Of a stretch of 64,000 nt of DNA, positions 1 to 64,000 are shown piece after piece. The DNA is from a virus, in the IMG/VR virus record IMGVR_UViG_3300023174_000096, positions 1-64,000 of that record; one strand, written 5' to 3'. A program made the translations under genes and the position numbers. The notes under the pieces are model-generated. The model was not told where the DNA came from. It saw only the letters and a list, made by a program, of their open reading frames with translations, and did no database searches. How positions within the stretch are numbered: the stretch's first letter is position 1; each line of letters starts with the position of its first letter.

Positions 1-140
1 CCCCTCCCCCTCCCCCTCACCCTCCCCCTCCCCCTCGCCCTCCCCCTCCCCCTTCCCCTCCCCCTCCCCCTCACCCTTCCCCTCGCCCTTCCCCTCACCC
101 TCACCCTCACCCTTCCCCTCGCCCTTCCCCTCACCCTCAC
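1..140 (-). repeat. Low-complexity (GAGGGN)n hexamer repeat encoding a (GE)n linker
   Basis: Plus strand cccctc/ccctca/cccttc repeats, in frame with the 1..1071 ORF. Confidence 0.85.
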
Positions 141-1071
141 CGGGCTCTCCCTTCTGGCCCTTCTGGCCCTTCTGGGGCTGCTTCTGGTCTCCCTCGCCCT
201 GCCCGTTGTCCGGGTTGCTCGCCGCGAGCTTGTCGAGGATCGCCACCGCCTCAAGGGCCAGCGTGAGCGCCGAGCCGTCGAGGAGGTCTTGCTTCGCCCG
301 GGCGATCCCCGCAGGGGTGCTCACGTCCGGGATGGAGCGGCGCAGGATGTCATGGAGCGCGCCACCCTTGGCGACGAGGGCGAAGCCCTCCGGGCACTCC
401 CGCTTGATGTCCGCGAGGTTCGCGCGGACAACCTCCGTGTTGTACCCGAGGCCCGCGTCGCGGAGGGCGATGAACACCGCCGAGACGGCGTTGACGGGCT
501 GTCCCGCCTTGGCGCGGCTGTCCCGCTCCATCTTGACGATGAAGTCCGCGAGATCGGCCATCTTCGTGCGGACCCCGGGGTACTCGGCGCAGCCGAGCCT
601 CTCGATGCACACGTCCTCAAAGACGTTCTGGAGATCCAGAACGAGCTTGCGGTGCTTCTTCCAGTCCACCGTGGGGTTCGCCCGGACGGGCTCGATGGCC
701 GCACGGATCACCTGTTCCGACAGGGTGCCCTGCTGGGAGTACACCCGGTGGAACGCCTCGTGGGCGGCACCGCCCACCATCGCCATGTAGACCCGGCGGG
801 ACACGGTCTCGTCGCACTGGGCGACGTTGATGAGAGCGGGCTGGTGCGCCTCGCGCCCAACGTGCGCCGCAATGGAGGGCGCGTCGAAGTCGCCCGCCGC
901 GATGCGGTTGGCGACGACGCGCCAACCGAACGGCCCCCTCATGAAGAAGCGCGTGCCAGAGCTCTGGACGGGGACCATGCGGTCCCGGCCACAAATGGAG
1001 AGGACGGTGCGACGGTGCCCCTCGCGAACGAGGGTACCGGGCATGGAGTCGTCGATGGTGCGAGTGGTCAT
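1..1071 (-). CDS. CobT/VWA-associated partner protein, N-terminal part (zincin-like HExxH domain + Gly-Glu linker); runs off window start
   Basis: Open minus frame from ATG 1071 (MTTRTIDDSMPG...) to window edge, missed by ORF track; AHEAFH and NVFEDVCIE motifs typical of CobT-like/VWA partner N-termini; divergent from a CobS/MoxR ATPase. Confidence 0.75.
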   Translation of the reverse strand, partial: MTTRTIDDSMPGTLVREGHRRTVLSICGRDRMVPVQSSGTRFFMRGPFGWRVVANRIAAGDFDAPSIAAHVGREAHQPALINVAQCDETVSRRVYMAMVGGAAHEAFHRVYSQQGTLSEQVIRAAIEPVRANPTVDWKKHRKLVLDLQNVFEDVCIERLGCAEYPGVRTKMADLADFIVKMERDSRAKAGQPVNAVSAVFIALRDAGLGYNTEVVRANLADIKRECPEGFALVAKGGALHDILRRSIPDVSTPAGIARAKQDLLDGSALTLALEAVAILDKLAASNPDNGQGEGDQKQPQKGQKGQKGEPGEGEGKGEGKGEGEGEGKGEGKGEGEGEGKGEGEGEGEGEGEGEGEG

Positions 1072-1401
1072 AGTGCCCCTCCCACGGAGCGGGGGGTGGT
1101 GGTGTAACCGGGAATCGTCACGGGGGGTGTTACGCCCGTCGAGGCCCGAGCTCGTGTCTTTTCGGGGAGGGGGGCCAGCCCGAAGGGCTGGGGGGTGGGG
1201 GGCCACAAGAAATCGGCCCCCCGCCCGAGGCCCCCCGGACCCCTACGGGGTCCGACCCCCGTCCCGCGCGAGCCCGAGATCCGCTCGTGAGACCCCCCAT
1301 GTCGATTCTTGGTTACGAACCCGCCCCGTGCTCCGTGGGAGGGGCGTAACGACAACGGACCGAGGGCCAACGCGGCCCCACGACCCTCACGGAGAACGAC
1401 C

Positions 1402-2607
1402 ATGACGACCACGAACGCCACCCTCACTTGTGACCTCTGCGGGCACCGCGCCCACAACCTCGTCGGCCACCTCATGGAGGCGCACGGCGTCTCCGAGTCG
1501 GACTACGAGGGGGAGACCGTGAGCCCCGCGCTTGACGCTGCGTTCGCGGCGCACGCGAAGGGCAAGAAGCGCGAGCCGGTCACGGCGGGGCACCGTCTCA
1601 CGACCCGCTTCGCGGGGGTCGAGCTCCCGGTGAACACGGACGTGCCCGTCGAGGCGTGCTTGTCTCTCCCGGAGGGCTACAGCGTCCCCAAGTACGGGAA
1701 GCTGGCGGCGAGCGTGGAGACCGTCACCAAGCGGGTGATGGGGGGCAAGGTCCGCCCGGTGTGGGTGTGGGGGCCTCCGGGCACTGGCAAGGATGCGGTC
1801 ATCTGGGCCATCTCGGCCAAGACCCGCACGCCCGCCGTGACGTTCAACATCAGCCCTTCGGCGGATGTCGAGGGCTGGATCGCCGTCCGTGCCCTCTCCG
1901 ACAAGGGGACGCACTGGGAGGAGGGCGCGCTCTTGAAGGCCCTCCGGGACGGCTACGTCACGCCCAGCGGGCGGCGGGTGGCGATGATCATCATCCTGTC
2001 GGACCTCGACCGGGCGACCCGCGCCCAGATGGAGCCCCTCCGGGCCATCTTGGACAGCCTTGGGGGCCGTATCCAAGGCCCGGACGGGCGCGTCCACAAG
2101 GTGCTGGAAGGCACCCGCATCGTGGCCACTGCCAACACCAGCGGTGGTGGTGACACCACGGGGCGCTACACGTCCACCCCGGTGGATACGTCCCTCATGG
2201 ACCGGGTGACGTTCAAGGTGGCGTTCGCCAACATGGACTCCCGGGACGAGGAACCGATCATCCGGGCGAAGTACAGCGCCCTTTGCGCGCGGTTCACCGA
2301 GGTCGCCCCGACCGTCATGCGCGCCACGACGGCCATCCGTGATGCGATCACCAAGGGTGACCTGTACATGGACTTCGGGCACCGCACGGTCTGCTCGTGG
2401 CTCGATGCCATCGAGAACGAAGCGTCGTTCTACGGGGGCAAGGATGCGTCCAAGGTCATCCGGGCGGGGTTGCAGGACGTGCTGGCGGGGTGCCCCAACG
2501 ATGACACCCGCGAGCAACTGAAGCTCCTCGTGGACCCGCACCTGCGCGGGGGCGCGGTCGAGGAGGGCGACACCTCCCACATCTCCCGCGATCCGCTGGG
2601 GGTCTGA
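1402..2607 (+). CDS. MoxR/CobS/NirQ-type AAA+ ATPase with N-terminal C2H2-like Zn finger
   Basis: Walker A GPPGTGKD, Walker B-like IIILSDLD, VATANTSGGGD, N-terminal CDLC...HLMEAH; SD ggag before ATG 1402. Confidence 0.85.
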   Translation: MTTTNATLTCDLCGHRAHNLVGHLMEAHGVSESDYEGETVSPALDAAFAAHAKGKKREPVTAGHRLTTRFAGVELPVNTDVPVEACLSLPEGYSVPKYGKLAASVETVTKRVMGGKVRPVWVWGPPGTGKDAVIWAISAKTRTPAVTFNISPSADVEGWIAVRALSDKGTHWEEGALLKALRDGYVTPSGRRVAMIIILSDLDRATRAQMEPLRAILDSLGGRIQGPDGRVHKVLEGTRIVATANTSGGGDTTGRYTSTPVDTSLMDRVTFKVAFANMDSRDEEPIIRAKYSALCARFTEVAPTVMRATTAIRDAITKGDLYMDFGHRTVCSWLDAIENEASFYGGKDASKVIRAGLQDVLAGCPNDDTREQLKLLVDPHLRGGAVEEGDTSHISRDPLGV

Positions 2608-2694
2608 CGATTCACGGTTACAACCCCCCCGGCGGCTACGTCGGGGGGTCGAGGCCAAGGGCCATCACGGTTCCAGAGCACAGGAGTCACAGTC

Positions 2695-3696
2695 ATGAAC
2701 ATCAACATCTCGCAAGGCACGGTTCGCCCCTACATCCTCTCTTCCCTCGTCGCTCACGGGGGCGAGGCCCCCGGGGCGACCGTCACCGCCGAGGCCCTCG
2801 TGGCCGTGGGCGCGGACCCGGCGGTTGAGAGCAACCGCCAGCACGTCGCGAACGCCCGCCACGACCTCAAGGGTCGCGGCTGCGTGGTGGACGGAAGCGC
2901 CCGGGGCATGTGGAGGCTCACCGACGCTGGGCGGGCGGTCCACGGTGGGGCTCCCCTCCCCCCCTACGTCCGTGCGCCCAAGGCCGACACCGGGAAGCCC
3001 CTCGTGGAGGTGCTGGGGGAAGCCCCGACCCCCGTCGAGACGGTCGAGCCCGCCCCGGAGCTCGACAAGGTCGAGACGGTCGAGCTCGCTCCCGTCGAGG
3101 AGACCCCGGTGGTGGAGACCCCGGTGGTGGAGCCCGCTCCCGTGGTGGACCTCCCCGCCCCGGTGACCGTCGAGGCTGCGCCCGTCGAGGCTCCCGCCCC
3201 GGTGACCGTCGAGACGGCCCCTGTTGAGCCCGTGGAGGCTGCGCCCGCCACGGCTCCCAAGCGCCGTCTGAAGGTCGCCACGGCGGTCCCGGCGGTGGTC
3301 GTGCCCGAGTGGGTGCAGGACGAGTCCCTCCGCACGATGGTGGTGGAGTCCACCGAGTGCTTCGGGCTCTGGTCCGCCAAGGCCACGGGGTGCGGGGAGT
3401 GCGTGCTGGCGGGGTGGTGCCGCAACGCCAAGGCGGCGACGCTGGAGGTGCTTGCGGGCAAGATCAAGACGGAGACGCCCGCCACCCCCGAGCCCGTCAC
3501 CAAGACGGTCGCCACCCTCGATGCCGAGGTGGGCAAGGGTCTGTCCCCCGATGCCGCCCGCACGGCCCCCAAGCCCGAGGAGGGCTTCACGATCAAGGCC
3601 ACGCACGACACGGTGTGCGGCGTCACGGGTGCGCCCATCCGCAAGGGTGATGCCGTGCGGTACGTCCGGGGGACGGGTCTGGTACTGGTGAAGTGA
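2695..3696 (+). CDS. Hypothetical protein: Mrr_N-like winged helix, Pro/Ala/Glu-rich linker, Cys-cluster domain
   Basis: ARHDLKGRG...RGMWRLTDAGR; PVE/APVE repeats; ECFG...CGEC...WC; SD aggag. Confidence 0.65.
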   Translation: MNINISQGTVRPYILSSLVAHGGEAPGATVTAEALVAVGADPAVESNRQHVANARHDLKGRGCVVDGSARGMWRLTDAGRAVHGGAPLPPYVRAPKADTGKPLVEVLGEAPTPVETVEPAPELDKVETVELAPVEETPVVETPVVEPAPVVDLPAPVTVEAAPVEAPAPVTVETAPVEPVEAAPATAPKRRLKVATAVPAVVVPEWVQDESLRTMVVESTECFGLWSAKATGCGECVLAGWCRNAKAATLEVLAGKIKTETPATPEPVTKTVATLDAEVGKGLSPDAARTAPKPEEGFTIKATHDTVCGVTGAPIRKGDAVRYVRGTGLVLVK

Positions 3697-3729
3697 GGCA
3701 CCCGGGGCGGGTGCTCCCCGCCCCCCCAT

Positions 3730-3838
3730 GACCGTGCCCGTGGCCCCTCCTGCCACGGGCGGCTGGACACCCCTCCCTTGGCCGGTCGTCATCAAGCCAA
3801 GGAAGGGGGACGCGGGTTCAAGTCCCGCGACGGTCACC
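3730..3838 (+). ncRNA. tRNA-like / tmRNA-TLD-like structured RNA
   Basis: Acceptor-like stem GACCGT 3730-35 / ACGGTC 3830-35 + A; T-arm GCGGG-TTCAAGT-CCCGC 3812-28; 9-bp and 13-bp internal hairpins; intergenic. Confidence 0.55.
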
Positions 3839-3879
3839 CCACAACCGAGGGCCACCGTGGCCCCAAGAAGGACACCACC

Positions 3880-4332
3880 ATGCTCGACATCACCGCCCAG
3901 ACTGCCACCATCAACGACCCCAGCGCCCCCATGCCCGCCAAGATCGCGGCGGCGGCGATCCTCTGGGAGACAATTGAACAGTGCGAGAAGGTGCTGGAGA
4001 CCTTCAAGCGGGACGTGCGCGCCGTCGCCGTGGCCACGGGTCGCCCCACGGTCACCCTCGATGGCGCGGGGCTCTCGCAGTGCAAGGTGGTGGTCCCCGG
4101 GCCGTCCCTGCGACTGCGGGAGGGGCTCTCCGTCGAGGGCCAGCGTGCCGCCTTGGGCGAGCTCTTCGACCTCGTCTACGAGGTCAAGCTGAACCTGCGG
4201 AGCACCTCCCCAACCGCCGTCGCGACGTACCCCGCGTCGGTGCAAGCGCACCTCGCCACGGTCGCGTCACTCGTGCCGAACACCCCACGGGTGAGCCTCA
4301 AGACCCTCACGGGCGTCGAAGAGGTGAAGTGA
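3880..4332 (+). CDS. Hypothetical protein
   Basis: Phage-like codon use; ATG after aagga SD and shared leader hairpin. Confidence 0.7.
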   Translation: MLDITAQTATINDPSAPMPAKIAAAAILWETIEQCEKVLETFKRDVRAVAVATGRPTVTLDGAGLSQCKVVVPGPSLRLREGLSVEGQRAALGELFDLVYEVKLNLRSTSPTAVATYPASVQAHLATVASLVPNTPRVSLKTLTGVEEVK

Positions 4333-4375
4333 CGATTCTTGGTTACGGGGTGAGGGGTGTCTCCGTGGTGCGGGT

Positions 4376-4534
4376 ATGAAGCGCATCGACACCCGCTACA
4401 ACCACCGCATCGAGAACCCCACCTCCCGCCGCGCCCTGCGCCTCGCGGTTGACCGCGAGGGAGCTCTCCTCGCCCGCGAGGCCCGCGAGTCTCTCGACGC
4501 CCGCGAGGCCCGCGAGGAGGCTCGCGGGGAGTGA
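4376..4534 (+). CDS. Small early protein (52 aa, MKRIDTRYNH...)
   Basis: ATG exactly 15 nt after CTCCGT box; followed by GC hairpin. Confidence 0.65.
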   Translation: MKRIDTRYNHRIENPTSRRALRLAVDREGALLAREARESLDAREAREEARGE

Positions 4535-4567
4535 CCCCGGCACGGAGAGGGCCTCGGCCCTCTCCGT

Positions 4568-4635
4568 GGGGGGTGCCCAAGTTCTTGTGGTGTCGTCCCG
4601 CCCGGGGGGTCGCATGGAGAACTTGGGCACCCCCC
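4568..4635. repeat. 18-bp inverted repeat (GGGGGGTGCCCAAGTTCT) with 32-nt spacer
   Basis: Arms 4568-4585 and 4618-4635 between convergent genes. Confidence 0.8.
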
Positions 4636-4643
4636 CTCCCCCC

Positions 4644-4781
4644 TCACTCACTCATGAGCCGTTCCCAACTCATTTCGTGAGTGGGGACGTAGGGGATCTT
4701 CCCCCCCGAGCGCCTGCGCTTGCGCGCGGGCTTGGGGGCGGGCTTGGTGACGGGGGCGGTGGCGGGCTTGGTGGCGTTCAT
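4644..4781 (-). CDS. Small basic early protein (45 aa, MNATKPATAP...)
   Basis: ATG 15 nt from minus-strand promoter box. Confidence 0.6.
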   Translation of the reverse strand: MNATKPATAPVTKPAPKPARKRRRSGGKIPYVPTHEMSWERLMSE

Positions 4782-4934
4782 ACCCGCACCACGGAGGCAC
4801 CCCCTCACCCGTAACCAACAATCGACCGTGACCCCCTCGTGTCGATTCTTGGTTACGAACCCGGACCCCGCTACGTCGAGGGAGCGTAACACCACCCGAG
4901 GGCCAACGCGGCCCCACGAACCGAGGAGACTGTC

Positions 4935-5693
4935 ATGGAAGCCATCACCACCCCCGTCGCCACCTTCACCAGCAACCTCTCGCACGCCGTCACCCCCGGC
5001 GTGTGGGAGTTGAGCATCGAGACGCGCTTCATCAGCACCCACTGCGGGTGCTGCGGGCGCTCGCTCAAGACGCCCGAGTCGGTCGAGGCGGGCATCGGCC
5101 CGGAGTGCAGCGCGCGGTACGGGACGCTCACCACCCGCAGCGCGGAGCCCGACATGGTCGCGGCCCGCACCCTCATCGCCAACCTCGGGGCCGGGGTGTT
5201 CGCCCCCGATGTGCTCACCTGCGACGACGCGGCCACCGTCGCGGGGGTGCTCATGCACCGCTTCTCGCGCCACTTCCGCACCTGCCGTTGGATTCCCGAC
5301 GCGGTGTATGCCCTTGGCTACCACAAGGTGGCCGAGCGGATGGCCAAGCGCGCCTCCGTGAAGATCGGGGAGGGCGCGCAGGAGCCCGGTGCGGACGCCC
5401 CCAGCGTCGCCCGCGTGCGCGGCTTCCGGGGCTTCCGCCGCGCCCCCCGCGTCGAGACGGTGACCATCGCCGTCGAGGGCGACACCCTCGTGGTCCGCAC
5501 CCCCTTCAACGAGGGGTTCAACGCGGCCCTCCGCGAGACCGTCGCGGGTCGCCGCTGGGACAGCGCGGCCAAGGCGTGGCGCGTGCCCGCCGCCGCCCGC
5601 CCCGCCCTCTGGACGGCCCTGCGGGGGGCCTTCGCGGGGCTCACCCTCACCAGCCCCAAGGGCGAGAGCGTGATCCCCTCCCTCGCGGACTGA
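4935..5693 (+). CDS. DUF6011-like Zn-finger + HARP-like C-terminal domain protein
   Basis: CGCCGRSLKTPESVEAGIGPEC; GRRWDSAAKAWRVP; SD gaggag. Confidence 0.7.
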   Translation: MEAITTPVATFTSNLSHAVTPGVWELSIETRFISTHCGCCGRSLKTPESVEAGIGPECSARYGTLTTRSAEPDMVAARTLIANLGAGVFAPDVLTCDDAATVAGVLMHRFSRHFRTCRWIPDAVYALGYHKVAERMAKRASVKIGEGAQEPGADAPSVARVRGFRGFRRAPRVETVTIAVEGDTLVVRTPFNEGFNAALRETVAGRRWDSAAKAWRVPAAARPALWTALRGAFAGLTLTSPKGESVIPSLAD

Positions 5694-5742
5694 GGGGCAC
5701 GGGCGGGGGGTGGGGCCGGGGGGGCCACCACCCCCGTTACCG

Positions 5743-5827
5743 ACCCGCTGGTCGGTAAGTTGGGTGTCCGTCTAGGGCGAGATGCGATCCGGCCCCGTAG
5801 GGACACCCAACTTACCGACCAGCGGGT
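5743..5827. repeat. Perfect 27-bp inverted repeat containing palindromic TTACCGACC..GGTCGGTAA sites
   Basis: Arms 5743-5769 and 5801-5827 are exact reverse complements. Confidence 0.9.
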
Positions 5828-5898
5828 AGGTAACCGACCCCACGGCCAAGAAATGCGAATCTTGGTTACGGGGTGGGGGCGGGCTCCGTGGTGTTGGC

Positions 5899-6153
5899 AT
5901 GAACACCACCTTCTACGTCGAGACCGAGACCGAGACTGAGATCGCCCTCACTGTCCAGTGGGGCGTGGAACCGGGCGAGGAGGGCTCGTACTGGAGCCCC
6001 TCCTACCCGCCCCACCCCTTCATCGTGGCGATCAAGACGCCCGAGGGTCTCCCGGTCGAGGAGACCCCCGAGGTCTACCTCGCCGCCGAGCGAGCGATGG
6101 CCGACGCCTTTGAGACCTTTGAGAGCGACTGCGCCGACTACGACGACGAGTGA
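5899..6153 (+). CDS. Small, highly acidic early protein
   Basis: 84 aa, ~20 D/E vs 2 K/R; leaderless after promoter motif. Confidence 0.75.
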   Translation: MNTTFYVETETETEIALTVQWGVEPGEEGSYWSPSYPPHPFIVAIKTPEGLPVEETPEVYLAAERAMADAFETFESDCADYDDE

Positions 6154-6271
6154 GGGACGGGGTGGGGGCGGGCTCTCCCCCCGAGCCCCTATGGAGAACT
6201 TGGGGGCACCCCACCCCCAGACTGCCGACGATTCTTGGTTACGACCTCGCACCCGTCTCCGTGGTGTGAGC

Positions 6272-6679
6272 ATGATGTACGAGCACGAAGACGAAGACCG
6301 CGCCATTCACGAACTCTTCGCGGGGGGCTACCCCGAGCCCTCCCCCGAGGAGTTCGCGGAGATGCTCCGCGAGGCCGAGGCTCTCGACGCGGTGTACCGC
6401 GCCGATGACCTCGCCCGCGCCGCTGCCGCCCGGGCGTTCCGGGAGCCCGCCGCCGCCCTCGCCTTCCTCGTGGAGGCACACGGGGGCGATGACTGCGAGG
6501 GGGAGTGCCCCGCCCCCGTGGAGGTGCTGGAGGTGCTCTCCTGCAACGACGGTAGCGCCATGCGCGCCGTTGTGCGGTGCGCCGACGGCACCACCCGCAC
6601 CGTGGAAGCCAGCATCCACCACTATCCGGGGTCGTTGGAGTGCCCCCCGGACGTGGACGTGAATTACGAGTACCTGTGA
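6272..6679 (+). CDS. Acidic early protein
   Basis: ATG 15 nt after CTCCGT box. Confidence 0.7.
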   Translation: MMYEHEDEDRAIHELFAGGYPEPSPEEFAEMLREAEALDAVYRADDLARAAAARAFREPAAALAFLVEAHGGDDCEGECPAPVEVLEVLSCNDGSAMRAVVRCADGTTRTVEASIHHYPGSLECPPDVDVNYEYL

Positions 6680-6723
6680 GCGATTCTTGGTTACAGAGGG
6701 CCACCCGTCTCCGTGGTGTGAGC

Positions 6724-6870
6724 ATGAACCCCGACGACAGCATGGACATCGACACCGTGGTAGCGGGGATGACCCCCGAGGAGAGGGCCGAGTACCTCGC
6801 GTGGTGCGACGAGCGCCGCGCCGAGGCCCTTGCCTACCAGATGGAACACGAGGAGCCCGAGGAGGGCTGA
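6724..6870 (+). CDS. Small acidic early protein (48 aa)
   Basis: ATG 15 nt after CTCCGT box. Confidence 0.65.
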   Translation: MNPDDSMDIDTVVAGMTPEERAEYLAWCDERRAEALAYQMEHEEPEEG

Positions 6871-6991
6871 CCCGGGCGGGGGGACGGGCTGGGAGGCCCC
6901 GGCCCCGTACCGAGAAATGTGCCCCTGTGACCCCGCGAGGCACGCTGGCGATTCTTGGTTACAACCCCACCCCCCTCTCCGTGGTGAGAGC

Positions 6992-7195
6992 ATGATCCTC
7001 GACACCACGGGCCGCAAGATCAACGTCAACGGCCCGGAGATCAACGAGGCCGTCACCCGCCGGATCGCCACCCTCGTCGGCTTCGGCGTCGAGGTGGAGG
7101 AGATCATCGCCCGGGTGGGGGATACACCCGCCACCCCGGCCCGGTGGATCGCCTTCATGGCCCGCGCCATCGAGGCGGGCACCTACGAGGTGTGA
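6992..7195 (+). CDS. Small early protein (67 aa)
   Basis: ATG 15 nt after CTCCGT box. Confidence 0.7.
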   Translation: MILDTTGRKINVNGPEINEAVTRRIATLVGFGVEVEEIIARVGDTPATPARWIAFMARAIEAGTYEV

Positions 7196-7393
7196 GGGGG
7201 ACGAGGGGGACGAGGGGGGAGGGAGCCGAGAGGCCCCGACCCCCCTCGCCACGCCATCTGATTTCTTGTCGGGGCATCCCCGGCACCGGGAATCGAAGGA
7301 TCGAAGCACCGGGAGGGGTCTGGCGGGGTCAAAGTGTGTTTTGCCCCCTAGCGGGATACCGCCGGGGGGCGTCCACACGCTCCGAACCTTCGA

Positions 7394-7650
7394 TCACCAC
7401 TCCCCGTAGCTGCGACGGCCCCCGCCCTTGCCGTCGCACTCGTCGCAGTAGTGCGGGGAGCACCCCGGGTAGCCGCAGGGGTGCCAGCCGGGGCGGGGGC
7501 GGGGGACTTGGGGGCCGTCCCGCCGACGAGGGCGCGGGCGGCGTCCGCCTTGTCGGCGGGTACAAGCCAGCCCTTCTGGGCGGCGTCCCAGCGCCCGCCG
7601 AGGGCCTTGATCCGAATCACGGTCGCCAGAGCATAGGTGCCCGGATCTCC
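7394..7650 (-). pseudogene. Frameshifted remnant of a DUF5710-like (IKALGGRWD...W) protein with a Cys-rich tail
   Basis: GTYALATVIRIKALGGRWDAAQKGWLVP in one frame, GWHPCGYPGCSPHYCDECDG in another; no clean start. Confidence 0.45.
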
Positions 7651-7718
7651 CGGGCTGGGTTAGTGGTTGGAGAGAGGGTGAACCGCCCGACCGGGATAGC
7701 CCGGTCGGGCGGTGCGTG

Positions 7719-8237
7719 TCACGCCTCCCAGAACCGGGCGAACTTGCCCCTGAAGTGGAGTTTCTCAAGGGCTTTGTGGCTCTGCGCCCATTGCTCCAGA
7801 GTGGTGCCTTGAAACACCCCGTCGGGGTCAGGGTGCTCGGAGTAGTACGCGACCCTCTCCGCATACTCGCGGCGCACCACGTCCATGAAATACACGGGGT
7901 ATTCGCGGGTGAGATCCATGTATCCCCCGGTCCCGGTCTCGAATACCTTGCCGCCGAGGGCCTTGGCCAGCCACGCGAGCATCGCATCGGTGACCATGTA
8001 GCCCACGGCCCCGCGGCGGTGATCCACCGAGATGTGCCCGCGGCTCTCGTACCAAAACTGGACGAGAACCACACCCTGTGGCCCCGCGGGGTTGCGGAGG
8101 ACAGAGCCCTTGTCCGTGAGCTCACCGTCGAGGGTGAGGGCGTCCCCGAAGGTCGCTGAGAGGGCCAGTTGCAGGTGGGCGTGAAACTCGGTGAGGGAGA
8201 TGCGCCTCCGAAACTTGAGGTGCGCCGTGTTGCCCAC
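7719..8237 (-). CDS. Hypothetical protein
   Basis: 172-aa ORF, gagg SD, operon with upstream genes. Confidence 0.7.
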   Translation of the reverse strand: MGNTAHLKFRRRISLTEFHAHLQLALSATFGDALTLDGELTDKGSVLRNPAGPQGVVLVQFWYESRGHISVDHRRGAVGYMVTDAMLAWLAKALGGKVFETGTGGYMDLTREYPVYFMDVVRREYAERVAYYSEHPDPDGVFQGTTLEQWAQSHKALEKLHFRGKFARFWEA

Positions 8238-8239
8238 GT

Positions 8240-8734
8240 TCAGACCTCTTGCGCCCAGGGGAAATCCTTGGGTCCGAGGGGGGCGTGGGTGCCGTCATCG
8301 TTGAAGGCGGGCACGACGTAGGTGTACGAACACCCCTTGGAGGTGTCGAGGTTCGCGCGGGCGCACTCGTTGTGCGTCTTGAGACACTCGGCGTAGTTCG
8401 CGTCGAAGTCTCCTTTCAGGGCGTTGCGAGCCGCCGCGAGGGCCTTGGTGTACTGGACGCGGGCACGGGCCACATCGGGGGTCACAACCCCCTTCATGCC
8501 GTGCTCCAGCCGCAGAACGTGCTCCGCAGCCTTGACCACGGCGTGTGCGAGCATACGCGCCGCGAACGGGAGCCCCAGCGTGGGAGCAGTTTGCGCCATC
8601 CCGGCGAGCATGTTGATCATGCCGTCCTCACGGGCGTAGTGGGCGTCTTTGATCGCCCCCATGAAAACGTGGAGGTCCCCCTCGGTTTCCGGTGCGCGGG
8701 TCGTCTTGCGGGTCGTCTTCGTCTTGTTGGTCAT
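8240..8734 (-). CDS. Hypothetical protein
   Basis: 164-aa ORF, ggag SD. Confidence 0.75.
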   Translation of the reverse strand: MTNKTKTTRKTTRAPETEGDLHVFMGAIKDAHYAREDGMINMLAGMAQTAPTLGLPFAARMLAHAVVKAAEHVLRLEHGMKGVVTPDVARARVQYTKALAAARNALKGDFDANYAECLKTHNECARANLDTSKGCSYTYVVPAFNDDGTHAPLGPKDFPWAQEV

Positions 8735-8752
8735 CGGTGTCTCCGTGAGGGG

Positions 8753-8929
8753 TCAGTAGTTGAGGGTGATGTCCCGGCGCGCGGCGCGCTCCGAGCGGCG
8801 GCGGGCGATGCGCCCCGCCTTGGCGCTCGCCGCCGTGCCCTTGCGGGCGGTGCGGCAGCAGTCGCACTTGGGGCCACCGGGGCCGTGGGGGGCCACGGCG
8901 GCGATGCGGAGCTTCTTGTCAGCGTTCAT
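8753..8929 (-). CDS. Small basic Cys-containing early protein (58 aa, MNADKKLRIA...)
   Basis: ATG 15 nt from minus-strand promoter box; KCDCC. Confidence 0.65.
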   Translation of the reverse strand: MNADKKLRIAAVAPHGPGGPKCDCCRTARKGTAASAKAGRIARRRSERAARRDITLNY

Positions 8930-9033
8930 GCCAGCACCACGGAGAGCGATCCCACCCCGTAACCAAGAATCGTCACGGGGGGCTCACGGTCGATTCTTGG
9001 TTACGAACCCCCCGCCCGCTCCGTGGTGGGGAC

Positions 9034-9469
9034 AGAGACGACGGACGGACAGCACGGAGGTGCAAGTGTCATGGTGAACTGAAGGCGACAATCCGGCAGG
9101 TGTGCAGTGTGACCGCCGGATCGCCCACAAATGGCTGCAAGGGAGACGACGACAGGCGCTCCCCCCAAGTGAAATACGGACCTGTCACCAACCCGAGACC
9201 CGAAAGGGTCGTCCCTGCGATGGTCACACGCCCGGTTCGACTCCGGGTGGCAGGGCTAGCTCGGTCACGTCGGTCTGGGCGAACGTGACACCCAAGAGCC
9301 CCCCCAGACAAGCCTACCTCGCAACTTCGCACGCGAGGGACGGTGTTGGGATGCTGTGCGAGGCGTGGCCCGCCGTGGCGAAGCGGGGCGACTCACCAAG
9401 CCCGAGAGCCCCCGGAAGAGGTGCCCCCGAGACGGGGGAGGAACACCCCCTCCGGGGGCTCTCGCTTTT
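9034..9469 (+). ncRNA. Candidate large structured ncRNA (T-loop arm, GAAA tetraloop, four potential pseudoknots)
   Basis: Perfect early promoter at 8991 with no ATG at the usual position; dense hairpins; terminator-like hairpin + TTTT at 9404-9469. Confidence 0.65.
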
Positions 9470-9580
9470 CGTGGCCGAGAACTTCGGTGTCAGCACTGGG
9501 CAGGCTGCGGCGTCTCTCGTGCGAATCCCTGTTACAACCCCGCCCACGACTCCGTGGTGGGCATGAAGGAGACGAAGACC

Positions 9581-9940
9581 ATGACGACCCTCACGAACCT
9601 CACCCCGCACGCCCTGACCCTCCGCAACCCCGAGACGGGGGTGGAGACGGTCATCCCCCCCAGCGGGACGGTGGCCCGCTGGGCCACCGTGGATTTCGAG
9701 CGGGTGTTGGAGACGGTGCCCGGGGTGCCCGTCCCCGTGGCCTCGGCCCCGGTCTTCGGAGGGGCCGAGGGGCTCCCCGAGCCCACCCCCGGCACCCTCT
9801 TCATCGTGAGCTCCCTCGTCCTGCAAGCCCTCAAGGGCTCGCGCCCGGACGTTCTCGGACCCGGAACGGGGCCGAACGACAACGCGGTGAGGAACGACAA
9901 GGGGCACGTCGTGGCCGTGACCCGGTTGGTTCGCGGGTGA
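9581..9940 (+). CDS. Conserved phage NLTPH-family hypothetical protein
   Basis: NLTPH..IPPSGTVAR..GLPEP..GTLFIVSSLV..RPDVLGP..VRNDKG; SD aaggag (alternative ATG 9563). Confidence 0.75.
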   Translation: MTTLTNLTPHALTLRNPETGVETVIPPSGTVARWATVDFERVLETVPGVPVPVASAPVFGGAEGLPEPTPGTLFIVSSLVLQALKGSRPDVLGPGTGPNDNAVRNDKGHVVAVTRLVRG

Positions 9941-10102
9941 CGGGGCCGGGGGGGAGGGAGGGTGACCGGGGGGTGGGGGGCAGGAGCCTCGCGCCCTCCG
10001 TTGGTGGTCCTAGAAAGTTCTTGGGACGCCCTCGCGCCGATGGATGTGCCACGTTGCGGTGACTTGGGCGGGGCAGACCCGCCCAAGTCACCCCCCGTCT
10101 CA

Positions 10103-10435
10103 TCAGTGGCGGTAACCACCGGGGCAGTGCCAGCCGTCGTCGCAGTCCTCCTCGGCCTCACGGAGGAGCTCATCACAGTCCTCCGCGAGACGGGCGGTGG
10201 TCGTGCCCAGCAGGGCTGCGATGCGGGCGAGGTCGGTGACGACCACCTCTCCCTCCCCGCAGCAGAGGATGCAGTGCGCCTCGATGATGTCCTCCTGCCC
10301 GCGACGGAGGTAGACGTAGGCCATCGAGCCCGGGAGGTCGCCGTCTCGCTCCACCTCCGTGGTGAAGGTGGCGACGGTGAAGGTGGCGACGGTGACGGGG
10401 GCGACGGTGACGGTGGCCATGACGGTGGTGTTCAT
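10103..10435 (-). CDS. Early protein with Thr/Val-repeat N-terminus
   Basis: ATG 15 nt from minus-strand promoter box. Confidence 0.6.
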   Translation of the reverse strand: MNTTVMATVTVAPVTVATFTVATFTTEVERDGDLPGSMAYVYLRRGQEDIIEAHCILCCGEGEVVVTDLARIAALLGTTTARLAEDCDELLREAEEDCDDGWHCPGGYRH

Positions 10436-10527
10436 ACCCTCACGACGGATACGCCCCCCCACCCGTAACCAAGAATCGACGTGACAATCTTCGGTTACGA
10501 CTGCCACCCCGTCTCCGTGGTGAGGGC

Positions 10528-10821
10528 ATGACCTACCCCGAGTACCAGTCGGTCGAGAGCTTCGCCACCTTCCTCTTGGACGACGACCGCACGTCGTTCA
10601 ATCTGGGCGAGGCCCACATGGTCGCCAAGGCCACGGGGGTGAGCAACCTCACCGTGGTGCGGGAGCTCACCGAGGGCTACGGGTTCACCCTCATCCCCCC
10701 CAGCACGCCCAAGGCGGTCCGTGGCTTCACGGCGAACAGCCACAACCGCTGGGAGGGCAACCCCGGTGCGGGCGGCGGTGGCGGCGACTCCCTCACGGGC
10801 TTCGCGGGCCGGGAGGGCTGA
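10528..10821 (+). CDS. Hypothetical early protein
   Basis: ATG 15 nt after CTCCGT box. Confidence 0.75.
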   Translation: MTYPEYQSVESFATFLLDDDRTSFNLGEAHMVAKATGVSNLTVVRELTEGYGFTLIPPSTPKAVRGFTANSHNRWEGNPGAGGGGGDSLTGFAGREG

Positions 10822-10938
10822 CCGAGGGGTGGCCCGGAGGCACCCCGGCCATCCCCTGCCCCAAGAACTTGAACCCACCCGAGCGTAGGCACGTCGATTC
10901 TCGGTTACGAACCCGGGGGGGACTCCGTGGTGAGGGGC

Positions 10939-11148
10939 ATGACCACGGTCGCGAAAATCCTCAAAGGAGTCGGCAACCCCCACCTCTCCCTCTACAAGGG
11001 GGAAGGGTACTGGTACTTCGCCTTCGACGACGGGGGGTCTCGCCACGAGACCCGGTCGGTCATGGTCCTGCGCCTCTCCCACCTGTCCCTCGACCAGTGG
11101 GTCGCGGAGGGACGAGCCCTCGTCGCCCTCGTGGAAGAGGGGGGCTGA
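10939..11148 (+). CDS. Small early protein
   Basis: LSLYKGEGYWYF; ATG 16 nt after promoter box. Confidence 0.7.
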   Translation: MTTVAKILKGVGNPHLSLYKGEGYWYFAFDDGGSRHETRSVMVLRLSHLSLDQWVAEGRALVALVEEGG

Positions 11149-11286
11149 CAGGGACAGGGGGTGTCACCCACCCCCCGCCCCCACGGGCGTAACAAGAAAT
11201 CGGGGGGCACCCCCCACCCCGACCCGAAGCCGGGGACGGCGGTCGATTCTCGGTTACAGACACCACACTCACTCCGTGGAGAGAGC

Positions 11287-11547
11287 ATGAACACGCTGCA
11301 AATCATCACGCAGGACGGGGGCTTCCTCCCCCTCTACGTCGGCACCATCGCCACGGGCTCCCACAAGGGGGCGAGGCGGGTCACCAAGCAGGTGGCCACC
11401 CTCGCCGCCCACTTCCCCGACGCCCGCATCGAGGTGCTCACCAAGCGCGGGTGGGAGCCCCGCCGAATCGTCAAGATCGGCAAGTCGTACTACACCCGGG
11501 TCGCCCCCGGCCCGGTCCTCTCCCCCAGCTTCTACGGGGAGGTGTGA
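11287..11547 (+). CDS. Small early protein
   Basis: ATG 15 nt after CTCCGT box. Confidence 0.7.
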   Translation: MNTLQIITQDGGFLPLYVGTIATGSHKGARRVTKQVATLAAHFPDARIEVLTKRGWEPRRIVKIGKSYYTRVAPGPVLSPSFYGEV

Positions 11548-11548
11548 C

Positions 11549-11821
11549 ATGGACCCCAACGTGAACGGGGCGAGGCGCGCGGTGGCGTGGGCTTTCCAAG
11601 TCCACGCCCTGCTCGACCACCTCCACCGACGTGACCCGAACAGCACCGGGTTCCACAAGCTCGCCGCTCGGGCGCTCGCCAACCGGGCGTGGGACGCCTT
11701 CGTGGAGATGGAGGCCAACCCCGAAGACCTCGCCCTCGACGATGACCTCGATGAAGCCCTCACCGGGGTCGAGAGGGTCTTCAACGCCTACGTCGGGCAG
11801 CGTGACGACCATGCTCAGTAG
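11549..11821 (+). CDS. Hypothetical protein
   Basis: SD ggaggt, abuts previous stop. Confidence 0.65.
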   Translation: MDPNVNGARRAVAWAFQVHALLDHLHRRDPNSTGFHKLAARALANRAWDAFVEMEANPEDLALDDDLDEALTGVERVFNAYVGQRDDHAQ

Positions 11822-12002
11822 CCCGGTCGCCGTCCGTGGCGGGGGCTACCAGAACGACCTCCGAACCTCCCCAAGGAGGGCACACAAGCTGGCCACCAGC
11901 GTGGTGGTGACGCTGGGGTTCCGTACCCGCCTGACGTGCAGGTGCCCCCGGTCATGCCCACCGAGAACCTTGGGCTTCGCGGCGGGGCGTGCGTCGAGGT
12001 GA
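11811..12002 (+). CDS. Diverged CLec variable-region (VR) mini-protein
   Basis: AVRGGGY...TLGFRTRL motif. Confidence 0.5.
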   Translation: MLSSPVAVRGGGYQNDLRTSPRRAHKLATSVVVTLGFRTRLTCRCPRSCPPRTLGFAAGRASR

Positions 12003-12109
12003 AAGCCGTATGGTTGTCCACCCATAACGCCCTGTCCTCGCGGTCAGACCGATGCGCTCAAATCTACGGCTTCCGAACCCACCTGCCAGTAAGGCAACCC
12101 CGAACGTGA
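11954..12109 (+). CDS. Diverged CLec VR mini-protein (51 aa)
   Basis: MPTENLGLRGGAC...IYGFRTHLPVRQPRT; stop overlaps next GTG. Confidence 0.55.
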   Translation: MPTENLGLRGGACVEVKAVWLSTHNALSSRSDRCAQIYGFRTHLPVRQPRT

Positions 12110-12276
12110 AGCCCACCACCAAGCCCTCCGACCTCCGCGTGTACCGCGGCGGCAGTTGGTACGGCCACGCACCGTCGTGGGTGCGCGCCGCGTCTCGCGA
12201 CACGCTCGGGCCTGCGGACCGTTACAGCAACATCGGGTTTCGGTGCGCCCTTCGGGGAAGGGAACCCCGAACGTGA
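12106..12276 (+). CDS. CLec/FGE VR mini-protein, family 1 (56 aa)
   Basis: LRVYRGGSWYGHAPSWVRAASRDTLGPADRYSNIGFRCAL. Confidence 0.8.
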   Translation: MKPTTKPSDLRVYRGGSWYGHAPSWVRAASRDTLGPADRYSNIGFRCALRGREPRT

Positions 12277-12536
12277 ACCCCACGGACAAGGCTATGTCCT
12301 CCCCGCTAGCGGTCGCGGTCGCCCAATTCGTCTACCACCTGCTGTGGTACTTGAATGTCCGCTCCACCGCAGTAGGACACTTCCGCTTCGCGCTGATCAC
12401 GGACGTACTGAGTACGGCGCTGTACGTCTCAATCATCAAACGCCTTGTCGAAGACGGGCGGCGCTCCCAATGGATCGGGCTGATGGTGGGCGGGTCCCTA
12501 GGGTCGTGGGTAGGGCTTCACCTGCCGCTGCTATAA
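12273..12536 (+). CDS. Small membrane protein
   Basis: Several hydrophobic segments; GTGA coupling. Confidence 0.6.
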   Translation: MNPTDKAMSSPLAVAVAQFVYHLLWYLNVRSTAVGHFRFALITDVLSTALYVSIIKRLVEDGRRSQWIGLMVGGSLGSWVGLHLPLL

Positions 12537-12563
12537 ACCCCGCATCCTAGGTAGGATGCCCCG

Positions 12564-12878
12564 ATGACCAGCAGCCGCATCGCGCGAGTTCTTACCGTAG
12601 GGGCCACCCTCGGTGCCGCCTACCGACTGCACGAAGAACCCCACAGCCCCGGAAAATTCTGGCACCTCGTCACCTGTGCCCTCGCCGCCATCTCCACCCA
12701 CCACCGGGGCGAACCCCCCCGGCTCAATCCCCACGAAACCGCCGCCTCCTACCTCGCCGTCCCAACGGCACTCCTCGCCTACCGCTACGAAACCACCGCC
12801 ACCAACGCAATCTGGATCGCCGCCGTACTCGCGTGGGCCGTCTGCGCTTACGTCAGCAACCGAAACGAAGATTCGTAG
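12564..12878 (+). CDS. Small membrane protein
   Basis: Hydrophobic segments. Confidence 0.55.
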   Translation: MTSSRIARVLTVGATLGAAYRLHEEPHSPGKFWHLVTCALAAISTHHRGEPPRLNPHETAASYLAVPTALLAYRYETTATNAIWIAAVLAWAVCAYVSNRNEDS

Positions 12879-12963
12879 CGCCGGGGGAACCCCCGCCCCC
12901 CCACGGGTGAGGTTTTGCCCCTAGCGGGATACCGCCTCCGACGACCCCGCCCCCCTCCCGACG

Positions 12964-13494
12964 CTACGTTCCTTCGATCAGCGCCCCGCGCACCTCGGCC
13001 AGCACCCGCTGACCCCACTCTTCCCGTGCCCCCACCGCCAGCAGGGCCTCCTTCCGGCTCTGCCCAGCGTACAGGCCCGACAGGAACGCCTCCACACGGT
13101 CCCGCTCCTCCCCCTCCCCGTACAGACCCACCAACAGGTCGCGGAGCTCCGTGTACCCCTCCCCCGTAGAGCTCAGTCCCACGGGGAGCTCGCCGTCGTC
13201 CGTCACCCCCTCGCGACTGTCCCTCAACCGTTCGCGACGGAGGTAGTTGGCCAGCACGCACCGGATCACGATGTGGACGTAGTGCCCGAAGGAGGATTTC
13301 TTGTGGTCCCAAGGGCACGAGCCACGGTTGCGAGCGAGAAGCCCACGGTAGATCTCTTGGAGGAACTCCTCGGGGTCGATGCCCTCCCGCACCAGCACCC
13401 CCGTGAAACCTCCCGCGTAGAACAACTTCCTCACCTCGTGGCCCCGCACCCCAAGGTCGATCCCCAGTGCCGTGCCCCCCACCCCACCGTTCAT
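12964..13494 (-). CDS. Putative phage sigma-70/ECF-like factor (region 2-like); start uncertain
   Basis: DPEEFLQEIYRGLL...WDHKKSSFGHYVHIVIRCVLANYLRRER resembles sigma region 2.2-2.4; C-terminal helix-turn-helix-like segment. Confidence 0.6.
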   Translation of the reverse strand: MNGGVGGTALGIDLGVRGHEVRKLFYAGGFTGVLVREGIDPEEFLQEIYRGLLARNRGSCPWDHKKSSFGHYVHIVIRCVLANYLRRERLRDSREGVTDDGELPVGLSSTGEGYTELRDLLVGLYGEGEERDRVEAFLSGLYAGQSRKEALLAVGAREEWGQRVLAEVRGALIEGT

Positions 13495-14078
13495 CCGCCG
13501 GGAGAGAGACCCCAGCAACACCCGCAGCGGGAGAGACGGGTTCCCCGGGAGAACCTTGGGAGCAGGTGCCCGACGAGAAAAAGTCCTCCGTCGCGGGGTA
13601 GTGTCAACCGACCAGTGGTCCCAAACAAACGCCAGCGTCATCACAGCCTCCGATTTTGGTTGCGTCCCAAACTTCCAACTTCGACACGGGTTCAGTCCCT
13701 TGGGGCATCAGGTCACCGCCAGACCCGTCCCCATCTCGCCCTTCGGGCGCTGGGAGGGGTGGGGCAACGACGAGATAGAGATGACGGTGATGGTCACGGT
13801 GCTCACCGACACACCCGGTGTCGGACACTCACCCGTGCGCCTCTCCCTCCCTGTGTCCCCTTCTAACAACCCCCTGTTTTCTCGGGATAACCCATTTACC
13901 GGGGTTTTGTTAGCCGTAATGGGGGGTGTCTGTCAACTTCCAAGGGCGTGTAACGGGGGTGGCGGGTGGTCCCAAGGTGAGGGCGGGGCAGGCCCAAGTT
14001 TCCCAAGCTCACGCCTCGGACCGTCCCCAAGTGACTGAGACGGCACCCCATGACACTATGGGTAGTGTAGTAAACGGT

Positions 14079-14294
14079 ATGCCGACCTACACCTACCAAT
14101 GTTCCAAGTGTTCCTCCCAGTACGAGCGGGTGCAGCGGATCAGTGACCCACCCGACGTGGTGTGTCCTGTCCCTGTGGGCGATCCGGGAGGTAGTGGAGA
14201 CGATCAGTGTGGCGGGGCGGTACGGAGGGTGATCGCGCCCGGTGGGGGAGGTTTCATCCTCAAGGGCGGGGGCTGGTACCGGGACGGGTACTGA
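14079..14294 (+). CDS. FmdB-family zinc-ribbon protein
   Basis: MPTYTYQCSKC...CP...CGG.VRRVI...FILKGGGWYRDGY. Confidence 0.85.
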   Translation: MPTYTYQCSKCSSQYERVQRISDPPDVVCPVPVGDPGGSGDDQCGGAVRRVIAPGGGGFILKGGGWYRDGY

Positions 14295-14306
14295 GGCGGG
14301 GTGGTG

Positions 14307-14498
14307 TCACTTCTTGGCGGGCGGGACGGTGGTGAAGTCACTGGCCGTGAAGTGTGACAGAGGTGACGGTGGCGGTGGTTCTTTCTTGTTGATGAAGCAC
14401 ACGGAGCACATGGTGGCTCGGGAGTGCAGGGCGAGTCGTCCGCACCGTTCGCACCGGGGATATTCCTCGGGTTCGTAGGCTGGGGGTCGTGTTGTCAT
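14307..14498 (-). CDS. Small Zn-finger protein
   Basis: CERC...CSVC; ATGA overlap with ATP-grasp gene. Confidence 0.55.
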   Translation of the reverse strand: MTTRPPAYEPEEYPRCERCGRLALHSRATMCSVCFINKKEPPPPSPLSHFTASDFTTVPPAKK

Positions 14499-15235
14499 CG
14501 GAAGGTCTTGTGTTCTGCGTAGTGGGCGTAGCTCTTCCACGCTGCGATAAGTAGCGCACCGGGGTTGGTGACCATGTCGAAGCGTCCTGCGGTGAGCACG
14601 CTGTTGACTTCGACGACGGCGGGGTGCCCTTTGTGGCACCATCCCACGTCGAGGACGTAGGCTCCGGGGGCTTCGGCCTTCCACGCCCGGTACGCTTTCT
14701 CGGCGTAGGCACGGAGTTCTGGGTTGTGGTCGGGGTCTTTACGGACGCCCCGGGGTCCGATGAAGAACCGTTCCTCGCGGCTGAAGTGCAGGTACTCTTG
14801 GGCGAGGACCGGGTAGTCGTCTGGGAACAGGCAGACGCTAGTGGCGGCGTACAGGAAACTCCTCGCGTGGAACGCCTTGGCTTCGTTGAGGGGCTTCACG
14901 AAGATTTTCTGTGTGCTACGGGGGTGTGAGCGTTCCCGTACCCGCAGTACGCCCAGCGTGGTTTTCCACACCCTTCGGTGGGCGAGGGGTTTGAGGGCCG
15001 TGGGGATGTCCACGTTGGGGTAGGGGGTCTTGAAGGTCCATTCGTAGATGGCCTTCACGGCTCCCGCGTCTCCTTTCACGGGGGTGTCGGGGGTGACGGT
15101 GCGGGGGAGTTTGTTACGGGCGAAGGGGATCACCCGGTAGCCTCGGCGGGTGAGGTCTGCTGCTACGAGGGCGCACGAGTTTGAGAGGTAGCCTTTCGTC
15201 GCGGTGCCCGCTTGTATGTACGCGGTGGGTGTCAT
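14495..15235 (-). CDS. ATP-grasp protein, R2K/DUF4343-like
   Basis: IFVKP..K.F, LAQEYL.F.REERFFI, AYVLDVG..VVEVN. Confidence 0.75.
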   Translation of the reverse strand: MTPTAYIQAGTATKGYLSNSCALVAADLTRRGYRVIPFARNKLPRTVTPDTPVKGDAGAVKAIYEWTFKTPYPNVDIPTALKPLAHRRVWKTTLGVLRVRERSHPRSTQKIFVKPLNEAKAFHARSFLYAATSVCLFPDDYPVLAQEYLHFSREERFFIGPRGVRKDPDHNPELRAYAEKAYRAWKAEAPGAYVLDVGWCHKGHPAVVEVNSVLTAGRFDMVTNPGALLIAAWKSYAHYAEHKTFR

Positions 15236-15333
15236 GGCGGGGTGTTACGCCCCGAAGGCCAGTACTTCGTATGTTTGGCGGGCTTGGGTGCCGGGGGCGG
15301 GCGTGCGCGGTAGGGGTTGCCCGTGGCGCGCTG

Positions 15334-15759
15334 TCAGTTGAGCAGGGAGGAGGGGTCGTTCTTGGGGAGGCTGCTGGCGGCGCGGATGAGGGCGTCCATG
15401 TCTGCCTCGGGTGCGTCGGGGGTGTCGTCCTCGTTGATCTCGTAGCCGTCTTCGTCTCGGCCCCACAGGGCGTAGGGGGACTCGTTGGCGTTGAGGAGGA
15501 ACAGGGCCGAGAGCTCCCCATCGGGTTCTTCCACCACGGCGACGGTGAACAGCGGGTGGCGGTGGACGGCGCGGACCTCCTCGGGCATCGAGCATTGGGA
15601 GAGCACCAGTCGCTTGCGGTCTGGGAGGTGGCACCAGCAGTCCCGGCTGACGTAGATGCGCTCTGGGAGGGTGGGGGCGAGTTTCCGGGCGAGGGTGATG
15701 AGGCGTTGCGCCCCGGTGAAGGCGAGGGCTGCGAGGAGGGTGCGAGTGTTGATCTTCAT
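15334..15759 (-). CDS. Hypothetical protein
   Basis: GGGCGTAA motif 9 nt upstream of ATG. Confidence 0.65.
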   Translation of the reverse strand: MKINTRTLLAALAFTGAQRLITLARKLAPTLPERIYVSRDCWCHLPDRKRLVLSQCSMPEEVRAVHRHPLFTVAVVEEPDGELSALFLLNANESPYALWGRDEDGYEINEDDTPDAPEADMDALIRAASSLPKNDPSSLLN

Positions 15760-15787
15760 GGGGGGTTGTTACGCCCGTGGCGGGGGG

Positions 15788-16711
15788 TCAGAAACCGAAC
15801 AGGTCGTCGAGGGAGGTGACGGTGTTGGGTTGGACGCAGTGGGGTGACAACCACAGACGCTCGCGGGATTTGTTCTCGTTGTCCCCGCGTCGGTTGTGCC
15901 CGCCGTGCCCTTCCCATGACACTTCCCGCCAGCCTTCGGGCATTGGGCGGTCGTCGTACCCGGCCAGCACGATGCGGACGGTGGGTGTGGCGTTGGCGAC
16001 GGCCCACTCGACCACCTTGTCGAACACGTCGGGGTCGTCGTCCTCCCCGTAGCACTTGCCGTCTCTCCCTTCGTGCGTGTAGGGGGGGTCGAGGAAGATG
16101 CCCGTGGGCAGTTTCCCGTGGAAGTTGTTGACGACGGAGTGTGATAGCGCCCGTGTGTAGTCCCCGCAGAGCACCCGCACCCGTCGCAGTCGGGCTTGGA
16201 GGTCTCGCATGTGTTGGTGGACATCCCGCGTCATCGCGTGGACGCCCTTGCCGTGTAGCCCTCCCGCACACATGGGCTTGCATCGTCGGGGAATGTCCAC
16301 GCACCACGCGCCCGTGAAGAAAGAGCTCATGCCCCACACCCACCACCCGGCGATCTTGGGGTCGCACCAATCGGGGTCTGCTTCCAGTTGGGCTCGGAGT
16401 TGGTCCCGGCGTTCCCACAGCCATCGGTGTCGGGCGTGGAGGTCGTTTTCCAGCACCGGGTGGTCCGCGTGGCGTGCGACGGCGTCCGGGTCTTGGGACA
16501 CGGCCCGCCAGAAGTTCGCGACGTACCCGTTGGCGTCGTTGATCGTCTCGGTCCCCTTGAACGGTGCGGGGCGAGCCAGCAGCACGGCGGCGCTGCCCGC
16601 GAACGGCTCGACGTAGTTGGTGACGTTGCCGAGGGCTTCCCACACGGTGTCGGCCACCATTGACTTGCCTCCCATGTAGGGGAACGGGGCTTTGAGGTCG
16701 GAGGTGCTCAT
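15788..16711 (-). CDS. DNA adenine methyltransferase (Dam/D12 class)
   Basis: PFPYMGGKS, YVEPFAGSAAV, FLDPPY. Confidence 0.9.
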   Translation of the reverse strand: MSTSDLKAPFPYMGGKSMVADTVWEALGNVTNYVEPFAGSAAVLLARPAPFKGTETINDANGYVANFWRAVSQDPDAVARHADHPVLENDLHARHRWLWERRDQLRAQLEADPDWCDPKIAGWWVWGMSSFFTGAWCVDIPRRCKPMCAGGLHGKGVHAMTRDVHQHMRDLQARLRRVRVLCGDYTRALSHSVVNNFHGKLPTGIFLDPPYTHEGRDGKCYGEDDDPDVFDKVVEWAVANATPTVRIVLAGYDDRPMPEGWREVSWEGHGGHNRRGDNENKSRERLWLSPHCVQPNTVTSLDDLFGF

Positions 16712-16723
16712 GGCGGTGGGGGG

Positions 16724-17797
16724 TCAGAAGCCGAACAGGTCGTCGATGGACGTTGGTGCGGTGGTGTGTCGGAGGCAGTGGGGTGAGAGCCACAGACGTT
16801 CCCGGTGCTGTTGGCTCCCCTTGTGGGATTGATTTGCCATGCCGCCCTTGAGGAATCCCTCTCGGTACCACTCGACGGCGGTCCAGCCTTGGGTTTCGAG
16901 TTCTTGGTGCTCCGTGTCGTAGCCCGCCAAGACGATTCGGTACTTGGGGTTGTCCCCGTTGACCTTGCACCACCGCCTCACGTCGCTGGCGATGGTGCCG
17001 CTGTCCGAAGCATAAAGATCTCCCGTGCGCACATCATCCGCATACGGGGGATCGAGGAAAACGCCCGCGTGTCCGCCTTGTCGCACCGGCAGGGTCTGCA
17101 ACGCGCCGCTGGTACACGCGCGCGTCCAGTCCCCATTGAGCACGCGGACGTGCCGCAGCCTCGCGGACAGGAACCGCAGCCAACGGGTGAGCTCTGGCAT
17201 CGTCATCGGGTGGTACTCGGGCTCCGCTCCCACACCCTCCTCGCGCAGTTGCGGGCGGTTCATCCCTTGTCCGTTGCCGACAAGGTGCGGGATTTGACGT
17301 GCCACACCACCGTTCTTCGACCGCTTCGTGATGCGCCCATCGTCACCGACGACCCACGGCCCATCGCCGCTGCACCACCCGCTTCCGATCCAGCAGGACT
17401 GCCCCCACGCCCACCAGCCCGCCATCTTGGCGTCGTAGAAGTCGGGGTCGCCCATGAGGTGTTCGAGTTGTCGCTCGCTGCGCCACTTCACGAGGGCGAG
17501 GTGACGGGCGTGCATATCGGCCTCGCACACGGGCCACGAGGCAGCTTCGGCCACCGCATCGGGGTCGCGGATGATGGCCCTCCATGCGTTGCAGAGCAGC
17601 CCGTCCATGTCGTTGACGGTCTCGCTGTGGTAGGGACGGTTCGCGGTGTGCGGGCGACGTAGCAACACGGCGAGGGAGCCCGCGAAGGGTTCGACGTAGT
17701 GCTCAACGTCACCCAGCGCGGTCCAGACGTGTTCCGCCGCGTCGGCTTTGCCGCCGAACCACGGCCACGGGGTCTTGTAGAGGTTGGTGAGTGTCAC
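16724..17797 (-). CDS. DNA adenine methyltransferase (Dam/D12 class), paralogue
   Basis: PWPWFGGKA, YVEPFAGSLAV, FLDPPY. Confidence 0.9.
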   Translation of the reverse strand: MTLTNLYKTPWPWFGGKADAAEHVWTALGDVEHYVEPFAGSLAVLLRRPHTANRPYHSETVNDMDGLLCNAWRAIIRDPDAVAEAASWPVCEADMHARHLALVKWRSERQLEHLMGDPDFYDAKMAGWWAWGQSCWIGSGWCSGDGPWVVGDDGRITKRSKNGGVARQIPHLVGNGQGMNRPQLREEGVGAEPEYHPMTMPELTRWLRFLSARLRHVRVLNGDWTRACTSGALQTLPVRQGGHAGVFLDPPYADDVRTGDLYASDSGTIASDVRRWCKVNGDNPKYRIVLAGYDTEHQELETQGWTAVEWYREGFLKGGMANQSHKGSQQHRERLWLSPHCLRHTTAPTSIDDLFGF

Positions 17798-17813
17798 GGG
17801 CGTACCTTACGCC

Positions 17814-17860
17814 CTAGAAGCCGAACAGGTCGTCGAGGGTGATGGGTGTCGTGACGGGGG
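17814..17860 (-). pseudogene. Orphan C-terminal remnant (..TPITLDDLFGF*) of a third methyltransferase-like gene
   Basis: Same terminal peptide/nucleotides as both adjacent MTases; upstream space is occupied by a gene on the opposite strand. Confidence 0.55.
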
Positions 17861-17924
17861 CGGGGCGGGCGTAAGGGCGTGTGCCCCTGCCTGCACGTCC
17901 GTGCCCCGGGGCCAAGGAGTACCC

Positions 17925-19478
17925 ATGAAGCTCATTCACCGTGCCCGATGGAGCGATGCCGAGAAGCTCGCCGTGATGGCGGCGTACAACGCCACTGACA
18001 CTGCCGAGGAGTTCTTCCGGCACTTCCGGGCGTCCGTCCCCACCGCGCCTGTCCGCACCACCAAGGCGTACATCACCTACCTCTGCGAGACGATCCGCGA
18101 GGACCGCCGCCCCGTGTACGAGGACTTGAGTCGGATGCTCCAGCAGGAGCTCCGCAAGGAGAAAGAGAGGCTCGCGGCGCTCAAGGAGGCGCAGGCTCCC
18201 AAGGTCGAACCGCCCAAGGTCGAGGCTCCCAAGGTCGAGGCTCCCAAGGCTTCCATCCCCGACTACCTCGACGAGATCAAGGACGGGCCGATGGATGTCC
18301 CCGTCAAGACGCCCTCGCCCAACTTCGTGGGGGATGCCCGACCGAAGCCGACGCCTCACGCTGCCGTCCCTCGCCACTACCGGGTGCCCGTGTACACGCA
18401 GATGGACTTCTCCTATGCGGACATCGTGGCGTTCTTCGCCGTGCCCGAGGTGATGGTGAAGGCGGCTCTCGACGGCGGGGTGATCCCGTCGCACGAGGGG
18501 TCCGTGCGTCGCGAGGTGTTCATGGCCCTGCACGAGTCGATGTCCGATGGCTTGGACTTCGACGCGGCGTGCGACGTGATCCGTGAGAAGTTTCGTGAGA
18601 AGCCCATCGTGCCCGCCGAGAAGCTGTACGCTCCCACCGTCGAGAAGTCTCCCATCGAGCCCGACCCCTACTTGAAGGGACCCTTCCCCATCGAAAAGAA
18701 GCAAGAAGCCCCGACGCTGGACGACCCGAACTCCGACGCGATGGACGCCTTCACCGTCGAGGAAGCTGCCGCTGCGCTGGGCTTGACGGACACGGGCATC
18801 CTGCTCACGGCCATCAACCGCGATGGGTTCCCCGCCGTGAAGATCGACGGCAAGTGGTGCATCACCCGCGCCGACCTCAAGCGCGTGCGCGCCCTGCGGG
18901 AGTCGGGCTTCACCGTCGAGGAAGCCCTCAAGCGTGCGGGCGCACCTGTGCCCCCGACCTCCGTGCCCAGCGAGACTTCGTGGACCGACCACATCGCCCC
19001 GCTGACCCCGGAGGAAGCGGGTGAGACGGACGCGAGGCCCGACGTGGTGGACCGTGACCCGGTGTGGGAGATGGTCTCGCTGGAAGATCTGGCCAGCGAG
19101 CTCCACATTCACGTCGCCAGCGTGTACCAAGGGGTGTCCGACCACCCGCTGGTGCGGAAGCACGGCGACGATCTTGGCGTCCCCCGCCAAGCCTTCGACC
19201 TCATCGAAGAGAAGTGGCGGAAGTGCCGCAATCTCTCGGCGGCGTTCGACTTCGCCGCCGAGAAGCTCGGTGTCCTCCCCCCGCCCCCTGCGGAGATCTA
19301 CGTCGCAGAGATGGACGAGCGTCAGTGGGCTCTGGAGGCTCTCGGTGAGGGTGTCTTCACCGTCGAGCAAGCCCTCAAGATCGCGGGGGTGACGGACACC
19401 CCTCGCAACCGCTGGCCGCTGGGGCTTCTCGGGCGGGGCGAGATCACCCTCGCCCAAGCCGCGAAGCTGCTCCGTTAG
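17925..19478 (+). CDS. Multi-HTH (MerR/excisionase-like repeats) DNA-binding protein
   Basis: FTVEEAAAALGL..AINRDGFPAVKIDGKWCI and two related repeats; PKVEAP linker; SD aaggag. Confidence 0.7.
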   Translation: MKLIHRARWSDAEKLAVMAAYNATDTAEEFFRHFRASVPTAPVRTTKAYITYLCETIREDRRPVYEDLSRMLQQELRKEKERLAALKEAQAPKVEPPKVEAPKVEAPKASIPDYLDEIKDGPMDVPVKTPSPNFVGDARPKPTPHAAVPRHYRVPVYTQMDFSYADIVAFFAVPEVMVKAALDGGVIPSHEGSVRREVFMALHESMSDGLDFDAACDVIREKFREKPIVPAEKLYAPTVEKSPIEPDPYLKGPFPIEKKQEAPTLDDPNSDAMDAFTVEEAAAALGLTDTGILLTAINRDGFPAVKIDGKWCITRADLKRVRALRESGFTVEEALKRAGAPVPPTSVPSETSWTDHIAPLTPEEAGETDARPDVVDRDPVWEMVSLEDLASELHIHVASVYQGVSDHPLVRKHGDDLGVPRQAFDLIEEKWRKCRNLSAAFDFAAEKLGVLPPPPAEIYVAEMDERQWALEALGEGVFTVEQALKIAGVTDTPRNRWPLGLLGRGEITLAQAAKLLR

Positions 19479-20044
19479 CGGGTGAGCAGCGGCAGCAGGT
19501 GCGGGCGAAGGGACGGATTCTGGTAGGCCAGCCGGATGACCCGCGACCGTAGGCTCGCCGTCTTCGCGAGCTCTTCTTCCGACAGCACCCGGTTCTTGGG
19601 CACGCCGTGAACATCACCGTCGTCACCGAAGCCCACGGTGATGTGGAAGTCCTGACCCTCTGGGCTCAACCCCAGTGACGCCCGGAAGTCTCTCCCTCCC
19701 GGCCAATCGACCACCACGAAGTAGGCCACCTTGGTTCCCGACGCGGCGCTGCCTACGCCCTTGGGTCTCCATCCCCCGTCGAGGGGGAGCATCGCGATGA
19801 TCTTCTGGGCGTCGCTCTTGGACACGCCACGGGTGCTGGCGACGTAGTCCACGGCTTTCTTGCCGTCCTGCGGTCCCGCCAAAGTGACGTGGGCTTTGTC
19901 CCCGTCCCGCCTCACGCGGTTGGCGATGAGCTTCTGTGCTCGCTCCTCGCCCAACGCCGTAACGAGTACCCTCTCGGCTTTCTCTTGCTCGGCTTTGACG
20001 CGAGCGTCCGTGGCCATGATCGCGCCCTTGACCTCGATGTGCAT
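19475..20044 (-). CDS. 2H phosphoesterase with C-terminal LRPHLLPLL tag
   Basis: Two HxT motifs (AHVTL; DFHITVGF..DVHGVPK); C-terminal SLRSRVIRLAYQNPSLRPHLLPLL. Confidence 0.8.
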   Translation of the reverse strand: MHIEVKGAIMATDARVKAEQEKAERVLVTALGEERAQKLIANRVRRDGDKAHVTLAGPQDGKKAVDYVASTRGVSKSDAQKIIAMLPLDGGWRPKGVGSAASGTKVAYFVVVDWPGGRDFRASLGLSPEGQDFHITVGFGDDGDVHGVPKNRVLSEEELAKTASLRSRVIRLAYQNPSLRPHLLPLLTR

Positions 20045-20079
20045 ACCTCGCCGGGGGGATAGGGGGCGTAACGTCTGTC

Positions 20080-20247
20080 ATGAAGACCCAACCTCACCCG
20101 TCTCCTGCTTGTGGCGGGGGCTGGAACCTCCAGTACAACGCCTACTACCGTGCGTGGGCGCGTGGGCGGGGACTCACTCGGAGCGAGACACCCGTGACCG
20201 TGGGTTTCCGGGTCGCCCTGTCTTGGCGACGGCCACTGGGGGGCTGA
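20080..20247 (+). CDS. Diverged CLec VR mini-protein (55 aa)
   Basis: CGGGWNLQY...TVGFRVAL; GGGCGTAA 8 nt upstream. Confidence 0.6.
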   Translation: MKTQPHPSPACGGGWNLQYNAYYRAWARGRGLTRSETPVTVGFRVALSWRRPLGG

Positions 20248-20292
20248 CATGGACCCCCGTATCGCCCTCGATCAAGCCGCGAAGCTGCTTCG

Positions 20293-20526
20293 ATGACCCC
20301 GAAGGTCCCCACCAGCACCGTCACCGTTACGGGCGTGAACGTCGAAGGGTGCAACGATTGCCCCTTCCGCGACGACTCGGTCGCCATAGACGGGCACCCC
20401 TCGGTGTGCCGCCTCACGGGCCGTCAATTCGGTGTGTACCCGTACACGACCGGGGCATGGGAGACGTGCCCGCTGAAGCACGGTCCCGCCGTGGTCGCCC
20501 TGCTAGTAAACCCCGCCAAGGGGTAA
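20293..20526 (+). CDS. Small Cys-rich protein
   Basis: CNDCPF..C..CPL. Confidence 0.65.
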   Translation: MTPKVPTSTVTVTGVNVEGCNDCPFRDDSVAIDGHPSVCRLTGRQFGVYPYTTGAWETCPLKHGPAVVALLVNPAKG

Positions 20527-20624
20527 TCAGCCCGTTCCGCCAGCCCGTTCCGCAATCTCGCGGATCACGCCCTTCGACCGAATACCCAGCCGGGAAGTGA
20601 GCCCGTTAGGGCGTAAGGACTGAC

Positions 20625-21131
20625 ATGGACCCCCGTATCGCCCTCGCCCAAGAGTACGACGCCCTCGCGGAGATCACCGACCAGTATTACCGCGAACACG
20701 CCACCCGCCAAGAGCTCTGGCAGCAGGAAGCTCGCGTCAACCGTGCCCTCGCCGCCGTGTACCGGCACGAAGCCGAGAGTGACCTTCTCCTCCGCGCCGT
20801 CCGCGCCCTCGCGGGGCTCGACCCGGACGCCCTCAAGTCCATCACGCCCGAAGCGATGCACCGGGTGCTGGGTAGGCGGGGATGGACGAAGACCGGGGAG
20901 ATTCCGTGGGCTGGCGATCCGTCTCGCGTCGGGTTCCACACTTACGATCACCCCACGGCCCTCGGCTGCGGCGGCGACCCGATGGGGGTGATCCCGGCGG
21001 TGCTGGTGCCCGAAGGCCCGGATGCCCATGATTACCCGCGTCGGGTGATGGAGTGGGCCACGGACGTAGCGGCCCGACACGGTGACGTGGCCCCTGCGGA
21101 GGTGCTCGCGGAGGCGTGGGCGAAGCCGTGA
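20625..21131 (+). CDS. Hypothetical protein
   Basis: GGGCGTAA 8 nt upstream. Confidence 0.7.
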   Translation: MDPRIALAQEYDALAEITDQYYREHATRQELWQQEARVNRALAAVYRHEAESDLLLRAVRALAGLDPDALKSITPEAMHRVLGRRGWTKTGEIPWAGDPSRVGFHTYDHPTALGCGGDPMGVIPAVLVPEGPDAHDYPRRVMEWATDVAARHGDVAPAEVLAEAWAKP

Positions 21132-21289
21132 AGTCGTCGGTCAAAGCCTTTCGCGTCCGCCGCAGTAGCCCTTGGCTCTACGACGATCCGTCGTGGGTGC
21201 TCGCGTCTGCTCGCCATTCGCGCGTGCCCTCGGGATGTAACAGTGCGCTGGGTTTTCGCACGCACCTACCGGGAAAGATGCCGCGATGA
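21128..21289 (+). CDS. CLec VR mini-protein (53 aa)
   Basis: FRVRRSSPWLYDDPSWVLASAR...ALGFRTHL. Confidence 0.7.
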   Translation: MKSSVKAFRVRRSSPWLYDDPSWVLASARHSRVPSGCNSALGFRTHLPGKMPR

Positions 21290-21465
21290 ACCCCACCCCC
21301 AAGCAACCCAAGCCTGACTACCTCTACCGAGGGTTTCGCGGCGGGGCGTGGGACTACTCGACCGCCGCCAACGTGCGCGCGGCCTATCTCTTCGGCAGCA
21401 CGCCGACGCTCCGTGACTACCTCATCGGGTTTCGCTGCGCGCTGCGGGTAAGGGAACCCCGGTGA
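21286..21465 (+). CDS. CLec VR mini-protein, family 2 (59 aa)
   Basis: RGFRGGAWDYSTAANVRAAYLFGSTPTLRDYLIGFRCAL. Confidence 0.8.
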   Translation: MNPTPKQPKPDYLYRGFRGGAWDYSTAANVRAAYLFGSTPTLRDYLIGFRCALRVREPR

Positions 21466-21845
21466 GGCCCAGCAAGAAGCTCCTCGCGGAGAAAATTCGT
21501 GAAGCCTTGTCGGGCTACCTCGGCACGGTGAAAGACTCGACGACCATTCAGTCTGTCCGAGACCAAGTGCTATCGGCGTTGCCGACGAACTTCTCGGGGT
21601 CATTGGACGTGTCGCAGGACCCACTCGACCCCACCAAGATCAACGTGGTGGCGCACGTCCCGTTGACCTACGTCCAAGTGACATACATCGCAGAGCCTTC
21701 CGGGGACCACCACTACGTCGGCGGGTGTTGGCTCTCTGACGACCCCAGCAGGGTTCGCCCCTGCGCCGGGAGCAGGGTGGGTCCGACGAATCACACGGTC
21801 TCGGTGGGCTTCCGAGTGTGCCTACGGGGGAGGATGTTGCGATGA
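21462..21845 (+). CDS. Unknown ~80-aa domain fused to a diverged CLec VR cassette
   Basis: C-terminal YVGGCWLSDDPSRVR...SVGFRVCLRGR. Confidence 0.65.
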   Translation: MRPSKKLLAEKIREALSGYLGTVKDSTTIQSVRDQVLSALPTNFSGSLDVSQDPLDPTKINVVAHVPLTYVQVTYIAEPSGDHHYVGGCWLSDDPSRVRPCAGSRVGPTNHTVSVGFRVCLRGRMLR

Positions 21846-22030
21846 ACCCCACCTCCAAGCCCACCGCCGACAACCTTCCCCGCGTGTTTCGCGGCGGGTC
21901 GTGGAACATCACGTCCGCCACCTTCGTGCGCGCGGCGTTTCGCGACGACTGCACGCCGACGATCCGTGTCATCAACCTCGGGTTTCGCTGCGTCCTTCGG
22001 GGAAGGGAACCCTTGAAGGTGACCCCGTGA
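21842..22030 (+). CDS. CLec VR mini-protein, family 2 (62 aa)
   Basis: RVFRGGSWNITSATFVRAAFRDDCTPTIRVINLGFRCVL. Confidence 0.8.
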   Translation: MNPTSKPTADNLPRVFRGGSWNITSATFVRAAFRDDCTPTIRVINLGFRCVLRGREPLKVTP

Positions 22031-22257
22031 GCTTCGGCACCGGGAAGACAAGTTCTCGGCTGACCGAGATCGTCCTGCACACAACGGCGGATGCCCGCGC
22101 GAGGGCGGGGACCCTTCAGTACAAGGGTGGAAGCTGGTCGAACCGGGAACAAAGCTGGATGCAGATCACCCAGCGCCACGGCAACCCCGCGTACTACAGC
22201 AGCGTGGGACTGAGCTTCCGGGTTCACCTACCGGGACGGGCACCCCGTGGCGATTGA
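22027..22257 (+). CDS. Diverged CLec VR mini-protein (76 aa)
   Basis: YKGGSWSNREQSW...VGLSFRVHLPGRAPR. Confidence 0.6.
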   Translation: MSFGTGKTSSRLTEIVLHTTADARARAGTLQYKGGSWSNREQSWMQITQRHGNPAYYSSVGLSFRVHLPGRAPRGD

Positions 22258-22598
22258 AGGGGCTATCCGCCCCCTACGGTGAGATGACCGACGACTTCCT
22301 GCGCCGCCTACGGGAGCGCCTCGATCCCGCCCACGCTGAAGAGCTCGCGCGCTCGTACCACGAGGCGTGCGACCCCCGGTCCCTATCTTGGGACCAGCTA
22401 TCCTTGGACCGACGTACCCGTCTGACGGAGGCCATGCGCGTGCTGATTGAACACATCTTGGAGGAGCACCCCCACCTTTGGGCCGTGAAGTACGAGCTCG
22501 TCGTGTGCGAGCGGTGCGGTGTCGTCCGTCGCCGGGACGGCAAGAACCCCTCGTGCCCCCGCAAACCCCCCAGTGTCTTACCTCGACAGGAGCCCTGA
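22254..22598 (+). CDS. Hypothetical protein with C-terminal Zn ribbon
   Basis: HLW...CERCGVVRR..C. Confidence 0.6.
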   Translation: MKGLSAPYGEMTDDFLRRLRERLDPAHAEELARSYHEACDPRSLSWDQLSLDRRTRLTEAMRVLIEHILEEHPHLWAVKYELVVCERCGVVRRRDGKNPSCPRKPPSVLPRQEP

Positions 22599-22982
22599 GT
22601 GCCGAAGAAGTCCTCGCCGTCCCGGGTGTCACCCACGGACTCTCTTGACCTACGCATCCGTGAGTTGGCCGACCTCCCCGGTGGCTGGTACACCAACCCG
22701 GAGGGGGAGCGTCTCGGCAAAGCTCCCTCTTGGAAGGCCCTGTTGACCCTGCGGCGCTTCTCCCTCGCGTGGATGCCCGACGACGTGCGCGAAGACCTCC
22801 AGCCCGACGTGGAAGGCGGGGCGTCCCTGTTCTACGACGGGGACCGGGACGTGGTGCGCGTAAGGTTCTCGGACGACGGGACCGTGACCGCTGAACTGCG
22901 TGGTGAGAGTCAACCTCTCGACCTCACCGACATCACGCGCGCGGCGCAAGCCGTCCATGACCTCCTGCACAAGCGGAAGTGA
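22599..22982 (+). CDS. Hypothetical protein
   Basis: SD aggag; RIRELADLPGGW. Confidence 0.65.
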   Translation: MPKKSSPSRVSPTDSLDLRIRELADLPGGWYTNPEGERLGKAPSWKALLTLRRFSLAWMPDDVREDLQPDVEGGASLFYDGDRDVVRVRFSDDGTVTAELRGESQPLDLTDITRAAQAVHDLLHKRK

Positions 22983-22986
22983 CGCC

Positions 22987-23418
22987 ATGAGACTCACCTA
23001 CAACGCCGAAGCCAACGCCGCCTACCTGCACGTCAACCCGGACGGCACCCGTCCCAGTGAGTCCGTGCGACGGGACACCCACGGCCCGTTCGTGATCGAC
23101 TACGACGCGGACGGGAAGCTCTTGGGCATCGAGGTGCTCGATGCCCGCACGGTGCTGCGAGAGGCCACCCTCACTGCGAAGGACTTCCGCACGGTGCCCC
23201 CCACCGACGAGGAGGTGGACGCGCACGACGACAATGGAGGGGACTTCTTGGTCAGCTTCGACCACCGCTCTGGTGGCCCGTGTTGCCGGGTGATGGGAGG
23301 GGAGACGGCCAAGAAGTACGCCGCCTACCAGCGAAAGAACCCCCGACTCCATGTGTGGTACTGGCGGTCGATTGATTGGGACGGCAACCTCGTGCCGTGG
23401 CCCGTGGTGAAGCCATGA
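22987..23418 (+). CDS. DUF2283-like domain protein with C-terminal extension
   Basis: MRLTYNAEANAAYL...IDYDADGKLLGIEVLDA. Confidence 0.7.
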   Translation: MRLTYNAEANAAYLHVNPDGTRPSESVRRDTHGPFVIDYDADGKLLGIEVLDARTVLREATLTAKDFRTVPPTDEEVDAHDDNGGDFLVSFDHRSGGPCCRVMGGETAKKYAAYQRKNPRLHVWYWRSIDWDGNLVPWPVVKP

Positions 23419-23597
23419 CCGTCTACATCCCCGTCTCGTGTACCTGCGGGCCGTACTGGAGTGTCGTCCCGCCGCCTCCGTGCCCGGTGCATCGCGTCCC
23501 GTCGCTCTCGCAGCCCACTCCCATATCTCCGAAAGACCTCGCGGCGATGTACCGCCGGATGGCCGACGCGCTCGATCCGCCGACCAACGACAAGTGA
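23415..23597 (+). CDS. Small hypothetical protein
   Basis: CTC..W.VVPPPPCPVH; ATGA coupling. Confidence 0.55.
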   Translation: MTVYIPVSCTCGPYWSVVPPPPCPVHRVPSLSQPTPISPKDLAAMYRRMADALDPPTNDK

Positions 23598-23642
23598 TCG
23601 GGCGTAACAGAGGGGCCACCCAAGGCAAGGAGACCCCCCCCA

Positions 23643-23951
23643 ATGTCCAAGGCAAGCCTCAGCACCCCCGACACCTACGGTCTCGTCATGATCACCTCCG
23701 GTCCTTTCAAGGGCTGGGTGGGTGAGTACGACGACAATGACGAGGAGACGGGGTGCTACATCGTCTATCCCCTGTACCCCGTGGACTGCTGCCCGTACAA
23801 GCTGTACCGCTCCACGAGCATCCGCACACTCACCGAGGATGAGTTGGAGAATGCGGAAAAGCGCAAACGTGCCCTTCACGCTCTCGGTGGGGAGATTCCT
23901 GCACCGACGCATGAAAGTCAGTTACACCCGGACGCCACGCTCCGTGTGTAG
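23643..23951 (+). CDS. Small SH3/KOW-like protein
   Basis: VMITSGPFKGWVG; SD aaggag. Confidence 0.6.
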   Translation: MSKASLSTPDTYGLVMITSGPFKGWVGEYDDNDEETGCYIVYPLYPVDCCPYKLYRSTSIRTLTEDELENAEKRKRALHALGGEIPAPTHESQLHPDATLRV

Positions 23952-23954
23952 GGC

Positions 23955-24497
23955 ATGAACCCGTATCAGCATCTCGCCCAGCAAGCCCGGTACGTCTGGA
24001 CCGCCCGTGATGGTCTCGTCCACGAGTACGCATGGGCGATCCCGTGCGACGCGGCCATCGCGGCCATAGTTGGGCTCGGCAAGCCCGTCGTCGAGCTCGG
24101 GGCCGGGAACGGGTACTGGGCCAGCCTCATCGCGGAGGCTGGCGGCACCGTCGAGTGCTACGACCGCGAACCCGGAAGGCACATTCGCGGCGAAAAGAGC
24201 AAGCTCTGGCACCCCGTGTCGGAGGGGACGTGCGACGTGATCACCCGCGCGCACAAGGACCACGCGCTCCTGCTGGTGTGGCCCCCCTACGACAAGCCGA
24301 TGGGCACGGAGTGCCTCCTTCGCTTCATGGAGGCGGGCGGGAGCACCCTCGTGTACGTCGGTGAGGGCTCCGGGGGATGCACCGCCGACGACGAGTTCCA
24401 TCGCATCCTCGACGAGCACTGGAGCGAGGAGCAGTGCGTCTGCCTTCCTCAGTGGTCGGGGATTCACGACGGGCTCTCTGTGTATCGTGCGAAGTGA
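23955..24497 (+). CDS. Class I SAM-dependent methyltransferase-like protein
   Basis: VVELGAGNGYWA, LLLVWPPY, YVGE. Confidence 0.75.
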   Translation: MNPYQHLAQQARYVWTARDGLVHEYAWAIPCDAAIAAIVGLGKPVVELGAGNGYWASLIAEAGGTVECYDREPGRHIRGEKSKLWHPVSEGTCDVITRAHKDHALLLVWPPYDKPMGTECLLRFMEAGGSTLVYVGEGSGGCTADDEFHRILDEHWSEEQCVCLPQWSGIHDGLSVYRAK

Positions 24498-24850
24498 TGG
24501 GCACGAGCAAGTTTGAGGGCCACGCCCTGTGCGTGGCCGACTACGAGGAGAACTACATCTACGGGCTCGGGACCGACGAGACCGTGATGAAGGGCATCAG
24601 CGCCTTCGTCCTCGACGCAGGGGGTTCAACCGTCCGTGCGTCGGCCCCTATGGCGTTTGAGGACGAGGTGGACGAGGACGGCTACTTCAAGGACGTGAGG
24701 GACGAGTACCGCGAACTCACCGCCCGCAAGGCCCTCCCGGTGATGCGGGTGAAGGTGACCGTGGAAGTAGAGCCCCTGTCAGACGAAGAGTCCGCGAGGG
24801 TGTGGGAAGATCACTGCGCCAAGCTGCGGGCCAAGCGGGGTGAACCGTGA
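24497..24850 (+). CDS. Hypothetical protein
   Basis: Coupled ORF. Confidence 0.65.
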   Translation: MGTSKFEGHALCVADYEENYIYGLGTDETVMKGISAFVLDAGGSTVRASAPMAFEDEVDEDGYFKDVRDEYRELTARKALPVMRVKVTVEVEPLSDEESARVWEDHCAKLRAKRGEP

Positions 24851-25290
24851 CCCTGCGACGGATTCACTCCCCCCAAGAAGAACTGCTGGAACAAGCCCTG
24901 CGGGACGACGCCCGTCACTTGGACGAGATCATCGCCATCAGTGAAGCCCTCGGAGCGCCCGTGGACTCCTCGGGACCGGAGATCTTGGAGATCGCACGGG
25001 AGTTGGTACGCCGTGTCGAGGCGATGGATTCCTTGCTGCGCCAGCACCTCCCCAAGTGCGGCGAGTGCGGCGCTATCGCCACCCGGACGTACATCCACAC
25101 GGTGGGACAGCGGTGTTATGCGTGCGACGACGAGGGGTGCATCACGGAGCACTTCTGCGCGCAGTGTCACCAAGTCGCCCATGACACGGGCGAGCCCTGC
25201 CCCTTCTGCGGTTCCACCGAGTACACTCCCCGCGTAGAGGCCGACCTCACGAATCTACCCTTCGCCAACGTGCGACGTGCGACGTTCTGA
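24847..25290 (+). CDS. Zn-finger hypothetical protein
   Basis: CGEC, CAQC, CPFC. Confidence 0.65.
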   Translation: MTLRRIHSPQEELLEQALRDDARHLDEIIAISEALGAPVDSSGPEILEIARELVRRVEAMDSLLRQHLPKCGECGAIATRTYIHTVGQRCYACDDEGCITEHFCAQCHQVAHDTGEPCPFCGSTEYTPRVEADLTNLPFANVRRATF

Positions 25291-25339
25291 CGGGGGCGAT
25301 GTTGGAAGACCCCGAAGACCTGTAGGGCGTAACGGGGGT

Positions 25340-25546
25340 ATGGCAAGATCACGAAAGACCCCCGCTCCCTACGAAACAAACCCGACCGACACCCTCTACC
25401 GCGTCTACCGCGGCGGCTGTTGGTACGACAACGCACCGTCGTGGGTGCGCGCCGCGTCTCGCGGCGCGAACGTGCCTGCGTACCGTGACAACAACTTGGG
25501 GTTTCGGTGCGCGCGCGGGGGTTCCGAAAGGAAGGTGAAACCGTGA
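25340..25546 (+). CDS. CLec VR mini-protein, family 1 (68 aa)
   Basis: RVYRGGCWYDNAPSWVRAASRGANVPAYRDNNLGFRCAR; GGGCGTAA 7 nt upstream. Confidence 0.8.
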   Translation: MARSRKTPAPYETNPTDTLYRVYRGGCWYDNAPSWVRAASRGANVPAYRDNNLGFRCARGGSERKVKP

Positions 25547-25725
25547 GCAACCCCAAGACCGACATCCTCTACCGCGTCCTCCGCGGCGGCGGTTGGTACA
25601 TCCGCGAACCGTCGTGGGTGCGCGCGGCCATTCGCAGCACGAACGAGCCTGCGAACCGTGGCCTCAACTTGGGGTTTCGGTGCGCGCGCGGGGGTTCCGA
25701 AAAGAGGTCGGGGCGTAATACGGGC
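25543..25725 (+). CDS. CLec VR cassette, family 1; no stop, reads in frame into the FGE scaffold gene
   Basis: RVLRGGGWYIREPSWVRAAIRSTNEPANRGLNLGFRCAR. Confidence 0.7.
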
Positions 25726-26577
25726 ATGAAGATCGAACTGGCTTTGTACTCAACCCAAGAGCAACCGAAGTCCACCGCCCAGTGGGCGTGCGCCCGGTCC
25801 CCCCACTACCACTGGGAATCTGCCTCGCTGATTACCTCCCCCGACACGATCTGGGGATTCATGGACGAGGTGATGTCCGTGGACGCGGACGCGCGGGGGG
25901 ACACCGTAGCCGTTCGTTCTAGGTGGGAAGACCGCGAGTGGACCCAATACGTCCACCCGACCTACGGGGTCGTCCCCAAGCTCTTCGTGGACGAGGACGG
26001 CAAAGTGATCGAGGAATGGCCGACTCTTGAGGAGATCGGAGGCCCGTGGGTAGCGACGCACGTCCTGCCCGATGGGCACGGGATGCCCCTCTGCTACGTC
26101 CCCCCCACGGAGGGTTTCCAGATGGGAGACGCGATCTCTTCGACCAAAGATCGACGGGTCGTAGACGTTCTGGGCGGGTTCGTGGCCCTCACCCCCACCA
26201 CCATCGAGCAGTGGGCTTGGTATTGCGCGGCCACCGGGAAGCCGGTCCCCGAAGTCAACACCGAGAATCGCCACCACCCGGTGGTCGAGGTGGACTTTTG
26301 GCAGTCCCGCGACTTCGCAGAGTGGGCGGGTCTGGAGCTTCCCACGGAGGAACAGTGGGAGCACGCCGCGCGTGGGCGGGATGGGCGCAAGTTCCCGTGG
26401 GGCAACGAAGAACCGGGAGCCTACCCGGACCCGAAGTGTCACTGGTCTGGTGGCGACAGCGAGGGTGCCGATGGAGTCGCGCCCGTTTTTGAGCGTCCCG
26501 ATGGTGCCTCCCCCTACGGGTGCCTCGACATGAGCGGGAACGTCTGGGAGTGGTGCGACTCCCTGTACTACAGGTGA
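25726..26577 (+). CDS. FGE-sulfatase/CLec-fold protein truncated before the C-terminal variable region
   Basis: FQMG, HPVVEVDF, LPTEEQWEHAARG.DGRKFPWG, SPYGCLDMSGNVWEWC then stop; lacks RVxRGGSW...GFR. Confidence 0.85.
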   Translation: MKIELALYSTQEQPKSTAQWACARSPHYHWESASLITSPDTIWGFMDEVMSVDADARGDTVAVRSRWEDREWTQYVHPTYGVVPKLFVDEDGKVIEEWPTLEEIGGPWVATHVLPDGHGMPLCYVPPTEGFQMGDAISSTKDRRVVDVLGGFVALTPTTIEQWAWYCAATGKPVPEVNTENRHHPVVEVDFWQSRDFAEWAGLELPTEEQWEHAARGRDGRKFPWGNEEPGAYPDPKCHWSGGDSEGADGVAPVFERPDGASPYGCLDMSGNVWEWCDSLYYR

Positions 26578-26581
26578 AACC

Positions 26582-26761
26582 GTGAGTGATCCCAAGACCG
26601 CCGACACCCGTCTCCGCGTGTATCGCGGCGGGTCGTGGTGGAACAAGACCACCACCTATGTGCGTTTGGGGGTGAGCAGCGTTGACACGCCCACGAACCG
26701 TCTCTTCGACTTGGGGTTTCGTTGCGCGCTGCGGGGATGTGAGAGGAAGGTGAAACCGTGA
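26582..26761 (+). CDS. CLec VR mini-protein, family 2 (59 aa)
   Basis: RVYRGGSWWNKTTTYVRLGVSSVDTPTNRLFDLGFRCAL. Confidence 0.8.
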   Translation: MSDPKTADTRLRVYRGGSWWNKTTTYVRLGVSSVDTPTNRLFDLGFRCALRGCERKVKP

Positions 26762-26934
26762 GCAACCCCAAGACCGACACCCTCCTCCGCGTCTACCGCG
26801 GCGGTAGCTGGGACAACTTCGATCCGTCGTGGGTGCGCGTCGCGCTCCTTAGCTGGAGCGGGCCGACGTACCGGGACATCGACCTCGGTTTTCGGTGCGC
26901 GCGTGTGGGTTCCGAAAGGAAGGTGAAGCCGTGA
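26758..26934 (+). CDS. CLec VR mini-protein (58 aa)
   Basis: RVYRGGSWDNFDPSWVRVALLSWSGPTYRDIDLGFRCAR. Confidence 0.8.
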   Translation: MSNPKTDTLLRVYRGGSWDNFDPSWVRVALLSWSGPTYRDIDLGFRCARVGSERKVKP

Positions 26935-27107
26935 GCAACCCCAAGACCGACACCCGTCTCCGCGTCTTCCGCGGCGGTAGCTGGGGCTACCACGCACCGT
27001 CGTGGGTGCGCGCCGCGTCTCGCTACTCGCTCGTGCCTGCGAACCGTGACAACCTCTTGGGGTTTCGGTGCGCACGCGGGGGTTCCGAAAGGAAGGTGAA
27101 GCCGTGA
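26931..27107 (+). CDS. CLec VR mini-protein, family 1 (58 aa)
   Basis: RVFRGGSWGYHAPSWVRAASRYSLVPANRDNLLGFRCAR. Confidence 0.8.
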   Translation: MSNPKTDTRLRVFRGGSWGYHAPSWVRAASRYSLVPANRDNLLGFRCARGGSERKVKP

Positions 27108-27679
27108 GTGATCATTTCTGGACGTGCCCGTTGTGTGGCACTCCCTGTGAAAAGCTCTACAAGAACACAGACTTCTGGACGTGCCCGTACTGCCCCGCAT
27201 GGTCCGAACCCGGCGGCGGGAAGCGCATGGGACAGGTGTCTTCGTGGAGCCTCGCGGAGTGCCAACCGGGGGCGAAGAAGGTGATGGTCCCCGTGCGCGC
27301 GGGCACCGCTTGGCACTACGGCGACCACCTCGTGTGGCCCTTGGACGATTTCGTCCACGTCGGGCGGTCCCTTGAAGACGTGCTCGCCAAGGTCAAGAAG
27401 CGCACGGGCTCGGAGCCCCCACACCCCATGGTCGAGTACGTCCCGGCCCTCACCCTGCGGATCGGTGCCCTGTGCCGTAGGGGGCCGTCTCCCGCCCGGT
27501 ACGTCGGCGGCGGAAAAGCCTTGGCCGTGTCCGCACAGGACAGCGACCTCATGCTCGGAAATGCAAGCCCTCCCTCGGGCGGCGAAGATAATCTTCCCCT
27601 GCCCACCGCCCGTGAAGTTCTCCAACGGGCTGTGACACTGGCGACGGACGAAGAACTCGACGCACTTATCCAGAGGTGA
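27104..27679 (+). CDS. Hypothetical protein with N-terminal Zn ribbon
   Basis: WTCPLC...WTCPYC. Confidence 0.65.
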   Translation: MSDHFWTCPLCGTPCEKLYKNTDFWTCPYCPAWSEPGGGKRMGQVSSWSLAECQPGAKKVMVPVRAGTAWHYGDHLVWPLDDFVHVGRSLEDVLAKVKKRTGSEPPHPMVEYVPALTLRIGALCRRGPSPARYVGGGKALAVSAQDSDLMLGNASPPSGGEDNLPLPTAREVLQRAVTLATDEELDALIQR

Positions 27680-27942
27680 CTGCCATGACCCGTGAAGAAC
27701 TCGCTGAACGTGACCCCGACCTCCTGTTCGCAGACGGCTTCGACGAGGCGATCTTGGGCGTGGCCGAACGCTGCGGGAGCCCGCTGGTGGTCGTCTACGA
27801 CTACGCCAAGTGCTGCGAGATACTGGTGTCGCGCGACGGCATGAGCGACGACGAGGCCGTCGAATGGATGGAGTTCAACGTGGTGGGGGCCTACGCCGGG
27901 GACCGCACCCCGTGGTTCCTGCATGGGGCTCCAGAAATGTGA
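27676..27942 (+). CDS. Conserved phage hypothetical protein
   Basis: ADGFDEAILG..VVVYD..EAVEWMEFNVVGAY.G..TP. Confidence 0.75.
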   Translation: MTAMTREELAERDPDLLFADGFDEAILGVAERCGSPLVVVYDYAKCCEILVSRDGMSDDEAVEWMEFNVVGAYAGDRTPWFLHGAPEM

Positions 27943-28022
27943 ATGCGAAAAGCATTGACATTCTGTTTGCGGGGTGGCATAGATGTTTCCGCAACGTCCG
28001 CCGACTATCCCCCCCAAGGAGA

Positions 28023-28538
28023 ATGTCCATGTCTATCAACACACAATCCCTCGCAGAGATCCATCGTCAGGCCACCTCCCGTGTCGAGCAGCTTCGTGCT
28101 GACATCGAGGAGGCCCAGAAGCTCCTGAGCTCCTATGAGCAGGAGCTCACCCCCCTCCTCCAGATCATGAAGGTCACGGCCCCGCTGTCCCCGGAGCCCA
28201 AGGAGGAATCCCCGGTCCTGTCCCCCGCCGCACAGATGCGTGAGGCCGTGGAGGAAGTGCTGGAGACGGAAGGCCCTGCACAGGGCGTGGAGACGGTGAT
28301 CCCGTCCCGCCGTTACAGCCAGTACAAGCTAGCCCCCCGCTTCCGTCGCTTCCTCGACCGCTTCGGCAACAACGAGAAGGTCGAGCGTCGGGAGATCGCG
28401 GCGTGGTACCGCCGCGCCCTGAGCCCCGGCATGGCCGACAACTCCCTCTACGCGATGGTGAGCGAGATCACTCGCACGCTGGTCGCCAAGGGAATCCTCG
28501 CTCGTGAGGGCGAGGGCGTCTGGCGCATCGTCCGCTGA
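28023..28538 (+). CDS. Coiled-coil + winged-helix-like protein
   Basis: SD aagga; TTGACA at 27955-27960 upstream. Confidence 0.7.
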   Translation: MSMSINTQSLAEIHRQATSRVEQLRADIEEAQKLLSSYEQELTPLLQIMKVTAPLSPEPKEESPVLSPAAQMREAVEEVLETEGPAQGVETVIPSRRYSQYKLAPRFRRFLDRFGNNEKVERREIAAWYRRALSPGMADNSLYAMVSEITRTLVAKGILAREGEGVWRIVR

Positions 28539-28569
28539 CCCCCGGTGACGGCAGGGGTATCATCGCAGG

Positions 28570-29148
28570 GTGCTGCCCCCCACCGTCATCGCCGCCGCGC
28601 TTCGTACCTCCGCGCCATTCCCCGGCGGTCCTGCCTTCGACCTCCTCTGCCAAGCCATCGCCAATGCCACGGTGACGTGGTTGCCCACGGGCGTGACCCT
28701 CACGGGTGTCACCACGGGTGTGGTAGGAGCGGGCACCGTCACAGGTGCTCTCGCCTTCGCCGGGACACCCCCGCTGGTGCTGGCAGCGATGTCTGCGCTT
28801 CCGGGACCGAACGCGCCCGCCCTCGCCACCACCCTCTCGGCGGGGCTCAACAGCGGGCTGGCGGGACTCACCTACGCTGGGGTGAGTACAGGCGTGGGGA
28901 CGGGCACGGACGTGTCTCGGGTGGTTAGCGCCAACATCCCCGCCCTCGCCCAAGTTCTCCGCACCGCCCACAGCGCCCTGTGCGCCGCCCAAGGTGGGAC
29001 GGGATCGACCGTGCCCGTCTTCTACGATGCCCTCGCAGCGGGCATTGCCACCGTGGTGATCACGGGCACGGGACTCGGTGCAGTCGCCCCTACCGGGCCG
29101 CTCGGGCCAAGCTCGTCGGTGGGGGTGTCCACCTCAGTTCCCGTGTGA
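28570..29148 (+). CDS. Gly/Ala/Thr-rich putative virion protein
   Basis: Composition; internal duplication; precedes giant structural gene. Confidence 0.6.
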   Translation: MLPPTVIAAALRTSAPFPGGPAFDLLCQAIANATVTWLPTGVTLTGVTTGVVGAGTVTGALAFAGTPPLVLAAMSALPGPNAPALATTLSAGLNSGLAGLTYAGVSTGVGTGTDVSRVVSANIPALAQVLRTAHSALCAAQGGTGSTVPVFYDALAAGIATVVITGTGLGAVAPTGPLGPSSSVGVSTSVPV

Positions 29149-29151
29149 CCG

Positions 29152-29739
29152 TCAGAGGACTTCTGGCTTGACCGTGACCAAGATGTAGTTGAGGGCGAGG
29201 TAACTGGCGAGGGCGTGGATCAGTCGGGCGCACCGTTCAGCATCCACCGGGGGCTCGTAGTATGTCGCGCTGAATTCCAGCGTGGCCCCCTTTGAGGCAT
29301 GGTGCCACCCCCCGTGCCCTTCCAGAAGCCCTCCCGCCCTCGCGGCAGCGGCCACTTCGCAGAGGGCGGGCCACCCGGATGGCTTAGGGTGGGAACTGCT
29401 GAGATCGTATCTGTCGTGCGAGAGGGCACCCAGAAGCACCTCGACTTGGTGCTTCAGAGTCTTGGCCTCCGAGAGGAGATAAGCCGTGGTCGTGCAGCCT
29501 CGGCGCATCCATTGTGGGGCGGCGTTCCCGTAGTGCTGGGTTTCGACCAGCCAGTTGATCTCGCGTTCGTAGTGCTTCCTCGGCACCAAGAACTCGCCCT
29601 CCAACAGAGGGCTGCTGATGACTTTGGCCTCAAGGAGGTCCAGCGGGAATTCCCTGCGGGCGACCTCGGCCATCACCCCTTCCCATGTGTAGGCGTGGCG
29701 CGGTGTCGGGACCGTGTGTGATGTCGTCGCTCGCGGCAT
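29152..29739 (-). CDS. Hypothetical protein
   Basis: GAGCGTAA 8 nt upstream of ATG 29739. Confidence 0.55.
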   Translation of the reverse strand: MPRATTSHTVPTPRHAYTWEGVMAEVARREFPLDLLEAKVISSPLLEGEFLVPRKHYEREINWLVETQHYGNAAPQWMRRGCTTTAYLLSEAKTLKHQVEVLLGALSHDRYDLSSSHPKPSGWPALCEVAAAARAGGLLEGHGGWHHASKGATLEFSATYYEPPVDAERCARLIHALASYLALNYILVTVKPEVL

Positions 29740-29780
29740 GAGCACGGTTACGCTCCGATCCCACGGCGTAAGGTAACGCG

Positions 29781-32700
29781 ATGGGCAACTTCGACGGTCA
29801 GGTACTCCCGGGCGCACGCGCCTCGACCAGCAACGCCGACACCACGGGGGAGGTCTCCTCGGGCGTGTCCCGTGCGGTGTTCACTTCCACCACCCCGACG
29901 TACCCCACGGCGACGGCCACGGACATCAACGGTGCTCGGTACCGCGCCACGCTGAGTGAAAGCGGGCAGACCGTTGAGTATTTGCTCTGGGCGAACACCT
30001 CGGGACCGCTGACCGTCGCCCCCGGCACCGTATCCACCGATGGGACGGTCGCCATCCCTACGGGCACGCTCACGGTCGGCGCGTACAAAGACGGCACGTC
30101 ACGTCTGGTGGTCACCGACAACGGCGGGGCGAACATCGTCTCGGTCACCGCCCTTGAGTTCAAGCAGGGCGGGACGACTTTGTTCGTTACAGCCCCCGGT
30201 GGCTTCACGTTTGATTCCACGTCAGGCACGATCAGCCTCAACACCCTCGTGGCAAGCGCCTCGCGGGGGGACGCCTTCCGGGCGACGTACATTGTCGGCC
30301 CCGCGACCTTCAACTGGACGCGCAACGATCCCAGTGCGACGCGCTTCGGCTGGAACGCGGCGCACCGCAAGTGGGAGCCCTACAAGGGCGGGGCAGTCAA
30401 GGACCTCGGGAAGCTGCTGTCGTCGGCGGGCTCCCGGTACACCCTGTCGCCCATCCCCACCACCCCCGTGGACGACTACCTCCCGGGCACGAACACCGTG
30501 GGCGAGTACGCCATGCTGCGCCTTGGGAGCTCTCCCGACGAGGCTTCTTACCCCGTGGTGACGGGGGTTTCGTACAGCGGCGTGAAGGTCGTCACCGACG
30601 ACGTGGCGACCCCCAGCTACAACTTCAACTCCGTGTCCCCGGCCCTCGCGGGCGTGATGGGCAACAACTCGGGGAAGATCGTATGGAACCCGGCGTTCGT
30701 TGCCGACCACGAGGGTGAGACCCTCTGGTACTCCCCAAGGGATTTCTCGGCCAAGAACGACGGGGTCGTCGGCCCCTTGGTGGACGGTTCTTGGTACACC
30801 GCCCCCGTCCCCGGCCCCCTCGACCGACCCGTCCTCCGTGTTGGTCAACGGGCACCCCTCACCGTCGTCACGGTCAACAACGAGACTGACCTCGCGGCGC
30901 TCACGGTCCCCCTCGGGAGTGCAGGTGTGGCCCTGTCCACGGGGCGCGTGAAGCTCGACCCCAACACCCCGCTGAAGGCCAACCCTGCTTCGCTGCTGTT
31001 CGACCCGGCGTACCTCAATGCGAGCCTTCGGTACGACGGCATCGCCCTCAACCGCTACCCGCAGTCGGTCCAAGCTCCCGTCTCCCTCACCCCTTCGGGC
31101 AACGACTACCTCATTCCCGCCGCCGTGGGGCTTCCCGGCACGGGCATCTCGGGACTCCTTCGGGTGCCCGATGGGACGGGCAACACTCCCGACCCCGCCC
31201 TCCCGGTGACCTACCGACCCGGCGCGTCGGGCTTGGTGAACGCGCTCACCCCCGGCTTCGGTGACGCCTACCTGTACACGGACGCGGGGCGCATCGCGAA
31301 GCTCGTCCCGGTCAACCTCGACGCAGACCTCCCCACGGATCTCTTCTCCCTCCCGCTGGACACGGCGTATGTCTCCCTCGACACGGGGCGCGTGCGAGTG
31401 GGCTACGCCCTCGCTCAGACGCTCGTCGGCAAGACGGTGTACTTCGTCCAAGCTGTCGTGACGCCCGCGCAGTACCCGGACACGGCGAGGGTGTTCTCAA
31501 GGGTGCGGGACACCTTCACCTTCGCGGGCACGGAGACCTTCACCTTCTCGGTGGACGGGGTGACCTTCACCTTCTCCCCCGCTGCTGGCACCGACATCCC
31601 CGCTGCCACGGTGGCGACGGCCCTCAACGCCATCATGGGCGCAGGTGGCTTCGCTGGAGTTCTCTCTGGCTACCTGTACATCGCCGCCCCCAATGCGTCG
31701 GGCGCGGTGGCCGTGGGCTTCAACGAGACCGGGTGCCGGGTGATGGGCTTCCCGCCCGGGTGGCGGGTGAGCAACCCCAGCGCGGGCACCAAGGACGCCA
31801 CGGACCCCAACTGGCTCGCGGACACGGGCCTGTCCTTGGGTGTCTCCCGCAGCCCCAACAACTTGGACGGATCGCAGCCCGCCACGGACGTGCGCGCCAC
31901 CTACCGGGTGACCGACGTGTCCCTGTCCGAATCTCTCTCCTCCGTCCCCTACCAACTCCTCGATTATCCTCCGCGCGAGGACATCGCGGGCTACGACGAC
32001 GGTGAGTTCTTCGCCCTGTCCGGGGTGGCCTCACCGAACACGGTGCGACTGAGCACCACGGTCAAGCCGTGGAAGGACGCCGTCTACCAGTTCGATCAGT
32101 CCCGCTTCGCTTGGCTGTCCAACTTCAGCTTCGCGGGGCAGGTGCAGTCGCCCGTGTCGGCCATTGACCTTGGCAACGCGGGGGTAGTGCCCAGTACGTT
32201 CTACCCCGCGATGGACGGGTACCTCAAGGTGTCGGCCAAGGGCGGGGCGGCGCAGTCCCTCACCCTCGGGACAGATTTCTTGGTGCCAGAGGGGTCGGGC
32301 ACGGCGCTGCTCATCGACCGCGTCGGGCCAGAGGTTCTCAACGGCTACCGTGGGAGCGTCACGGGCTCCACCCTCACGGACACCTCGGTGGACTTCACCA
32401 CCATCGCCCAAGTGGGCGACCGACTGAAGGTGACCTCGGGAGGCTCCACAGGCTCGTACACCGTGGCATCGTCCACGCCCACCACCCTCACCGTGGTGAA
32501 CCCGTTCCCCGTGGCCTCGACCGGGAACGTGTCGTGGGAGCTCTACCGTGGGGTGAACTACACGGACCCCACCAAGATCGACCCCTCGATCCTCGCGGAC
32601 GCCGTGTTCACGGAGTTCAACCACCTCGGAGGCGAGACCTTCAAGGTGCGCCTGTACACGTCCCTCGGCACGGCGGGCGGCACGCTCGACACGGTGGACC

Positions 32701-35700
32701 TCCCCACGGCCACGTCGGGGAGGGTGCTGACCGTCCGCTTCGGGACGACCGGGACGACCACCTCGCAACTGACGGTGCTCACCAGCACCGAACTTGGGGC
32801 GCTTGCCAACGGATCGCTGTTCGTCCCGACCACCAACCCCCGGTTCGCCACGGACAAGTTCTCCGTAGTGGTAGGCACCAAGGTGTTCGTGAACGGGGTG
32901 GACCTCCTGCCCGTCGCGAGCTTTTCGCCCACGATCCCGGCGAACCAGATCGAGTACCTCACCACCACGGGCGAGCTTGGGTTTGGGGCCACCGTGGAGG
33001 CGGACTACCAATCCGCCACGGTGGTCTACCGACAGGAAGTCCTCAACCCCGCCAACATCTCCCAAGGCACGGGTGAGATCTCGCCCTTCACGGGTGCCGT
33101 GGGTCTCAGCGCCACGGACATCGCGGCCAACACAGGCAGCACCGTCTACCTCGTGGATCTCCAGACCTACGAGGAGGTGTTCCTCAACCCGATCCTCGGG
33201 TCGTTCACCCTCCAGCGCCCGGTGAAGGCGGGCCAACTCGTCGAGGTGACCTACACCCGCGCCAAGCCCGACTCGGGCCTTCCCTACCCCAACGCGACCA
33301 CCCCGGAGGTTGTAACCGAGTTCCTCCCGGTGTTCATCCGTCGCGAGACGGCCACGCGGGTCAACCAACAGGTCTACTCGTTCAACGCGGGTGGGCGCAC
33401 CGTGGACACCGACGTGGAGCCCTCGGTGCTCGTCAACGCCAACCTCGTGTCCTACGGGGTGCCCAAGGGCGTCAACTTCAACTTCTCTGACAACACCTTC
33501 ACGCTCGTGAAGTCCGTGCTCGACCCGGCCACGCGGGTGCTCATCACCTATGCCGTGTACGAGGCCACGGGCGGGGAGACCAGCTACACGGTCTCCAAGG
33601 GTCCGGTGTGGAGGCCCCCGTTCCAGTTGAGGGCGAACACCACGTCCTTCGACCTCAAGGGCAACCGAACCTCGGAGCTCACGTCGGGTCGGATTCTCCG
33701 TCTGGGCAACTACCTCACCTACATCCAGAGCGCCGCTTACAACGGCACGACGAAGACGAAGGTTGAGATCTACCCCGCCCCCACCCGGGACGTGGGCTCG
33801 CTCGCTCCTTCAGATCCGCCCGTCAATCTCGTTACAGATCGGGCGATCACTCCGTTGGTGAATGGAGTGGTGACCGTGGCTGCGAACGGTCTGCTCCCCA
33901 AGCTCACGGATGCCTATGGGCTCGCCAGCGTGCCCAAGTTCCAGCCCGTCACCAAGGGCCAGAACGTCGTGCGCTTTGAGGGTGACCTGACGAAGTACGC
34001 CGTCACGGGTCACGTCATCGAGCTCTTCGGGATTCCCTTCCTCGTCGCCAAGAGTGACTTCGTGGAGGGTGCCTTCACCGACATCACCCTCGGGTCACCC
34101 TCGCCCGTGCAGATGGTGTGGACCAGCACCCTGCCGACCAGCACCGTCCGCATCTCCGTGCGCCCGATCTACCCCGTGGGCGCGACCACCTTCATCGGCG
34201 CAGGGAGCCTCGTCGGCACCGAGCCCTACGAGGTCGTCCTGTGCGAGGGGACCGCGCCGGGTGTGACCCTCACGGAAGGTCGAGACTACCAAATCGACCA
34301 GACGGCGGGCACGCTCACACTTCTGGAGCCCCGACAGACGGGAATGCCCACGGGCGCGTCCCTGCGGTTCTACCGCACCGTGCAGGACACCCTCGCCCCG
34401 TTCGTCTTCCAAGGCGTGGTGCAGTACCCCCGGGTGGCGGCGAGCGCGGGCTTCATCGACCCGCCCAGCGAGGCCAACGGAAGGCTGGGGGCCACCCTCA
34501 CTGCCACCTACACCTTCGACTCGCCCGACAGCTTCTATGCCCGGTCGCTACCGCTTCCCTCGTACATCACGGAGACGGCGCGGAGCATCGTGCAAGGGGT
34601 CACCCGCAAAGCAGCGGGCACGAACCCCTCGGTGGGTGGGTTCCCCAAGAACTCCCCGTCCACGCAGGGCACGGCGGGCTTGGTGTCGGAGCGCCAAGAC
34701 TTGGTGTCCCGCGACCGGGTCACCCGTACTTTCCTTCGCTACTACAACGGGATCATCACCTCGTTTGAGCAGGTGCTTGAGACCATCAACGGCAACCCCG
34801 TGGGCGACCGCGATGGCAAGCTCCGTCTCTGGATGGGGATGGGGGACAAGTGGACGCCGCCGGGGTACGAGGACGGGATCACCGGGGCGGTCAATCCCCG
34901 CAACGTCTGGAACGAAGTCTGGAACGGCTTCCGCACCTCGCCCATCGCACTTCTCCCAAGCGACCCCATCGTCAGCCCCTACGGCGCGAGCCTCACGGGC
35001 GGGGCGCTCACCGGGACCGCCCTGTCCGCGAGCGCCCTCGGCCAGCTACAGGGCCTTCAGTACCGAGCCATCAAGAACGACGTGGACGACGTGGTGCTCA
35101 ACGGGCTCACGGGCACCACCGTGGCCCTCTCGGGCATCATCCGGTTCAAGGTCACCTCCTACGGGGTGTACCGGGGGCTGTCCCAGCCTTCGGCCTTCTC
35201 GCGGCTGTTCCCTGAGAGGGCCGACGCTTTCACCACCACCGACCCCGGCATTGGTTACAACCCGACCACGGGCTCCGTAGGGGTGTACAGCTACGGGAAG
35301 CTGGACCTCGACCTCTTCGGGAGTCCCCCGTCCATCTCGTTTCAGTCCACCACGGGGAACTCCATCGCGCGGTTGGCCAACCCCGTGCGCGGGAACATCA
35401 CGTCGGTGCTGGGCGCGACGGTCCAAGACCGCCTCGCGCGGGCGCGCATCCTCGCCTACTACCCCAACGGAGTCTCGGGTGTTCCGGGTGCCTCCGGGCG
35501 TCCTGTGTTTGTCGCCACGGTGCTCCCGCTCGACAAGTTCCCGCTGCTCCCCAACGGCCAGCCCGACACGGCGAAGCTCGTGGCAGGAGCGGGCATCTCG
35601 GGCCTGTACGACCTGACCAGCGGCGACCCCGACCTCCACACCCCGCCGTTCAACCCCGGCGACCAGCTAGCCCTCGGCACCCCCGATGGCACGGGGTACT

Positions 35701-38700
35701 CCGTGGGGTGGACGGGCGCGACGGTGACCGTCAACGGCAACCCGGTGTTCCCCGGCGTGTTCGTGGACTCGGTCATTCAAGGGTGTTACCTCACGGTCAA
35801 GAGCTACAGCGCCGCGAACAACTTCGTCCCGGTCCTCAACCCCGCGACCTTGGTGCGGCTCACCTCGGGCAACACGGGCACGACCCTCACGGCGGAACGC
35901 GGCGACACCCTCTTCGTGGTGCCCACCACCGGGGCCTTCACCGCCATCGCCTCGCCCCCCGCGTCGGCGCTCACCCCGACGCAACTCCAGACCTTCACGG
36001 CCAGCCTCCCGGGCTACCGGGTGGGGACCGACGTGGACCTCGACGGGCGCGCGGGCGCACTGGTGGACGCAACCCTGCCGTCGTTCAGCGACCCGACGAT
36101 CTTCGGGCTGAAAGAAATCACCGGGCAGCGACCGCCCTCGCCCCTCCGCAACCTCCAAGCGCGGGTGACCTTCCAGAACGGGGATGTCTCTCCGTCGAAC
36201 ATCCCCGCCCTGCGGGGGCTGTCCCGTCTCGACTCGGGCGACTACTCCCTGCCCTACTACCAGATCGGCCCCACGGAGCTTTCCGTGCTGGGGGACACCT
36301 TCCCGCTGGGCATCGCGGTCGTCGGCGCGGAATCCCCCAACCCGCCCGTGGGCAACCCTGCGCCCACCGGATTTGCCGACTACTCGGTCGAGGCCGTCTA
36401 CCCCGACGAGATCCTCGGCAACGGTGGCTTTGTCTCGGCCACCGACCCGACCAATCCTGCGACCCTCAAGGGGACGGTGGCGCTCAACCCCGGGTACGTC
36501 TCCCACACGGGCACGGGTGACGTGAAGCCCTACGACATCGTGTACGTCCAAGAAGGGACGGGCGGGGGATCGTTCCCTGCCGGGGCGACGGGCATCCGCA
36601 CCGTGGGCGCGGTGAACTACGCGGCGAACGTCATTGAACCGCCCCGGTTCGTGACCCGCACGTCTCCCGGTGCAGGGTCTTCGGTCCTCGTGGAGAACAT
36701 CCAAGCGTGGATTGACCCCTCGTACCTCACGGGCATGACGGTGAAGGAAGACACCAACGTCATCGCCCCCAACGTCCGCACGACCTTCACGCTCACGGGT
36801 GTCCCCACCTCGGAGATGGTGTTCGACAACGGCACGGGCGGTGGGGTGCTGCCGACACCCGTGGGCGGGTTCAACGACTACTTCACGGTGGGCAACAAGC
36901 CCAACAAGATCCGGCTGAAGCTCACCAAGAACTCGACTGGGAATCTCGTGACGGCTTCCAGCGTGGTGCTGGAACTCACCTCTCAGAACCCCAACATCAC
37001 CCTGTGCGGGTTCAGCGTATCGGGAGACAACGGCACAACCCCCCAAGGCGGCACCGCGTACTTCCTCACCCAGCAGATCGTGGTGGATACCGGGGCTCCC
37101 TTCTTCAACTTCCCTGCCTTCGGCACCCCCACCACACCCGCACCGGGGGTGACCGAGATCGGGCCGATGAACGTCGGCATCGATGCTGACTCGGGGAACT
37201 CAGTATCGGGTGGGACGGAGACCCTGTACGTCGGTGACGACCGCCTCACCCTGTACGGCCCCATCGACACCCGCACGGCACGGGCGCGAGGGGCGACCAC
37301 CCCGGGGGGCACCTCCATCGAGTGCCGCCTCACCACCCGTGGCTTTGAGGCGGGCATCTTCGACTCGACCTTGGGAATCACATCGGCCTTCTCGACGCTG
37401 AACGAGATCACAGAAGTGAACGGCGGCACGGCCCTCACCTTCGCCCCCCGTGCGGGTATCACCCCCTACGGGGTGGGCACGTTCACAGCCCCCGGCGTCG
37501 GCACCCTCAAGGTGATGGCCTACGAGGGGCACGGGAACACCCCGATCAACGGGACGGACGTGACCTACAGCGCCGCCCCCTCGTCTCGCCAAGACGAGAG
37601 CGGCCCGATCCTGCTGACGGACGCCCTCTCCGACCGTGTGGACAACCCCCCGTATACGTCACTGGTCAACTTCGCGCCGCGCATCGTGGACAGGTTCGTG
37701 GTGGACACCGCAGCGGTGACGCGCGGGCTGATGTCCCGGGTCCTCCCGGGGGATATCGTCACCGCCAAGAACTCCAGCCTTTCCTACCCGCTGCCAAGGG
37801 CCAATACCAAGGCGGGCACGCACCTCGTCCGCGCCGTGCTGGTCCCTACACTGGGGTTCACCTACGAGACCCGCGAGACCTTCACCACCCCGGACACCAA
37901 CGGTGCCTACGGTGACGGCTGGATGCCCTTCACCTTTCCCACGGTGACGGGGTTCAACCTCGGGACGCTCACCCTCGCCGTGTCGGACATCGCCCAGCTA
38001 CCTGCGATCAGCGGGTGGCTCGATGCCCCGGTGACCCAGACACACGTCTTCCCGGCCACGGGGAGGGTGTATGTGATCGCGAACGAATCGGGGCTGAACA
38101 GCACCGTTACGGCGGTGTTTCAAGACTCCGTGGTGAGCGCCGACTACACCAGCTTCGACCCTTCGACCAAGAAGTTCTCGGGGCTGGCGAACTTCCAAGA
38201 CGCGCTGGGGGCGATCCTCACCGCCGCGCAGTTCAACAACATTGTCGCGGCGGGCATGAAGGTCTCTGGCTTCACCCTCCTCCCGATGGCCCCCCACAGC
38301 GACGCCATCCCCGCGAACCTTCCGGGGTATACCAGCGTCGCCGCCCCCATCTCAGTGTTTGGCATCCGTCAACTGCGCGTGTCCCGCGACGTGAGCGGTG
38401 TTACCTACACATGGAACGCCGACGTTTCGGGTGACCTGACGGGACCGGGCTCGACCGTATCCGTGTACCAGCGGTTGAAGGTGAGTAGCGCGTCGTTCGT
38501 GACCTCCCTCGACCTCGCCGTGTACGACGAAGTGCCCGGTGGGATCGAGATCGACCTCACCACCCCGCAGTGGGAGAGCCTCCACAAGCCCGTGGGCGCA
38601 CCCTTCGTGCCCACGGGCACGCAGTGCATCCTCCCGGGTGACCGCTGGGCGATTGACTACTCGGGCGCAGCGGGCATCTACGTCGAGCCGTCCTTCCCAC

Positions 38701-40397
38701 GGGACACCAACGACATGGCCTCGGGCGATGTCAACGTGGTGGACGCCGGGAACTCTCTCGCCGCGGGTCAGGTGGGCACGCGACGGCTGGCCGACTACTT
38801 CCCGGCCCCCGCCCCCGGTGACTACCAGATCGAAGCCACGGAGATCGAAGTGCGCCGCCCCCGGCGCTTCCACGCCCTCGGCAACGACTTCGGCGCAGCC
38901 CTTCAGTCCCTTCGCTACTGCTACGAGATCCGTCGCGGCATCGTCGCCACGGTCATCTCTTCGGGCGGGTACAGCATCCTCACCGCTCTCCCTGTCAACG
39001 GAGACGTGCCCCCGACCGTAACAGGCGGAACGTCAGCAACCCAACTGGGCGACTTCACCAGCAAGCTCGTGAACGTGAACCCCGGCGACGAGGTGCGGTT
39101 CATCAACGCTTCGGGGGTGATCACCGCACGGGCAGAGGTGGTGAAGGTCACGGGCGCGCTCACCCTCACTCTGTCCCGCAAGGTGACGGTGAACCCCGGG
39201 GACCGCTTTGAGGTGTACCTGAAGGTTCCGCCCGTCCCCCACGAGCAGTCCAACGAAGAACTTCTCGGGTACGCGACGGACCGGGTGGTCGTCAACCGCC
39301 CGGTGAACTACACGCCACCAACGCAGACGGGCGGGAGGGTCACCACCACCAACATCCTCACCGACGCAGGGGTGAACTTCACCGACTTTGGCGTCAAGAA
39401 AGATGACATCCTGCTGGTCGATCCCGCTGGCCGTCTGGAAGGCACGACCGGACCCGCCTCGCCCGTCCAATTCGGTCGCCGCCCCTACGGAGACAACAGC
39501 GTCCCGGCGCGTGGGGCACCCGCGTACACAGCGGGCAGTCCCGTGGTGGCCGACGACAACCGGGGCTACTTCAAAGTCACGGATGTCACCACGACGACGC
39601 TCACCGTCCAAGCCATCGGCAACCTCGCGGGCAACGTCGGAGGCGACGTGGTGTTCGGCCCAGCGGGCAGCGAGTACGCCATCTATCCCACCATCCACGG
39701 CTCCCTCGGTTCCGGCGGGGCCAACGAGGGGCAGATGGACCTCCGCGTCACCGCCCCGGCGAACGGGTCCAACAAGTTCACCGGGTACGCCAGCATCGAG
39801 CCTTTCGCGTACCGGGTGATCCGCCCTACCACCCTGCTCTCCCCGGAGACCGTCGAGCTCATCCTCGCCATGCGAGAGAGAATGCTGTCTTGGGCGGAAG
39901 AGATCCGCACGGTGCGGTTCAAGTACGGGACGTACTTCATTTTCCAGCGGGATCGTCACATCACCGACCTTGGGACGACCACCGACCCTGAGAGCGGGCT
40001 GGGGCTGCTCACCAACCCGTACCTCTTCGGGATCGTCGGCAACTGGGCGGTGTCCCCGTTCGCCAACGTGCGGGACTGTCTCTCCATCCTCGACCGTCGC
40101 TTCTGGTGTCTGGACTTCCGTCTGGACACGCTCACCCCGCCCTATGGCATTTCTGCCACGGACTACGCCAACTTCGCCAACGGCGTCGGGCGTCCCGTGC
40201 TGGTGGACCGGGTGAATGAAGCCCTCGACGGGCGCGACAAGCTGCGGCGCACCCGGTACTCGTGGCTGGACCTCCGGGTGAACCGGGTGACCGGGACGCT
40301 GGAGAGCATCCGACGTTTCGACGCCGAGCTCCCCAAGCGCAGGGCGGAAGCCGAGCAAGCTCTCGCGGCTGTAGAGTCCGTGGAGAAGCTGCCGTGA
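29781..40397 (+). CDS. Giant (3538 aa) putative virion structural protein (tail/baseplate)
   Basis: Uninterrupted ORF, T/G/V/P-rich beta-type composition, repeated LTD..VDFT..V..GD.L modules. Confidence 0.75.
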   Translation: MGNFDGQVLPGARASTSNADTTGEVSSGVSRAVFTSTTPTYPTATATDINGARYRATLSESGQTVEYLLWANTSGPLTVAPGTVSTDGTVAIPTGTLTVGAYKDGTSRLVVTDNGGANIVSVTALEFKQGGTTLFVTAPGGFTFDSTSGTISLNTLVASASRGDAFRATYIVGPATFNWTRNDPSATRFGWNAAHRKWEPYKGGAVKDLGKLLSSAGSRYTLSPIPTTPVDDYLPGTNTVGEYAMLRLGSSPDEASYPVVTGVSYSGVKVVTDDVATPSYNFNSVSPALAGVMGNNSGKIVWNPAFVADHEGETLWYSPRDFSAKNDGVVGPLVDGSWYTAPVPGPLDRPVLRVGQRAPLTVVTVNNETDLAALTVPLGSAGVALSTGRVKLDPNTPLKANPASLLFDPAYLNASLRYDGIALNRYPQSVQAPVSLTPSGNDYLIPAAVGLPGTGISGLLRVPDGTGNTPDPALPVTYRPGASGLVNALTPGFGDAYLYTDAGRIAKLVPVNLDADLPTDLFSLPLDTAYVSLDTGRVRVGYALAQTLVGKTVYFVQAVVTPAQYPDTARVFSRVRDTFTFAGTETFTFSVDGVTFTFSPAAGTDIPAATVATALNAIMGAGGFAGVLSGYLYIAAPNASGAVAVGFNETGCRVMGFPPGWRVSNPSAGTKDATDPNWLADTGLSLGVSRSPNNLDGSQPATDVRATYRVTDVSLSESLSSVPYQLLDYPPREDIAGYDDGEFFALSGVASPNTVRLSTTVKPWKDAVYQFDQSRFAWLSNFSFAGQVQSPVSAIDLGNAGVVPSTFYPAMDGYLKVSAKGGAAQSLTLGTDFLVPEGSGTALLIDRVGPEVLNGYRGSVTGSTLTDTSVDFTTIAQVGDRLKVTSGGSTGSYTVASSTPTTLTVVNPFPVASTGNVSWELYRGVNYTDPTKIDPSILADAVFTEFNHLGGETFKVRLYTSLGTAGGTLDTVDLPTATSGRVLTVRFGTTGTTTSQLTVLTSTELGALANGSLFVPTTNPRFATDKFSVVVGTKVFVNGVDLLPVASFSPTIPANQIEYLTTTGELGFGATVEADYQSATVVYRQEVLNPANISQGTGEISPFTGAVGLSATDIAANTGSTVYLVDLQTYEEVFLNPILGSFTLQRPVKAGQLVEVTYTRAKPDSGLPYPNATTPEVVTEFLPVFIRRETATRVNQQVYSFNAGGRTVDTDVEPSVLVNANLVSYGVPKGVNFNFSDNTFTLVKSVLDPATRVLITYAVYEATGGETSYTVSKGPVWRPPFQLRANTTSFDLKGNRTSELTSGRILRLGNYLTYIQSAAYNGTTKTKVEIYPAPTRDVGSLAPSDPPVNLVTDRAITPLVNGVVTVAANGLLPKLTDAYGLASVPKFQPVTKGQNVVRFEGDLTKYAVTGHVIELFGIPFLVAKSDFVEGAFTDITLGSPSPVQMVWTSTLPTSTVRISVRPIYPVGATTFIGAGSLVGTEPYEVVLCEGTAPGVTLTEGRDYQIDQTAGTLTLLEPRQTGMPTGASLRFYRTVQDTLAPFVFQGVVQYPRVAASAGFIDPPSEANGRLGATLTATYTFDSPDSFYARSLPLPSYITETARSIVQGVTRKAAGTNPSVGGFPKNSPSTQGTAGLVSERQDLVSRDRVTRTFLRYYNGIITSFEQVLETINGNPVGDRDGKLRLWMGMGDKWTPPGYEDGITGAVNPRNVWNEVWNGFRTSPIALLPSDPIVSPYGASLTGGALTGTALSASALGQLQGLQYRAIKNDVDDVVLNGLTGTTVALSGIIRFKVTSYGVYRGLSQPSAFSRLFPERADAFTTTDPGIGYNPTTGSVGVYSYGKLDLDLFGSPPSISFQSTTGNSIARLANPVRGNITSVLGATVQDRLARARILAYYPNGVSGVPGASGRPVFVATVLPLDKFPLLPNGQPDTAKLVAGAGISGLYDLTSGDPDLHTPPFNPGDQLALGTPDGTGYSVGWTGATVTVNGNPVFPGVFVDSVIQGCYLTVKSYSAANNFVPVLNPATLVRLTSGNTGTTLTAERGDTLFVVPTTGAFTAIASPPASALTPTQLQTFTASLPGYRVGTDVDLDGRAGALVDATLPSFSDPTIFGLKEITGQRPPSPLRNLQARVTFQNGDVSPSNIPALRGLSRLDSGDYSLPYYQIGPTELSVLGDTFPLGIAVVGAESPNPPVGNPAPTGFADYSVEAVYPDEILGNGGFVSATDPTNPATLKGTVALNPGYVSHTGTGDVKPYDIVYVQEGTGGGSFPAGATGIRTVGAVNYAANVIEPPRFVTRTSPGAGSSVLVENIQAWIDPSYLTGMTVKEDTNVIAPNVRTTFTLTGVPTSEMVFDNGTGGGVLPTPVGGFNDYFTVGNKPNKIRLKLTKNSTGNLVTASSVVLELTSQNPNITLCGFSVSGDNGTTPQGGTAYFLTQQIVVDTGAPFFNFPAFGTPTTPAPGVTEIGPMNVGIDADSGNSVSGGTETLYVGDDRLTLYGPIDTRTARARGATTPGGTSIECRLTTRGFEAGIFDSTLGITSAFSTLNEITEVNGGTALTFAPRAGITPYGVGTFTAPGVGTLKVMAYEGHGNTPINGTDVTYSAAPSSRQDESGPILLTDALSDRVDNPPYTSLVNFAPRIVDRFVVDTAAVTRGLMSRVLPGDIVTAKNSSLSYPLPRANTKAGTHLVRAVLVPTLGFTYETRETFTTPDTNGAYGDGWMPFTFPTVTGFNLGTLTLAVSDIAQLPAISGWLDAPVTQTHVFPATGRVYVIANESGLNSTVTAVFQDSVVSADYTSFDPSTKKFSGLANFQDALGAILTAAQFNNIVAAGMKVSGFTLLPMAPHSDAIPANLPGYTSVAAPISVFGIRQLRVSRDVSGVTYTWNADVSGDLTGPGSTVSVYQRLKVSSASFVTSLDLAVYDEVPGGIEIDLTTPQWESLHKPVGAPFVPTGTQCILPGDRWAIDYSGAAGIYVEPSFPRDTNDMASGDVNVVDAGNSLAAGQVGTRRLADYFPAPAPGDYQIEATEIEVRRPRRFHALGNDFGAALQSLRYCYEIRRGIVATVISSGGYSILTALPVNGDVPPTVTGGTSATQLGDFTSKLVNVNPGDEVRFINASGVITARAEVVKVTGALTLTLSRKVTVNPGDRFEVYLKVPPVPHEQSNEELLGYATDRVVVNRPVNYTPPTQTGGRVTTTNILTDAGVNFTDFGVKKDDILLVDPAGRLEGTTGPASPVQFGRRPYGDNSVPARGAPAYTAGSPVVADDNRGYFKVTDVTTTTLTVQAIGNLAGNVGGDVVFGPAGSEYAIYPTIHGSLGSGGANEGQMDLRVTAPANGSNKFTGYASIEPFAYRVIRPTTLLSPETVELILAMRERMLSWAEEIRTVRFKYGTYFIFQRDRHITDLGTTTDPESGLGLLTNPYLFGIVGNWAVSPFANVRDCLSILDRRFWCLDFRLDTLTPPYGISATDYANFANGVGRPVLVDRVNEALDGRDKLRRTRYSWLDLRVNRVTGTLESIRRFDAELPKRRAEAEQALAAVESVEKLP

Positions 40398-40636
40398 TCG
40401 ACCCCAAAGTGCTGGAACAATTGAGAGCCATCGGGATTGATGTCCCCCCCGAGGGCGGGGCCGTATGGCTCAACCTCAAGCCCGTGGACCCCAACACGCT
40501 CCCCCATGTGCGCGAGCAACGTGCTGCGCTGGAGAAGATTCGTGACCACCTCCGTGCCGAGCTCGATGACACCCTCGCGAAGATCGACGCCGCCCATGAA
40601 CAGCTAGAGCGCGCCAAGAACGGTGGTGGGGTGTGA
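40394..40636 (+). CDS. Small coiled-coil protein
   Basis: GTGA-coupled to giant gene. Confidence 0.65.
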   Translation: MIDPKVLEQLRAIGIDVPPEGGAVWLNLKPVDPNTLPHVREQRAALEKIRDHLRAELDDTLAKIDAAHEQLERAKNGGGV

Positions 40637-40833
40637 GCTTCCCGGACAGGTACTTTTCGTTCCTGCTATCGGGGCGCGTCGAGGACTTCCAACTCGCCAC
40701 CGAGGCGTTCCAAGCAGCCATCACGTCAGGTGTGAGTCTCGACACCCTCCAAGGGCACATGGACGAGTCCCACACGTCGGCTGAGATGCTCTGTCTGCTC
40801 CTTGATAACGGCTCTGTAGGCGAGCCAGAGTAG
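40633..40833 (+). CDS. Small hypothetical protein
   Basis: GTGA coupling. Confidence 0.5.
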   Translation: MSFPDRYFSFLLSGRVEDFQLATEAFQAAITSGVSLDTLQGHMDESHTSAEMLCLLLDNGSVGEPE

Positions 40834-40837
40834 CCCA

Positions 40838-43399
40838 ATGGCCGAAGAGAACACCGTCGCTACATGGGGTGGGCTGGAGTTTCAGCTTGTCTCTGAGGAA
40901 GTCGTCGCGGTCGTTGACGCTCTCAAGGGCGTGCTGGAGCTCATCAACGCGACCCTCGACATTGGGTTGCAGATCGCGCAGATCGCCAAGACCTTCGTCA
41001 CCAGCAATCTCAATCTGGCCCGCGCAGCGGTCAACGAGCTCTTGGCCCTGTTGCGGGGCATCGCCCAAGACCTCCTCAACGTGGGCCTGTACGCGAACCT
41101 CGACGATCTCCGACTTCTTCGGGCGAACAAGGCCAACATCAAGGGCGGGTACGACGGCTGGGAGCGCCGGATGCTCACGCGGCTCAATGACCGCAACGAC
41201 CCCAACCGCCCCAACTTTTCCGAGAGCACCACCGTCATCGCGATGTTCGTCTACGTCGGGGTGCCCGACTACGAGCTCTTCTTCAAAAACCAGATCTTTG
41301 ACCGCAAGGTCTTCGACAAGCTCGCCCAAGCCATTGAGGCCATTGCCTCGCTCTTCGGGTACACCCCGAGCGGGGCGAGCCCGTCCCTGCCCATCGCGGC
41401 GAACCTCCGTGCGGAGTACACGTCACCGCAGTCGAGCGACCCCGCCCTCGTGCTCGCAGCCCTCAAGGGGGATTCCAAGATCAAGGTGGTCTGGAACAGC
41501 GCCCCCGCGCCCGGGGGCTCCGACCAAGACCCGAGCCCACAGCCCCCGTCGTCGGGCTACATTGTCGAAGTGTCCTGCTACGCCAAGGGGTTCCAAACGG
41601 GCTGGATCGCCCCCGCCACGGCGGGCACCGGGAGCACCGTCCCCGGCGCGGCTGACAACGCCCAAGCCTACACCACGGGGCAGTACCTCAAAGGCTCGAC
41701 GGGCCAGAGCCTCACGATCTTCGGCGGCGAGGACACCATCGAGATCCTCCCCGAGGTGGCTTGGCCAGATGGCTACACCCCCGGGAGTGGCACCCTCCCG
41801 GCGGGTAACACCCCGCTCTATTTCTACCTCGACCCCTCCGCGCCCGAGCCCATCATCAAAGCCTTCGGCAAGAGCGCGGATGGCAGGACGTACTACAACC
41901 AACGGGCGTTCTTCGTCCCCGAGCGGTCTGTGTTCACGCAGATGGTGGCCGGGGCGAACTACTCGTTTGAGCTCAAGAAAGAGGAGCTCCCCAAGTTCTG
42001 CCCCATCGTCAACGGGCGCATGGACACGGCGCTCGCCCAAGACCCGCAGACCGTGTACGTCCGGGTCACCCCTGTCACAGGGCGCATCACCGAGACCAAC
42101 TACACCCAAGCCCGGTGGACCCCGCGTGCCCGTCACGACGACAACGCCGTGCTGGTGAACATCGTCTGCACGTCGGGCAACGCTGAACCTCCCATCGGGA
42201 ACCCGGACTTCGGCATCCCGAGCGAGGTGCTGGAGGTGGCGATCCCCACCGTGAATCAGAACCTCTACTCCAAGGCCGTCCAGACGGCCATCGCCGTGCT
42301 GGTGCTGTCGCGGAGCGATCTCATGGCTCCCGACCCCATCACTGAGAACGCACCCCCAGACCCGGCGACCCAAGACCGCACCTACCGCCCGACAGGGCTG
42401 GAAAGCGCCGCCACCGAGGTGTTCCGCTGGATGAACATCCAGAACCCATCGGACTATTTCTCGCGGCGCAACATCTCCCCCACGTCGTTCACCGACGACA
42501 TCTACACCCGCATCGTGGAACAGGCCGACAGGTACATCCGCACGCAGGGGGCTCTCCCCCCGTCCGTGCTGAACGCGATGTCCACGACCCTCCACGACCT
42601 CGTGAATTGGAAGTGGTCCGACGCCCCCGACGCGCGAAACAACCAAGCTCTCCGGTACACGATTCTGGAGTCCCTCACGGTGCCCACGGAGTCCGGGCTC
42701 ACGCCCGTGACCCCGCTGGCGATGAACCGCTACGACACCAAGCAGTACTACTCGGCCACGACCCCCGCCGACGTGTTGAACCAACTCAACGAGAAATGGA
42801 GTGAGTCAGGCTTCGGCATCCGATATCACAGGGCGTCCGTAGACGCTGCCCCGGTGGTCGGCCCGTCACTGGAGGCCAGCCCGCAGTACTGGTACGCGCG
42901 GCAACTGATCCCCGAGAGCATCTACCAGAAGGCGCGGATGGTGCTGGGCATCACGTCCAATCAGTCCGCGAGGCGCGTGGGCTCGTGGGTGGCCACCAAG
43001 CCCTTTACCGTGCGAGCGCCCACGGGACGGCTCCTCAGCATCCTCAACAAAGTGGAGGGGGCCAGTAACCTGATCCTGTCGGGCGCGCAGACCGGGGCGG
43101 ATGCCGTCCTGCGATTCATCTCGTTCCTTGAGCAGCGGGTGCGGGAGATCCAAGAGACGATCAAGCGCCTCGATGCCCTGCTCGACCTGCCGTTTCAGGT
43201 GCCCGTGCCCGAGGCGAAAGCACTGTTGCTGATCACCAATGGGTCATCAGGCATCGTGACCGGGCTCCTCCAAGCCGAGGGCAAGCCCCAAGATGGACCC
43301 GGTGCCTACGCTGGCGGGATCGTGCTGGTGGCGGGCGGGAGCGTCCCAAGAGTTCTCATCGAGCTCCTCTCAGCGGGCATCCGTTCCGCAGGGGATTGA
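40838..43399 (+). CDS. Putative virion structural protein (853 aa)
   Basis: Helical N/C termini, beta-rich centre; structural-operon context. Confidence 0.65.
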   Translation: MAEENTVATWGGLEFQLVSEEVVAVVDALKGVLELINATLDIGLQIAQIAKTFVTSNLNLARAAVNELLALLRGIAQDLLNVGLYANLDDLRLLRANKANIKGGYDGWERRMLTRLNDRNDPNRPNFSESTTVIAMFVYVGVPDYELFFKNQIFDRKVFDKLAQAIEAIASLFGYTPSGASPSLPIAANLRAEYTSPQSSDPALVLAALKGDSKIKVVWNSAPAPGGSDQDPSPQPPSSGYIVEVSCYAKGFQTGWIAPATAGTGSTVPGAADNAQAYTTGQYLKGSTGQSLTIFGGEDTIEILPEVAWPDGYTPGSGTLPAGNTPLYFYLDPSAPEPIIKAFGKSADGRTYYNQRAFFVPERSVFTQMVAGANYSFELKKEELPKFCPIVNGRMDTALAQDPQTVYVRVTPVTGRITETNYTQARWTPRARHDDNAVLVNIVCTSGNAEPPIGNPDFGIPSEVLEVAIPTVNQNLYSKAVQTAIAVLVLSRSDLMAPDPITENAPPDPATQDRTYRPTGLESAATEVFRWMNIQNPSDYFSRRNISPTSFTDDIYTRIVEQADRYIRTQGALPPSVLNAMSTTLHDLVNWKWSDAPDARNNQALRYTILESLTVPTESGLTPVTPLAMNRYDTKQYYSATTPADVLNQLNEKWSESGFGIRYHRASVDAAPVVGPSLEASPQYWYARQLIPESIYQKARMVLGITSNQSARRVGSWVATKPFTVRAPTGRLLSILNKVEGASNLILSGAQTGADAVLRFISFLEQRVREIQETIKRLDALLDLPFQVPVPEAKALLLITNGSSGIVTGLLQAEGKPQDGPGAYAGGIVLVAGGSVPRVLIELLSAGIRSAGD

Positions 43400-44085
43400 T
43401 ACTTGGCCGCGATGCGGTCGAAGAGCTCTGGCAGGGCAAAGAACCGCCTCTTCGTGCTTGGGTCAGACGGTGGGAGCAGCCCCTCCAGAGTGACCCACGC
43501 TCGCAGGGTGTTCTCGCGCACGCCGATTCTCTTCGCGGCTTCCTTGGTGGTCTCTTTTCCCACCCTCTCGTCCGCGATGTGCCTCTCCCAAGCCACGGCA
43601 GCTTCGCGGGCGTCGTCAATGTCCACATACCGGACCCCGTCCCGCTTCCCGGCGTAGCTGAACCGCCGCACCTGCACGCTGGCGAACTTCAAGATCCGCA
43701 GGGTCTTGTAGTAGTCGTAGCCCCACGACGGGTCGTCCGAGAGGGACTTCACTGACACCATCCCTTGAGGGGGTCCCGCGCGCAGCCCCAACGTGTGCGC
43801 CCGCTCGTAGATGGCAGGGCGAGTCCTGTTGGGGAGGGCTTGGCGCATCAACCGCATGGATTGGTCGTTCCACCCGTCGAGGAGGACTTGATCTTCTTCG
43901 GGCGTCCACAGGGCCGGATCAGTCCACCCGTTGAGGTTCAACTTCTTGTAGACCGCCGCCTTGGTCCGGTGTGGGAACCGCTTGAAGATGGCCTTCCAGT
44001 TGAAGCTGCGGTTCCGCACCCTCTTGGCCGTCAAGCGTTGGAGGTCAGCTAGGTCTTCGGGGGTCCAAGGTGTCGGTCGCGGCAT
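43306..44085 (-). CDS. Myb/SANT-like repeat DNA-binding protein
   Basis: PWTPEDL..FPHRTKAAV; LWTPEEDQVL..LPNRTRPAIYERA; C-terminal HTH. Confidence 0.7.
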   Translation of the reverse strand: MPRPTPWTPEDLADLQRLTAKRVRNRSFNWKAIFKRFPHRTKAAVYKKLNLNGWTDPALWTPEEDQVLLDGWNDQSMRLMRQALPNRTRPAIYERAHTLGLRAGPPQGMVSVKSLSDDPSWGYDYYKTLRILKFASVQVRRFSYAGKRDGVRYVDIDDAREAAVAWERHIADERVGKETTKEAAKRIGVRENTLRAWVTLEGLLPPSDPSTKRRFFALPELFDRIAAKYQSPAERMPAERSSMRTLGTLPPATSTIPPA

Positions 44086-44122
44086 GGTGCAGGAGATTAC
44101 GCACGGAGAGCGTAAGTGAGGC

Positions 44123-44308
44123 ATGACCGACGCCAACGACGAGAACGTCATCCGAGCGATGACGGCCTATCTGGAAGATAGCCTGTCCCAAGAGAAGCTC
44201 CTGCGAGAGCTCCTCGCGAAAGCTGGTTACAACGACCCGGACGCCTCCGTGGAGGAGTGTGTGGCGAGGCTGGTGCAGGATCACCTCCGACTGAGGGTGC
44301 CGTGCTGA
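44123..44308 (+). CDS. Small hypothetical protein
   Basis: GAGCGTAA 7 nt upstream. Confidence 0.55.
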   Translation: MTDANDENVIRAMTAYLEDSLSQEKLLRELLAKAGYNDPDASVEECVARLVQDHLRLRVPC

Positions 44309-44670
44309 TCCTCGACCACACCGACCTCGCCAAGCACCTTGACTGCGAGGCCACGGAGAGAGGCATCGTAGCCGTGCTGTACCAGAACACCGAGTGCGGG
44401 ATCATCTTCGACCTCGTCCCCGGTGGTGTGAAGGTCACCGGGTACTGCGAGGGTGTGGATGAGGCGTGTGAGCCCCGCACCCTCCAGTACCCCTTCGACA
44501 GCGCCACGTTCGACAGCATCGTGGACGATGCTGACCGGGACGGGGTCGAGCTCTGGAACCAGACCCACGGATGCCCGGACTGCTACCCGGATCGAGACAT
44601 CTACGACGACGGCCCCATGTTGGTAGACCCCGAGTGCGCCACCTGTGGTGGCGAGGGGACGGTTCTGTAG
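44302..44670 (+). CDS. Acidic Cys-containing hypothetical protein
   Basis: CPDC..CATCGGEG. Confidence 0.6.
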   Translation: MLILDHTDLAKHLDCEATERGIVAVLYQNTECGIIFDLVPGGVKVTGYCEGVDEACEPRTLQYPFDSATFDSIVDDADRDGVELWNQTHGCPDCYPDRDIYDDGPMLVDPECATCGGEGTVL

Positions 44671-44782
44671 GTACAGTAGTGTCGGTGCGTCGAAGCGACG
44701 CGGCGAACGGCGAACCCCCCCTCGCCAAAGTTCGCCGTGTCACTTCGGCGCATCGGCGTTTCAACCCCACGAAGCGCGAGCC

Positions 44783-45163
44783 ATGACTGACGCACCTCAA
44801 TGTCGCCTCTGCCGTGATGGCACCTACGCCACGATGTCCCTCAAGATGTTCTCCGACGAGGACTGCGAGTGGACGCACTACTGTGACCCGTGCGGCGAGG
44901 CGATGGCCTCCGTGATCCGCGACGGGCAGAAACGCGAGCCCGAGCGACAGGTCTTGGCCCCACCCCCCGAGGGGAAGGCACCGGAGGCGACCGTGAAGGC
45001 CCGGGCCAAGAAGAAGGCACCGGAGGCCGCTGCGAAAGCTCCTGCCAAGGCTGCACAACCTACGGCCAAGGCCCCAGAGGCACCCACACCGCCCGCCCGG
45101 AAAACGGCCCCCGCCAAGAACACGGGCGGCTACGACCTCCTCGCCCTGCTGGGGATGAAGTGA
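44783..45163 (+). CDS. Zn-finger + Ala/Lys/Pro-rich tail protein
   Basis: CRLC..CDPC; histone-like tail. Confidence 0.6.
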   Translation: MTDAPQCRLCRDGTYATMSLKMFSDEDCEWTHYCDPCGEAMASVIRDGQKREPERQVLAPPPEGKAPEATVKARAKKKAPEAAAKAPAKAAQPTAKAPEAPTPPARKTAPAKNTGGYDLLALLGMK

Positions 45164-45390
45164 TGGGGCGACCGAAAGGTGCCAGCCAACAGACCCTCCG
45201 GGCTATCCGCCTCCTGCGTCGGCTCGACCGGGGGGAGCGCATCTGCCTCTACCGCACGGCAGAGGAATTGGGCGTGTCGGACCGGACTCTGAGCCGAGAC
45301 ATCCGGGTGCTTCGTGAGGCCGGGGAGAAGGTCGTCCGTCGTGGGGACAAGTTCTGGATCGAAGCCAAGGCAAAGGACGTGACACCGTGA
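45163..45390 (+). CDS. HTH_11-type DNA-binding protein
   Basis: TAEELGVSDRTLSRDIRVLREAG. Confidence 0.75.
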   Translation: MGRPKGASQQTLRAIRLLRRLDRGERICLYRTAEELGVSDRTLSRDIRVLREAGEKVVRRGDKFWIEAKAKDVTP

Positions 45391-45632
45391 GCACACTGAT
45401 CGAAGAGGCCCAAGGCGTTCTCGACGCACACCTCACCCCCCACGGGGCTACGATCCGCGCCGAGGAGCGAGACACCGACTCCCTGTACGTCACGGTCGCC
45501 GTGGGCGGTAAGACCTTCGACGAAACGATCCTCGTGGCCGGGATGCCCGCCGAGGTGAAAGGTGAGTACGTCCACTGCCGCGCCCATGCGCTCGCGGCAC
45601 GGGTGCTCGCCTATATGCACCCGGTGGCATGA
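45387..45632 (+). CDS. Hypothetical protein
   Basis: Coupled ORF. Confidence 0.55.
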   Translation: MSTLIEEAQGVLDAHLTPHGATIRAEERDTDSLYVTVAVGGKTFDETILVAGMPAEVKGEYVHCRAHALAARVLAYMHPVA

Positions 45633-45768
45633 ATGAAGGCTGGACGCGAGACGAACCGACCGAGGAACCCCCCGACGAGGTCAACTTCTGGAATCTCGTG
45701 CCCCTTGTCGTAGGCGCTTGGGCGGTAGGCTATTTTGGCGTGACGTGGTTTGTGCTGTGGAGGTGACG

Positions 45769-46662
45769 ATGAGGGACATCCGCTACTGGGCCGAAAAGAT
45801 CAACCCGCTTACGGACTACGCCTTCACGCAGTTCTTGATGGGCAACCGCACGTTTGAGGAGTGCGCGCAGGAAGCCCTCGACAACGTGCTGAAGGCCGAA
45901 GATGCCAACGGGGCGAGCGCCCTTGAGGGGATCGAGTGGGCGCTTCACGAGCTTGAGGCGGACGAGGCTGCGCGCGATGAAGTGGTGGCGAAGCTGGAGG
46001 ACGTGCGGGAGATGCTGAAAGAACGCTTTCGTCCCGTGGACGGCGATGCGAAGGTCGAGTTCCCCAAGGGCGCTCCCGGCATCCTCCCAGACCACGAGAT
46101 CACCGCGCTCGCCCAAGCCGGGATGATCACCCCCTATGAGAGCTCGCAAGTCTCGAAGCGCGACGATCAACGGGTGATCTCCTACGGGGTGAGCTCTTAC
46201 GGGTACGACGCGAGGGTATCCGACGACTTCAAGGTGTTCACGAACACCTACGGCACGGTGGTGGACCCCAAGAACTTCGACGACCGCAGCTTCGTGGACG
46301 TGAAGGCCCAACTAGGCCGAGACGGGTACACCATCACCATTCCCCCCCACAGCTTCGTTCTGGGCCGCACCGTCGAACGGTTCCGCATCCCCCGGGACGT
46401 GCTGGTGGTGTGCGTCGGGAAGTCCACCTATGCCCGCTGCGGGATCATCGTGAACGTGACCCCGCTGGAGCCCGAATGGGAAGGTCACGTCACGCTTGAG
46501 TTCAGCAACACCACCCCGCTGCCCGCGAAGCTGTACGCCAACGAGGGGGCGTGCCAGTTCATCTTCTTGCGGTCTGCATCCCCCTGCCAGACCTCCTACG
46601 CCGACCGCAAGGGCAAGTACCAAGGGCAGACCGGGGTGACACCCCCGAGGATGGTGAAGTGA
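45769..46662 (+). CDS. dcd: dCTP deaminase with ~100-aa N-terminal extension
   Basis: [47 protein letters not shown]. Confidence 0.92.
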
Positions 46663-47375
46663 GCCTGTACACCGACTTCAGCGGCGTGCCGGATGGCACC
46701 TACGATGTCATCTATGCCGACCCGCCCTGGTACTACTACGGCGACGGCGACAAGTACGGTGCCGCCGGGAAGCACTACGGGCTGATGTCCGACGCTGACC
46801 TCGCAACGATGCCCGTGCGGGCGAAGTGTCGCGAACAGGCCGTGATGTTTATGTGGGCGACGTGCCCGAGGCTCGACGCCGCTTTGGACCTCATGGTCCG
46901 TTGGGGATTTCACTACCGAGGCGTGGCCTTCGTGTGGGTGAAGACCTCCGTCACCGGGCGGGTGATCCACGGGCAGGGCGTCCGCCCCACGGTGGTGAAG
47001 CCCACGACGGAGCTGGTGCTGGTGGGCAGCACGCGACCGATCAAGCGCCCGTTACCGTTGGTAGACGAAAGCGTCGGGCAGGTGATCATGGCCCCCCGCG
47101 CGCGGCATTCCGAGAAGCCCTTGGAGGCACGCCGTCGTATCGAACAACTGTTTCAGCCCGACGTGCGCCGCCTAGAGATGTTCGCCCGAGGCGGTAATGT
47201 CGCCGGGTGGGATCGCTTCGGCAACGACCTACACGACGGGGGCGTCAGCCTCGAAGGACTACTGCGAATCCATGACGGCCAAGAAGAAAGTTACCTCTCG
47301 GAAGGCATCACCGAAGAAGCCTTCGATCAAGAAGACCTCTCAAAAACGGGTCGCGAAGCGGACACCCCCGAGTAA
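46659..47375 (+). CDS. MT-A70 family N6-adenine methyltransferase
   Basis: [37 protein letters not shown]. Confidence 0.9.
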
Positions 47376-47628
47376 GTCGGCTAAACAACCCATGCCGCCC
47401 GACTTTGAGGCGAGTCTCGATGAAGATACCGTGGCCAGCCTTCGATCTGCAACCGGGCCAAGAGACTACGTCCTCCGCACGCGCGCTGGGAAGTTCTTGC
47501 ACGAGGTATCCGACCTCGTGGTCGCCAATCAGTTGGCCCGGGCGCTGGGCGTGCGGGTCAAGGTGTTCAAGCGCACCAAGGACGGAGAAGTCCTCATGTC
47601 CTACAGCGGGCCGGGGAAGTGGGACTGA
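47272..47628 (+). CDS. Hypothetical protein with basic N-terminus
   Basis: [11 protein letters not shown]...; overlaps the MTase tail. Confidence 0.55.
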   Translation: MTAKKKVTSRKASPKKPSIKKTSQKRVAKRTPPSKSAKQPMPPDFEASLDEDTVASLRSATGPRDYVLRTRAGKFLHEVSDLVVANQLARALGVRVKVFKRTKDGEVLMSYSGPGKWD

Positions 47629-47990
47629 TGTCCGAGGGGCACACCTGTTCGTGGGCGACTCCCGACGGTTGCCGCGAAAGCTGGGTAGTTCCCCGCCTGT
47701 GGGAGGCATCGAAGGGCCTCCCCGTGACCGAGGTTCGCCTCGACACCCTTGAAGAAGTCACCCTCTCCTACGGGTGGCTACGTCACTGTCGGGATGACTC
47801 GCACCCGATGGTCATAACCGAGATGGGGCGGGTGAACGACGCCGACCTCACCTACCCGATCATCCTGCACCCCGAAGGGTGGTTGATGGACGGATACCAC
47901 CGTGTGGCGCGGGCGTTGCGGGAAGGGCGGGGCACTATCCCCGCCGTGCGATTCACCTACGGGACGTTGCCCCCGCCGTCGAACGGCTAG
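47628..47990 (+). CDS. ParB/Srx-like domain protein
   Basis: ADLTYPIIL...LMDGYHRVARA. Confidence 0.7.
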   Translation: MSEGHTCSWATPDGCRESWVVPRLWEASKGLPVTEVRLDTLEEVTLSYGWLRHCRDDSHPMVITEMGRVNDADLTYPIILHPEGWLMDGYHRVARALREGRGTIPAVRFTYGTLPPPSNG

Positions 47991-48382
47991 ACGGGCTTGG
48001 GACCGTTACCGTCCCACGGCAGGGCGAACTTCCCGTCGATCATCCGCTGGTTGACGCTGACCGTCTCCCCTTGGACGCAGATGTCCGCGAGCCAGCGCCC
48101 GTACTTGTCGGCCTTGTGGGAGGTCACCCGTAAGGGCTTCCCGACGAGCATCCCCTCCAGCGCCGCCTTCGCGGCGAGGCCCACAGCCCTCGACGGACCC
48201 GTCACTTCCGGGGTGTTGATCCCCTTCAGCCGGAAGGTGACTTCAGCAGTCTTGGTGAGCGCCATCGTGTCCTTGACGTGGAAGCCGAAGTCCACGTCAA
48301 GGGTGAAGGTCTTGGCGAGACGGAGCACCACCGTGTCGCCGTCGATCACCCGCACGCACGTCCCGTCGTAACTGTAGTCCAC
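47987..48382 (-). CDS. Thermonuclease (SNase-like)
   Basis: RVIDGDT, RLKGINTPE, DKYGRWLA. Confidence 0.9.
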   Translation of the reverse strand: MDYSYDGTCVRVIDGDTVVLRLAKTFTLDVDFGFHVKDTMALTKTAEVTFRLKGINTPEVTGPSRAVGLAAKAALEGMLVGKPLRVTSHKADKYGRWLADICVQGETVSVNQRMIDGKFALPWDGNGPKPV

Positions 48383-48393
48383 TGTTCACCTGT

Positions 48394-49758
48394 TCAGTAG
48401 TCGATGTTCTCCCCCGTACCCGTACGGGAGCGAATCTGGATTCCGTTCGGCACGTTGCCCTTGTCGGTGGACATGGGGAACACGGCGTCGGGCGTGACGG
48501 ACCACGGTGCGCCCGTCTGTTTGTCGTACGTCTCGCGGTACGGGCGGTAGGGGTACCGGGTCTGCGGCCACGGGAGGTTGGGCGACGCCAGCACGATTTC
48601 CACGGGTACGTCGTACCGGATGTCGTTCGGGTCGATGTACGCGATGTTGAAGTGCTGCTGCATCACGTTGCCACGGTTCGTGGGACGGCGCACCGGGCCA
48701 ACGCTGTACCGCTCGTTGTTCTGCTTGAGGACGAAGTCGCGCATCGAGATGATGGGCGAGAAGCTCGTCCACACCTCGTAGCTGTGCTCTTTTCTCCGTC
48801 CGTTGGGCGTCTGCGAGATACGCTTCTCGGCGTCGTCCGGGGCCATCAGGATGTCGTAGGGACCCTCAAAGCCGCCAACAAATCCCGTCCCGTAGCAGAC
48901 CCGGCACCTGTTGCTGGGCTGCTTGTTGTAGGCGCGGGACTGCGGGTCGGTCTCGCTGCGGCAAGGGCAGGGCATCCCGCTGACCTTCTGGACGAAGAGC
49001 TTCACCCGCTCGCCGCCCTGTTCCAAGATCCAGCGGTTGCGGCGCATGGCCTCGCGCCAGATGTAGTCAAGCTGCTCGATCTGCATATCCGACGCGGGCA
49101 TCGTCTGATCCAACGGCGTCTCGATGTACCCCGTGGTTGATCCTTCCGCGACCGCCACCGTGGTCACCCGGTAGAAGAGCTTGCGGTCGATCATCGTGTT
49201 CGGGTAGAGCACGTTCCGGGCGGTGTAGTAGCTGACCACCACGGCGCTGTTGGGGCCGGGGAGGGGTGATTCCACGTTGCGGTCATCGCGCGGGTCGATC
49301 TCCACCTGCGTCTGGAGAGTGATTTCTCCCGTCTGGCCAAACACGGTGCCGACCCAAGCGGGCACGCCGTCGATGGTGACCAGCACGTCCTCCGGGGAGT
49401 TCGCGGGCACCCCCTGTGCGCGAGGCTTCGCGATGGGGTAGCGGGTCTTGAGGGTCCAGCGCGCCGCGTTTGGCGCGTCCCCCTTGGACTGCCACCCGCC
49501 CTCCCAAGGGATCACCTCACTGGAGACCAGCGCCACGTCGGTGAAGTCCCGGTAGAACGTCGCGCTCACCGGGTAGCTGTTCAACCGCTTGAACGGCCCC
49601 CGGTCGCTCGCCTCGCTACGGTAGACGTTCACGCCCACCACGTTGTACTCGGTGTTCGCGCCGATCAGGGATGGGTCATCCCAACGGATGTCCAGCACGC
49701 CCTTGCCGAAGGGCGACACGACCATCGTGTTCAGCGGCGGCTGCGGGTACAGGGACAT
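48394..49758 (-). CDS. Putative virion head-completion/neck protein with FN3-like N-terminus
   Basis: WDDP..GVNVYRS..YRVTTV; CPC..CRVCYGTGFVGGF. Confidence 0.55.
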   Translation of the reverse strand: MSLYPQPPLNTMVVSPFGKGVLDIRWDDPSLIGANTEYNVVGVNVYRSEASDRGPFKRLNSYPVSATFYRDFTDVALVSSEVIPWEGGWQSKGDAPNAARWTLKTRYPIAKPRAQGVPANSPEDVLVTIDGVPAWVGTVFGQTGEITLQTQVEIDPRDDRNVESPLPGPNSAVVVSYYTARNVLYPNTMIDRKLFYRVTTVAVAEGSTTGYIETPLDQTMPASDMQIEQLDYIWREAMRRNRWILEQGGERVKLFVQKVSGMPCPCRSETDPQSRAYNKQPSNRCRVCYGTGFVGGFEGPYDILMAPDDAEKRISQTPNGRRKEHSYEVWTSFSPIISMRDFVLKQNNERYSVGPVRRPTNRGNVMQQHFNIAYIDPNDIRYDVPVEIVLASPNLPWPQTRYPYRPYRETYDKQTGAPWSVTPDAVFPMSTDKGNVPNGIQIRSRTGTGENIDY

Positions 49759-49792
49759 ACCCTAGCGGGGGGATAAGGCGGGAAACGGCGGG

Positions 49793-50512
49793 TCAGTGCC
49801 AGACGGAGAACTCGTACTTGTAGTTGATCTTGTTGGCCTTGAGCCAGTCGTCGAAGTCGTCCCAAGAGATGCCCTTCAGCGCGTCCGGGCTGGCCGTGAG
49901 CATCTGGTAGAACTTCCGAGCCGCCGTGGCGGACGACGACTTGATGATGGTGTAGTGCGGGTCCGACTGCTCAAAATCGCTGTTGGGCGAGTAGGACTTG
50001 AACTCCAGCCACTCGGCCTTCACCGAGAAGTTCTTGCCGTACACCGTGATGGGCTCGACGTTCTCGGGCACCACCGAGAGGTAGTTCACGAGGTCGTCGT
50101 ACCACTTCACGCCAGAGAGGTCTCGCATCGGGTCGTACCCCGGCGTGGCGTGGGCTCGCACGTCGGCAAGCACCTTCTCGCTGGTCATCGCGCCGAAGAT
50201 CTTGTCCTTGATCGTGTCGAACGAGTCCATCGCGGAAATCTTGCCGTAGTGGCGGATGAGGTTGATGGGCATCCACGCATCGAACTTCGTGGAGAAGTAG
50301 GGGTTCCGCAACTCGGACACGCGGAGCTTGCGCTTCCCCTTGGCCGGGAGCTCCTCCAGCTTGAACTCGTAGCGGTCCCACGTCAGACGCCACCCGTCAC
50401 CGACGAGGACACCTTCCATGGCTCCCGCCGTCTTGAGGATGGGCAGGAGGTGAGGGCGAAGGGTGGGTTGTTGATGGGCCAGACGGATCAGCTTGGAACG
50501 GAGTGTTGACAT
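49793..50512 (-). CDS. Hypothetical protein with N-terminal LRPHLLP tag
   Basis: [30 protein letters not shown]. Confidence 0.75.
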
Positions 50513-50555
50513 GGGCATTCCTCTCACATCTCGCAGCTATAAAGAGACCAACGAC

Positions 50556-50804
50556 GTGTGGCATGTCTACGTCCTCACCAGCACCGTCCGGGCTGTCACC
50601 TACGTCGGCTGCACCAACGACGTGGGGCGCAGGGTGCGCCAGCACAACGGAGAACTCTCTGGGGGCGCGCGGTTCACCCAACGATGGCGACCGTGGGTGC
50701 TTGGGGTGGTGTACGGGCCGTTCGACGGGCGGGGTGATGCCCAGCGGGCCGAGAGGCTGGTGAAGCGCCTACGAGGCCCCGCGCGCCTACGATGGCGGGC
50801 GTAA
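50556..50804 (+). CDS. GIY-YIG nuclease (SLX1/UPF0213-like)
   Basis: [21 protein letters not shown]...GGARFT..RPW. Confidence 0.85.
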
Positions 50805-50826
50805 CTACCCGTGGAAAGGAGCACCC

Positions 50827-51324
50827 ATGATGGGCGCTTTCAACGAGGTAGACGACATGTTCCGTGGAGTTCAGTACAACAAGTTCACGAGTGGGCAGAT
50901 CCGCGAGGCGATGAACCGCAAGGTCGAGGCGGTGCGAGCGAAGATCGAGGAGCGCCGGGGCCGCATCGACAAGATCACCCGCGAGAACGAGATCACCCCC
51001 GAGGCCCTGTCCGACCTCATCGTGCAGTACTCGCAGGACCAGCGCCGGGGCGGAGGGGCCAAGATGTCCTACTCGATCCCGAACAGCAACACTTCTTCTG
51101 GCAACCGGACCAAGGAGACGGTGGTGCCCGCTGGGGTGATCGCCAACCTCGTGACCGAGAAGGAGCTCGTCACCTCCGAGACGGCAGAGGTGAAGCGCCT
51201 CGACCTCATCCTCCGCAACCTCAAGGACGACCAGCCCTTCGTGGACGAGAAGACGGGGGAGCTCCGTTCGCGCGCCGTGATCCACACGCTGGACGACGCC
51301 GAGATCGAGTATCTCGGCTTCTAG
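50827..51324 (+). CDS. Hypothetical coiled-coil protein
   Basis: SD aaggag; 165 aa. Confidence 0.75.
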   Translation: MMGAFNEVDDMFRGVQYNKFTSGQIREAMNRKVEAVRAKIEERRGRIDKITRENEITPEALSDLIVQYSQDQRRGGGAKMSYSIPNSNTSSGNRTKETVVPAGVIANLVTEKELVTSETAEVKRLDLILRNLKDDQPFVDEKTGELRSRAVIHTLDDAEIEYLGF

Positions 51325-51374
51325 CCTGTCAGTATCCTCGGCCTTCCAACGTCCAGAGGGGCGTAATGAAGACC

Positions 51375-52556
51375 ATGACCGCCGCCCTCCCCAATCCCGT
51401 GGTTCACTACGAGATGATCCGCAAAGACCCGCGCAACCCGCTGCGGGTGTTCCCCGAAGACATCAAGTCGAAGATCCTGCACGACCCCTTCAACAAGCAG
51501 GGGGACAACCCCCTGCCCGCGCAGACGGTCAGCGCCTACAGCACCACCTACAACATGATGCGGTCTACCGTCGCTTACGAGCGCGGAGGGCAGCAAGTGG
51601 TGGTGCTGGGGCCACGGATGCAGGAGGCGTTCGCCAACACCTCGCTCTCCGAGGTGAGTGCGGAGCACATCCGTTTCCCCTTCCCCTGCTTCTACCTCGC
51701 CACCCCGCAGTCCAAGCTCAAGGCGTGGGGCGGAAGTGACACCCTGTGGCACCGGGTCGAAGGTGCCTACGTCATGGAAGACCCCGCCGAGCCGGGGGTG
51801 ATGAGCGTCCTCATCTGGGGCGCGGCGAACGAGCGGTCGCAGTTTCCCACGGACGACGCGACGTTCTGGTTCTCCATGCGTCTGGGCCACGGCGGGACGG
51901 TGGACCTCGACGGCGACCTTGAGAAGCGCCTCGACTTGGCCGAGCTTCGCGAAGGCACCCTGCGGAACATCGAACTGGAGTCCGCCGTCACCCGCATGGA
52001 CCTCGACGCGCGGGTGAACGGGGTGCTGGACAACCGGGGCGCGAACATCAGTGACCGTCTCGCGAACATCCCTCAATCCGAGGAGCTCGCGCGGGAGGTC
52101 AAGGCCATAGTCAAGGCGTTCCTGCGGGTGGTGATCAACACCCTGCTGTACATCAACAGCGCGTCGTGTGAGACCAAGAGCGCCGACAACGATGGGAAGC
52201 GCCGCGAGCTAGAGACTGCGCTGGGGCGCAAGAAGCACAAGAACGGCAAGGACGCCAAGAAGCTCGCCCGCGACCTCGACGCCCTCCCCAAGTACCGGGT
52301 GACGTGGATCGGCCCGACCATCGAAACGAGCGCGGGCGGCGACACAGACCTCACGGGCACCCGCACCGTGAAGGGGCACATTCGCCGGGGCCACTGGCAT
52401 ACCTACCGGGTGGGGCCGCGAAAGACCGAGGCTGGCGAGAGGATCGACCCTGCGATGCGAAAGGCGTCGCTGAAGTGGGTCGCCCCGGTGTGGGTCGGCG
52501 GCGGGGTGCCCGAGGACAAGCCCCGCGTCTACGGGGTGCGCGAGCCCGTCACTTGA
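51375..52556 (+). CDS. Conserved phage protein with C-terminal HxRRGHW motif
   Basis: FPFPCFYL, GHIRRGHWH..WVAPVWV; start inferred from GGGCGTAA spacing. Confidence 0.7.
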   Translation: MTAALPNPVVHYEMIRKDPRNPLRVFPEDIKSKILHDPFNKQGDNPLPAQTVSAYSTTYNMMRSTVAYERGGQQVVVLGPRMQEAFANTSLSEVSAEHIRFPFPCFYLATPQSKLKAWGGSDTLWHRVEGAYVMEDPAEPGVMSVLIWGAANERSQFPTDDATFWFSMRLGHGGTVDLDGDLEKRLDLAELREGTLRNIELESAVTRMDLDARVNGVLDNRGANISDRLANIPQSEELAREVKAIVKAFLRVVINTLLYINSASCETKSADNDGKRRELETALGRKKHKNGKDAKKLARDLDALPKYRVTWIGPTIETSAGGDTDLTGTRTVKGHIRRGHWHTYRVGPRKTEAGERIDPAMRKASLKWVAPVWVGGGVPEDKPRVYGVREPVT

Positions 52557-53205
52557 TCGCGACGTAGGGGTTCTCCATGAGGTAGTAGTTCATCGGCAAC
52601 TGATAGAGGTTGCCGCCGAAGTCCAGAACAAAGTTCTGGCCCTTCACTTCCCGCACGGTCACCACGTCACCGGGGTTCAGCGTGAAACCGCTACGGTATG
52701 AGACGGGCTTCAGCATCGTCAGCAGCATCCCGGGCTTCAGCGGCTTGGCGTGTTGGACGCCCGCTTCCAGCATGACGAAGTACCGGGGGAAGTAGCTGCG
52801 GATGCTCTTCTCCAGTTGGTCGTGGCTGTCCGAAAGCCCCAGAGCGCGAGCCCACTCCGGGCGTTCGTAGAGGGGGATGCTGATCGCCACGTCCTCCTCG
52901 TACCAGTAGTAGCCGTTGGAGAACTCGGCCATCTTGGTAGCCGCAGCCGTGAGCATCTTCTGGGCTACGCCCTTCGCCACGGCCAGACCACCGTGGCCAG
53001 CCGTCCCGTACAGGCGAACTCCACGAGCCGCTTCCTTCCCGTACTGGGCAGGCCCCCAAGGGGTCCAAGGGGCAGAGCGGTCACCGTCGGGCCAACTCAA
53101 GGGGCCAGCGGCGACCTTCCCGTTGTCCAGCAGCGGGAGGAGGTGTGGGCGAAGGGCGGGCGTCTCATGTGCGAGACGAATCAGCTTGGTGCGAAGGGTG
53201 GTCAC
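52549..53205 (-). CDS. DUF7007-like protein with N-terminal LRPHLLPLL tag
   Basis: MTTLRTKLIRLAHETPALRPHLLPLL; TPWG..GTAGHGG..WYEED. Confidence 0.7.
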   Translation of the reverse strand: MTTLRTKLIRLAHETPALRPHLLPLLDNGKVAAGPLSWPDGDRSAPWTPWGPAQYGKEAARGVRLYGTAGHGGLAVAKGVAQKMLTAAATKMAEFSNGYYWYEEDVAISIPLYERPEWARALGLSDSHDQLEKSIRSYFPRYFVMLEAGVQHAKPLKPGMLLTMLKPVSYRSGFTLNPGDVVTVREVKGQNFVLDFGGNLYQLPMNYYLMENPYVAIK

Positions 53206-53248
53206 GGTGAGGTCTCCTGCTTCTTGCTTTTGATAGACCCGTTAGCGA

Positions 53249-56200
53249 TCACGGGTTGATCTCGATTCCAACGAGGCCCCGAAGGGTGTCCGTCGCCGCC
53301 GTTTCGCCGCCTCCCACGAAGTTCAGTGCCTTGCCTACCCCGCCCGCATCGTTCTTGATGATGACCTTCACCAGCACCGGGCACTTGCCCTCGCCGTTGA
53401 TGAACAGCGCGGCAGGCGAGAGATTCACCGTCACGTCCGTGTAGCGAATCTGGGACACGGTGTCCGTCGCCACGGTGGAGGTCACAAGGCACCCCGCGCC
53501 GTCGAGGGCGATGTCCTGCTTCGACGGACCCGTGCCGTCTGCCCGCCCCGCGTCCATCCACGTCGTCAGCCCCGGCACCTTCACCATCACGGCCATGCCC
53601 GTAGCACCCGGCGCGGTGAGCGCGGTGTACTGGAAGTCCGTGAGCTCCACGCCCCACAGGCGGAAGGTCACCGTGGATAGGCCCGCGTTGGCCGCGTCCG
53701 CGTCGAACGCGCGGATGTATACCCGGTCGCCCGTGAGCCCCGAGTAGTCTGGCCCTACTGGGACATAGACCGAGGTGTAGTTCGTCTGCGGGTAGATGAG
53801 CACCCCCCGCGACGGGAACGGAGAAGTCAGACCTTCCGTGTAGTCAGGGTTGCGTGCGGGGAGCCCCGCCACCTGTAGGGCGTTTCCGAGATTTCCTGCC
53901 GCGTTGACCAACACCGACTTGTGGAGGTTCTGGAAGAACCACCCGGGGTAGTTGGGGTCGCCGTTCACCGGGCGCACGGGCACAGCGATGGGTGCGGGTC
54001 CGAAGGGAAGCCCCGGCCCTTGGAGTTGGGTTGCGTCGGCGGGAAAAGTGAAGTTGAGCGGGGTCCAGTTCTCTGGGTAGCGGTAGACCTCGTCCAAGAA
54101 CCGCTCCGATACGTCCTTGGGGGCATTGAGCGTGGCCCGAGTTACGTCGTCGGGATTGCCATACGGCACCAGCGCCGCCGTGTTGTCCTCCCGCATTGAG
54201 TGGAACAACACCGCATCGCCCGTGGTATTGGCGAGGGTGAAGCCCCGTGCAGGGCCACCCGTTCCGCCCGCGTAGGGGAGGGGGTAGCCCGTGACGCCGT
54301 CCACGTTCAGCAGCCGACGCACGAACAGCCGCGCCTTGGCGTCCGTGGTGAATGCCGGGGTGACCGCATCTCCCGAGAACCGGATGGAGTTCAGCACGTT
54401 CCCCGACGCCGTGAAGTTGTAGATCAGATGGTCTGTGGGCACAGGTGCGAAGGCGTCCGCCGAGGCAAGCGCCACGTCCGCGTAGCCAAACTCGATCCGC
54501 TGGCGACGGTACTCCCCGAGCCCGTTGAAGAACACCGTGAGCGCCGAAGAGATCCCTCCCACGGCAGGGTTCTCTGTGCCCTCGTAGCTGAACGAGGAGA
54601 GGGACAGGAAGGCCAAATTCTGATTGAGCGCGTACTTCCGAGAGTCGCCCGAGAGCGTGCCTCCCGTGGGAATCACGTCGTGCGAGCGGTAGCTGTCCGC
54701 GAAGACGTTGATCACCTCAAGGTCGAGCACGTTGATCCCGAAGGCCGGGTCGTTCGCCGTCGTGCGGTCGATGGGGACGTAGTATTCGACCCCCGAGTAG
54801 AAGGTCGTGTCGCCGTTGGTGACGTAGGTCACGTCCAAGGTGACGCTGGTGGGGGTGACCGTGCCGCTGTTGTCCTCGACGATTTCCGCGCGGTTCACGG
54901 GGTTCGCCACCGACGCTTCCGGTGACGTGGAGGCCGTGATCAAGTTCTCAAGGATGTCGTAGGGGAAGGCAGAGCCCGTCCATTGCACGAGGTTCACCGA
55001 GTACAACTGGTCGCTCGTCGGCACCACGCCATCCCGCACATACGCCTCGAAGTACGCTTCCTTCTTGAAGTGAACGAGGGCGTAGCTGTCGTCGGTGCGA
55101 GTGATTGCCGCCCCCGTCGCCAGCACGAAGCGGTGACGGTAGCGGGCGATCTGGAAGGCCCAGAAGTCCGCCGTGAAGTCGTCGTAGTCCCCAGCGGGGT
55201 CGAGCGTGACCACGCTGGCCGGGGCGATGGGCGTCGTGAACCGCCCCTTCTCAGCCGTGGGCGTGTAGATCAAGCCCGTCGTTGCCGAGTAGTCCTTGAG
55301 GTAGGGGAGGCGGTACGCGAAGAAGTTGCTCGCTGTGCCACCGCCAACATTGAACGAGAAACCCGGCAGCGGGACCACTGACCCAATCGCGTTCGCCGTC
55401 GCGCCGAAGATGGGCAGACCACCCGGTGCCGTCCCGGGAGAGAAACCCACCGCTGCGGGGTCCGTGAGCAGTCGCACCTGCCCCGCTGCGGGGTTGAAGA
55501 AGGGGTCTTCACCACCAATGCTGACCGTGGCCCCGAGGTGGATCTCGTCGAGGTTGTACTGCCCCGCCGCGCGACCCGGGAAGTTGTACGGGCTGATGAT
55601 CGCGTCCACCCCGCCCGCGCCGTTGACCAGCGTGTACGCACCGGGCGGGGCGGTGTCCGACAGGGAGATCGAGTTGCCCACGGTCCCCGTCGCAACGGGA
55701 ATGATCTTCACGGTGCCGCCACCTGTGGGGATGGCCACGAGGAGGGTCGGGAAGTACAGGTTGTTGAGGGCGACCGCGAGGCTCTCCGACGTGAAGACGT
55801 TCGATCCGAGAACTTGGAACTCGTAGGGGGTCGTCGGCGCGGCGACGGTCGCCGTGAAGGTCACGAGCCCGGGCGGTCCACCGGGAAGCCCCGTCAGATC
55901 GAGGGTGATGGTATACGGCGGAGCGGGGTTGGTGTTGTTCGTGATCAACGCCGAAGCGCGGGTGCCCCCCGAGGCTTCGACGAAGACCCCACCGGGCTCG
56001 CCGTCGCACCCGTTGTCGAGCACCCCCTTGCCGAGCAGAAGCGCCGCCACACAGCGGGCCTGAATGTCCGCGACGGACGCAGCGGGTCCGAAGTCAGGTT
56101 CGGTACCCGTGGGCCACTTCACCAGCGCGAGCACCCCACGGTCGGCGGGGGATACGATGCCCGACACCACCGCGTGAGGGTCCGCGATGGAGGTGAAAAT

Positions 56201-56776
56201 CCGCCACGTCGGATAACCAGTGCCCACCCCTCCCATCGACAGGGTGGCGAAGCCAGCGTGGACCTTGCCCTCACCGCCGCCCGAGTACAGACCGTTCACC
56301 ACGTTGAACGTCGGGTCCGTCGCGGGCTCGACGCCCGTGCCCGTCACTCCCGAGCCAGAAGCCGTGATGGGTGCCCTGTAGTAGTAGGGATACACGGCGC
56401 GGGCGTCTGCTGCCACGTTGCCCGTGAAAGGCAGGATGCCGTCCCAGAGCTTGAGGATGCCCCAATCGGGCACACCCGTGTTGGAGCTCCCAAGCCATGC
56501 CACGCCTTCACTGCCCACACCGCCCATTGGAGGAGGAATGAGCGCCGCGAGGTCATCGAGGGACACCTGTACGTTCACCCCCGAGTACCGCTCGTACAGG
56601 TTGAGCGTCGAGATCGCCGTCGCGGGGTGTGCGCCCGTGGGGTTCTCGACGTGCGCGTCGAGAGAGCTCGACGGAGCGCCAACGTCACCGGGAGTGAGAG
56701 ACGAGGGGCTGACCGAGCCGGGGGGCGCGAGCCCACCGCCCGTGAGAATTCCCAAGGGGTCGTCAATGCGCGGCAT
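53249..56776 (-). CDS. Putative virion (baseplate/tail) protein, 1175 aa
   Basis: LDAHVENPTGAHPATAI motif seen in tail proteins; composition; operon context. Confidence 0.65.
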   Translation of the reverse strand: MPRIDDPLGILTGGGLAPPGSVSPSSLTPGDVGAPSSSLDAHVENPTGAHPATAISTLNLYERYSGVNVQVSLDDLAALIPPPMGGVGSEGVAWLGSSNTGVPDWGILKLWDGILPFTGNVAADARAVYPYYYRAPITASGSGVTGTGVEPATDPTFNVVNGLYSGGGEGKVHAGFATLSMGGVGTGYPTWRIFTSIADPHAVVSGIVSPADRGVLALVKWPTGTEPDFGPAASVADIQARCVAALLLGKGVLDNGCDGEPGGVFVEASGGTRASALITNNTNPAPPYTITLDLTGLPGGPPGLVTFTATVAAPTTPYEFQVLGSNVFTSESLAVALNNLYFPTLLVAIPTGGGTVKIIPVATGTVGNSISLSDTAPPGAYTLVNGAGGVDAIISPYNFPGRAAGQYNLDEIHLGATVSIGGEDPFFNPAAGQVRLLTDPAAVGFSPGTAPGGLPIFGATANAIGSVVPLPGFSFNVGGGTASNFFAYRLPYLKDYSATTGLIYTPTAEKGRFTTPIAPASVVTLDPAGDYDDFTADFWAFQIARYRHRFVLATGAAITRTDDSYALVHFKKEAYFEAYVRDGVVPTSDQLYSVNLVQWTGSAFPYDILENLITASTSPEASVANPVNRAEIVEDNSGTVTPTSVTLDVTYVTNGDTTFYSGVEYYVPIDRTTANDPAFGINVLDLEVINVFADSYRSHDVIPTGGTLSGDSRKYALNQNLAFLSLSSFSYEGTENPAVGGISSALTVFFNGLGEYRRQRIEFGYADVALASADAFAPVPTDHLIYNFTASGNVLNSIRFSGDAVTPAFTTDAKARLFVRRLLNVDGVTGYPLPYAGGTGGPARGFTLANTTGDAVLFHSMREDNTAALVPYGNPDDVTRATLNAPKDVSERFLDEVYRYPENWTPLNFTFPADATQLQGPGLPFGPAPIAVPVRPVNGDPNYPGWFFQNLHKSVLVNAAGNLGNALQVAGLPARNPDYTEGLTSPFPSRGVLIYPQTNYTSVYVPVGPDYSGLTGDRVYIRAFDADAANAGLSTVTFRLWGVELTDFQYTALTAPGATGMAVMVKVPGLTTWMDAGRADGTGPSKQDIALDGAGCLVTSTVATDTVSQIRYTDVTVNLSPAALFINGEGKCPVLVKVIIKNDAGGVGKALNFVGGGETAATDTLRGLVGIEINP

Positions 56777-56778
56777 GG

Positions 56779-59700
56779 TCAGTTCCCTGCGGAGAGGAGG
56801 AGGTTCTTGGTGCGATAGACAGCCACCACCGAGGTCGGGACACCCATAGGGTCGGCCACGATGATCTTGTTGTCCGCGTCGAGGATCGCGAAACGCGAGA
56901 ACACCACGAGGACGAGCTCGCTGGGGCGAAACAGCAAGCTGGGGACTGCGGGGTTGACCCGCGCCAGCATGGTGGTGAAGGTCTTGTGCCGCACGGCCCC
57001 GGAGAGCGGTTGGGTCATCGCCGTGGGCTTGTACCCGAGGTGGTTGACGTAGTCGTAGAAGGCACGGAACTCCGCGTCGATGGCCGTCCCCCTGCCTGCC
57101 ACGGCGTTCCCGAGGGTCATGAGGTTCGACCCGTCCATCGGGACCATCGAGTGCAGGGTGAGCGTGCCCGTCGCAGCGTTGAAGTCACTCACGGACACCG
57201 TGGCCGTCGCCGCGAAGTACCACTCCTGCGGGAACCCAATGCCCACGTTGGGGGTGGGGATGGGGTCGAGCGGCGCGGCGTAGGGGAAGGCGAGTTCTGC
57301 ACTGCCCGCACTGGTCTGACCCGTCCAGATTTGGTTGGACACGGACAGGGGTTCCAGCACCAAGCCCTCCGGGAGGAGCGTCGTGGGCACCCCGCCCGCT
57401 TGGACGCCACACGTCTGGGGCGCGGTCGTCTGGTAGTACACGTCGAGGCGGTACCCCGTGCCCGCGTCGGGGATCGGGTCTTGCGGTGTGTAGACCACCA
57501 CCACGGGGACTTGTTGACCCGCTGCGGGGTTGATGGTGACCTTCCGCTCCGAGCTCCCGAGAGATGCGGCCAGCGTCGGGAGACCGCCCACCGTGAGGCC
57601 CGTGGTGGTCTGGATGCGCCGAGGCGGATACACTAGGGTTTGACTGCGGGTGACGACGGTGTCGGTCACCAACTGGGACTTCTGCTCCAGCAGCACCTCA
57701 CGGAACGGCACCCGGAGCTTGGGCTGTGGCACCCACGTCGCGTCCATCTCCGTCGGCCTTTGTGCCGCGTCGTACTGCACAATCGCCCCGCCGTCATACG
57801 GGGCGTAACCCGTGCCCGTGTCGGGGGTGAGCGCAGCACGGGGCGTGCGAGTGAGCCCCGCGCCCGTGGGGTAGGTGATCTCAAGCTCGATGAACAGTCG
57901 CCTCCGCGAACCGTTGCCGCCGAGGACCGTGTCCACGAGCTTTGTCCCCGACCCTACCACGTTGATCACCTGTGGGTTGGCGTCGAGGGTCATGGTGACG
58001 ATGTCCGTCCCGATCCCCACGATGTTCTTGAACTGGATCGTCTGGTCTACCGGGACGGTGCTGTGACCGTCGTCGTGGTAGCTCACCAGCACGTCGGTCA
58101 CGCGCGTCCCCAAGGGCCACGTCCCGGCCACCGTGTTTACCGCCGGGGCGGCGGTCCAGTTCTGGAGGGACGAGGTACGGAGCGCGCCAAAGTCGAGAGT
58201 GACAGTGTCCCCCTCTGTCCAGCGGTTGACCGCTGCGTTCGTCACCGCGAAGCCCGGGGGGTACGGCCCCGCGTTGGGGAGAACTTCAAAGATCACGCGC
58301 TCGACCACGGGCTGCGAGCCAAACCGTCTCGCGATGTGGTCGAACGTGCGGATGCGGTCGCCAAACACGTTGGCCGAGGGGTCGGTTGAGCGGGCGATCT
58401 CGTCGCACACCATCGGGGTGGTGGACTGCCCGCCCGACCCGCTCCCAATGATCCCCATGTCCGAGGCGTCCACCTGCCAAGTGAGGTTGGTGGAGTCGAG
58501 GAGGGATTGGGTCTGGACCTTGAGCTCCGAGGCGTAGTCGTACCCCGGCGGGGTGACGTGCCGACGAAGGTCGAGGATGTCCACCGCACTGATGAGGTCG
58601 TGGAACAGACCGTCCGGGCGATCTGACTTGGTCGCCACGATGGCCACGGGACCCGCGCTGTCGAGGTGCGTGTTGTTGAAACCAAGGTGCGTCTGGGAGA
58701 TGCCCCCGTTGGCGTTCCCTGCGGGGTTGAATCCACCCGTGCCCGAAGCGTCGTTGCGGCGGAACGCGAAGCACACGGGGATCGCGTACACGAACCCGTC
58801 CGCCGTGCCCAGCGCCGTGGCCGACGCAGAACTGCCATCACCCGCGAGGTACAGACCCCCGTCCACGAACCCGTAGGCCGTCGCGTCCGAGTTGAGGTTG
58901 ATGGTGGTGTTGTCAGCAGGGACGAAGGGGTAGCCCGCGACGGGAGCGCCTGTAGCGCCCTGTGCGAGGACGCTGATGTTGCTGAACCCATCGGGCTGCG
59001 TCTTGGGGTTCACCCCGAGCGGCACGTCACCGTAGACACGGATGCGGTACTGCACCTGCACCCGTTGGGTGCTCTCCACGTTCAACGCCGGGTCTACCAA
59101 GTTGTCCGGGAGGTCCACGCCCGAGGGAGAGCTCACGTTGCCGTGTCGGTAGATCGTGTCCTGCGTGGGCTTGTTCGGGCGATTGGCACCCCCCGTGAGG
59201 TTCGGCCCCGAGAGGACGATGGAGCCCGCCACTGCTTCCACCCTCGCGAGGGTGACACCGTTGCCCGCTGCGCCACCAGCACCCGCTGTCACTTGGACGA
59301 TGCTGGAACTGTGGGCGTTCGCCACGGCGAAGTTCGGGTACAGCGCAGTGGCATTGATTGCCGCCGCGAGGTTGATCCCCGTCACGTCCGCGTTCGCGCC
59401 GATCTGGAACTGGTTCGGCCCCGGCACACCCACGACCGCTGTGAAGGTCACGGTGGGGCCAACAATCGCGCCCGTGTTGAGGGTGACGGTGTCCCCCGCA
59501 GAAATCGAGAACGGGGCGTTGGCGATCTGGACATACCCGTAGGCGCGGGGCGACGGTGCCACCTGTGCGCGCCACACCTCCAAGAACACGAAGTCCGTGC
59601 GCTTGATGTCCGGGGGCAGACCCGAGGAAGGGTCTGCCGGGGGGAGCGTGATGAGGTTCTGTCCCGCCGTCGTGGTGTTGGTGTACTCGACCACCACGGG

Positions 59701-60009
59701 CATCCCCGCCACGTTGGCCAACAACCGAGAGAGGGCGAAGGTGTCAGCAGGAAACGCAGGGCTGAATCCGTAGTCCCCAAGCGCCGAGGTGATCCCCTGC
59801 CTACGGATGAACCCCGAGGGGAGCACCGAGCCCGAGAGAAGCACCCGGTTGTACTCGCTGGCGTCCTGCGCGAGGTTGAGTTCCGCGTCGAGGATCGGAC
59901 GCCCCGCTTGGTACACCACCGTGTCCCACGAGTAGTCGGCGGGCGTGAGGTCGCGCGATACCGACGAAGGGACGGCGGGGAGATTGAGATATCGGTTGAA
60001 TAGGGGCAT
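56779..60009 (-). CDS. Putative baseplate wedge/tail protein, 1076 aa
   Basis: VVYQAGRPILDAELN, RTDFVFLEVW, RVQVQYRIRV, DGFVYAIP, DRPDGLF. Confidence 0.65.
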   Translation of the reverse strand: MPLFNRYLNLPAVPSSVSRDLTPADYSWDTVVYQAGRPILDAELNLAQDASEYNRVLLSGSVLPSGFIRRQGITSALGDYGFSPAFPADTFALSRLLANVAGMPVVVEYTNTTTAGQNLITLPPADPSSGLPPDIKRTDFVFLEVWRAQVAPSPRAYGYVQIANAPFSISAGDTVTLNTGAIVGPTVTFTAVVGVPGPNQFQIGANADVTGINLAAAINATALYPNFAVANAHSSSIVQVTAGAGGAAGNGVTLARVEAVAGSIVLSGPNLTGGANRPNKPTQDTIYRHGNVSSPSGVDLPDNLVDPALNVESTQRVQVQYRIRVYGDVPLGVNPKTQPDGFSNISVLAQGATGAPVAGYPFVPADNTTINLNSDATAYGFVDGGLYLAGDGSSASATALGTADGFVYAIPVCFAFRRNDASGTGGFNPAGNANGGISQTHLGFNNTHLDSAGPVAIVATKSDRPDGLFHDLISAVDILDLRRHVTPPGYDYASELKVQTQSLLDSTNLTWQVDASDMGIIGSGSGGQSTTPMVCDEIARSTDPSANVFGDRIRTFDHIARRFGSQPVVERVIFEVLPNAGPYPPGFAVTNAAVNRWTEGDTVTLDFGALRTSSLQNWTAAPAVNTVAGTWPLGTRVTDVLVSYHDDGHSTVPVDQTIQFKNIVGIGTDIVTMTLDANPQVINVVGSGTKLVDTVLGGNGSRRRLFIELEITYPTGAGLTRTPRAALTPDTGTGYAPYDGGAIVQYDAAQRPTEMDATWVPQPKLRVPFREVLLEQKSQLVTDTVVTRSQTLVYPPRRIQTTTGLTVGGLPTLAASLGSSERKVTINPAAGQQVPVVVVYTPQDPIPDAGTGYRLDVYYQTTAPQTCGVQAGGVPTTLLPEGLVLEPLSVSNQIWTGQTSAGSAELAFPYAAPLDPIPTPNVGIGFPQEWYFAATATVSVSDFNAATGTLTLHSMVPMDGSNLMTLGNAVAGRGTAIDAEFRAFYDYVNHLGYKPTAMTQPLSGAVRHKTFTTMLARVNPAVPSLLFRPSELVLVVFSRFAILDADNKIIVADPMGVPTSVVAVYRTKNLLLSAGN

Positions 60010-60063
60010 TTCTCGTCGCCTTCGCCTAGCGGTTGGGGATAGGCTTTCTAGCCGCCCACGACC

Positions 60064-61398
60064 CTACAGCGACTTCGCCGCGAGGTCTGCCAAGGGGCTG
60101 CGGACGCCCTCACCAAGGTAGACGGACCCTGCGAGGGGGCTGTCCCGAGTCATCTTCGCGGCGTGTACCAACCCGTTGCTGAAGGCATCCAGAAACGGGT
60201 CGTCGATCTGCGAGGGGTCGCCACACAGGACCACCTTGGTCCCGTTCGCAGCGCGAGACACCACGGTCTTCACCTCGTGGGGGGTGGCGTTCTGGATCTC
60301 GTCGAAGAGCAGGAACGCCCGAGGGATCGACCGCCCACGGATCGAGTGCATGGGCTGGATCTCCACCTGTCCCGATTGGACCAGTTGCTCCCAGTTCTTC
60401 TCCTTGACGCCCCGGTGCTTGTTCTCCTTCGCGTCGGTGGTGAGCAACTGGTCGAGGTTGTCGAAGAAGCTCATCATCCACGGGTGGAGCTTGTCGCTCT
60501 CCGAGCCCGGGAGGTACCCGAGGTCACGGCCCATCGGGACCACGGGCTTCGACAGGATGATCCGGTCGTAGACGCGATCTAGCTGCTGGAGGCCCGCTTG
60601 GAGGGCCATGAGGGTCTTGCCTGTCCCCGCTGCGCCGAGCAGCACCACCAAGTGGACCTTGGGGTCGAACAAGAGGTCGAGCGCCATGCGCTGCCCGTCG
60701 TTCCGGGCGTCGAACTTCAGTCCTTTCTGGCGAGACACTGGACGTAGTGCAGTGCCCGTCCAGCGGAACAGGCGGTGCGTGCCGTCCCCCTCCAAGAACT
60801 TGATGAACTCGTTGGGCTTCACCCCGGCGAGGTTCACATTTTCGATTACATCCGGCGGGTCGGCTCCGTAGAGAGGCTGAAGGGCATCCGGGTTGGGCAA
60901 CGACCGCTCATAGACGCCAGAGGGCACCTCGTTGGGGTCCACCCGGTCTTTCCGGTAGTCCTCTGCCTTCACCCCCTTGGCAGCAGCGAGGATGCGGAGG
61001 TTCACGTCCTTGGTGACCAGCACCACGGTTTTGTTCGTGAACCGCTCTTGGAGCTTCAGCGCACTCCCGAGGATGAGCAGGTCCATCTTGCGGGAGAGAG
61101 TTGTGTTTTGCAGACTCTCAAAGTGCTCGTCCTGCCCGACGACGTAGAACACGCTCCCGGTCTTGGGGTCAGCGATCCCATCGGGGCTGTTGACATCTCC
61201 CTGTGAGACGATCCGGGCGATGCGCCGCGAGGCCACCCGCGCAGAGCTCGCCACCTCTCGGCGCTGCGACACCTTGAGGTCGTCGAGCTCCATCACCACG
61301 AAGATGGGGATGGCCACCGACGTGTCTCGGAAGGATCGCAGGGCTTCGGGGTCGTGGACGAGGACGGACGTGTCGAGGACGTACAGCTTGTTGTTCAC
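60064..61398 (-). CDS. phoH: PIN-domain + PhoH-like ATPase
   Basis: VLDTSVLVHDP, VTKDVNLR, GAAGTGKT, LGYLPG, IRGRS, DEIQN, GDPSQID. Confidence 0.9.
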   Translation of the reverse strand: MNNKLYVLDTSVLVHDPEALRSFRDTSVAIPIFVVMELDDLKVSQRREVASSARVASRRIARIVSQGDVNSPDGIADPKTGSVFYVVGQDEHFESLQNTTLSRKMDLLILGSALKLQERFTNKTVVLVTKDVNLRILAAAKGVKAEDYRKDRVDPNEVPSGVYERSLPNPDALQPLYGADPPDVIENVNLAGVKPNEFIKFLEGDGTHRLFRWTGTALRPVSRQKGLKFDARNDGQRMALDLLFDPKVHLVVLLGAAGTGKTLMALQAGLQQLDRVYDRIILSKPVVPMGRDLGYLPGSESDKLHPWMMSFFDNLDQLLTTDAKENKHRGVKEKNWEQLVQSGQVEIQPMHSIRGRSIPRAFLLFDEIQNATPHEVKTVVSRAANGTKVVLCGDPSQIDDPFLDAFSNGLVHAAKMTRDSPLAGSVYLGEGVRSPLADLAAKSL

Positions 61399-62501
61399 AC
61401 GCCCTCCAAGAGGGGTGCGAGGCTAGGTAGGCCGAAAATGTGGGGGTGGGTCTTCAAGTTCCTACCGGGGGTTTCCCATCGGTCGATCACCGACGAATAG
61501 CGGGAAGAGAGTGCTTCCCACAAAGGGTCACGCATAGACAAGACCGTGACGGGCTGGCCCGTCTCCCGCACGAAGGCGTCGATCTTGGCTTGGGTTGCGA
61601 CCGTACCGTCCTCGTGCCTCCACCCCTTGAGCTCTACCCATCCGGCGGGAATCCCGTCCGGGTGATGGGCCAGTAGGTAGAAGTCGGGGGTGTAGTAGCT
61701 GCCGTCCGAGAGATGGAACAGCTTGGGCTCGTAGTTGTAAGGCACCGCAAGATGAAGGAGCACCCGGGCAAAATTCGCCTCGAACGTGGACCGACAGTAG
61801 TGCGGGATGCCCGCACGGAATCCGCAGATGCCACGCCCACCACCTTGTGGTGCGAGGGTGCCGTTACGGATGCGGGACTCAAGGCTCTTGCGACGGGTCT
61901 CTGGGTCCCTCATCCCAATCATCGCACCGTCAGAGAATCGAAGGCGAAGGGCGTCAGATAGCTTTTCTGAATGGTCGGGTCTGGAACGAATTTCTGCAAG
62001 GATGACCCGTCCTCTGCGGCCAAGAGCCGCGCGATATTCTGGAGTGAGGTTATGGGACTTCCCCTTCCCACCCCTTGAGACGGCTTCTCGATGAGCTTCC
62101 GTTAGCGGCTTCCCGCGCCATGCCCCAGCGGCCTCGACCAGACGGGCGGACTGCATCTTCCGCTCGTCCTCACTGGACCACCTTGCCTTCGCCTTCTCGG
62201 CCATCTTCTGCTTGCAAGCGTCCGAGCGAGTGCGAGCTCCCGGGGCGTCCGTGAGGGCATCGGGATAGGCGGCGAGGTAGTCATCACGGGTCATCCCGTG
62301 AGCCGAGGCCAAGTGCGGTGTCAGCATTCGTCGAGACACCCCGCACAAGAGGCAGGAGACACGGTCGGTGGCTGGACTCCCCCGCTTCTGGAGGGACGGA
62401 GCCTTCCGGCACCCGTCGCACTTCACGTTGCGTGTCGCGGGTTTGTACCCCTCAACCTCGACACCACACGCCTTGCACCGGGGCATTTTGGCAGCATCCA
62501 T
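61395..62501 (-). CDS. Free-standing homing-type endonuclease (Zn finger + NUMOD-like repeats + PD-(D/E)xK domain)
   Basis: CLLC..HLASAHGMT..Y; RSTFEANFA..YEPK.F..YTPDFYL..VELKGW. Confidence 0.7.
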   Translation of the reverse strand: MDAAKMPRCKACGVEVEGYKPATRNVKCDGCRKAPSLQKRGSPATDRVSCLLCGVSRRMLTPHLASAHGMTRDDYLAAYPDALTDAPGARTRSDACKQKMAEKAKARWSSEDERKMQSARLVEAAGAWRGKPLTEAHREAVSRGGKGKSHNLTPEYRAALGRRGRVILAEIRSRPDHSEKLSDALRLRFSDGAMIGMRDPETRRKSLESRIRNGTLAPQGGGRGICGFRAGIPHYCRSTFEANFARVLLHLAVPYNYEPKLFHLSDGSYYTPDFYLLAHHPDGIPAGWVELKGWRHEDGTVATQAKIDAFVRETGQPVTVLSMRDPLWEALSSRYSSVIDRWETPGRNLKTHPHIFGLPSLAPLLEGV

Positions 62502-62512
62502 GATATGCTGGC

Positions 62513-62541
62513 ATATTACCCGATGGTGTGGGGCTTGTCAC
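62513..62541 (-). promoter_or_regulatory. Sigma70-like promoter GTGACA-17-TAATAT for the endonuclease gene
   Basis: Revcomp of 62536-41 and 62513-18 with a 17-nt spacer. Confidence 0.55.
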
Positions 62542-62545
62542 GAGA

Positions 62546-63211
62546 TCACGTCGTAAGACGCCAAGAGATCGTGAGAAGAGAGTTTGCGGGCTTTACCAGA
62601 ACCCCCATGACTGTGTAGTTCGCCAAGATGTCCAGCGGGGCAGCGGGGGCCGGGTTGAGGTTGATCGTCGGATCGTAGGTCGGGAATACCGCCGGGACCG
62701 GGTTGGTCACCAATGGGTTCGTGGACCCAGCCCGGATGAGCCCCATCTCGTTGAGCGGACCCACGGCCTCGCTGGCCCCGAAGGTCGCCGTGAAGTCCAC
62801 CACGTTCGTCGGGTAGCTCACCGCCGCGCCCGTAGAGCTACGGAACTGCACCGACGAGAACGGCTTACGGGCGAGCTCGCTGTTGAGCCGCCGTTGCCGG
62901 GGGTCGGGCGCGTCCGGGTTGAGCAACGGTCCCGTCGCCCCGGTGCCCACGGCGAGCATCGTCAACCCGCCTTGGTACAGGGCGGTGGGAGACGCGCCCG
63001 ACGCGAGGAGAATCGCGACGAGGATGCCACCGTCGAGCGTGACGATGTTGGACTTCTCGCGGTGGTCCAGCACCTCGCCCGTGTCGGCGTCCGTGAGCTC
63101 GATGATGTACGTCCCGCGAAGGGAAATCACTCCGTCCGTGTGGCCGAAGCTGAAGCCCGACTTGAGGGCCTCCCGGGGCGTGTTGAACTTGTCCTCGTGA
63201 CGCATACCCAC
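62546..63211 (-). CDS. Putative tail-collar/baseplate protein
   Basis: NIVT..G, LAVGTG, L.SELARK, ATFGASEAVGPLNEMGL. Confidence 0.65.
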   Translation of the reverse strand: MGMRHEDKFNTPREALKSGFSFGHTDGVISLRGTYIIELTDADTGEVLDHREKSNIVTLDGGILVAILLASGASPTALYQGGLTMLAVGTGATGPLLNPDAPDPRQRRLNSELARKPFSSVQFRSSTGAAVSYPTNVVDFTATFGASEAVGPLNEMGLIRAGSTNPLVTNPVPAVFPTYDPTINLNPAPAAPLDILANYTVMGVLVKPANSLLTISWRLTT

Positions 63212-63255
63212 CTCTGGTTATAGGCGGGAAACCCTACCGCGAGGGGCGGGGGATG

Positions 63256-63561
63256 TCAGACGGGAGGTTTGCCGCGAAAGGCACGGATGCTGGGGGCGTT
63301 GGTTTCCACGACCTCCTTCGACCCGTCTTCCCACTGGATGAGAGACTTGAAGGGCTTCGCGGAGGTCATCTTGAGGATCGTCCCGTAGACCGATCCGGTT
63401 CCCTTGGCGTCCGACTTGACCACAGAATACCCGACCTTCCAAGGTGAGGTGGCACCCTTCCCCGGAATAGCCGCTTCTTTGAGGAGGGGCAGGAGGTGCG
63501 GACGAAGTTCGGGCTGTTGGTGCGCCAGCCGGATGACCTTGGAACGGAGAGTGTTGCTCAT
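63256..63561 (-). CDS. Small SH3-like protein with N-terminal LRPHLLPLL tag
   Basis: [31 protein letters not shown]; WKVG..GTI..IQWEDG. Confidence 0.7.
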   Translation of the reverse strand: MSNTLRSKVIRLAHQQPELRPHLLPLLKEAAIPGKGATSPWKVGYSVVKSDAKGTGSVYGTILKMTSAKPFKSLIQWEDGSKEVVETNAPSIRAFRGKPPV

Positions 63562-63606
63562 GATGCCTCAATGGCGTGATGGAATAGACTCTCAAACGTC
63601 TGGGAC

Positions 63607-64000
63607 TCAGCCCCACACCTGTTGCTGGCTCCCGTCCACCCAGACGGTGACCACTCCCGGTGCCGCGCCCGTTCGCAGGACGAAGAGGGTCTGGCGGAAG
63701 GTCGTGCCCTCGTCGGTGCCCCGCACCACGCCATCGGAGGGACCCACGGCGTAGAGCATCCGGGGCTCTGCGTTGGTGGTGGTGGGTGACCCTTGGCCCG
63801 AGAACGGGATCACCGTCCCGGTCCCCGTGATGAACGAGTACGTCCCGAGGGGGCCACCATCGAAGCCGTTGCCCGACGCGAGCAGGGCGTAGCGGTAGGT
63901 GCCGGGGCCGCGCCCACGTCTGACCGCGCCCATGCCCGCGTAGTTGTCGTTGAGGTAGCTGCCCGCGAAGGCGAACTCGGTCGCGCCCCAAGAACCGTTC
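63607..64000 (-). CDS. C-terminal part of a putative structural protein (runs off window end)
   Basis: Frame open from window edge to TGA at 63607. Confidence 0.6.
   Translation of the reverse strand, partial: NGSWGATEFAFAGSYLNDNYAGMGAVRRGRGPGTYRYALLASGNGFDGGPLGTYSFITGTGTVIPFSGQGSPTTTNAEPRMLYAVGPSDGVVRGTDEGTTFRQTLFVLRTGAAPGVVTVWVDGSQQQVWG

What the first reader, a model, noticed from the sequence alone, without database searches (positions are those of the whole stretch)
9034..9469. Unannotated ~430-nt multi-pseudoknot RNA under its own early promoter
Seen: a consensus early promoter (8991-9028) whose expected start (~9034) has no ATG and no phage-like ORF. Instead there are hairpins 9084-9125, 9141-9163, GACCC-GAAA-GGGTC, a T-arm CCCGG-TTCGACT-CCGGG (9231-47) closed by CCCTGC/GCAGGG, 9264-9289, 9317-9338, and a long terminal hairpin + TTTT. 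Four hairpin-internal segments have distal complements: GTGTGACC 9107-14 / GGTCACAC 9222-29; GACAGG 9151-56 / CCTGTC 9181-86; GTCTGGG 9273-79 / CCCAGAC 9303-09; TCGCAC 9327-32 / GTGCGA 9356-61. Inference: a compactly folded large ncRNA (ribozyme, decoy or ribosome-interacting RNA). It is superficially tmRNA-like (T-arm, 4 pseudoknots, AAUGGCU-GCA 11 nt after a stem) but lacks a proper terminal acceptor stem.
Basis: partly seen in the sequence, partly recalled or inferred. Interest (0 to 1): 0.75.

Follow-up and report, generated by a model that had tools for sequence, protein, structure and literature searches.

The report
Modular phage RNA with tRNA mimic
A giant freshwater phage has, behind one of its early promoters, a roughly 440-base stretch that codes for no protein and most likely makes an RNA built from a conserved folded front part, an anticodon-less tRNA look-alike and a variable tail; it fits no described RNA family and its job is still unknown.

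Summary
The region 8930-9563 is non-coding. One of 12 near-identical early promoter motifs points into it, and it is the only copy not followed by an ATG. Rfam and ARAGORN find nothing, so it is not a tmRNA.

The fold is not better than chance on this sequence alone (MFE z -1.65; loop-to-distal complements P about 0.09). The support comes from comparison with relatives.
- The 5' domain (9066-9193) recurs in a related 485-kb phage.
- One claimed pseudoknot (GACAGG/CCTGTC) is plausible.
- The 9107/9222 pseudoknot is not supported.
- The two 3' pseudoknots are not conserved, and a natural strain variant replaces that part.

The T-arm belongs to a dispersed family of anticodon-less tRNA look-alikes in this phage clade. 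Their stems covary and their 3' flanks are CCA or CTA. RNA-library contigs from two studies lie only inside the unit, which is weak evidence of transcription.

My best reading is a modular early RNA whose tRNA-like module is a handle for tRNA-processing enzymes. That mechanism is inferred. Earlier notes of this scan describe similar tRNA look-alikes in other phages.

The parts
8991..9028 (+). Early promoter motif (cgattcttggttac, 14-nt spacer, CTCCGTGGTG). Its upstream half forms a palindrome with 8959-8972, which belongs to the divergent minus-strand copy.
   Evidence: There are 12 copies in G000 between 1 and 11.3 kb. Eleven are followed by an ATG at +3 to +6; this copy is not.
9034..9469 (+). 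Predicted non-coding transcription unit of about 436 nt, running from the inferred start to the U-tract.
   Evidence: There is no codon periodicity and the ORFs have flat GC1-3. RNA-library contigs cover 9042-9225 and 9174-9353 and none lies on the flanks. Rfam and ARAGORN find nothing.
9066..9193 (+). Conserved 5' domain.
   Evidence: It is 69% identical over 107 nt to W01:58911-59023(-). Covariance model R2 scores 130 bits in both phages and finds it nowhere else. A strain variant keeps 9063-9193 identical while replacing 9194-9530.
9084..9125 (+). Hairpin H1 (GGCGA/TCGCC, TCCGGC/GCCGGA, GGT/ACC).
   Evidence: Of 14 bp, 3 pairs changed on both sides, 1 changed on one side (to U-G, which is allowed only on the + strand) and none is broken between the window and W01.
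9073..9161 (+). Closing helix P1: 9073-76 plus 9079-81 pair with 9153-55 plus 9157-59 and 9161.
   Evidence: RNAalifold predicts it on aligned columns. Of 7 bp, 2 changed on both sides and 1 on one side (G-U in the window), with none broken.
9151..9186 (+). Candidate pseudoknot helix GACAGG (9151-56) with CCTGTC (9181-86). It overlaps the P1 3' strand, so the two exclude each other.
   Evidence: W01 has GGTGGG/CCCACC, which is 3 compensatory pairs. The 3' strand is not column-aligned, and its chance occurrence in the C-rich 70 nt is about 0.10.
9197..9210 (+). GAAA-capped hairpin.
   Evidence: Read directly from the sequence. Tetraloop-capped arms (GNRA or UUCG) recur next to T-arms in related elements in G001, L215 and G003.
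9213..9258 (+). tRNA-like element: closing stem CCCTGC/GCAGGG, a 12-nt 5' bulge, the T-arm 9231-47 (CCCGG-TTCGACT-CCGGG), then G-CTA. An alternative 7-bp acceptor, CCTGTCA 9181-87 with TGGCAGG 9248-54, would give a tRNA-sized element of 75 nt.
   Evidence: It is 86% identical to the G003 element at L098 1480-1523, which stands alone in another intergenic gap, keeps the T-stem through C-G to G-C and C-G to U-G changes, and ends G-CCA. The strict descriptor finds the alternative acceptor.
9264..9361 (+). Variable 3' region holding hairpins 9264-89 and 9317-38 and their downstream complements.
   Evidence: The complements are exact. No homologue was found in any relative, and a strain variant replaces the region.
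9400..9469 (+). Long GC-rich irregular hairpin followed by UUUU; a probable intrinsic terminator.
   Evidence: It is present in the MFE fold and in the sequence. The consensus scan did not call it.
9522..9940 (+). Next promoter copy (9522-9559) and the downstream gene (ATG 9563 or 9581, ending at 9940), a Crn4b-like ring nuclease.
   Evidence: Promoter. Structure model pLDDT 94; Foldseek E 2e-8 and TM about 0.7 to Crn4. phmmer E 8e-5 to Crn4b.
3729..3836 (+). Second tRNA-like element of this phage, in the intergenic gap 3697-3879. It has a 7-bp acceptor TGACCGT/ACGGTCA, two arms (one with loop CCCUCCU) and a 6-bp T-arm.
   Evidence: The fold z-score is -4.3.

Best explanation
This is a real, early, non-coding RNA gene of a freshwater huge phage. 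It starts at about 9034 and ends at the 9400-9469 hairpin and U-tract. It is assembled from three modules.

1. A conserved 130-nt 5' domain. Hairpin H1 is closed by helix P1, and P1 can alternatively give up its 3' strand to a downstream pseudoknot partner.
2. An anticodon-less tRNA look-alike, made of an acceptor-type stem and a perfect T-arm.
3. A lineage-variable hairpin region and a terminator.

Inferred mechanism: the tRNA-like module is recognised by the enzymes that handle the top half of tRNAs, namely RNase P, RNase Z or 3' trimming, and the CCA-adding enzyme. Recognition would give the RNA defined, protected ends or release the 5' domain as a stable small RNA. The same kind of element sits between cistrons elsewhere in this phage clade. 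The 5' domain would be the payload, and its target is unknown.

Shown: the non-coding character, the promoter logic, conservation and covariation of H1 and P1, and the existence and covariation of the tRNA-like family.

Inferred: the transcript ends, the processing, and any function.
For: - Promoter family: this is the only copy without an ATG.
- Non-coding: no codon signal, substitutions against W01 are not codon-phased (16/13/10), and a 1-nt indel lies inside the conserved block.
- 5' domain: the homologue in W01 has compensatory changes in H1 and P1, including G-U pairs that fit only the + strand. Model R2 finds one copy each in G000 and W01.
- tRNA-like family, motif level: 17 of 30 GGTTCRANTCC sites that ARAGORN does not call a tRNA, in five related genomes, have a full 5-bp T-stem, against 7% in the null (p 2e-12).
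- tRNA-like family, acceptor level: six elements with a 7-bp acceptor against one in the reversed controls.
- Near-identical copy in G003: it lies in a different gap and shows T-stem covariation.
- 3' flanks are CCA or CTA, as in these phages' real tRNA genes.
- Several elements lie 36-47 nt upstream of the next start codon.
- G000 and G003 encode a class II nucleotidyltransferase domain, the PolyA_pol/CCA-adding family.
- RNA-library contigs from two studies lie only inside the unit.
- Precedents: plant mitochondrial t-elements are cut by RNase P and RNase Z (PMC1920247). The tRNA-like module of M. smegmatis YrlA is cut by RNase P and receives CCA (PMC4201824).
Against: - Only one homologue of the 5' domain exists, so covariation rests on two sequences.
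- The fold statistics of the single sequence are weak.
- The RNA contigs have depth 2-3, carry no strand information and could be DNA carry-over.
- One RNA contig (9174-9353) runs uncut through the tRNA-like module, and the other ends at 9225, which is not a module boundary.
- This copy of the module has a G-G mismatch or internal loop next to the T-stem and CTA instead of CCA.
- No downstream ORF follows it, unlike the inter-cistronic copies.
- No cleavage data exist.
Confidence: 0.45

Rival explanations
1. Anti-defence tRNA decoy. The RNA, through its tRNA top-half mimic, soaks up a host defence enzyme that attacks or modifies tRNA acceptor ends or T-arms, or otherwise blocks a defence. It would be expressed early alongside other counter-defence genes.
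For: It lies in the early region directly upstream of a Crn4b-like ring nuclease, a likely anti-CRISPR or anti-CBASS enzyme (PMC12830947). tRNA-like elements also lie within about 60-450 nt of the homologous gene in G003, L265 and L215. The arms are capped by stable tetraloops instead of anticodon loops, which fits a non-decoding mimic.
Against: No defence system or target is identified. The association with the ring nuclease is not universal: W01 has the RNA but no such gene, and L194 has the gene but no element. A literature search found no described phage acceptor-stem decoy.
Confidence: 0.2
2. No dedicated RNA function. The gap is regulatory spacer DNA between divergent early genes, holding promoters, an operator palindrome and a terminator, plus a decaying tRNA-gene remnant. 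The hairpins are what GC-rich sequence gives by chance.
For: The fold and pseudoknot statistics are near chance. The 3' half is not conserved and a strain variant replaces it. The family is very small.
Against: A full promoter copy fires into the gap and a terminator closes it. The 5' domain is conserved with compensatory changes in a phage whose PhoH-like protein is only 67% identical to this phage's and whose flanking genes differ. The tRNA-like element is 86% identical in G003 although the surrounding intergenic sequence is unalignable. The same strain variant that replaces the 3' part keeps the 5' domain identical.
Confidence: 0.15
3. Cis-acting leader. The 5' domain acts on its own transcription complex or transcript, as a processive antiterminator like HK022 put RNA or as a riboswitch-like element. 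Transcription from the 9019 promoter would then read through the 9400-9469 hairpin into the ring-nuclease gene.
For: It lies immediately downstream of an early promoter and upstream of a terminator and a gene. Two mutually exclusive helices, P1 and GACAGG/CCTGTC, both fit the W01 sequence, which looks like a switch. In W01 the domain heads a leader of about 1 kb before a gene. The comparison with put RNA is from my own knowledge.
Against: The downstream gene has its own full promoter copy. There is no similarity to any Rfam cis-regulatory family. The downstream genes in the two phages are unrelated.
Confidence: 0.08
4. Y-RNA-like RNA (YrlA type). A stem with a Ro-binding motif plus a tRNA-like module would tether a host Ro/Rsr protein.
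For: The 5' strand of P1 reads GGUGAAC (GGCGAAC in W01), which is close to the GNCGAA motif of bacterial Y RNAs. YrlA RNAs carry a tRNA-like module with a T-arm that RNase P cuts and that receives CCA (PMC4201824).
Against: No TROVE/Ro gene is found in G000, in the complete 485-kb W01 or in six other related records. No Y-RNA-type Rfam family matched, even at E up to 10. The window has U where the motif needs C. The tRNA-like module lies outside the P1-closed domain, and in W01 it is about 650 nt away.
Confidence: 0.06
5. A divergent or degenerate tmRNA.
For: It has a T-arm, several candidate pseudoknots, and GCA after an A-rich stretch. A related phage, G004, does encode a tmRNA.
Against: - ARAGORN, which also searches permuted forms, and Rfam find nothing.
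- The T-arm is internal and is closed by an adjacent 5' strand.
- There is no G3:U70.
- The candidate tag ends in PPK, and its frame is broken by an indel against W01.
- The G004 tmRNA shares no similarity with this region.
Confidence: 0.02
6. An unannotated small protein gene spans the region (for example ORF 9102-9566).
For: Open frames of 62-154 codons exist.
Against: GC1/2/3 is flat at 0.63-0.70. There is no ATG at the promoter's start point. Substitutions are not codon-phased, and the conserved block contains a frameshifting indel.
Confidence: 0.02

Closest known systems
t-elements of plant mitochondria (Forner et al. 2007, PMC1920247)
   Same: Both are non-decoding tRNA-like folds with a conserved GGTTCRANYCC T-arm. 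Both are dispersed in transcribed non-coding DNA next to mRNA ends. In mitochondria they serve as RNase P and RNase Z cleavage signals and can accumulate as stable small RNAs.
   Different: The setting is organellar rather than phage. Here no transcript ends are mapped. This copy is embedded in a longer RNA with a separate conserved domain.
Bacterial Y RNAs of the YrlA type (Chen et al. 2014, PMC4201824)
   Same: Both are modular non-coding RNAs that combine a protein-binding stem with a tRNA-like module containing a T-arm. The M. smegmatis module is cut by RNase P and receives CCA. The 5' strand of P1 resembles the GNCGAA motif.
   Different: No Ro/TROVE gene is nearby or anywhere in the related records. 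The module lies outside the stem-closed domain. There is no Rfam match. The RNA is 3-4 times longer.
tmRNA (tRNA-like domain plus pseudoknots)
   Same: Both have an acceptor-type stem directly stacked on a T-arm with a loop replacing the D-arm, and both have H-type pseudoknot candidates in tandem.
   Different: Here the acceptor is not terminal, and there is no alanine identity pair, no tag reading frame and no detection by ARAGORN or Rfam. A relative's true tmRNA is unrelated.
Phage T4 stable RNAs C and D (species 1 and 2) of the tRNA cluster
   Same: Both are phage-encoded, tRNA-sized or tRNA-like RNAs that do not decode, are processed with the tRNA machinery and have no known function.
   Different: The T4 RNAs lie inside a tRNA gene cluster. 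This element lies in an early region of a genome fragment with no tRNA genes and is part of a 436-nt unit.
Large phage-associated structured RNAs GOLLD and ROOL (from my own knowledge)
   Same: Both are long non-coding RNAs of phages or prophages that are often adjacent to or contain tRNAs and have no known function.
   Different: No family of the Rfam release searched, at gathering or E-value threshold, matches here. This RNA has a much smaller family, and only its 5' 130 nt are conserved.

Membership tests
tmRNA | Detected by tmRNA models (Rfam tmRNA clan; ARAGORN, including permuted forms) | tested here: not met
   There are no matches at gathering score or at E up to 10. ARAGORN finds 0 genes in the window and in the whole 105-kb record. 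ARAGORN does find a tmRNA in relative G004.
tmRNA | A terminal 7-bp acceptor stem formed by the 5' and 3' ends, with G3:U70 and an ACCA end | tested here: not met
   The T-arm is internal. The stem is closed by an adjacent strand (9213-18 or 9181-87). Position 3 is C-G or U-A, and the 3' flank is G-CTA.
tmRNA | A conserved tag reading frame ending in a hydrophobic degron | tested here: not met
   The candidate frame ends ...APPK. W01 differs by a 1-nt indel inside it.
Canonical tRNA | A cloverleaf with a D-arm and a 7-nt anticodon loop (U33, purine 37) | tested here: not met
   ARAGORN finds nothing. The only internal arm is a 5-bp stem with a GAAA tetraloop.
Canonical tRNA | A T-arm (5-bp stem, TTCRANY loop, G53-C61) stacked on a 7-bp acceptor stem | tested here: met
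   CCCGG-TTCGACT-CCGGG at 9231-47. The 7-bp acceptor CCTGTCA/TGGCAGG follows directly, and there is a 6-bp local alternative.
Y RNA (YrlA type) | Encoded near, or together with, a Ro60/Rsr (TROVE) gene | tested here: not met
   PF05731 is absent from G000, W01 (485 kb, all searched) and six related records. The positive controls ring.
Y RNA (YrlA type) | A GNCGAA(N0-1)G motif in the 5' strand of the terminal stem | tested here: inconclusive
   The window has GGUGAACUG and W01 has GGCGAACCAG. The match is near but not exact.
Any Rfam 15 family (GOLLD, ROOL, riboswitches and others) | Covariance-model match | tested here: not met
   No gathering-score matches in the 64-kb window. Only hairpin noise in 8700-9800 at E up to 10. 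Nothing at E up to 0.1 in the homologous loci L031, L098 and L009.
t-element-like processing signal | A non-canonical tRNA-like fold with a conserved T-arm motif in transcribed non-coding sequence | tested here: met
t-element-like processing signal | Transcript ends coincide with the element's ends (RNase P or RNase Z cleavage) | not testable with these tools
   Only assembled RNA contigs were available. They cannot show ends, and one contig spans the element.

The most novel reading that the evidence does not exclude
The unit is the founding member of a new class of modular early phage RNAs. In this reading the conserved 5' domain switches between two helices that both fit the covariation, P1 and GACAGG/CCTGTC. 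The freed CCTGTCA strand then decides whether the neighbouring element forms a full 7-bp acceptor stem and becomes a tRNA-sized mimic, or collapses into the short local stem. That would make it a conformational switch that turns a tRNA decoy or processing handle on and off during infection. It may work as RNA-based counter-defence beside the ring nuclease gene.
Probability: 0.1. Interest if true: 0.85.

Novelty: new variant of a known kind. Interest (0 to 1): 0.5.

Why it matters
Huge phages are known for carrying tRNAs and tmRNAs, but their other non-coding RNAs are almost uncharted. This unit adds a conserved structured RNA domain with no family assignment. It also adds to the cases of anticodon-less tRNA look-alikes in phage early regions. 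If these elements are read by RNase P, RNase Z and CCA-adding enzymes, phages would be using the mitochondrial trick of tRNA punctuation to shape or protect their early transcripts. If they are decoys, they would be a new kind of RNA-based counter-defence. Either outcome can be tested with simple in vitro assays.

Tried and rejected
- **Known families.** Rfam at gathering and E-value thresholds gave nothing useful on the window or on the homologous loci. ARAGORN gave nothing on the window, the whole record or the homologous loci.
- **BLAST for relatives.** blastn of the region against 50,697 phage records found no match. tblastn of the downstream protein against the same records found none.
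- **Exact-pattern scans for more 5'-domain homologues.** I scanned viral contigs, metagenome contigs and 185,579 species genomes (rescored with model R2). They returned only the 485-kb relative, which appears under three names, plus chance hits.
- **Model R2 elsewhere.** R2 over eight related records and 54 loci around ring-nuclease homologues found nothing new.
- **Model R1.** This model, built from the two near-identical tRNA-like elements, was too sequence-specific to find the other elements. I used a descriptor script instead.
- **attP hypothesis (a copy of a host tRNA 3' end).** No species genome holds the 23-nt T-arm plus acceptor string. All elements have their own covarying 5' strand.
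- **Template-repeat idea.** I checked whether the region could be a DGR template for the variable cassettes noted elsewhere in this genome. It has no similarity to them.
- **Antisense target in the 105-kb record.** The best complementary match is 14 nt with E 0.7.
- **Synteny.** The genes flanking the RNA are unrelated in W01 and G001.
- **Comparison with the relative's tmRNA.** There is no similarity.
- **Chance matches.** The matches in G002 and G003:118792 lie in coding sequence.
- **RNA contigs.** The absence of RNA contig cover over 9354-9469 and over the flanking genes is not evidence of absence.

Full report
**What the window is.** The window is the first 64 kb of a 105.5-kb virus record. 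It has 66% G+C and CheckV rates it about 24% complete. Its nearest relatives are uncultured huge phages: LR745208.1 (485 kb, called W01 here; its PhoH-like protein is 67% identical) and IMG/VR contigs G001 to G006. The sequence-run index lists the stretch in DNA runs labelled freshwater, lake-water, synthetic or plain metagenome, 10 studies in all counting possible source samples; only X10 (freshwater) and X13 (labelled metagenome) were laid.

**The observation.** The gap 8930-9563 lies between a minus-strand gene that starts at 8929 and a plus-strand gene that starts at 9563 or 9581. The gap has no third-position GC bias. ORFs across it have GC1/2/3 of 0.63-0.70, whereas the neighbouring genes have GC3 of 0.85-0.93.

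The promoter claim is sound. The motif cGATTCTTGGTTAC-N14-CTCCGTGGTG occurs 12 times in the first 11.3 kb. Eleven copies are followed 3-6 nt later by an ATG, which is the arrangement of leaderless genes. The copy at 8991-9028 alone runs into AGAGAC at 9034. A long irregular GC-rich hairpin and UUUU close the unit at 9400-9469, although the simple consensus scan does not call it a terminator. A further promoter copy at 9522-9559 then serves the next gene.

**Is the fold more than chance?** On this sequence alone it is not. The MFE z-score is -1.65. In 500 dinucleotide shuffles, hairpin loops find a distal complement of 6 nt or more almost as often as in the real sequence: 5 of 7 real loops against a mean of 2.7, P about 0.09. 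The case therefore rests on comparison with relatives.

**The 5' domain.** Window 9071-9175 aligns at 69% identity with W01:58914-59018 on the minus strand. The region in W01 is also non-coding, a gap of about 1 kb. RNAalifold on the two sequences keeps hairpin H1: of 14 bp, three pairs changed on both sides, one changed to U-G, and none is broken.

P1 pairs 9073-81 with 9153-61: of 7 bp, two are compensatory, one is a G-U change, and none is broken. The G-U pairs are allowed only on the + strand. Substitutions are not codon-phased, and a 1-nt indel sits inside the most conserved block, CCCCCCAAGUGAAAU.

- **Pseudoknot 2 (GACAGG/CCTGTC).** It becomes GGTGGG/CCCACC in W01, which is three compensatory pairs. 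However, the 3' strand is displaced by an inserted hairpin, and its chance occurrence in that C-rich stretch is about 10%. It also overlaps the P1 3' strand, so the two helices exclude each other.
- **Hairpin 9141-63.** It has a broken pair in W01.
- **Pseudoknot 1 (9107-14/9222-29).** It is not supported. The W01 partner lies about 200 nt away with chance about 15%. G003 keeps GGTCACAC in its copy of the tRNA-like element with no H1 anywhere near.
- **Pseudoknots 3 and 4.** They have no homologue anywhere.

A covariance model of the domain scores 130 bits in G000 and in W01. It finds nothing in six other related records, in 54 loci around homologues of the downstream gene, or in pattern hits from 185,579 species genomes. 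Exact-pattern scans of the viral and metagenome collections found only W01 again.

**The tRNA-like element.** The element at 9213-9258 is 86% identical to one in G003 (L098 1480-1523). There it stands alone in a 120-nt gap downstream of the ortholog of gene 9581, keeps its T-stem through C-G to G-C and C-G to U-G changes, and ends G-CCA. G003 has a second element in the next gap, with stem TAGCCACC/GGTGGCTA followed by A-CCA. G001 has one with an identical 17-nt T-arm closed by different stems. W01 has one at the 3' end of its 1-kb non-coding region, ending GCAAGTT-G-CCA. G000 itself has another at 3729-3836, with a fold z-score of -4.3.

Across five related genomes, 17 of 30 GGTTCRANTCC sites that ARAGORN does not call a tRNA have a complete 5-bp stem. 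The null rate is 7% (p 2e-12). A strict descriptor, requiring a T-arm plus a 7-bp acceptor directly following, finds six non-tRNA elements against one in reversed-sequence controls.

In the window that descriptor pairs CCTGTCA (9181-87) with TGGCAGG (9248-54). This gives a 75-nt, tRNA-sized element whose only internal arm is the GAAA-capped hairpin. The same plan, acceptor plus tetraloop-capped arm plus T-arm, recurs in G003, G001, L215 and L265. The 3' flanks are CCA or CTA, as at these phages' real tRNA genes. Several elements lie 36-47 nt upstream of the next start codon. No species genome contains the 23-nt T-arm plus acceptor string, so the element is not a copy of a known host tRNA end.

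**Modularity and transcription.** A DNA contig from one metagenome run (X13) matches 9063-9193 exactly and then replaces 9194-9530 with 166 other bases. So the 5' domain and the rest of the unit are separable in nature. Two RNA libraries from different studies each hold one contig from this stretch: 9042-9225 with 2 differences, and 9174-9353 with 0 differences. Both lie inside the predicted unit, and no well-matching RNA contig lies on the roughly 430 and 530 flanking bases. Depth is only 2-3, contigs carry no strand or end information, and DNA carry-over cannot be excluded. This is weak support for transcription. One contig crosses the tRNA-like element uncut.

**What it is not.**
- **Not a tmRNA.** No model detects it, the acceptor is not terminal, it lacks G3:U70 and a credible tag, and it has no similarity to the genuine tmRNA of relative G004.
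- **Not a decoding tRNA.**
- **Y RNA unlikely.** A YrlA-type Y RNA is an attractive analogy because the 5' strand of P1 reads GGYGAAC and a tRNA-like module is present. But no Ro/TROVE gene exists in any of the eight records, and the module lies outside the stem-closed domain.
- **Not protein-coding**.

**Most likely mechanism (inferred).** The unit is an early non-coding RNA. Its tRNA top-half mimic would be read by RNase P, by 3' trimming enzymes or RNase Z, and by the CCA-adding enzyme. Two precedents back this. Plant mitochondrial t-elements are processed this way (PMC1920247). The tRNA-like module of M. smegmatis YrlA is cut by RNase P and receives CCA (PMC4201824). G000 and G003 also encode a class II nucleotidyltransferase domain inside a large polyprotein. 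Processing would define or protect RNA ends, or release the conserved 5' domain, whose own target is unknown.

The main rival is a tRNA decoy for host defence. This is suggested by the neighbouring gene, which I find to be a Crn4b-like ring nuclease (PMC12830947).

The chain of mutually exclusive helices could make the RNA a switch. The chain runs P1, GACAGG/CCTGTC, CCTGTCA/TGGCAGG, CCCTGC/GCAGGG. This is speculation, because W01 does not have the tRNA-like element next to the 5' domain.

**Novelty.** The 5' domain has no described family and only two members so far. The tRNA-like element belongs to a kind already known from organelles and Y RNAs. Earlier notes of this scan report the same kind in several other phages (e1-5406880, e1-5390565, e1-3539742, e1-5948353, e1-5894583). 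Those notes are unverified leads and are not counted as evidence here.

Noticed in passing
window 9563/9581-9940 (+): The gene right after the RNA unit is a Crn4b-like ring nuclease. The AlphaFold model has pLDDT 94. Foldseek gives E 2e-8 and TM about 0.7 to Crn4 structures 9sma, 9qs9 and 9r7b. phmmer gives E 8e-5. The NLTPH motif fits the catalytic T13/H15 of Crn4. It is a likely phage anti-CRISPR (type III) or anti-CBASS enzyme. About 600 homologues exist in metagenomes.
   Followed up: partly
window 1084-11287: There are 12 copies of one promoter motif with a fixed 14-nt spacer. Most are followed by an ATG 5 nt after the motif, the arrangement of leaderless genes. Several sit as back-to-back divergent pairs sharing a 14-bp palindrome. 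The motif is absent from relatives G001-G004 and W01.
   Followed up: partly
window 3729-3836 (+): A second anticodon-less tRNA look-alike lies in the gap 3697-3879. One of its arms carries the 7-nt loop CCCUCCU, which looks like an anti-Shine-Dalgarno sequence. The fold z-score is -4.3.
   Followed up: partly
L104 1146-1522 (G004:118308-118684): A related phage contig encodes a standard one-piece tmRNA with tag ANDNAVPAFAAAA.
   Followed up: no
L009 1530-1640 (G001:~245110-245220): A perfect (GTGTC)n tandem repeat of about 20 copies directly follows the tRNA-like element of G001.
   Followed up: no
window 9194-9530: A natural strain variant, seen in DNA contig record 10 of run X13, replaces this stretch with 166 unrelated bases while keeping 9063-9193 identical. 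The replacing sequence could not be read.
   Followed up: no
G000:79374-79835 (-), beyond the window (L189): A PolyA_pol head domain (class II nucleotidyltransferase, the CCA-adding/poly(A) polymerase family) is embedded in an ORF of over 980 aa (open frame 1322 aa) next to an Ntn-hydrolase-like domain. G003 has the same.
   Followed up: partly
W01 (LR745208.1) 7629-7702 and 142332-142402: ARAGORN calls a UAA-reading suppressor tRNA (anticodon tta) and a tRNA with a 4-nt anticodon (ttta) among the 36 tRNA genes of the 485-kb relative.
   Followed up: no
L098 ~1000, ~1914; L093 and L111 minus strand (G003): A repeated motif, TAATGGACCCCCC...CCGGTTAGGGGG, follows stop codons and tRNA-like elements in G003's early region. 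It may be that phage's own terminator or promoter signal.
   Followed up: no
tRNA genes and tRNA-like elements of W01, G001, G003 and the window: The three bases after the discriminator are CTA unusually often: about 5 of roughly 30 tRNA genes and 3 tRNA-like elements. This is in addition to the encoded CCA cases, and hints at a shared 3'-processing signal.
   Followed up: no

Follow-up and report, generated by a model that had tools for sequence, protein, structure and literature searches.

Cassettes and body gene in the window

The window considered in this work is the whole stretch of DNA that was analyzed, positions 1 to 64,000 of IMG/VR record IMGVR_UViG_3300023174_000096, which comes from a large freshwater phage and is 105,516 bp long in full. 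On its + strand lies a dispersed family of short cassettes accompanied by one longer gene (hereafter the body), as collected in Table 1. The neighbors of the cassettes are DNA-modification and accessory genes, with no recognizable tail module around them. A cassette profile based on the 8 clearest copies was run on all six frames of the whole record and finds no cassette from 27.2 to 105.5 kb. Twelve of the 14 cassettes of the original prediction are backed statistically or comparatively, namely 8 strong copies (own-family profile E of 1e-27 to 1e-34), 3 degenerate copies (E of 2e-8 to 4e-5) and 1 diverged copy with a marginal profile match and an orthologue conserved in a related phage; the other two, at 11811–12109, are marginal, with no significant match to the own-family profile. 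According to Pfam the cassettes correspond to positions ~204–255 only of the FGE-sulfatase domain (PF03781), the segment that is also homologous to the template discussed below, which bears out their assignment to the C-terminal variable region (VR) of an FGE-type CLec domain.

Table 1. Cassettes and body gene in the window, with mismatches to the bacterial template repeat (TR) at A sites and at non-A sites.
Feature	Coordinates	Strand	Support	Mismatches to TR
Marginal degenerate cassette (..RGGGY..LGFRTRL..)	11811..12002	+	profile E 1.9; included only as neighbor abutting the next two copies	
Degenerate cassette mini-ORF, 57 aa, C-terminal end GFRTHLPVRQPRT	11936..12109	+	profile E 1.2; C-terminal end family-typical, matches cassette ends in related contigs; stop overlaps GTG start of 12106 copy	
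Fresh VR mini-gene, 56 aa, GTGA start-stop overlap	12106..12276	+	strong; Pfam FGE-sulfatase 202-254	13/26 A, 1/90 non-A, p 2.3e-9
Diverged cassette mini-ORF, 55 aa, ATGA start	20080..20247	+	profile E 0.02; orthologue in SXGQ01497405.1	
Degenerate cassette mini-ORF, 57 aa	21116..21289	+	profile E 1.1e-7; stop overlaps ATG of 21286 cassette	
Eroded cassette mini-gene, 59 aa, ATGA start	21286..21465	+	strong; profile E 2.9e-27	20/26 A, 28/90 non-A
Degenerate cassette, C-terminus of 127-aa ORF 21462-21845	~21678..21845	+	profile E 2.4e-8	42/90 non-A
Eroded cassette mini-gene, 62 aa	21842..22030	+	strong; profile E 3.2e-30; Pfam positions 203-254	23/90 non-A
Degenerate cassette, C-terminus of 118-aa ORF 21901-22257	~22100..22257	+	profile E 3.7e-5	
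Fresh VR mini-gene, 68 aa	25340..25546	+	strong; TR comparison	12/26 A, 3/90 non-A, p 4e-7
VR cassette without own stop, in frame into body ORF	25543..~25725	+	strong; TR comparison	13/26 A, 7/90 non-A
Body, FGE/CLec scaffold without C-terminal segment, ending ..GNVWEWCDSLYYR and stop	25726..26577	+	Pfam PF03781 67-194, E 4e-32	
Eroded cassette mini-gene, 59 aa, +1 frame relative to body	26582..26761	+	strong; SD AGGTGAAACC upstream of GTGA start; orthologue in SXGQ01372846.1	30/90 non-A
Intermediate VR mini-gene, 58 aa	26758..26934	+	strong; TR comparison	14/26 A, 13/90 non-A
Fresh VR mini-gene, 58 aa	26931..27107	+	strong; TR comparison	16/26 A, 3/90 non-A, p 2e-10

The whole domain of ~255 positions is not found in one polypeptide. 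The body covers positions 67–194 and the cassettes 204–255, in separate frames and ORFs, such that the VR forms an ORF of its own (54–70 aa) and no complete ligand-binding protein ends in it. The body ORF ends 7 codons past GNVWEW, before the VR, and the bodies of all five phage contigs end 5–7 aa past it; none of the five contigs contains an intact full-length expression copy. This split layout recurs in at least 4 phage contigs other than the present one. An ATGA or GTGA start stands behind a purine-rich SD in 60 of 64 cassettes, from six contig sets and across lineages, and this fraction of the units has retained its SD, its start codon and the overlap with the stop across junction types of differing sequence. 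With regard to the predicted coupling of stand-alone ORFs, the GTGA/ATGA overlaps are real, but the cassettes at 25543, ~21678 and ~22100 are not stand-alone (the in-frame fusion of 25543 to the body also occurs in SXGQ01497405.1, whose body copy is ~99% identical). These signals and the truncated bodies support the view of the cassettes as putative free micro-proteins. Judging from sequence, they are best explained as a translationally coupled mini-gene family, each member of which would encode a short Pro/Thr/Lys-rich linker and exactly the CLec segment covered by the DGR template, and the body gene is best explained as ending where template homology would start.

It is also important to consider that the cassettes might be untranslated DNA, either silent donors of the vls/pilS kind that serve to switch tips by recombination, or copies of a defunct FGE gene that are in decay. 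The tandem arrays with units of 173–176 bp (3n-1), the several degenerate copies, and the contig breaks and copy-number variation at the arrays would be in keeping with this. Against it stand the missing full-length copy, the truncation of the bodies at the same place, the retention of the translation signals, and a dN/dS of 0.37 at a dS of 0.90 between the diverged cassette at 20080 and its orthologue in SXGQ01497405.1, so that we regard this explanation as very improbable.

A model of the complex between the body and the cassette-encoded peptide (hereafter the tip) at 26931 gives an ipSAE of 0.93, relative to 0.04 for the best control, with contacts that agree to at least 95% between runs and a partner pLDDT of at least 77 (58 of 80 solved complexes attain this mark, as do 2 of 110 mismatched pairs), and this pass may mirror likeness to solved FGE/CLec structures since body and tip are halves of a known single-chain fold. 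We infer that the tip peptide may dock non-covalently into the body, and if each tip does so, one scaffold would carry many binding specificities at once.

Bacterial template repeat and adenine-specific variation

A TR matching the cassettes lies beside a DGR-type reverse transcriptase (RT) in a bacterial MAG of Polyangia type (myxobacterial). On contig C74 (L026), a 2.47-kb piece of this MAG of 1849 contigs, the RT ORF at 2–1138 matches PF00078 (E 3.6e-14) and has the motifs LGNLTSQ and YMDD, and the TR begins ~25 nt downstream of it. The same contig also carries a full-length FGE target, contig C407 carries a caspase-FGE target, and the MAG as a whole holds at least 2 VRs of the C74 TR. No independent evidence ties this MAG to the phage: beyond the TR and the VRs, their DNA shares only a few matches, all short and weak (E 3e-6 or worse). 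The original prediction had reconstructed a template from the cassettes, with which the real TR, compared by eye, shares 104 of 108 bases (TCT instead of AAT, ATC instead of TTG).

The comparison with the TR covers 26 A sites and 90 non-A sites per cassette. The cassettes at 12106, 25340, 25543 and 26931 differ from it at 12–16 of the A sites and at 1–7 of the others (Fisher p of 6e-6 to 2e-10), and over 25 fresh cassettes, related phages included, the mismatches amount to 380 of 650 A sites (58%) and 99 of 2250 sites elsewhere (4.4%). All 25 fresh tips differ from one another. The 250 AAC-derived codons in this set encode only N, Y, D, S, G, L, F, I, V, R, H, C and A. At nine codons all four bases occur at positions 1–2, with C at position 3 in 46–53 of 55 cassettes, and the NNC pattern first noticed in the four copies is real and extends to the full set of 55 different cassettes, drawn from related contigs. 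The remaining cassettes of the window are eroded, with 13–42 non-A mismatches that grade from the fresh copies. As to the adenine-specific DGR signature ascribed to the whole family, a real TR and the excess at A sites are found for the four named copies, but the signature is clean in only 4–5 of the 14. We consider that these four and, less cleanly, 26758 are best explained as true DGR variable regions, to the extent that sequence can indicate this. Variation is also seen among close relatives: beside the ~99%-identical body in SXGQ01497405.1, the tip syntenic to 25340 departs from it at 20 of the 26 A sites and 7 of the 90 others, and at 26758 a contig of run X6 has an alternative VR (assembled contigs only).

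A simpler explanation would be that no retroelement is involved, and that duplication, diversifying selection and GC3 codon bias make the NNC pattern. The genome has a GC3 of ~0.8–0.9, for which reason C-ending codons are expected, and the codons that vary map to the ligand face of the fold. This account is scarcely credible in view of the absence of K, E, Q, M and W from the 250 codons, the retention across phages of rare T-/A-ending scaffold codons (CCT, CGT, TTT, TCT, AGT), and the agreement of the best copies with an actual TR at every non-A base; for the fresh copies, the TR match and the AAC-derived codon spectrum refute it.

The VR/TR homology stops at a GC-rich IMH-like element, which reads GCGCGCGCGGGG in cassettes of the 25340/25543/26931 type as well as in both MAG VRs and GCGCGCGAGG in the TR; the 3' end of cassette 12106 differs from the GCGCGCGCGGGG type. 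The canonical DGR target hairpin has a GC stem of 7–10 bp and a 4-nt GRNA loop (PMC3240598). It is absent downstream of the phage VRs, where we find only a 4-bp TTCC-GAAA-GGAA or a 6-bp CCCTTC-GGG-GAAGGG with a 3-nt loop, and these 3' stems fold no better than shuffled sequence (z about 0). The canonical hairpin may not define this DGR clade, since the MAG's own VRs have none either.

Source of the template and dynamics of the arrays

Neither an RT nor a TR is found in the 105-kb record or in a 167-kb related phage, which are 24% and 39% complete by CheckV. In IMG/VR the closest RT reaches a full-length identity of 41%, and 50% in short segments, and no RT there occurs with the scaffold. The named RT homologues belong to MAGs of Polyangiales, Polyangiaceae and Sandaracinaceae, and the longest of the contigs carrying them measures 606 kb. 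The RT and TR had been predicted to lie outside the window, in the phage or its host, and the RT-free phage records, the IMG/VR result and the myxobacterial homologues favor a bacterial element. We favor, with moderate confidence, the reading in which the phage tips are written in trans by a DGR of the host. Adenine-specific errors would enter the fresh tips as they are copied from a template that equals, or nearly equals, the TR of the Polyangia-type MAG. Most likely the host RT and TR would act in trans on the DNA of the phage while it infects, and the phage would gain hypermutation although it carries none of the machinery itself. Tips of greater age would have lost the template match and may persist as fixed or decaying specificities. 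We found no earlier case in the literature of an infecting phage being targeted by a DGR on another replicon.

The phage might instead have its own DGR (RT, TR and accessory protein) in the unsampled part of its genome, in which case the cassettes would be ordinary remote targets of a phage element and the bacterial TR no more than a close relative. Three quarters of the genome are unsampled at the completeness given above, and characterized DGRs act inside one replicon, with remote targets documented within a genome (PMC10907252). However, the two related phages yield no RT in 105 kb and 167 kb and IMG/VR offers none that is close. Moreover, phage lineages that are 70–90% identical in DNA all match one TR with 0–4 of 90 non-A mismatches, whereas the TRs of bacterial sister DGRs (RT 79% and 67% identical) show 16–29 non-A differences to the fresh tips. 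On balance we consider a phage-borne DGR unlikely.

The arrays themselves are dynamic. Assembled contigs end within them and differ in the number of copies, with units gained or lost between strains, and two identical cassettes at two loci in the relative G001 show that tips are moved by duplication as well as by retrohoming. This mobility, together with the VRs of the TR in the MAG, would also suit an origin of the tips by gene conversion or homologous recombination from host DGR targets already diversified in the bacterium, and tracts bounded by conserved scaffold would give the same A-only pattern. Yet identity stops on both sides at the TR-homologous segment, and the phage flanks, the linker upstream and the SD junction downstream, are unlike host genes. 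As weak evidence against conversion, many tips have the TR's CTC before CGCGTC, where the two host VRs have AAA or AAC. The fresh tips are distinct in 25 of 25 cases. These considerations make it distinctly unlikely.

Returning to a host DGR acting in trans, we tentatively suggest a further possibility, of which we are less than convinced, that a phage of multicellular myxobacteria exploits the hypermutation machinery of its host and that the body-plus-tip lectins are decoys tracking host sensors. The mini-genes would carry homing signals of the host DGR, such that the host RT and TR would rewrite the phage tips during infection. The lectins lack an effector, and they may be decoys rather than adsorption proteins because the host would use the same DGR to diversify caspase-linked sensors.

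Implications and comparison with known systems

To our knowledge, DGRs are the only natural machines of targeted protein hypermutation in microbes, and they are thought to target complete genes in their own replicon. The system described here departs from this in two ways. A single constant body and many separate tips share the target between them, divided exactly at the template boundary, and the VRs are on phage genomes with the matching template and RT found only in a bacterial lineage. If a host element does write phage genes, phage and host would interact in a way that is new in kind, the TR would connect phages to their hosts, and the phage side would offer a direct test of the putative DGR "antigen sensor" immunity of multicellular bacteria (PMC10907252). 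Such mini-genes would escape standard DGR surveys; in one large survey, targets <300 nt were discarded first and diversity analyses were made on a 20-kb region around the RT (PMC8144416).

The phage cassettes share with the FGE-type CLec DGR proteins of the Treponema denticola TvpA class, and with the BPP-1 Mtd prototype, a C-terminal ligand-facing VR, AAC-rich template codons, the confinement of mismatches to template adenines, and a GC-rich element where VR/TR homology ends on the 3' side. Unlike in those targets, the VR stands alone as a gene, with the rest of the fold in a separate truncated gene, there are about a dozen tips per body, no RT or TR is found on the sampled phage DNA, and the GRNA hairpin is lacking.

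A second comparison is with silent-cassette antigenic variation, as in Borrelia vlsE/vls and Neisseria pilE/pilS, where incomplete gene copies, in which patches vary within a conserved framework, lie in tandem near a related longer gene, the donors being promoterless and untranslated and one expression locus being complete. The phage arrays resemble these in their tandem partial copies, conserved framework, variable patches and longer related gene nearby. They differ in that the units have their own SD, start and stop, that the phages have no complete expression copy, and that the variation is adenine-templated and not recombinational.

Clade-5 cellular DGRs of multicellular bacteria diversify putative antigen sensors and reach remote targets in trans, as in Thiohalocapsa PB-PSB1, where trans activity was judged by a remote VR matching the TR at all non-A sites (PMC10907252). 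The matching DGR in our case is likewise cellular (myxobacterial), its own targets are full-length FGE proteins, one of them caspase-fused, and the same comparison of VR and TR at non-A sites is used. In that study trans activity takes place within one bacterial genome, whereas here the matching VRs are on phage genomes, as stand-alone mini-genes.

Cassette inventory and gene anatomy

The virus record (105,516 bp, its first 64 kb being the window; 65-70% G+C, CheckV completeness 24%) was searched across six frames over its whole length with a profile built from the eight clearest cassettes, i.e., the mini-ORFs that encode only the VR, the C-terminal segment of an FGE-type CLec domain (hereafter also tips, named by start coordinate). 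Against this own-family profile eight copies are strong (E 1e-27 to 1e-34), three are degenerate (E 2e-8 to 4e-5), one is marginal (E 0.02) and two fall below significance; all lie on the + strand, within 11.8-27.1 kb. In Pfam, the cassettes correspond to positions ~204-255 of FGE-sulfatase PF03781, and the ORF holding the body (the scaffold gene lacking the C-terminal segment) to positions 67-194. Given these profile and Pfam results, the original prediction of 14 dispersed cassettes is essentially right in count and coordinates, save that two of the 14 gain no statistical support in the profile search.

The body ORF ends in ..GNVWEWCDSLYYR-TGA. Directly after this stop comes AGGTGAAACC-GTGA, at which the first of the downstream tips begins, in the +1 frame. 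Two more tips follow, each shifted to the -1 frame of the one before it, with units of 176 and 173 bp (3n-1) and the junction GGAAGGTGAA(A/G)CC-GTGA. An ATGA or GTGA start is present in 60 of the 64 cassettes of the window and related contigs, and in those 60 it overlaps a TGA stop 3' of a purine-rich Shine-Dalgarno-like (SD) tract, in agreement with the overlap coupling originally proposed. This pattern is kept although the junction sequences of the 64 cassettes form several unlike classes, as would be expected of translationally coupled small genes and not of silent DNA. A programmed +1 frameshift joining the body to the first tip was also considered since AGG-TGA precedes the tip frame, but it is not favored over coupled small genes because the same junction has an SD tract and a start and the later tips each change frame by -1. 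Gene callers predict stand-alone proteins of the cassette kind (54-70 aa) elsewhere as well.

Cassette 25543 has lost its own stop and reads in frame into the body, a fusion also found in the related phage contig SXGQ01497405.1, and it could constitute a circularly permuted complete domain. An AlphaFold2 model of the fusion ORF (25543-26574, two-row alignment) had a mean pLDDT of 31 and was unusable. The neighbors of the cassettes and body encode two D12-class adenine methyltransferases, an R2K ATP-grasp protein, a 2H phosphoesterase and an HTH protein, with no recognizable tail module among them. The C-terminal motif noted in the table could serve as a common tag or resemble a clamp-binding peptide.

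Features of the phage record and related sequences, with cassette mismatches to the bacterial TR (116 nt: 26 A and 90 non-A sites)
Feature	Location	A-site mismatches	Non-A mismatches	Remark
Two cassette copies	11811-12109			below significance
Cassette	12106	13/26	1/90	
Cassette	20080			marginal
Cassette	25340	12/26	3/90	
Cassette	25543	13/26	7/90	
Cassette	26758	14/26	13/90	
Cassette	26931	16/26	3/90	
Other four measured window cassettes		16-20/26	23-42/90	
ORF holding the body	25507-26577			
Body	25726-26577			
Cassette-body fusion	25543-26577			cassette joined to body N-terminus through ~15-aa linker
Two adjacent D12 adenine methyltransferases, and reading frame just upstream	15788-16711, 16724-17797 and 17814-17850 (all minus strand)			common C-terminal motif [ST][LI]DDLFGF
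Long ORF	29781-40397			3,538 aa, coding-like GC3 0.88
Contig joins in two other freshwater runs	21459 to 22984			21459-22984 missing
Further join in one of these runs	21282 to 21839			
Body match to SXGQ01497405.1 (L023)	25750-26580			~99% identical
Cassette duplicated in related viral contig G001	L001 ~673-960; L002 ~1161-1445			cassette and part of flanks identical, ~56 kb apart
Second, partial RT in bacterial MAG	C145:5881-6237			88% identical over residues 284-377, then first ~44 nt of TR-like sequence

Match of the cassettes to a bacterial template

The scaffold pattern was scanned over 185,579 species genomes and matched one alone, the Polyangia-type MAG 'uncultured delta proteobacterium KT_bin-2017'. 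Its 2,470-bp contig C74 encodes an RT (PF00078, E 3.6e-14) with LGNLTSQ and YMDD motifs, and ~25 nt downstream lies an untranslated repeat, the TR, that reads RVNRGGSWNNNEPSWVRAASRNTNEPANRNNNIGFRCAR; the template originally reconstructed from the phage cassettes agrees with it at 104 of 108 bases. C74 also encodes, in convergent orientation, a full-length FGE protein that bears a VR. Another VR belongs to a caspase-FGE protein of 571 aa on contig C407, and the 37 FGE domains in the MAG are nearly all full length. The partial RT locus on contig C145 looks like a degenerate second DGR locus.

Among the 25 cassettes with at most seven non-A mismatches to the TR (the fresh set), mismatches occur at 380 of 650 A sites vs. 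99 of 2250 non-A sites, a concentration at TR adenines that bears out the earlier claim of A-specific mutagenesis. Base counts at the A sites of this set are A 270, T 168, G 167 and C 45. Translation of its 250 codons derived from AAC gives N, Y, D, S, G, L, F, I, V, R, H, C and A, and no other residue. Among the 55 distinct cassettes of this family, nine codons take any of the four bases at their first two positions and end in C in 46-53 of 55, and rare T-/A-ending scaffold codons (CCT, CGT, TTT, TCT, AGT) are retained at a genome GC3 of ~0.85. As a specificity control, the TRs of sister DGRs (RTs 79% and 67% identical) differ from the fresh tips by 16-29 non-A mismatches. Codon bias combined with selection could be proposed as the source of the pattern, and is ruled out for the fresh copies by the template match and the codon set. 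For the eroded cassettes (those with many non-A mismatches), none of three other bacterial TRs fits better, the comparison with the G013 TR being ungapped and one codon off register.

Location of the retroelement

A profile search found no all-AAC TR-like copy in the 105-kb record, and no RT was found in that record (24% complete) or in the 167-kb relative (39% complete). Over 2.9 million IMG/VR contigs, full-length identity to the RT peaks at 41%, with up to 50% over short segments, and the scaffold occurs in 0 of 80 such loci. RTs 63-79% identical are found in relatives of the MAG, whose genomes measure 7-12 Mb. The named RT homologues belong to Polyangiales, Polyangiaceae and Sandaracinaceae MAGs, where their contigs reach 606 kb. 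On these findings the retroelement is cellular. Cellular DGRs of multicellular bacteria target putative caspase-linked sensors, and the MAG element is of that type (PMC10907252).

Beyond the TR and VRs, phage-like DNA in the MAG is limited to a handful of weak, short matches, with E of 3e-6 at best, and no CRISPR-like match to the phage was found there, so these data give no independent host link between MAG and phage. Because several phage lineages with mutual DNA identity of only 70-90% match the single bacterial TR, we infer that a TR in a shared host is a simpler account than identical TRs on each phage, the phage genomes being incomplete and the TR contig short.

Related phages and turnover of tips

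The scaffold pattern with N at variable positions picked out the same cassette family in G001 (a 166,764-bp viral contig, 39% complete) and in contigs from two more metagenome sets, Ga0129333 and SXGQ01, for 55 distinct cassettes in all. The exact junction pattern gave zero matches in IMG/VR. In at least four lineages, five bodies stop 5-7 residues past GNVWEW and each is then followed by tips, so the split layout is conserved rather than an accident of assembly. The identical cassette at two G001 loci means that tips spread by duplication too.

The cassettes grade continuously from 0 to 49 non-A mismatches vs. the TR, a continuum that fits successive rounds of writing with later drift. The bodies of this phage and SXGQ01497405.1 are nearly identical, whereas the DNA around them is 70-89% identical, which suggests that the body gene was exchanged recently or is under unusually strong constraint. 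At the syntenic tip upstream of the body, the two disagree at 20 of the 26 A sites and 7 of the 90 others; downstream of the body, SXGQ01497405.1 has a different cassette altogether. Some eroded tips are kept as orthologues; among four orthologous eroded pairs, the one diverged enough to inform gave a dN/dS of 0.37 at dS 0.90.

Lake and freshwater metagenomes from 13 studies contain the phage, with only a small share of its words in RNA runs. Public runs were compared as assembled Logan contigs, which stop at repeats and of which short variant contigs may be cross-mapped paralogues. Contig joins in two other freshwater runs (see table) indicate that strains vary in whether they have the 21-22 kb cassette cluster and the two ORFs behind it, and a contig of one run has a different VR at 26758.

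A putative two-piece lectin and its relation to known DGRs

In the proposed mechanism, the body alone should be incomplete, since it is the tip that would close the CLec domain and provide its ligand face. The modelled complex of body residues 100-283 with tip 26931 has an ipSAE of 0.93 (best control 0.04), a value that 58 of 80 solved complexes but just 2 of 110 mismatched pairs attain, with contacts agreeing by at least 95% across three runs and partner pLDDT of at least 77. The predicted complex passes on this score, but body and tip each make up half of one known single-chain fold, so that resemblance to solved structures may account for the pass. We conclude that the phage encodes a putative two-piece lectin with interchangeable, retroelement-written tips.

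In full-text literature searches, neither VR-only genes nor split CLec targets turned up, nor did any case of a host DGR acting on a phage gene, consistent with the initial impression that the architecture was not a described one. One large DGR survey drops targets <300 nt and takes the 20-kb region around the RT for diversity analyses (PMC8144416), and the documented trans action on remote DGR targets is only within one genome (PMC10907252). Hairpin folding of seven VR 3' flanks (as DNA) gave nothing that beats shuffles. The system is unlike canonical DGR targets in that the VR does not terminate a complete protein, the RT and TR are missing from the sampled phage replicon, and the GRNA hairpin of PMC3240598 is absent, whereas it shares with them A-only mismatches, a TR adjoining the RT, and a GC-rich 3' boundary that is unlike between VR and TR.

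Follow-up and report, generated by a model that had tools for sequence, protein, structure and literature searches.

A truncated lectin-fold scaffold and DGR-like variable mini-genes in a huge freshwater phage: a candidate split binder

Outside vertebrate immunity, no natural hypermutation system is better known than that of the variable proteins of diversity-generating retroelements (DGRs). To our knowledge, in all described DGR targets the scaffold and the variable region (VR) belong to one chain. TvpA of Treponema denticola (2Y3C), TaqVP of Thermus aquaticus (5VF4) and Mtd of BPP-1 are single polypeptides of this kind, with a single VR or a few, and with the template repeat and the reverse transcriptase (RT) nearby; their VR is the last ~40 residues (RGGxW..GFRC). 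In Neisseria (pilE/pilS) and Borrelia (vlsE) one constant expression unit is served by many variable cassettes for the exposed end, and these cassettes are silent and act through DNA recombination. The invertible S/S' segments of phages Mu and P1, and the gp37 of T4 with its gp38 adhesin, join a constant proximal part to exchangeable distal host-range parts. There the distal part is sometimes a separate polypeptide, and consists either of two alternatives switched by inversion or of a folded adhesin domain.

Many VRs located far from the RT are also known, from the multi-target or remote-target DGRs of Treponema denticola and Thiohalocapsa PB-PSB1 (PMC10907252). Since such VRs are remote from any RT, action in trans is implied in these systems, and likewise in the one described here. 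The targets of the former are full-length and lie in the same bacterial genome as the RT, whereas here the variable pieces are mini-genes of a phage and no RT was found. The largest DGR survey left out targets shorter than 300 nt and targets remote from the RT (PMC8144416), rules that would explain why loci of this type were missed.

The window analyzed here is the first 64 kb (64,000 nucleotides) of a 105.5-kb IMG/VR virus record (IMGVR_UViG_3300023174_000096) that is 24% complete according to CheckV, which implies a genome of roughly 440 kb. It is present in freshwater and lake metagenomes from 14 studies, and its source is a huge freshwater phage. The fold family is that of TvpA, TaqVP and Mtd, and the NNC codon signature is common to both. 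In contrast to these proteins, the fold breaks off here after NVWEW, a separate gene of ~58 aa, present in at least 11 copies, encodes the variable piece, and neither RT nor template was found in the sampled DNA. Unlike the pilS and vlsE cassettes, each copy has its own ribosome-binding site and start and would act as protein; unlike the exchangeable tips of Mu, P1 and T4, the pieces here are hypermutable, number a dozen and all belong to one fold. The FGE-type lectin fold, adenine mutagenesis by DGRs and remote targets in trans are known already, while no description of a split scaffold with mini-genes was found in the literature searched.

The scaffold gene and the cassette copies

The features of the locus are collected in Table 1. 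The scaffold protein matches the Pfam domain FGE-sulfatase (PF03781) at positions 66-194 of the 255 of the profile only (E 1.1e-25). Its C-terminus (..NVWEWCDSLYYR) is followed directly by the TGA stop, so that the core is cut 7 residues past NVWEW, just where the motif RVxRGGSW..GFR would follow, as the first-pass annotation had read it. The lost last ~50 residues (RxxRGGxW..GFRC) are the segment that carries the ligand-binding VR in DGR variable proteins. The three downstream mini-genes match PF03781 at positions ~204-255 (E 3e-4 to 1.5e-6). No single polypeptide covers the whole domain of ~255 positions; scaffold and mini-genes span it jointly, on separate ORFs.

Table 1. Position and main characters of the features discussed (numbering of the window).
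Feature	Coordinates	Strand	Remarks
Dispersed mini-gene, family 1	12106..12276	+	Preceded by a weak diverged copy (11948-12109) whose stop lies within the GTGA
Cluster of five more cassettes	21128..22257	+	21128-21289, 21286-21465, 21462-21845, 21842-22030, 22117-22257
Upstream mini-gene, 68 aa	25340..25546	+	ATG start; Pfam 204-255, E 1.3e-7
Upstream cassette	25543..25725	+	Usual Shine-Dalgarno (SD) site and GTG, no stop; joined in frame to the scaffold by a 12-residue linker
Scaffold gene, 283 aa	25726..26577	+	N-terminal domain (~1-117) and shortened FGE/C-type-lectin core
Scaffold-to-cassette junction	26566..26584	+	AGGTGA, comprising the scaffold stop TGA (26575-26577) and an SD-like site
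Mini-gene 1, 59 aa	26582..26761	+	Diverged family 2; RVYRGGSW..GFRCA..KVKP; Pfam 209-254
Mini-gene 2, 58 aa	26758..26934	+	Family 1; GTGA stop/start overlap at both ends
Mini-gene 3, 58 aa	26931..27107	+	Family 1; Pfam 208-255, E 1.5e-6; included in the codon table
Next gene, 191 aa	27104..27679	+	Cys-rich N-terminus; junction element GGAAGGTGAAGCC GTG AGT GAT

A single copy of the scaffold is present in the 105.5-kb record. The likeness of its fold to solved FGE members was found by Foldseek, with FGE (5NYY) as top match (E 4e-3), and by VIA-align, in which residues ~106-280 matched PvdO (Z 5.7), TvpA (2Y3C, Z 5.5) and TaqVP (5VF4, Z 4.4). These scores are weak because the C-terminal third is disordered when the scaffold is modelled alone: the N-terminal domain is predicted with confidence and residues 205-283 are poorly ordered (pLDDT 28-50). 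For the N-terminal domain (1-117) we found no structural match above Z 3.6, no Atlas lead and no PHROG match; the sole PHROG match of the protein, phrog_18508 ('kinase'), covers residues 177-281, that is, the FGE core.

Tandem Repeats Finder recognizes the mini-genes downstream of the scaffold as a 173-bp tandem array (score 501). An AGGTGA or GGAAGGTGA element lies 5-10 nt 5' of every GTG start, and in GTGA the stop of one mini-gene shares letters with the start of the next. ORFs, Pfam matches and the tandem array thus bear out the three tandem cassettes with SD and GTG, and the two more upstream, that had been described from a first look at the locus. That description lacked the DGR-type nature of the cassettes and the in-frame fusion of one upstream cassette to the scaffold. 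The same fusion occurs in the homologues P0008 and P0009, with different variable residues.

A cassette profile run over the 105.5-kb record retrieved 11 clear copies (starting at 12106, 21128, 21286, 21714, 21842, 22117, 25340, 25543, 26582, 26758 and 26931), plus three weak ones, a copy number far above chance. All of them are on the + strand, between 11.8 and 27.1 kb. Within the upstream cluster, the member at 21462-21845 is an unrelated domain of ~80 aa fused to a cassette, and the one at 22117-22257 is diverged. The region 24700-28100 has neither a sigma-70-like promoter nor a plus-strand terminator. In a single RNA run, 6% of the sequence words were present.

Variation of the cassettes and the search for its writer

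Codons were compared among 11 cassettes, which come from four phages. Those that vary are of the NNC type, with an invariant third C, at columns 9, 10, 22, 24, 28 and 30-32, and of the types NGT, GNA, NCG and GNG elsewhere. The codons that do not vary are nearly all identical, rare silent choices (TCT, CCT, TTT, AGT) included, and this identity holds between phages with only ~50% scaffold identity. Mini-gene 1 belongs to a second, more diverged family, in which the NNC pattern is likewise present.

Among the matches listed in a genome pattern scan, one locus of a Myxococcota MAG (L211) was the sole true relative, the others being chance matches in G+C-rich genomes. L211 has a canonical DGR, with a full-length FGE-type target ending in ..GFRCARGVM, an adjoining reverse transcriptase and an inverted, AAC-rich template repeat. 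When this template is compared with 21 distinct cassette cores of the phages, a variable column coincides with 23 of its 25 adenines (Fisher p 2.5e-10), and 65 of the 71 constant columns (92%) agree with it. The residues specified by the NNC codons of the 21 cassettes are limited to N, D, Y, S, G, L, F, H, I, C, R and V. The variation follows sites that are adenines in the template (AAC to NNC), the pattern of a DGR target. The 3' end of the cassettes (16 nt, CGGTGCGCGCGCGGGG) equals the VR-side end of L211 and differs from its template side. By this codon signature, the cassettes are best classified as DGR-type variable regions. Hairpins downstream of the cassettes folded no better than shuffled sequences.

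Variation between samples was followed with Logan contigs from four studies (runs X1, X2, X5 and X6) placed on 25300-27200, some of which, where they fall on cassettes, may derive from paralogous copies and not from the same locus. The scaffold showed 1 difference in 852 nt. A 174-bp contig of X6 placed on mini-gene 2, possibly from a paralogous copy, had 24 differences. Twenty of the 21 that are listed fall at codon positions 1-2 of variable columns, and the remaining one restores the consensus Arg codon of column 21. Mini-gene 3 had variant letters in X1, X2 and X5.

The machinery behind this variation was sought in five partly overlapping phage records (the one analyzed here and four related ones; G000-G004, ~794 kb), all of them fragments (CheckV completeness 13-59%). 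Neither a reverse transcriptase (PF00078 and a DGR RT protein probe), nor Avd (PF05635), nor an all-adenine copy of the cassette that could be the template was found in them. Patterns specific to the template were absent from IMG/VR and, among 401 genomes of the phylum of the Myxococcota MAG, turned up in no genome other than that MAG. With 6 of the 71 constant columns different, L211 is a relative of the template and not the cognate one. Of the usual attributes of a DGR, a cognate template identical at all non-adenine sites and an RT (often with Avd) within the same genome were thus not found in these fragmentary records. The writer of the variation would accordingly be encoded by phage DNA beyond these records, or else lie outside the phage. 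One tentative idea, which we hold to be rather doubtful, is that this phage lineage has no RT or template of its own and that Myxococcota-type DGR machinery of the host rewrites the tips in trans during infection. In this idea the tips carry a VR-type homing end identical to that of the bacterial (Myxococcota-type) DGR. If a host DGR does write them, phage and host would interact in a way of a new kind.

The end of the scaffold

After AGGTGA, the junction continues with AACC and the GTG start of mini-gene 1, which lies 4 nt past the scaffold stop and in the +1 frame, just as the first-pass annotation had calculated. From this arithmetic it had considered that scaffold and first cassette could be one gene, interrupted by an assembly indel or read through by a programmed +1 frameshift at TAC AGG TGA. 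Such a shift would indeed read into RVYRGGSW..GFRC with a plausible loop length. However, a 1101-bp contig over 25673-26773 shows zero differences in two studies (runs X1 and X2), shorter contigs of X5 and X6 also span 26565-26585, and no insertion or deletion was reported in the contigs of the four studies on 25300-27200; at the very positions where an inspection of reads had been advised, the stop is intact. One contig of run X1 joins 26556 to 26614; with 23 letters on one side and 85% likeness, it was taken as a repeat or as another organism.

The relatives tell the same. P0008 (100% identical), P0009 (91%), P0010 (62%) and P0011 (57%) end in ..SLYYR plus 0-5 residues. Thirteen aligned homologues of 263-292 aa, sampled from about 33 protein-search hits of that length and 42-53% identical over the whole alignment, end in ..NVWEWTSTVHK/R or in variants of it (C, M or T right after NVWEW; tails ..TIHR or ..TYHK). 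Every one of these 17 proteins terminates 5-12 residues past NVWEW, which answers the suggestion that the stop be looked for in related phages. No full-length homologue sharing the N-terminal domain of the scaffold was found among the protein-search hits, and the full-length FGE proteins retrieved align to the scaffold core only. The scaffold is under purifying selection among close relatives (dN/dS 0.25-0.39), and this together with the conserved truncation indicates that the truncated gene is the selected form, neither an error nor a pseudogene.

Three contigs of distant huge phages, L013 (266 kb), L014 (167 kb) and L016 (56 kb), have a scaffold ~50% identical to ours, directly followed by tandem cassettes, of which these genomes hold 23, 15 and 5, respectively, in several clusters. 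Here the ATG or GTG of the first cassette overlaps the scaffold stop (as AAATGA, TAGTGA and AAGTGA) and is in the -1 frame. With a cassette frame of +1 in the window and -1 in these three relatives, programmed frameshifting was rejected: no heptamer is shared, there is no common slippery site, and one of the relatives has TAG and then TGA. The stop is kept under three other stop contexts, and the cassette carries its own SD and start. Overall, the single-gene explanation, whether by indel or by frameshift, appears very improbable. What these sequences conserve is a stop and then a fresh start; they share neither a frame relation nor a slippery site. In L015 there is only a weak cassette of 43 aa, 200 nt downstream of the scaffold. 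A metagenome scan with the family alignment retrieved mostly ordinary FGE proteins and one true family member, the close relative L099 (a 5.5-kb contig), whose scaffold has no adjacent cassette. The first cassettes of L013, L014 and L016 have too few differences for dN/dS.

Completion of the fold and its alternatives

We think it fairly probable that the locus encodes a split lectin-fold binder, in which one selected scaffold is completed in trans by about a dozen separately translated DGR-type tips. Each mini-gene would be translated on its own, mostly through coupled re-initiation, and the GFRC strand of the peptide would insert beside the NVWEW strand of the scaffold, completing the fold in trans. 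One genome could in this way give one scaffold and many alternative hypermutable binding tips, rewritten by an RT and a template repeat that belong either to phage sequence beyond the sampled DNA or to the host. A constant scaffold with interchangeable VR peptides had already been proposed in the first-pass annotation; the conserved truncation, the recurring arrangement, the purifying selection and the complex prediction favor it, while translation of the peptides and their binding stay presumptive.

The complex prediction that had been suggested was run with the peptide of mini-gene 1, using an alignment of 17 rows for the scaffold and of 25 for the peptide. The peptide docked with a score of 0.90 in three runs, while the best of three controls gave 0.00; 58 of 80 solved complexes and 2 of 110 mismatched pairs attain this mark. 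The runs share at least 98% of contacts, and the pLDDT of the partner is 86. The tightest predicted contacts are those of peptide residues 43-49 (..GFRC..) with scaffold residues 273-276 (NVWE) and 153-158, so that in the model GFRC is placed against NVWE as in the intact FGE fold. The score may stem from likeness to solved full-length FGE folds, as expected for the halves of a split fold. Since docking is what one expects of the two halves of a known fold, the prediction speaks for structural likeness and not for binding.

A different explanation, which seems unlikely to us, is that the cassettes are untranslated relics or an archive, either off-target or duplicate products of DGR retrohoming or silent donors like those of pilS and vls, and that the scaffold works, or decays, without them. 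The failure to find RT and template in any of the five records fits this idea, as do the several diverged or 'aged' copies, the variation of cassette order between near-identical phages and the identical variable residues in two copies of one genome (L014 at 8851, L093 at 799), which demonstrate plain duplication. DGR templates avoid stop codons by design, which keeps the frames open regardless and makes them weak evidence of translation. However, every clear copy has an SD-like site and a start at fixed spacing, with the stop/start overlap, and both the scaffold stop and the start of the first cassette have been retained through three different sequence contexts. Besides, the scaffold is under purifying selection and yet lacks strands present in every solved FGE fold, and most copies retain the structural motif PSW, although the homologous template encodes PTR.

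The cassette fused upstream raises the question of completion in cis, as an in-frame N-terminal cassette might fill the scaffold site. The frame is open from GTG 25543 to 26577 and would give a circularly permuted protein of 344 aa, in which the missing strands come from its N-terminal cassette and the remaining mini-genes are left as spares or competitors. The cassette at 25543 has a standard SD and GTG, the ATG at 25726 has no SD at normal spacing, and the fusion is retained in P0008 and P0009. Still, AlphaFold2 leaves the N-terminal cassette of the 344-aa fusion disordered and undocked (pLDDT 37-49), and 12 stop-free linker codons are not significant. P0010, P0011 and the whole TSTVHK clade have no fusion, with their own Met start and cassettes downstream only, and we regard this solution as quite unlikely. 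To a peptide function apart from the scaffold (insertion into, or mimicry of, FGE/lectin-fold proteins of the host, decoys, or cargo docking) we give equally little credence. The cassettes do outnumber the scaffold (11 against 1 here, and 23 cassettes in G001), some clusters are distant from it and one cassette is joined to an unrelated domain of 80 aa; but in the genome the cassettes are linked most tightly to the truncated scaffold, a linkage that distant phages retain, and the predicted fit is also to the scaffold of the phage.

If the split binder is real, a single genome would show many specificities simultaneously, a natural protein-fragment-complementation library, and the split design would be a ready template for engineered binder libraries. 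As a last observation, the gene at 27104, for which no Pfam or PHROG match was found, is unrelated to the mini-genes and begins at the same type of junction element as they do.

The array junction and the spread of cassettes

The gene that follows the array (window 27104-27679) is not a cassette, and its 191-aa product carries CxxC..CxxC motifs close to the N terminus. Its start has the same SD-GTG-AGT-GAT junction that is found at the cassettes. A non-cassette gene thus begins at a cassette-type junction, which suggests that this element is a point at which the array recombines or expands. Cassettes can also be borne by other modules, as seen in the ORF at 21462-21845, where one is joined to an unrelated N-terminal domain of ~80 aa that had no Pfam match.

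Gain, possible loss and variation of cassettes

Two cassettes of a single related phage genome, separated by 55 kb (L014 8851-9015 and L093 799-954), have identical variable residues, and therefore plain duplication also spreads cassettes. In L099, a 5.5-kb contig whose scaffold is closely related to that of L014, the scaffold stop is not followed by a cassette (4526-4700); the frame 3' of the stop resembles the head and the tail of a cassette joined together, and looks as though the cassette cores had been deleted.

In the metagenome run X1, two contigs ran on from the first cassette of the array into other sequence at window position 26638. The continuation (AAC AAC ACG TCC GCC ACC GAC..) is a family-2 cassette variant rich in asparagine codons, and it is closer to what would be expected of a family-2 template.

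Full-length FGE proteins in related systems

The target of the DGR at L211 is a full-length FGE protein; the Myxococcota MAG bearing it (12.2 Mb) has eight reverse transcriptase matches. A full-length FGE-domain protein was also located in G003:C1, a related huge phage devoid of cassette arrays.

Coordinates of features in the window and in related loci
Feature	Location	Strand	Remarks
Two D12-class adenine methyltransferase genes and R2K ATP-grasp gene	window 14495-17797	minus	
ORF, 127 aa	window 21462-21845		N-terminal domain fused to cassette
Gene after array	window 27104-27679		no family match
ORF, 3538 aa	window 29781-40397		no family match
dCTP-deaminase-like gene	window 45718-46662		
PhoH-like gene	window 60064-61398		
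Canonical DGR	L211 6700-8000 (Myxococcota MAG, G005:C307)		same VR family as phage cassettes
Template	L211 7333-7476	inverted	AAC-rich
Reverse transcriptase	L211 about 7725-8354	minus	
Ordinary full-length FGE-domain protein	L299 6617-8446 (G003:C1 ~182.6 kb)	minus	610-aa frame
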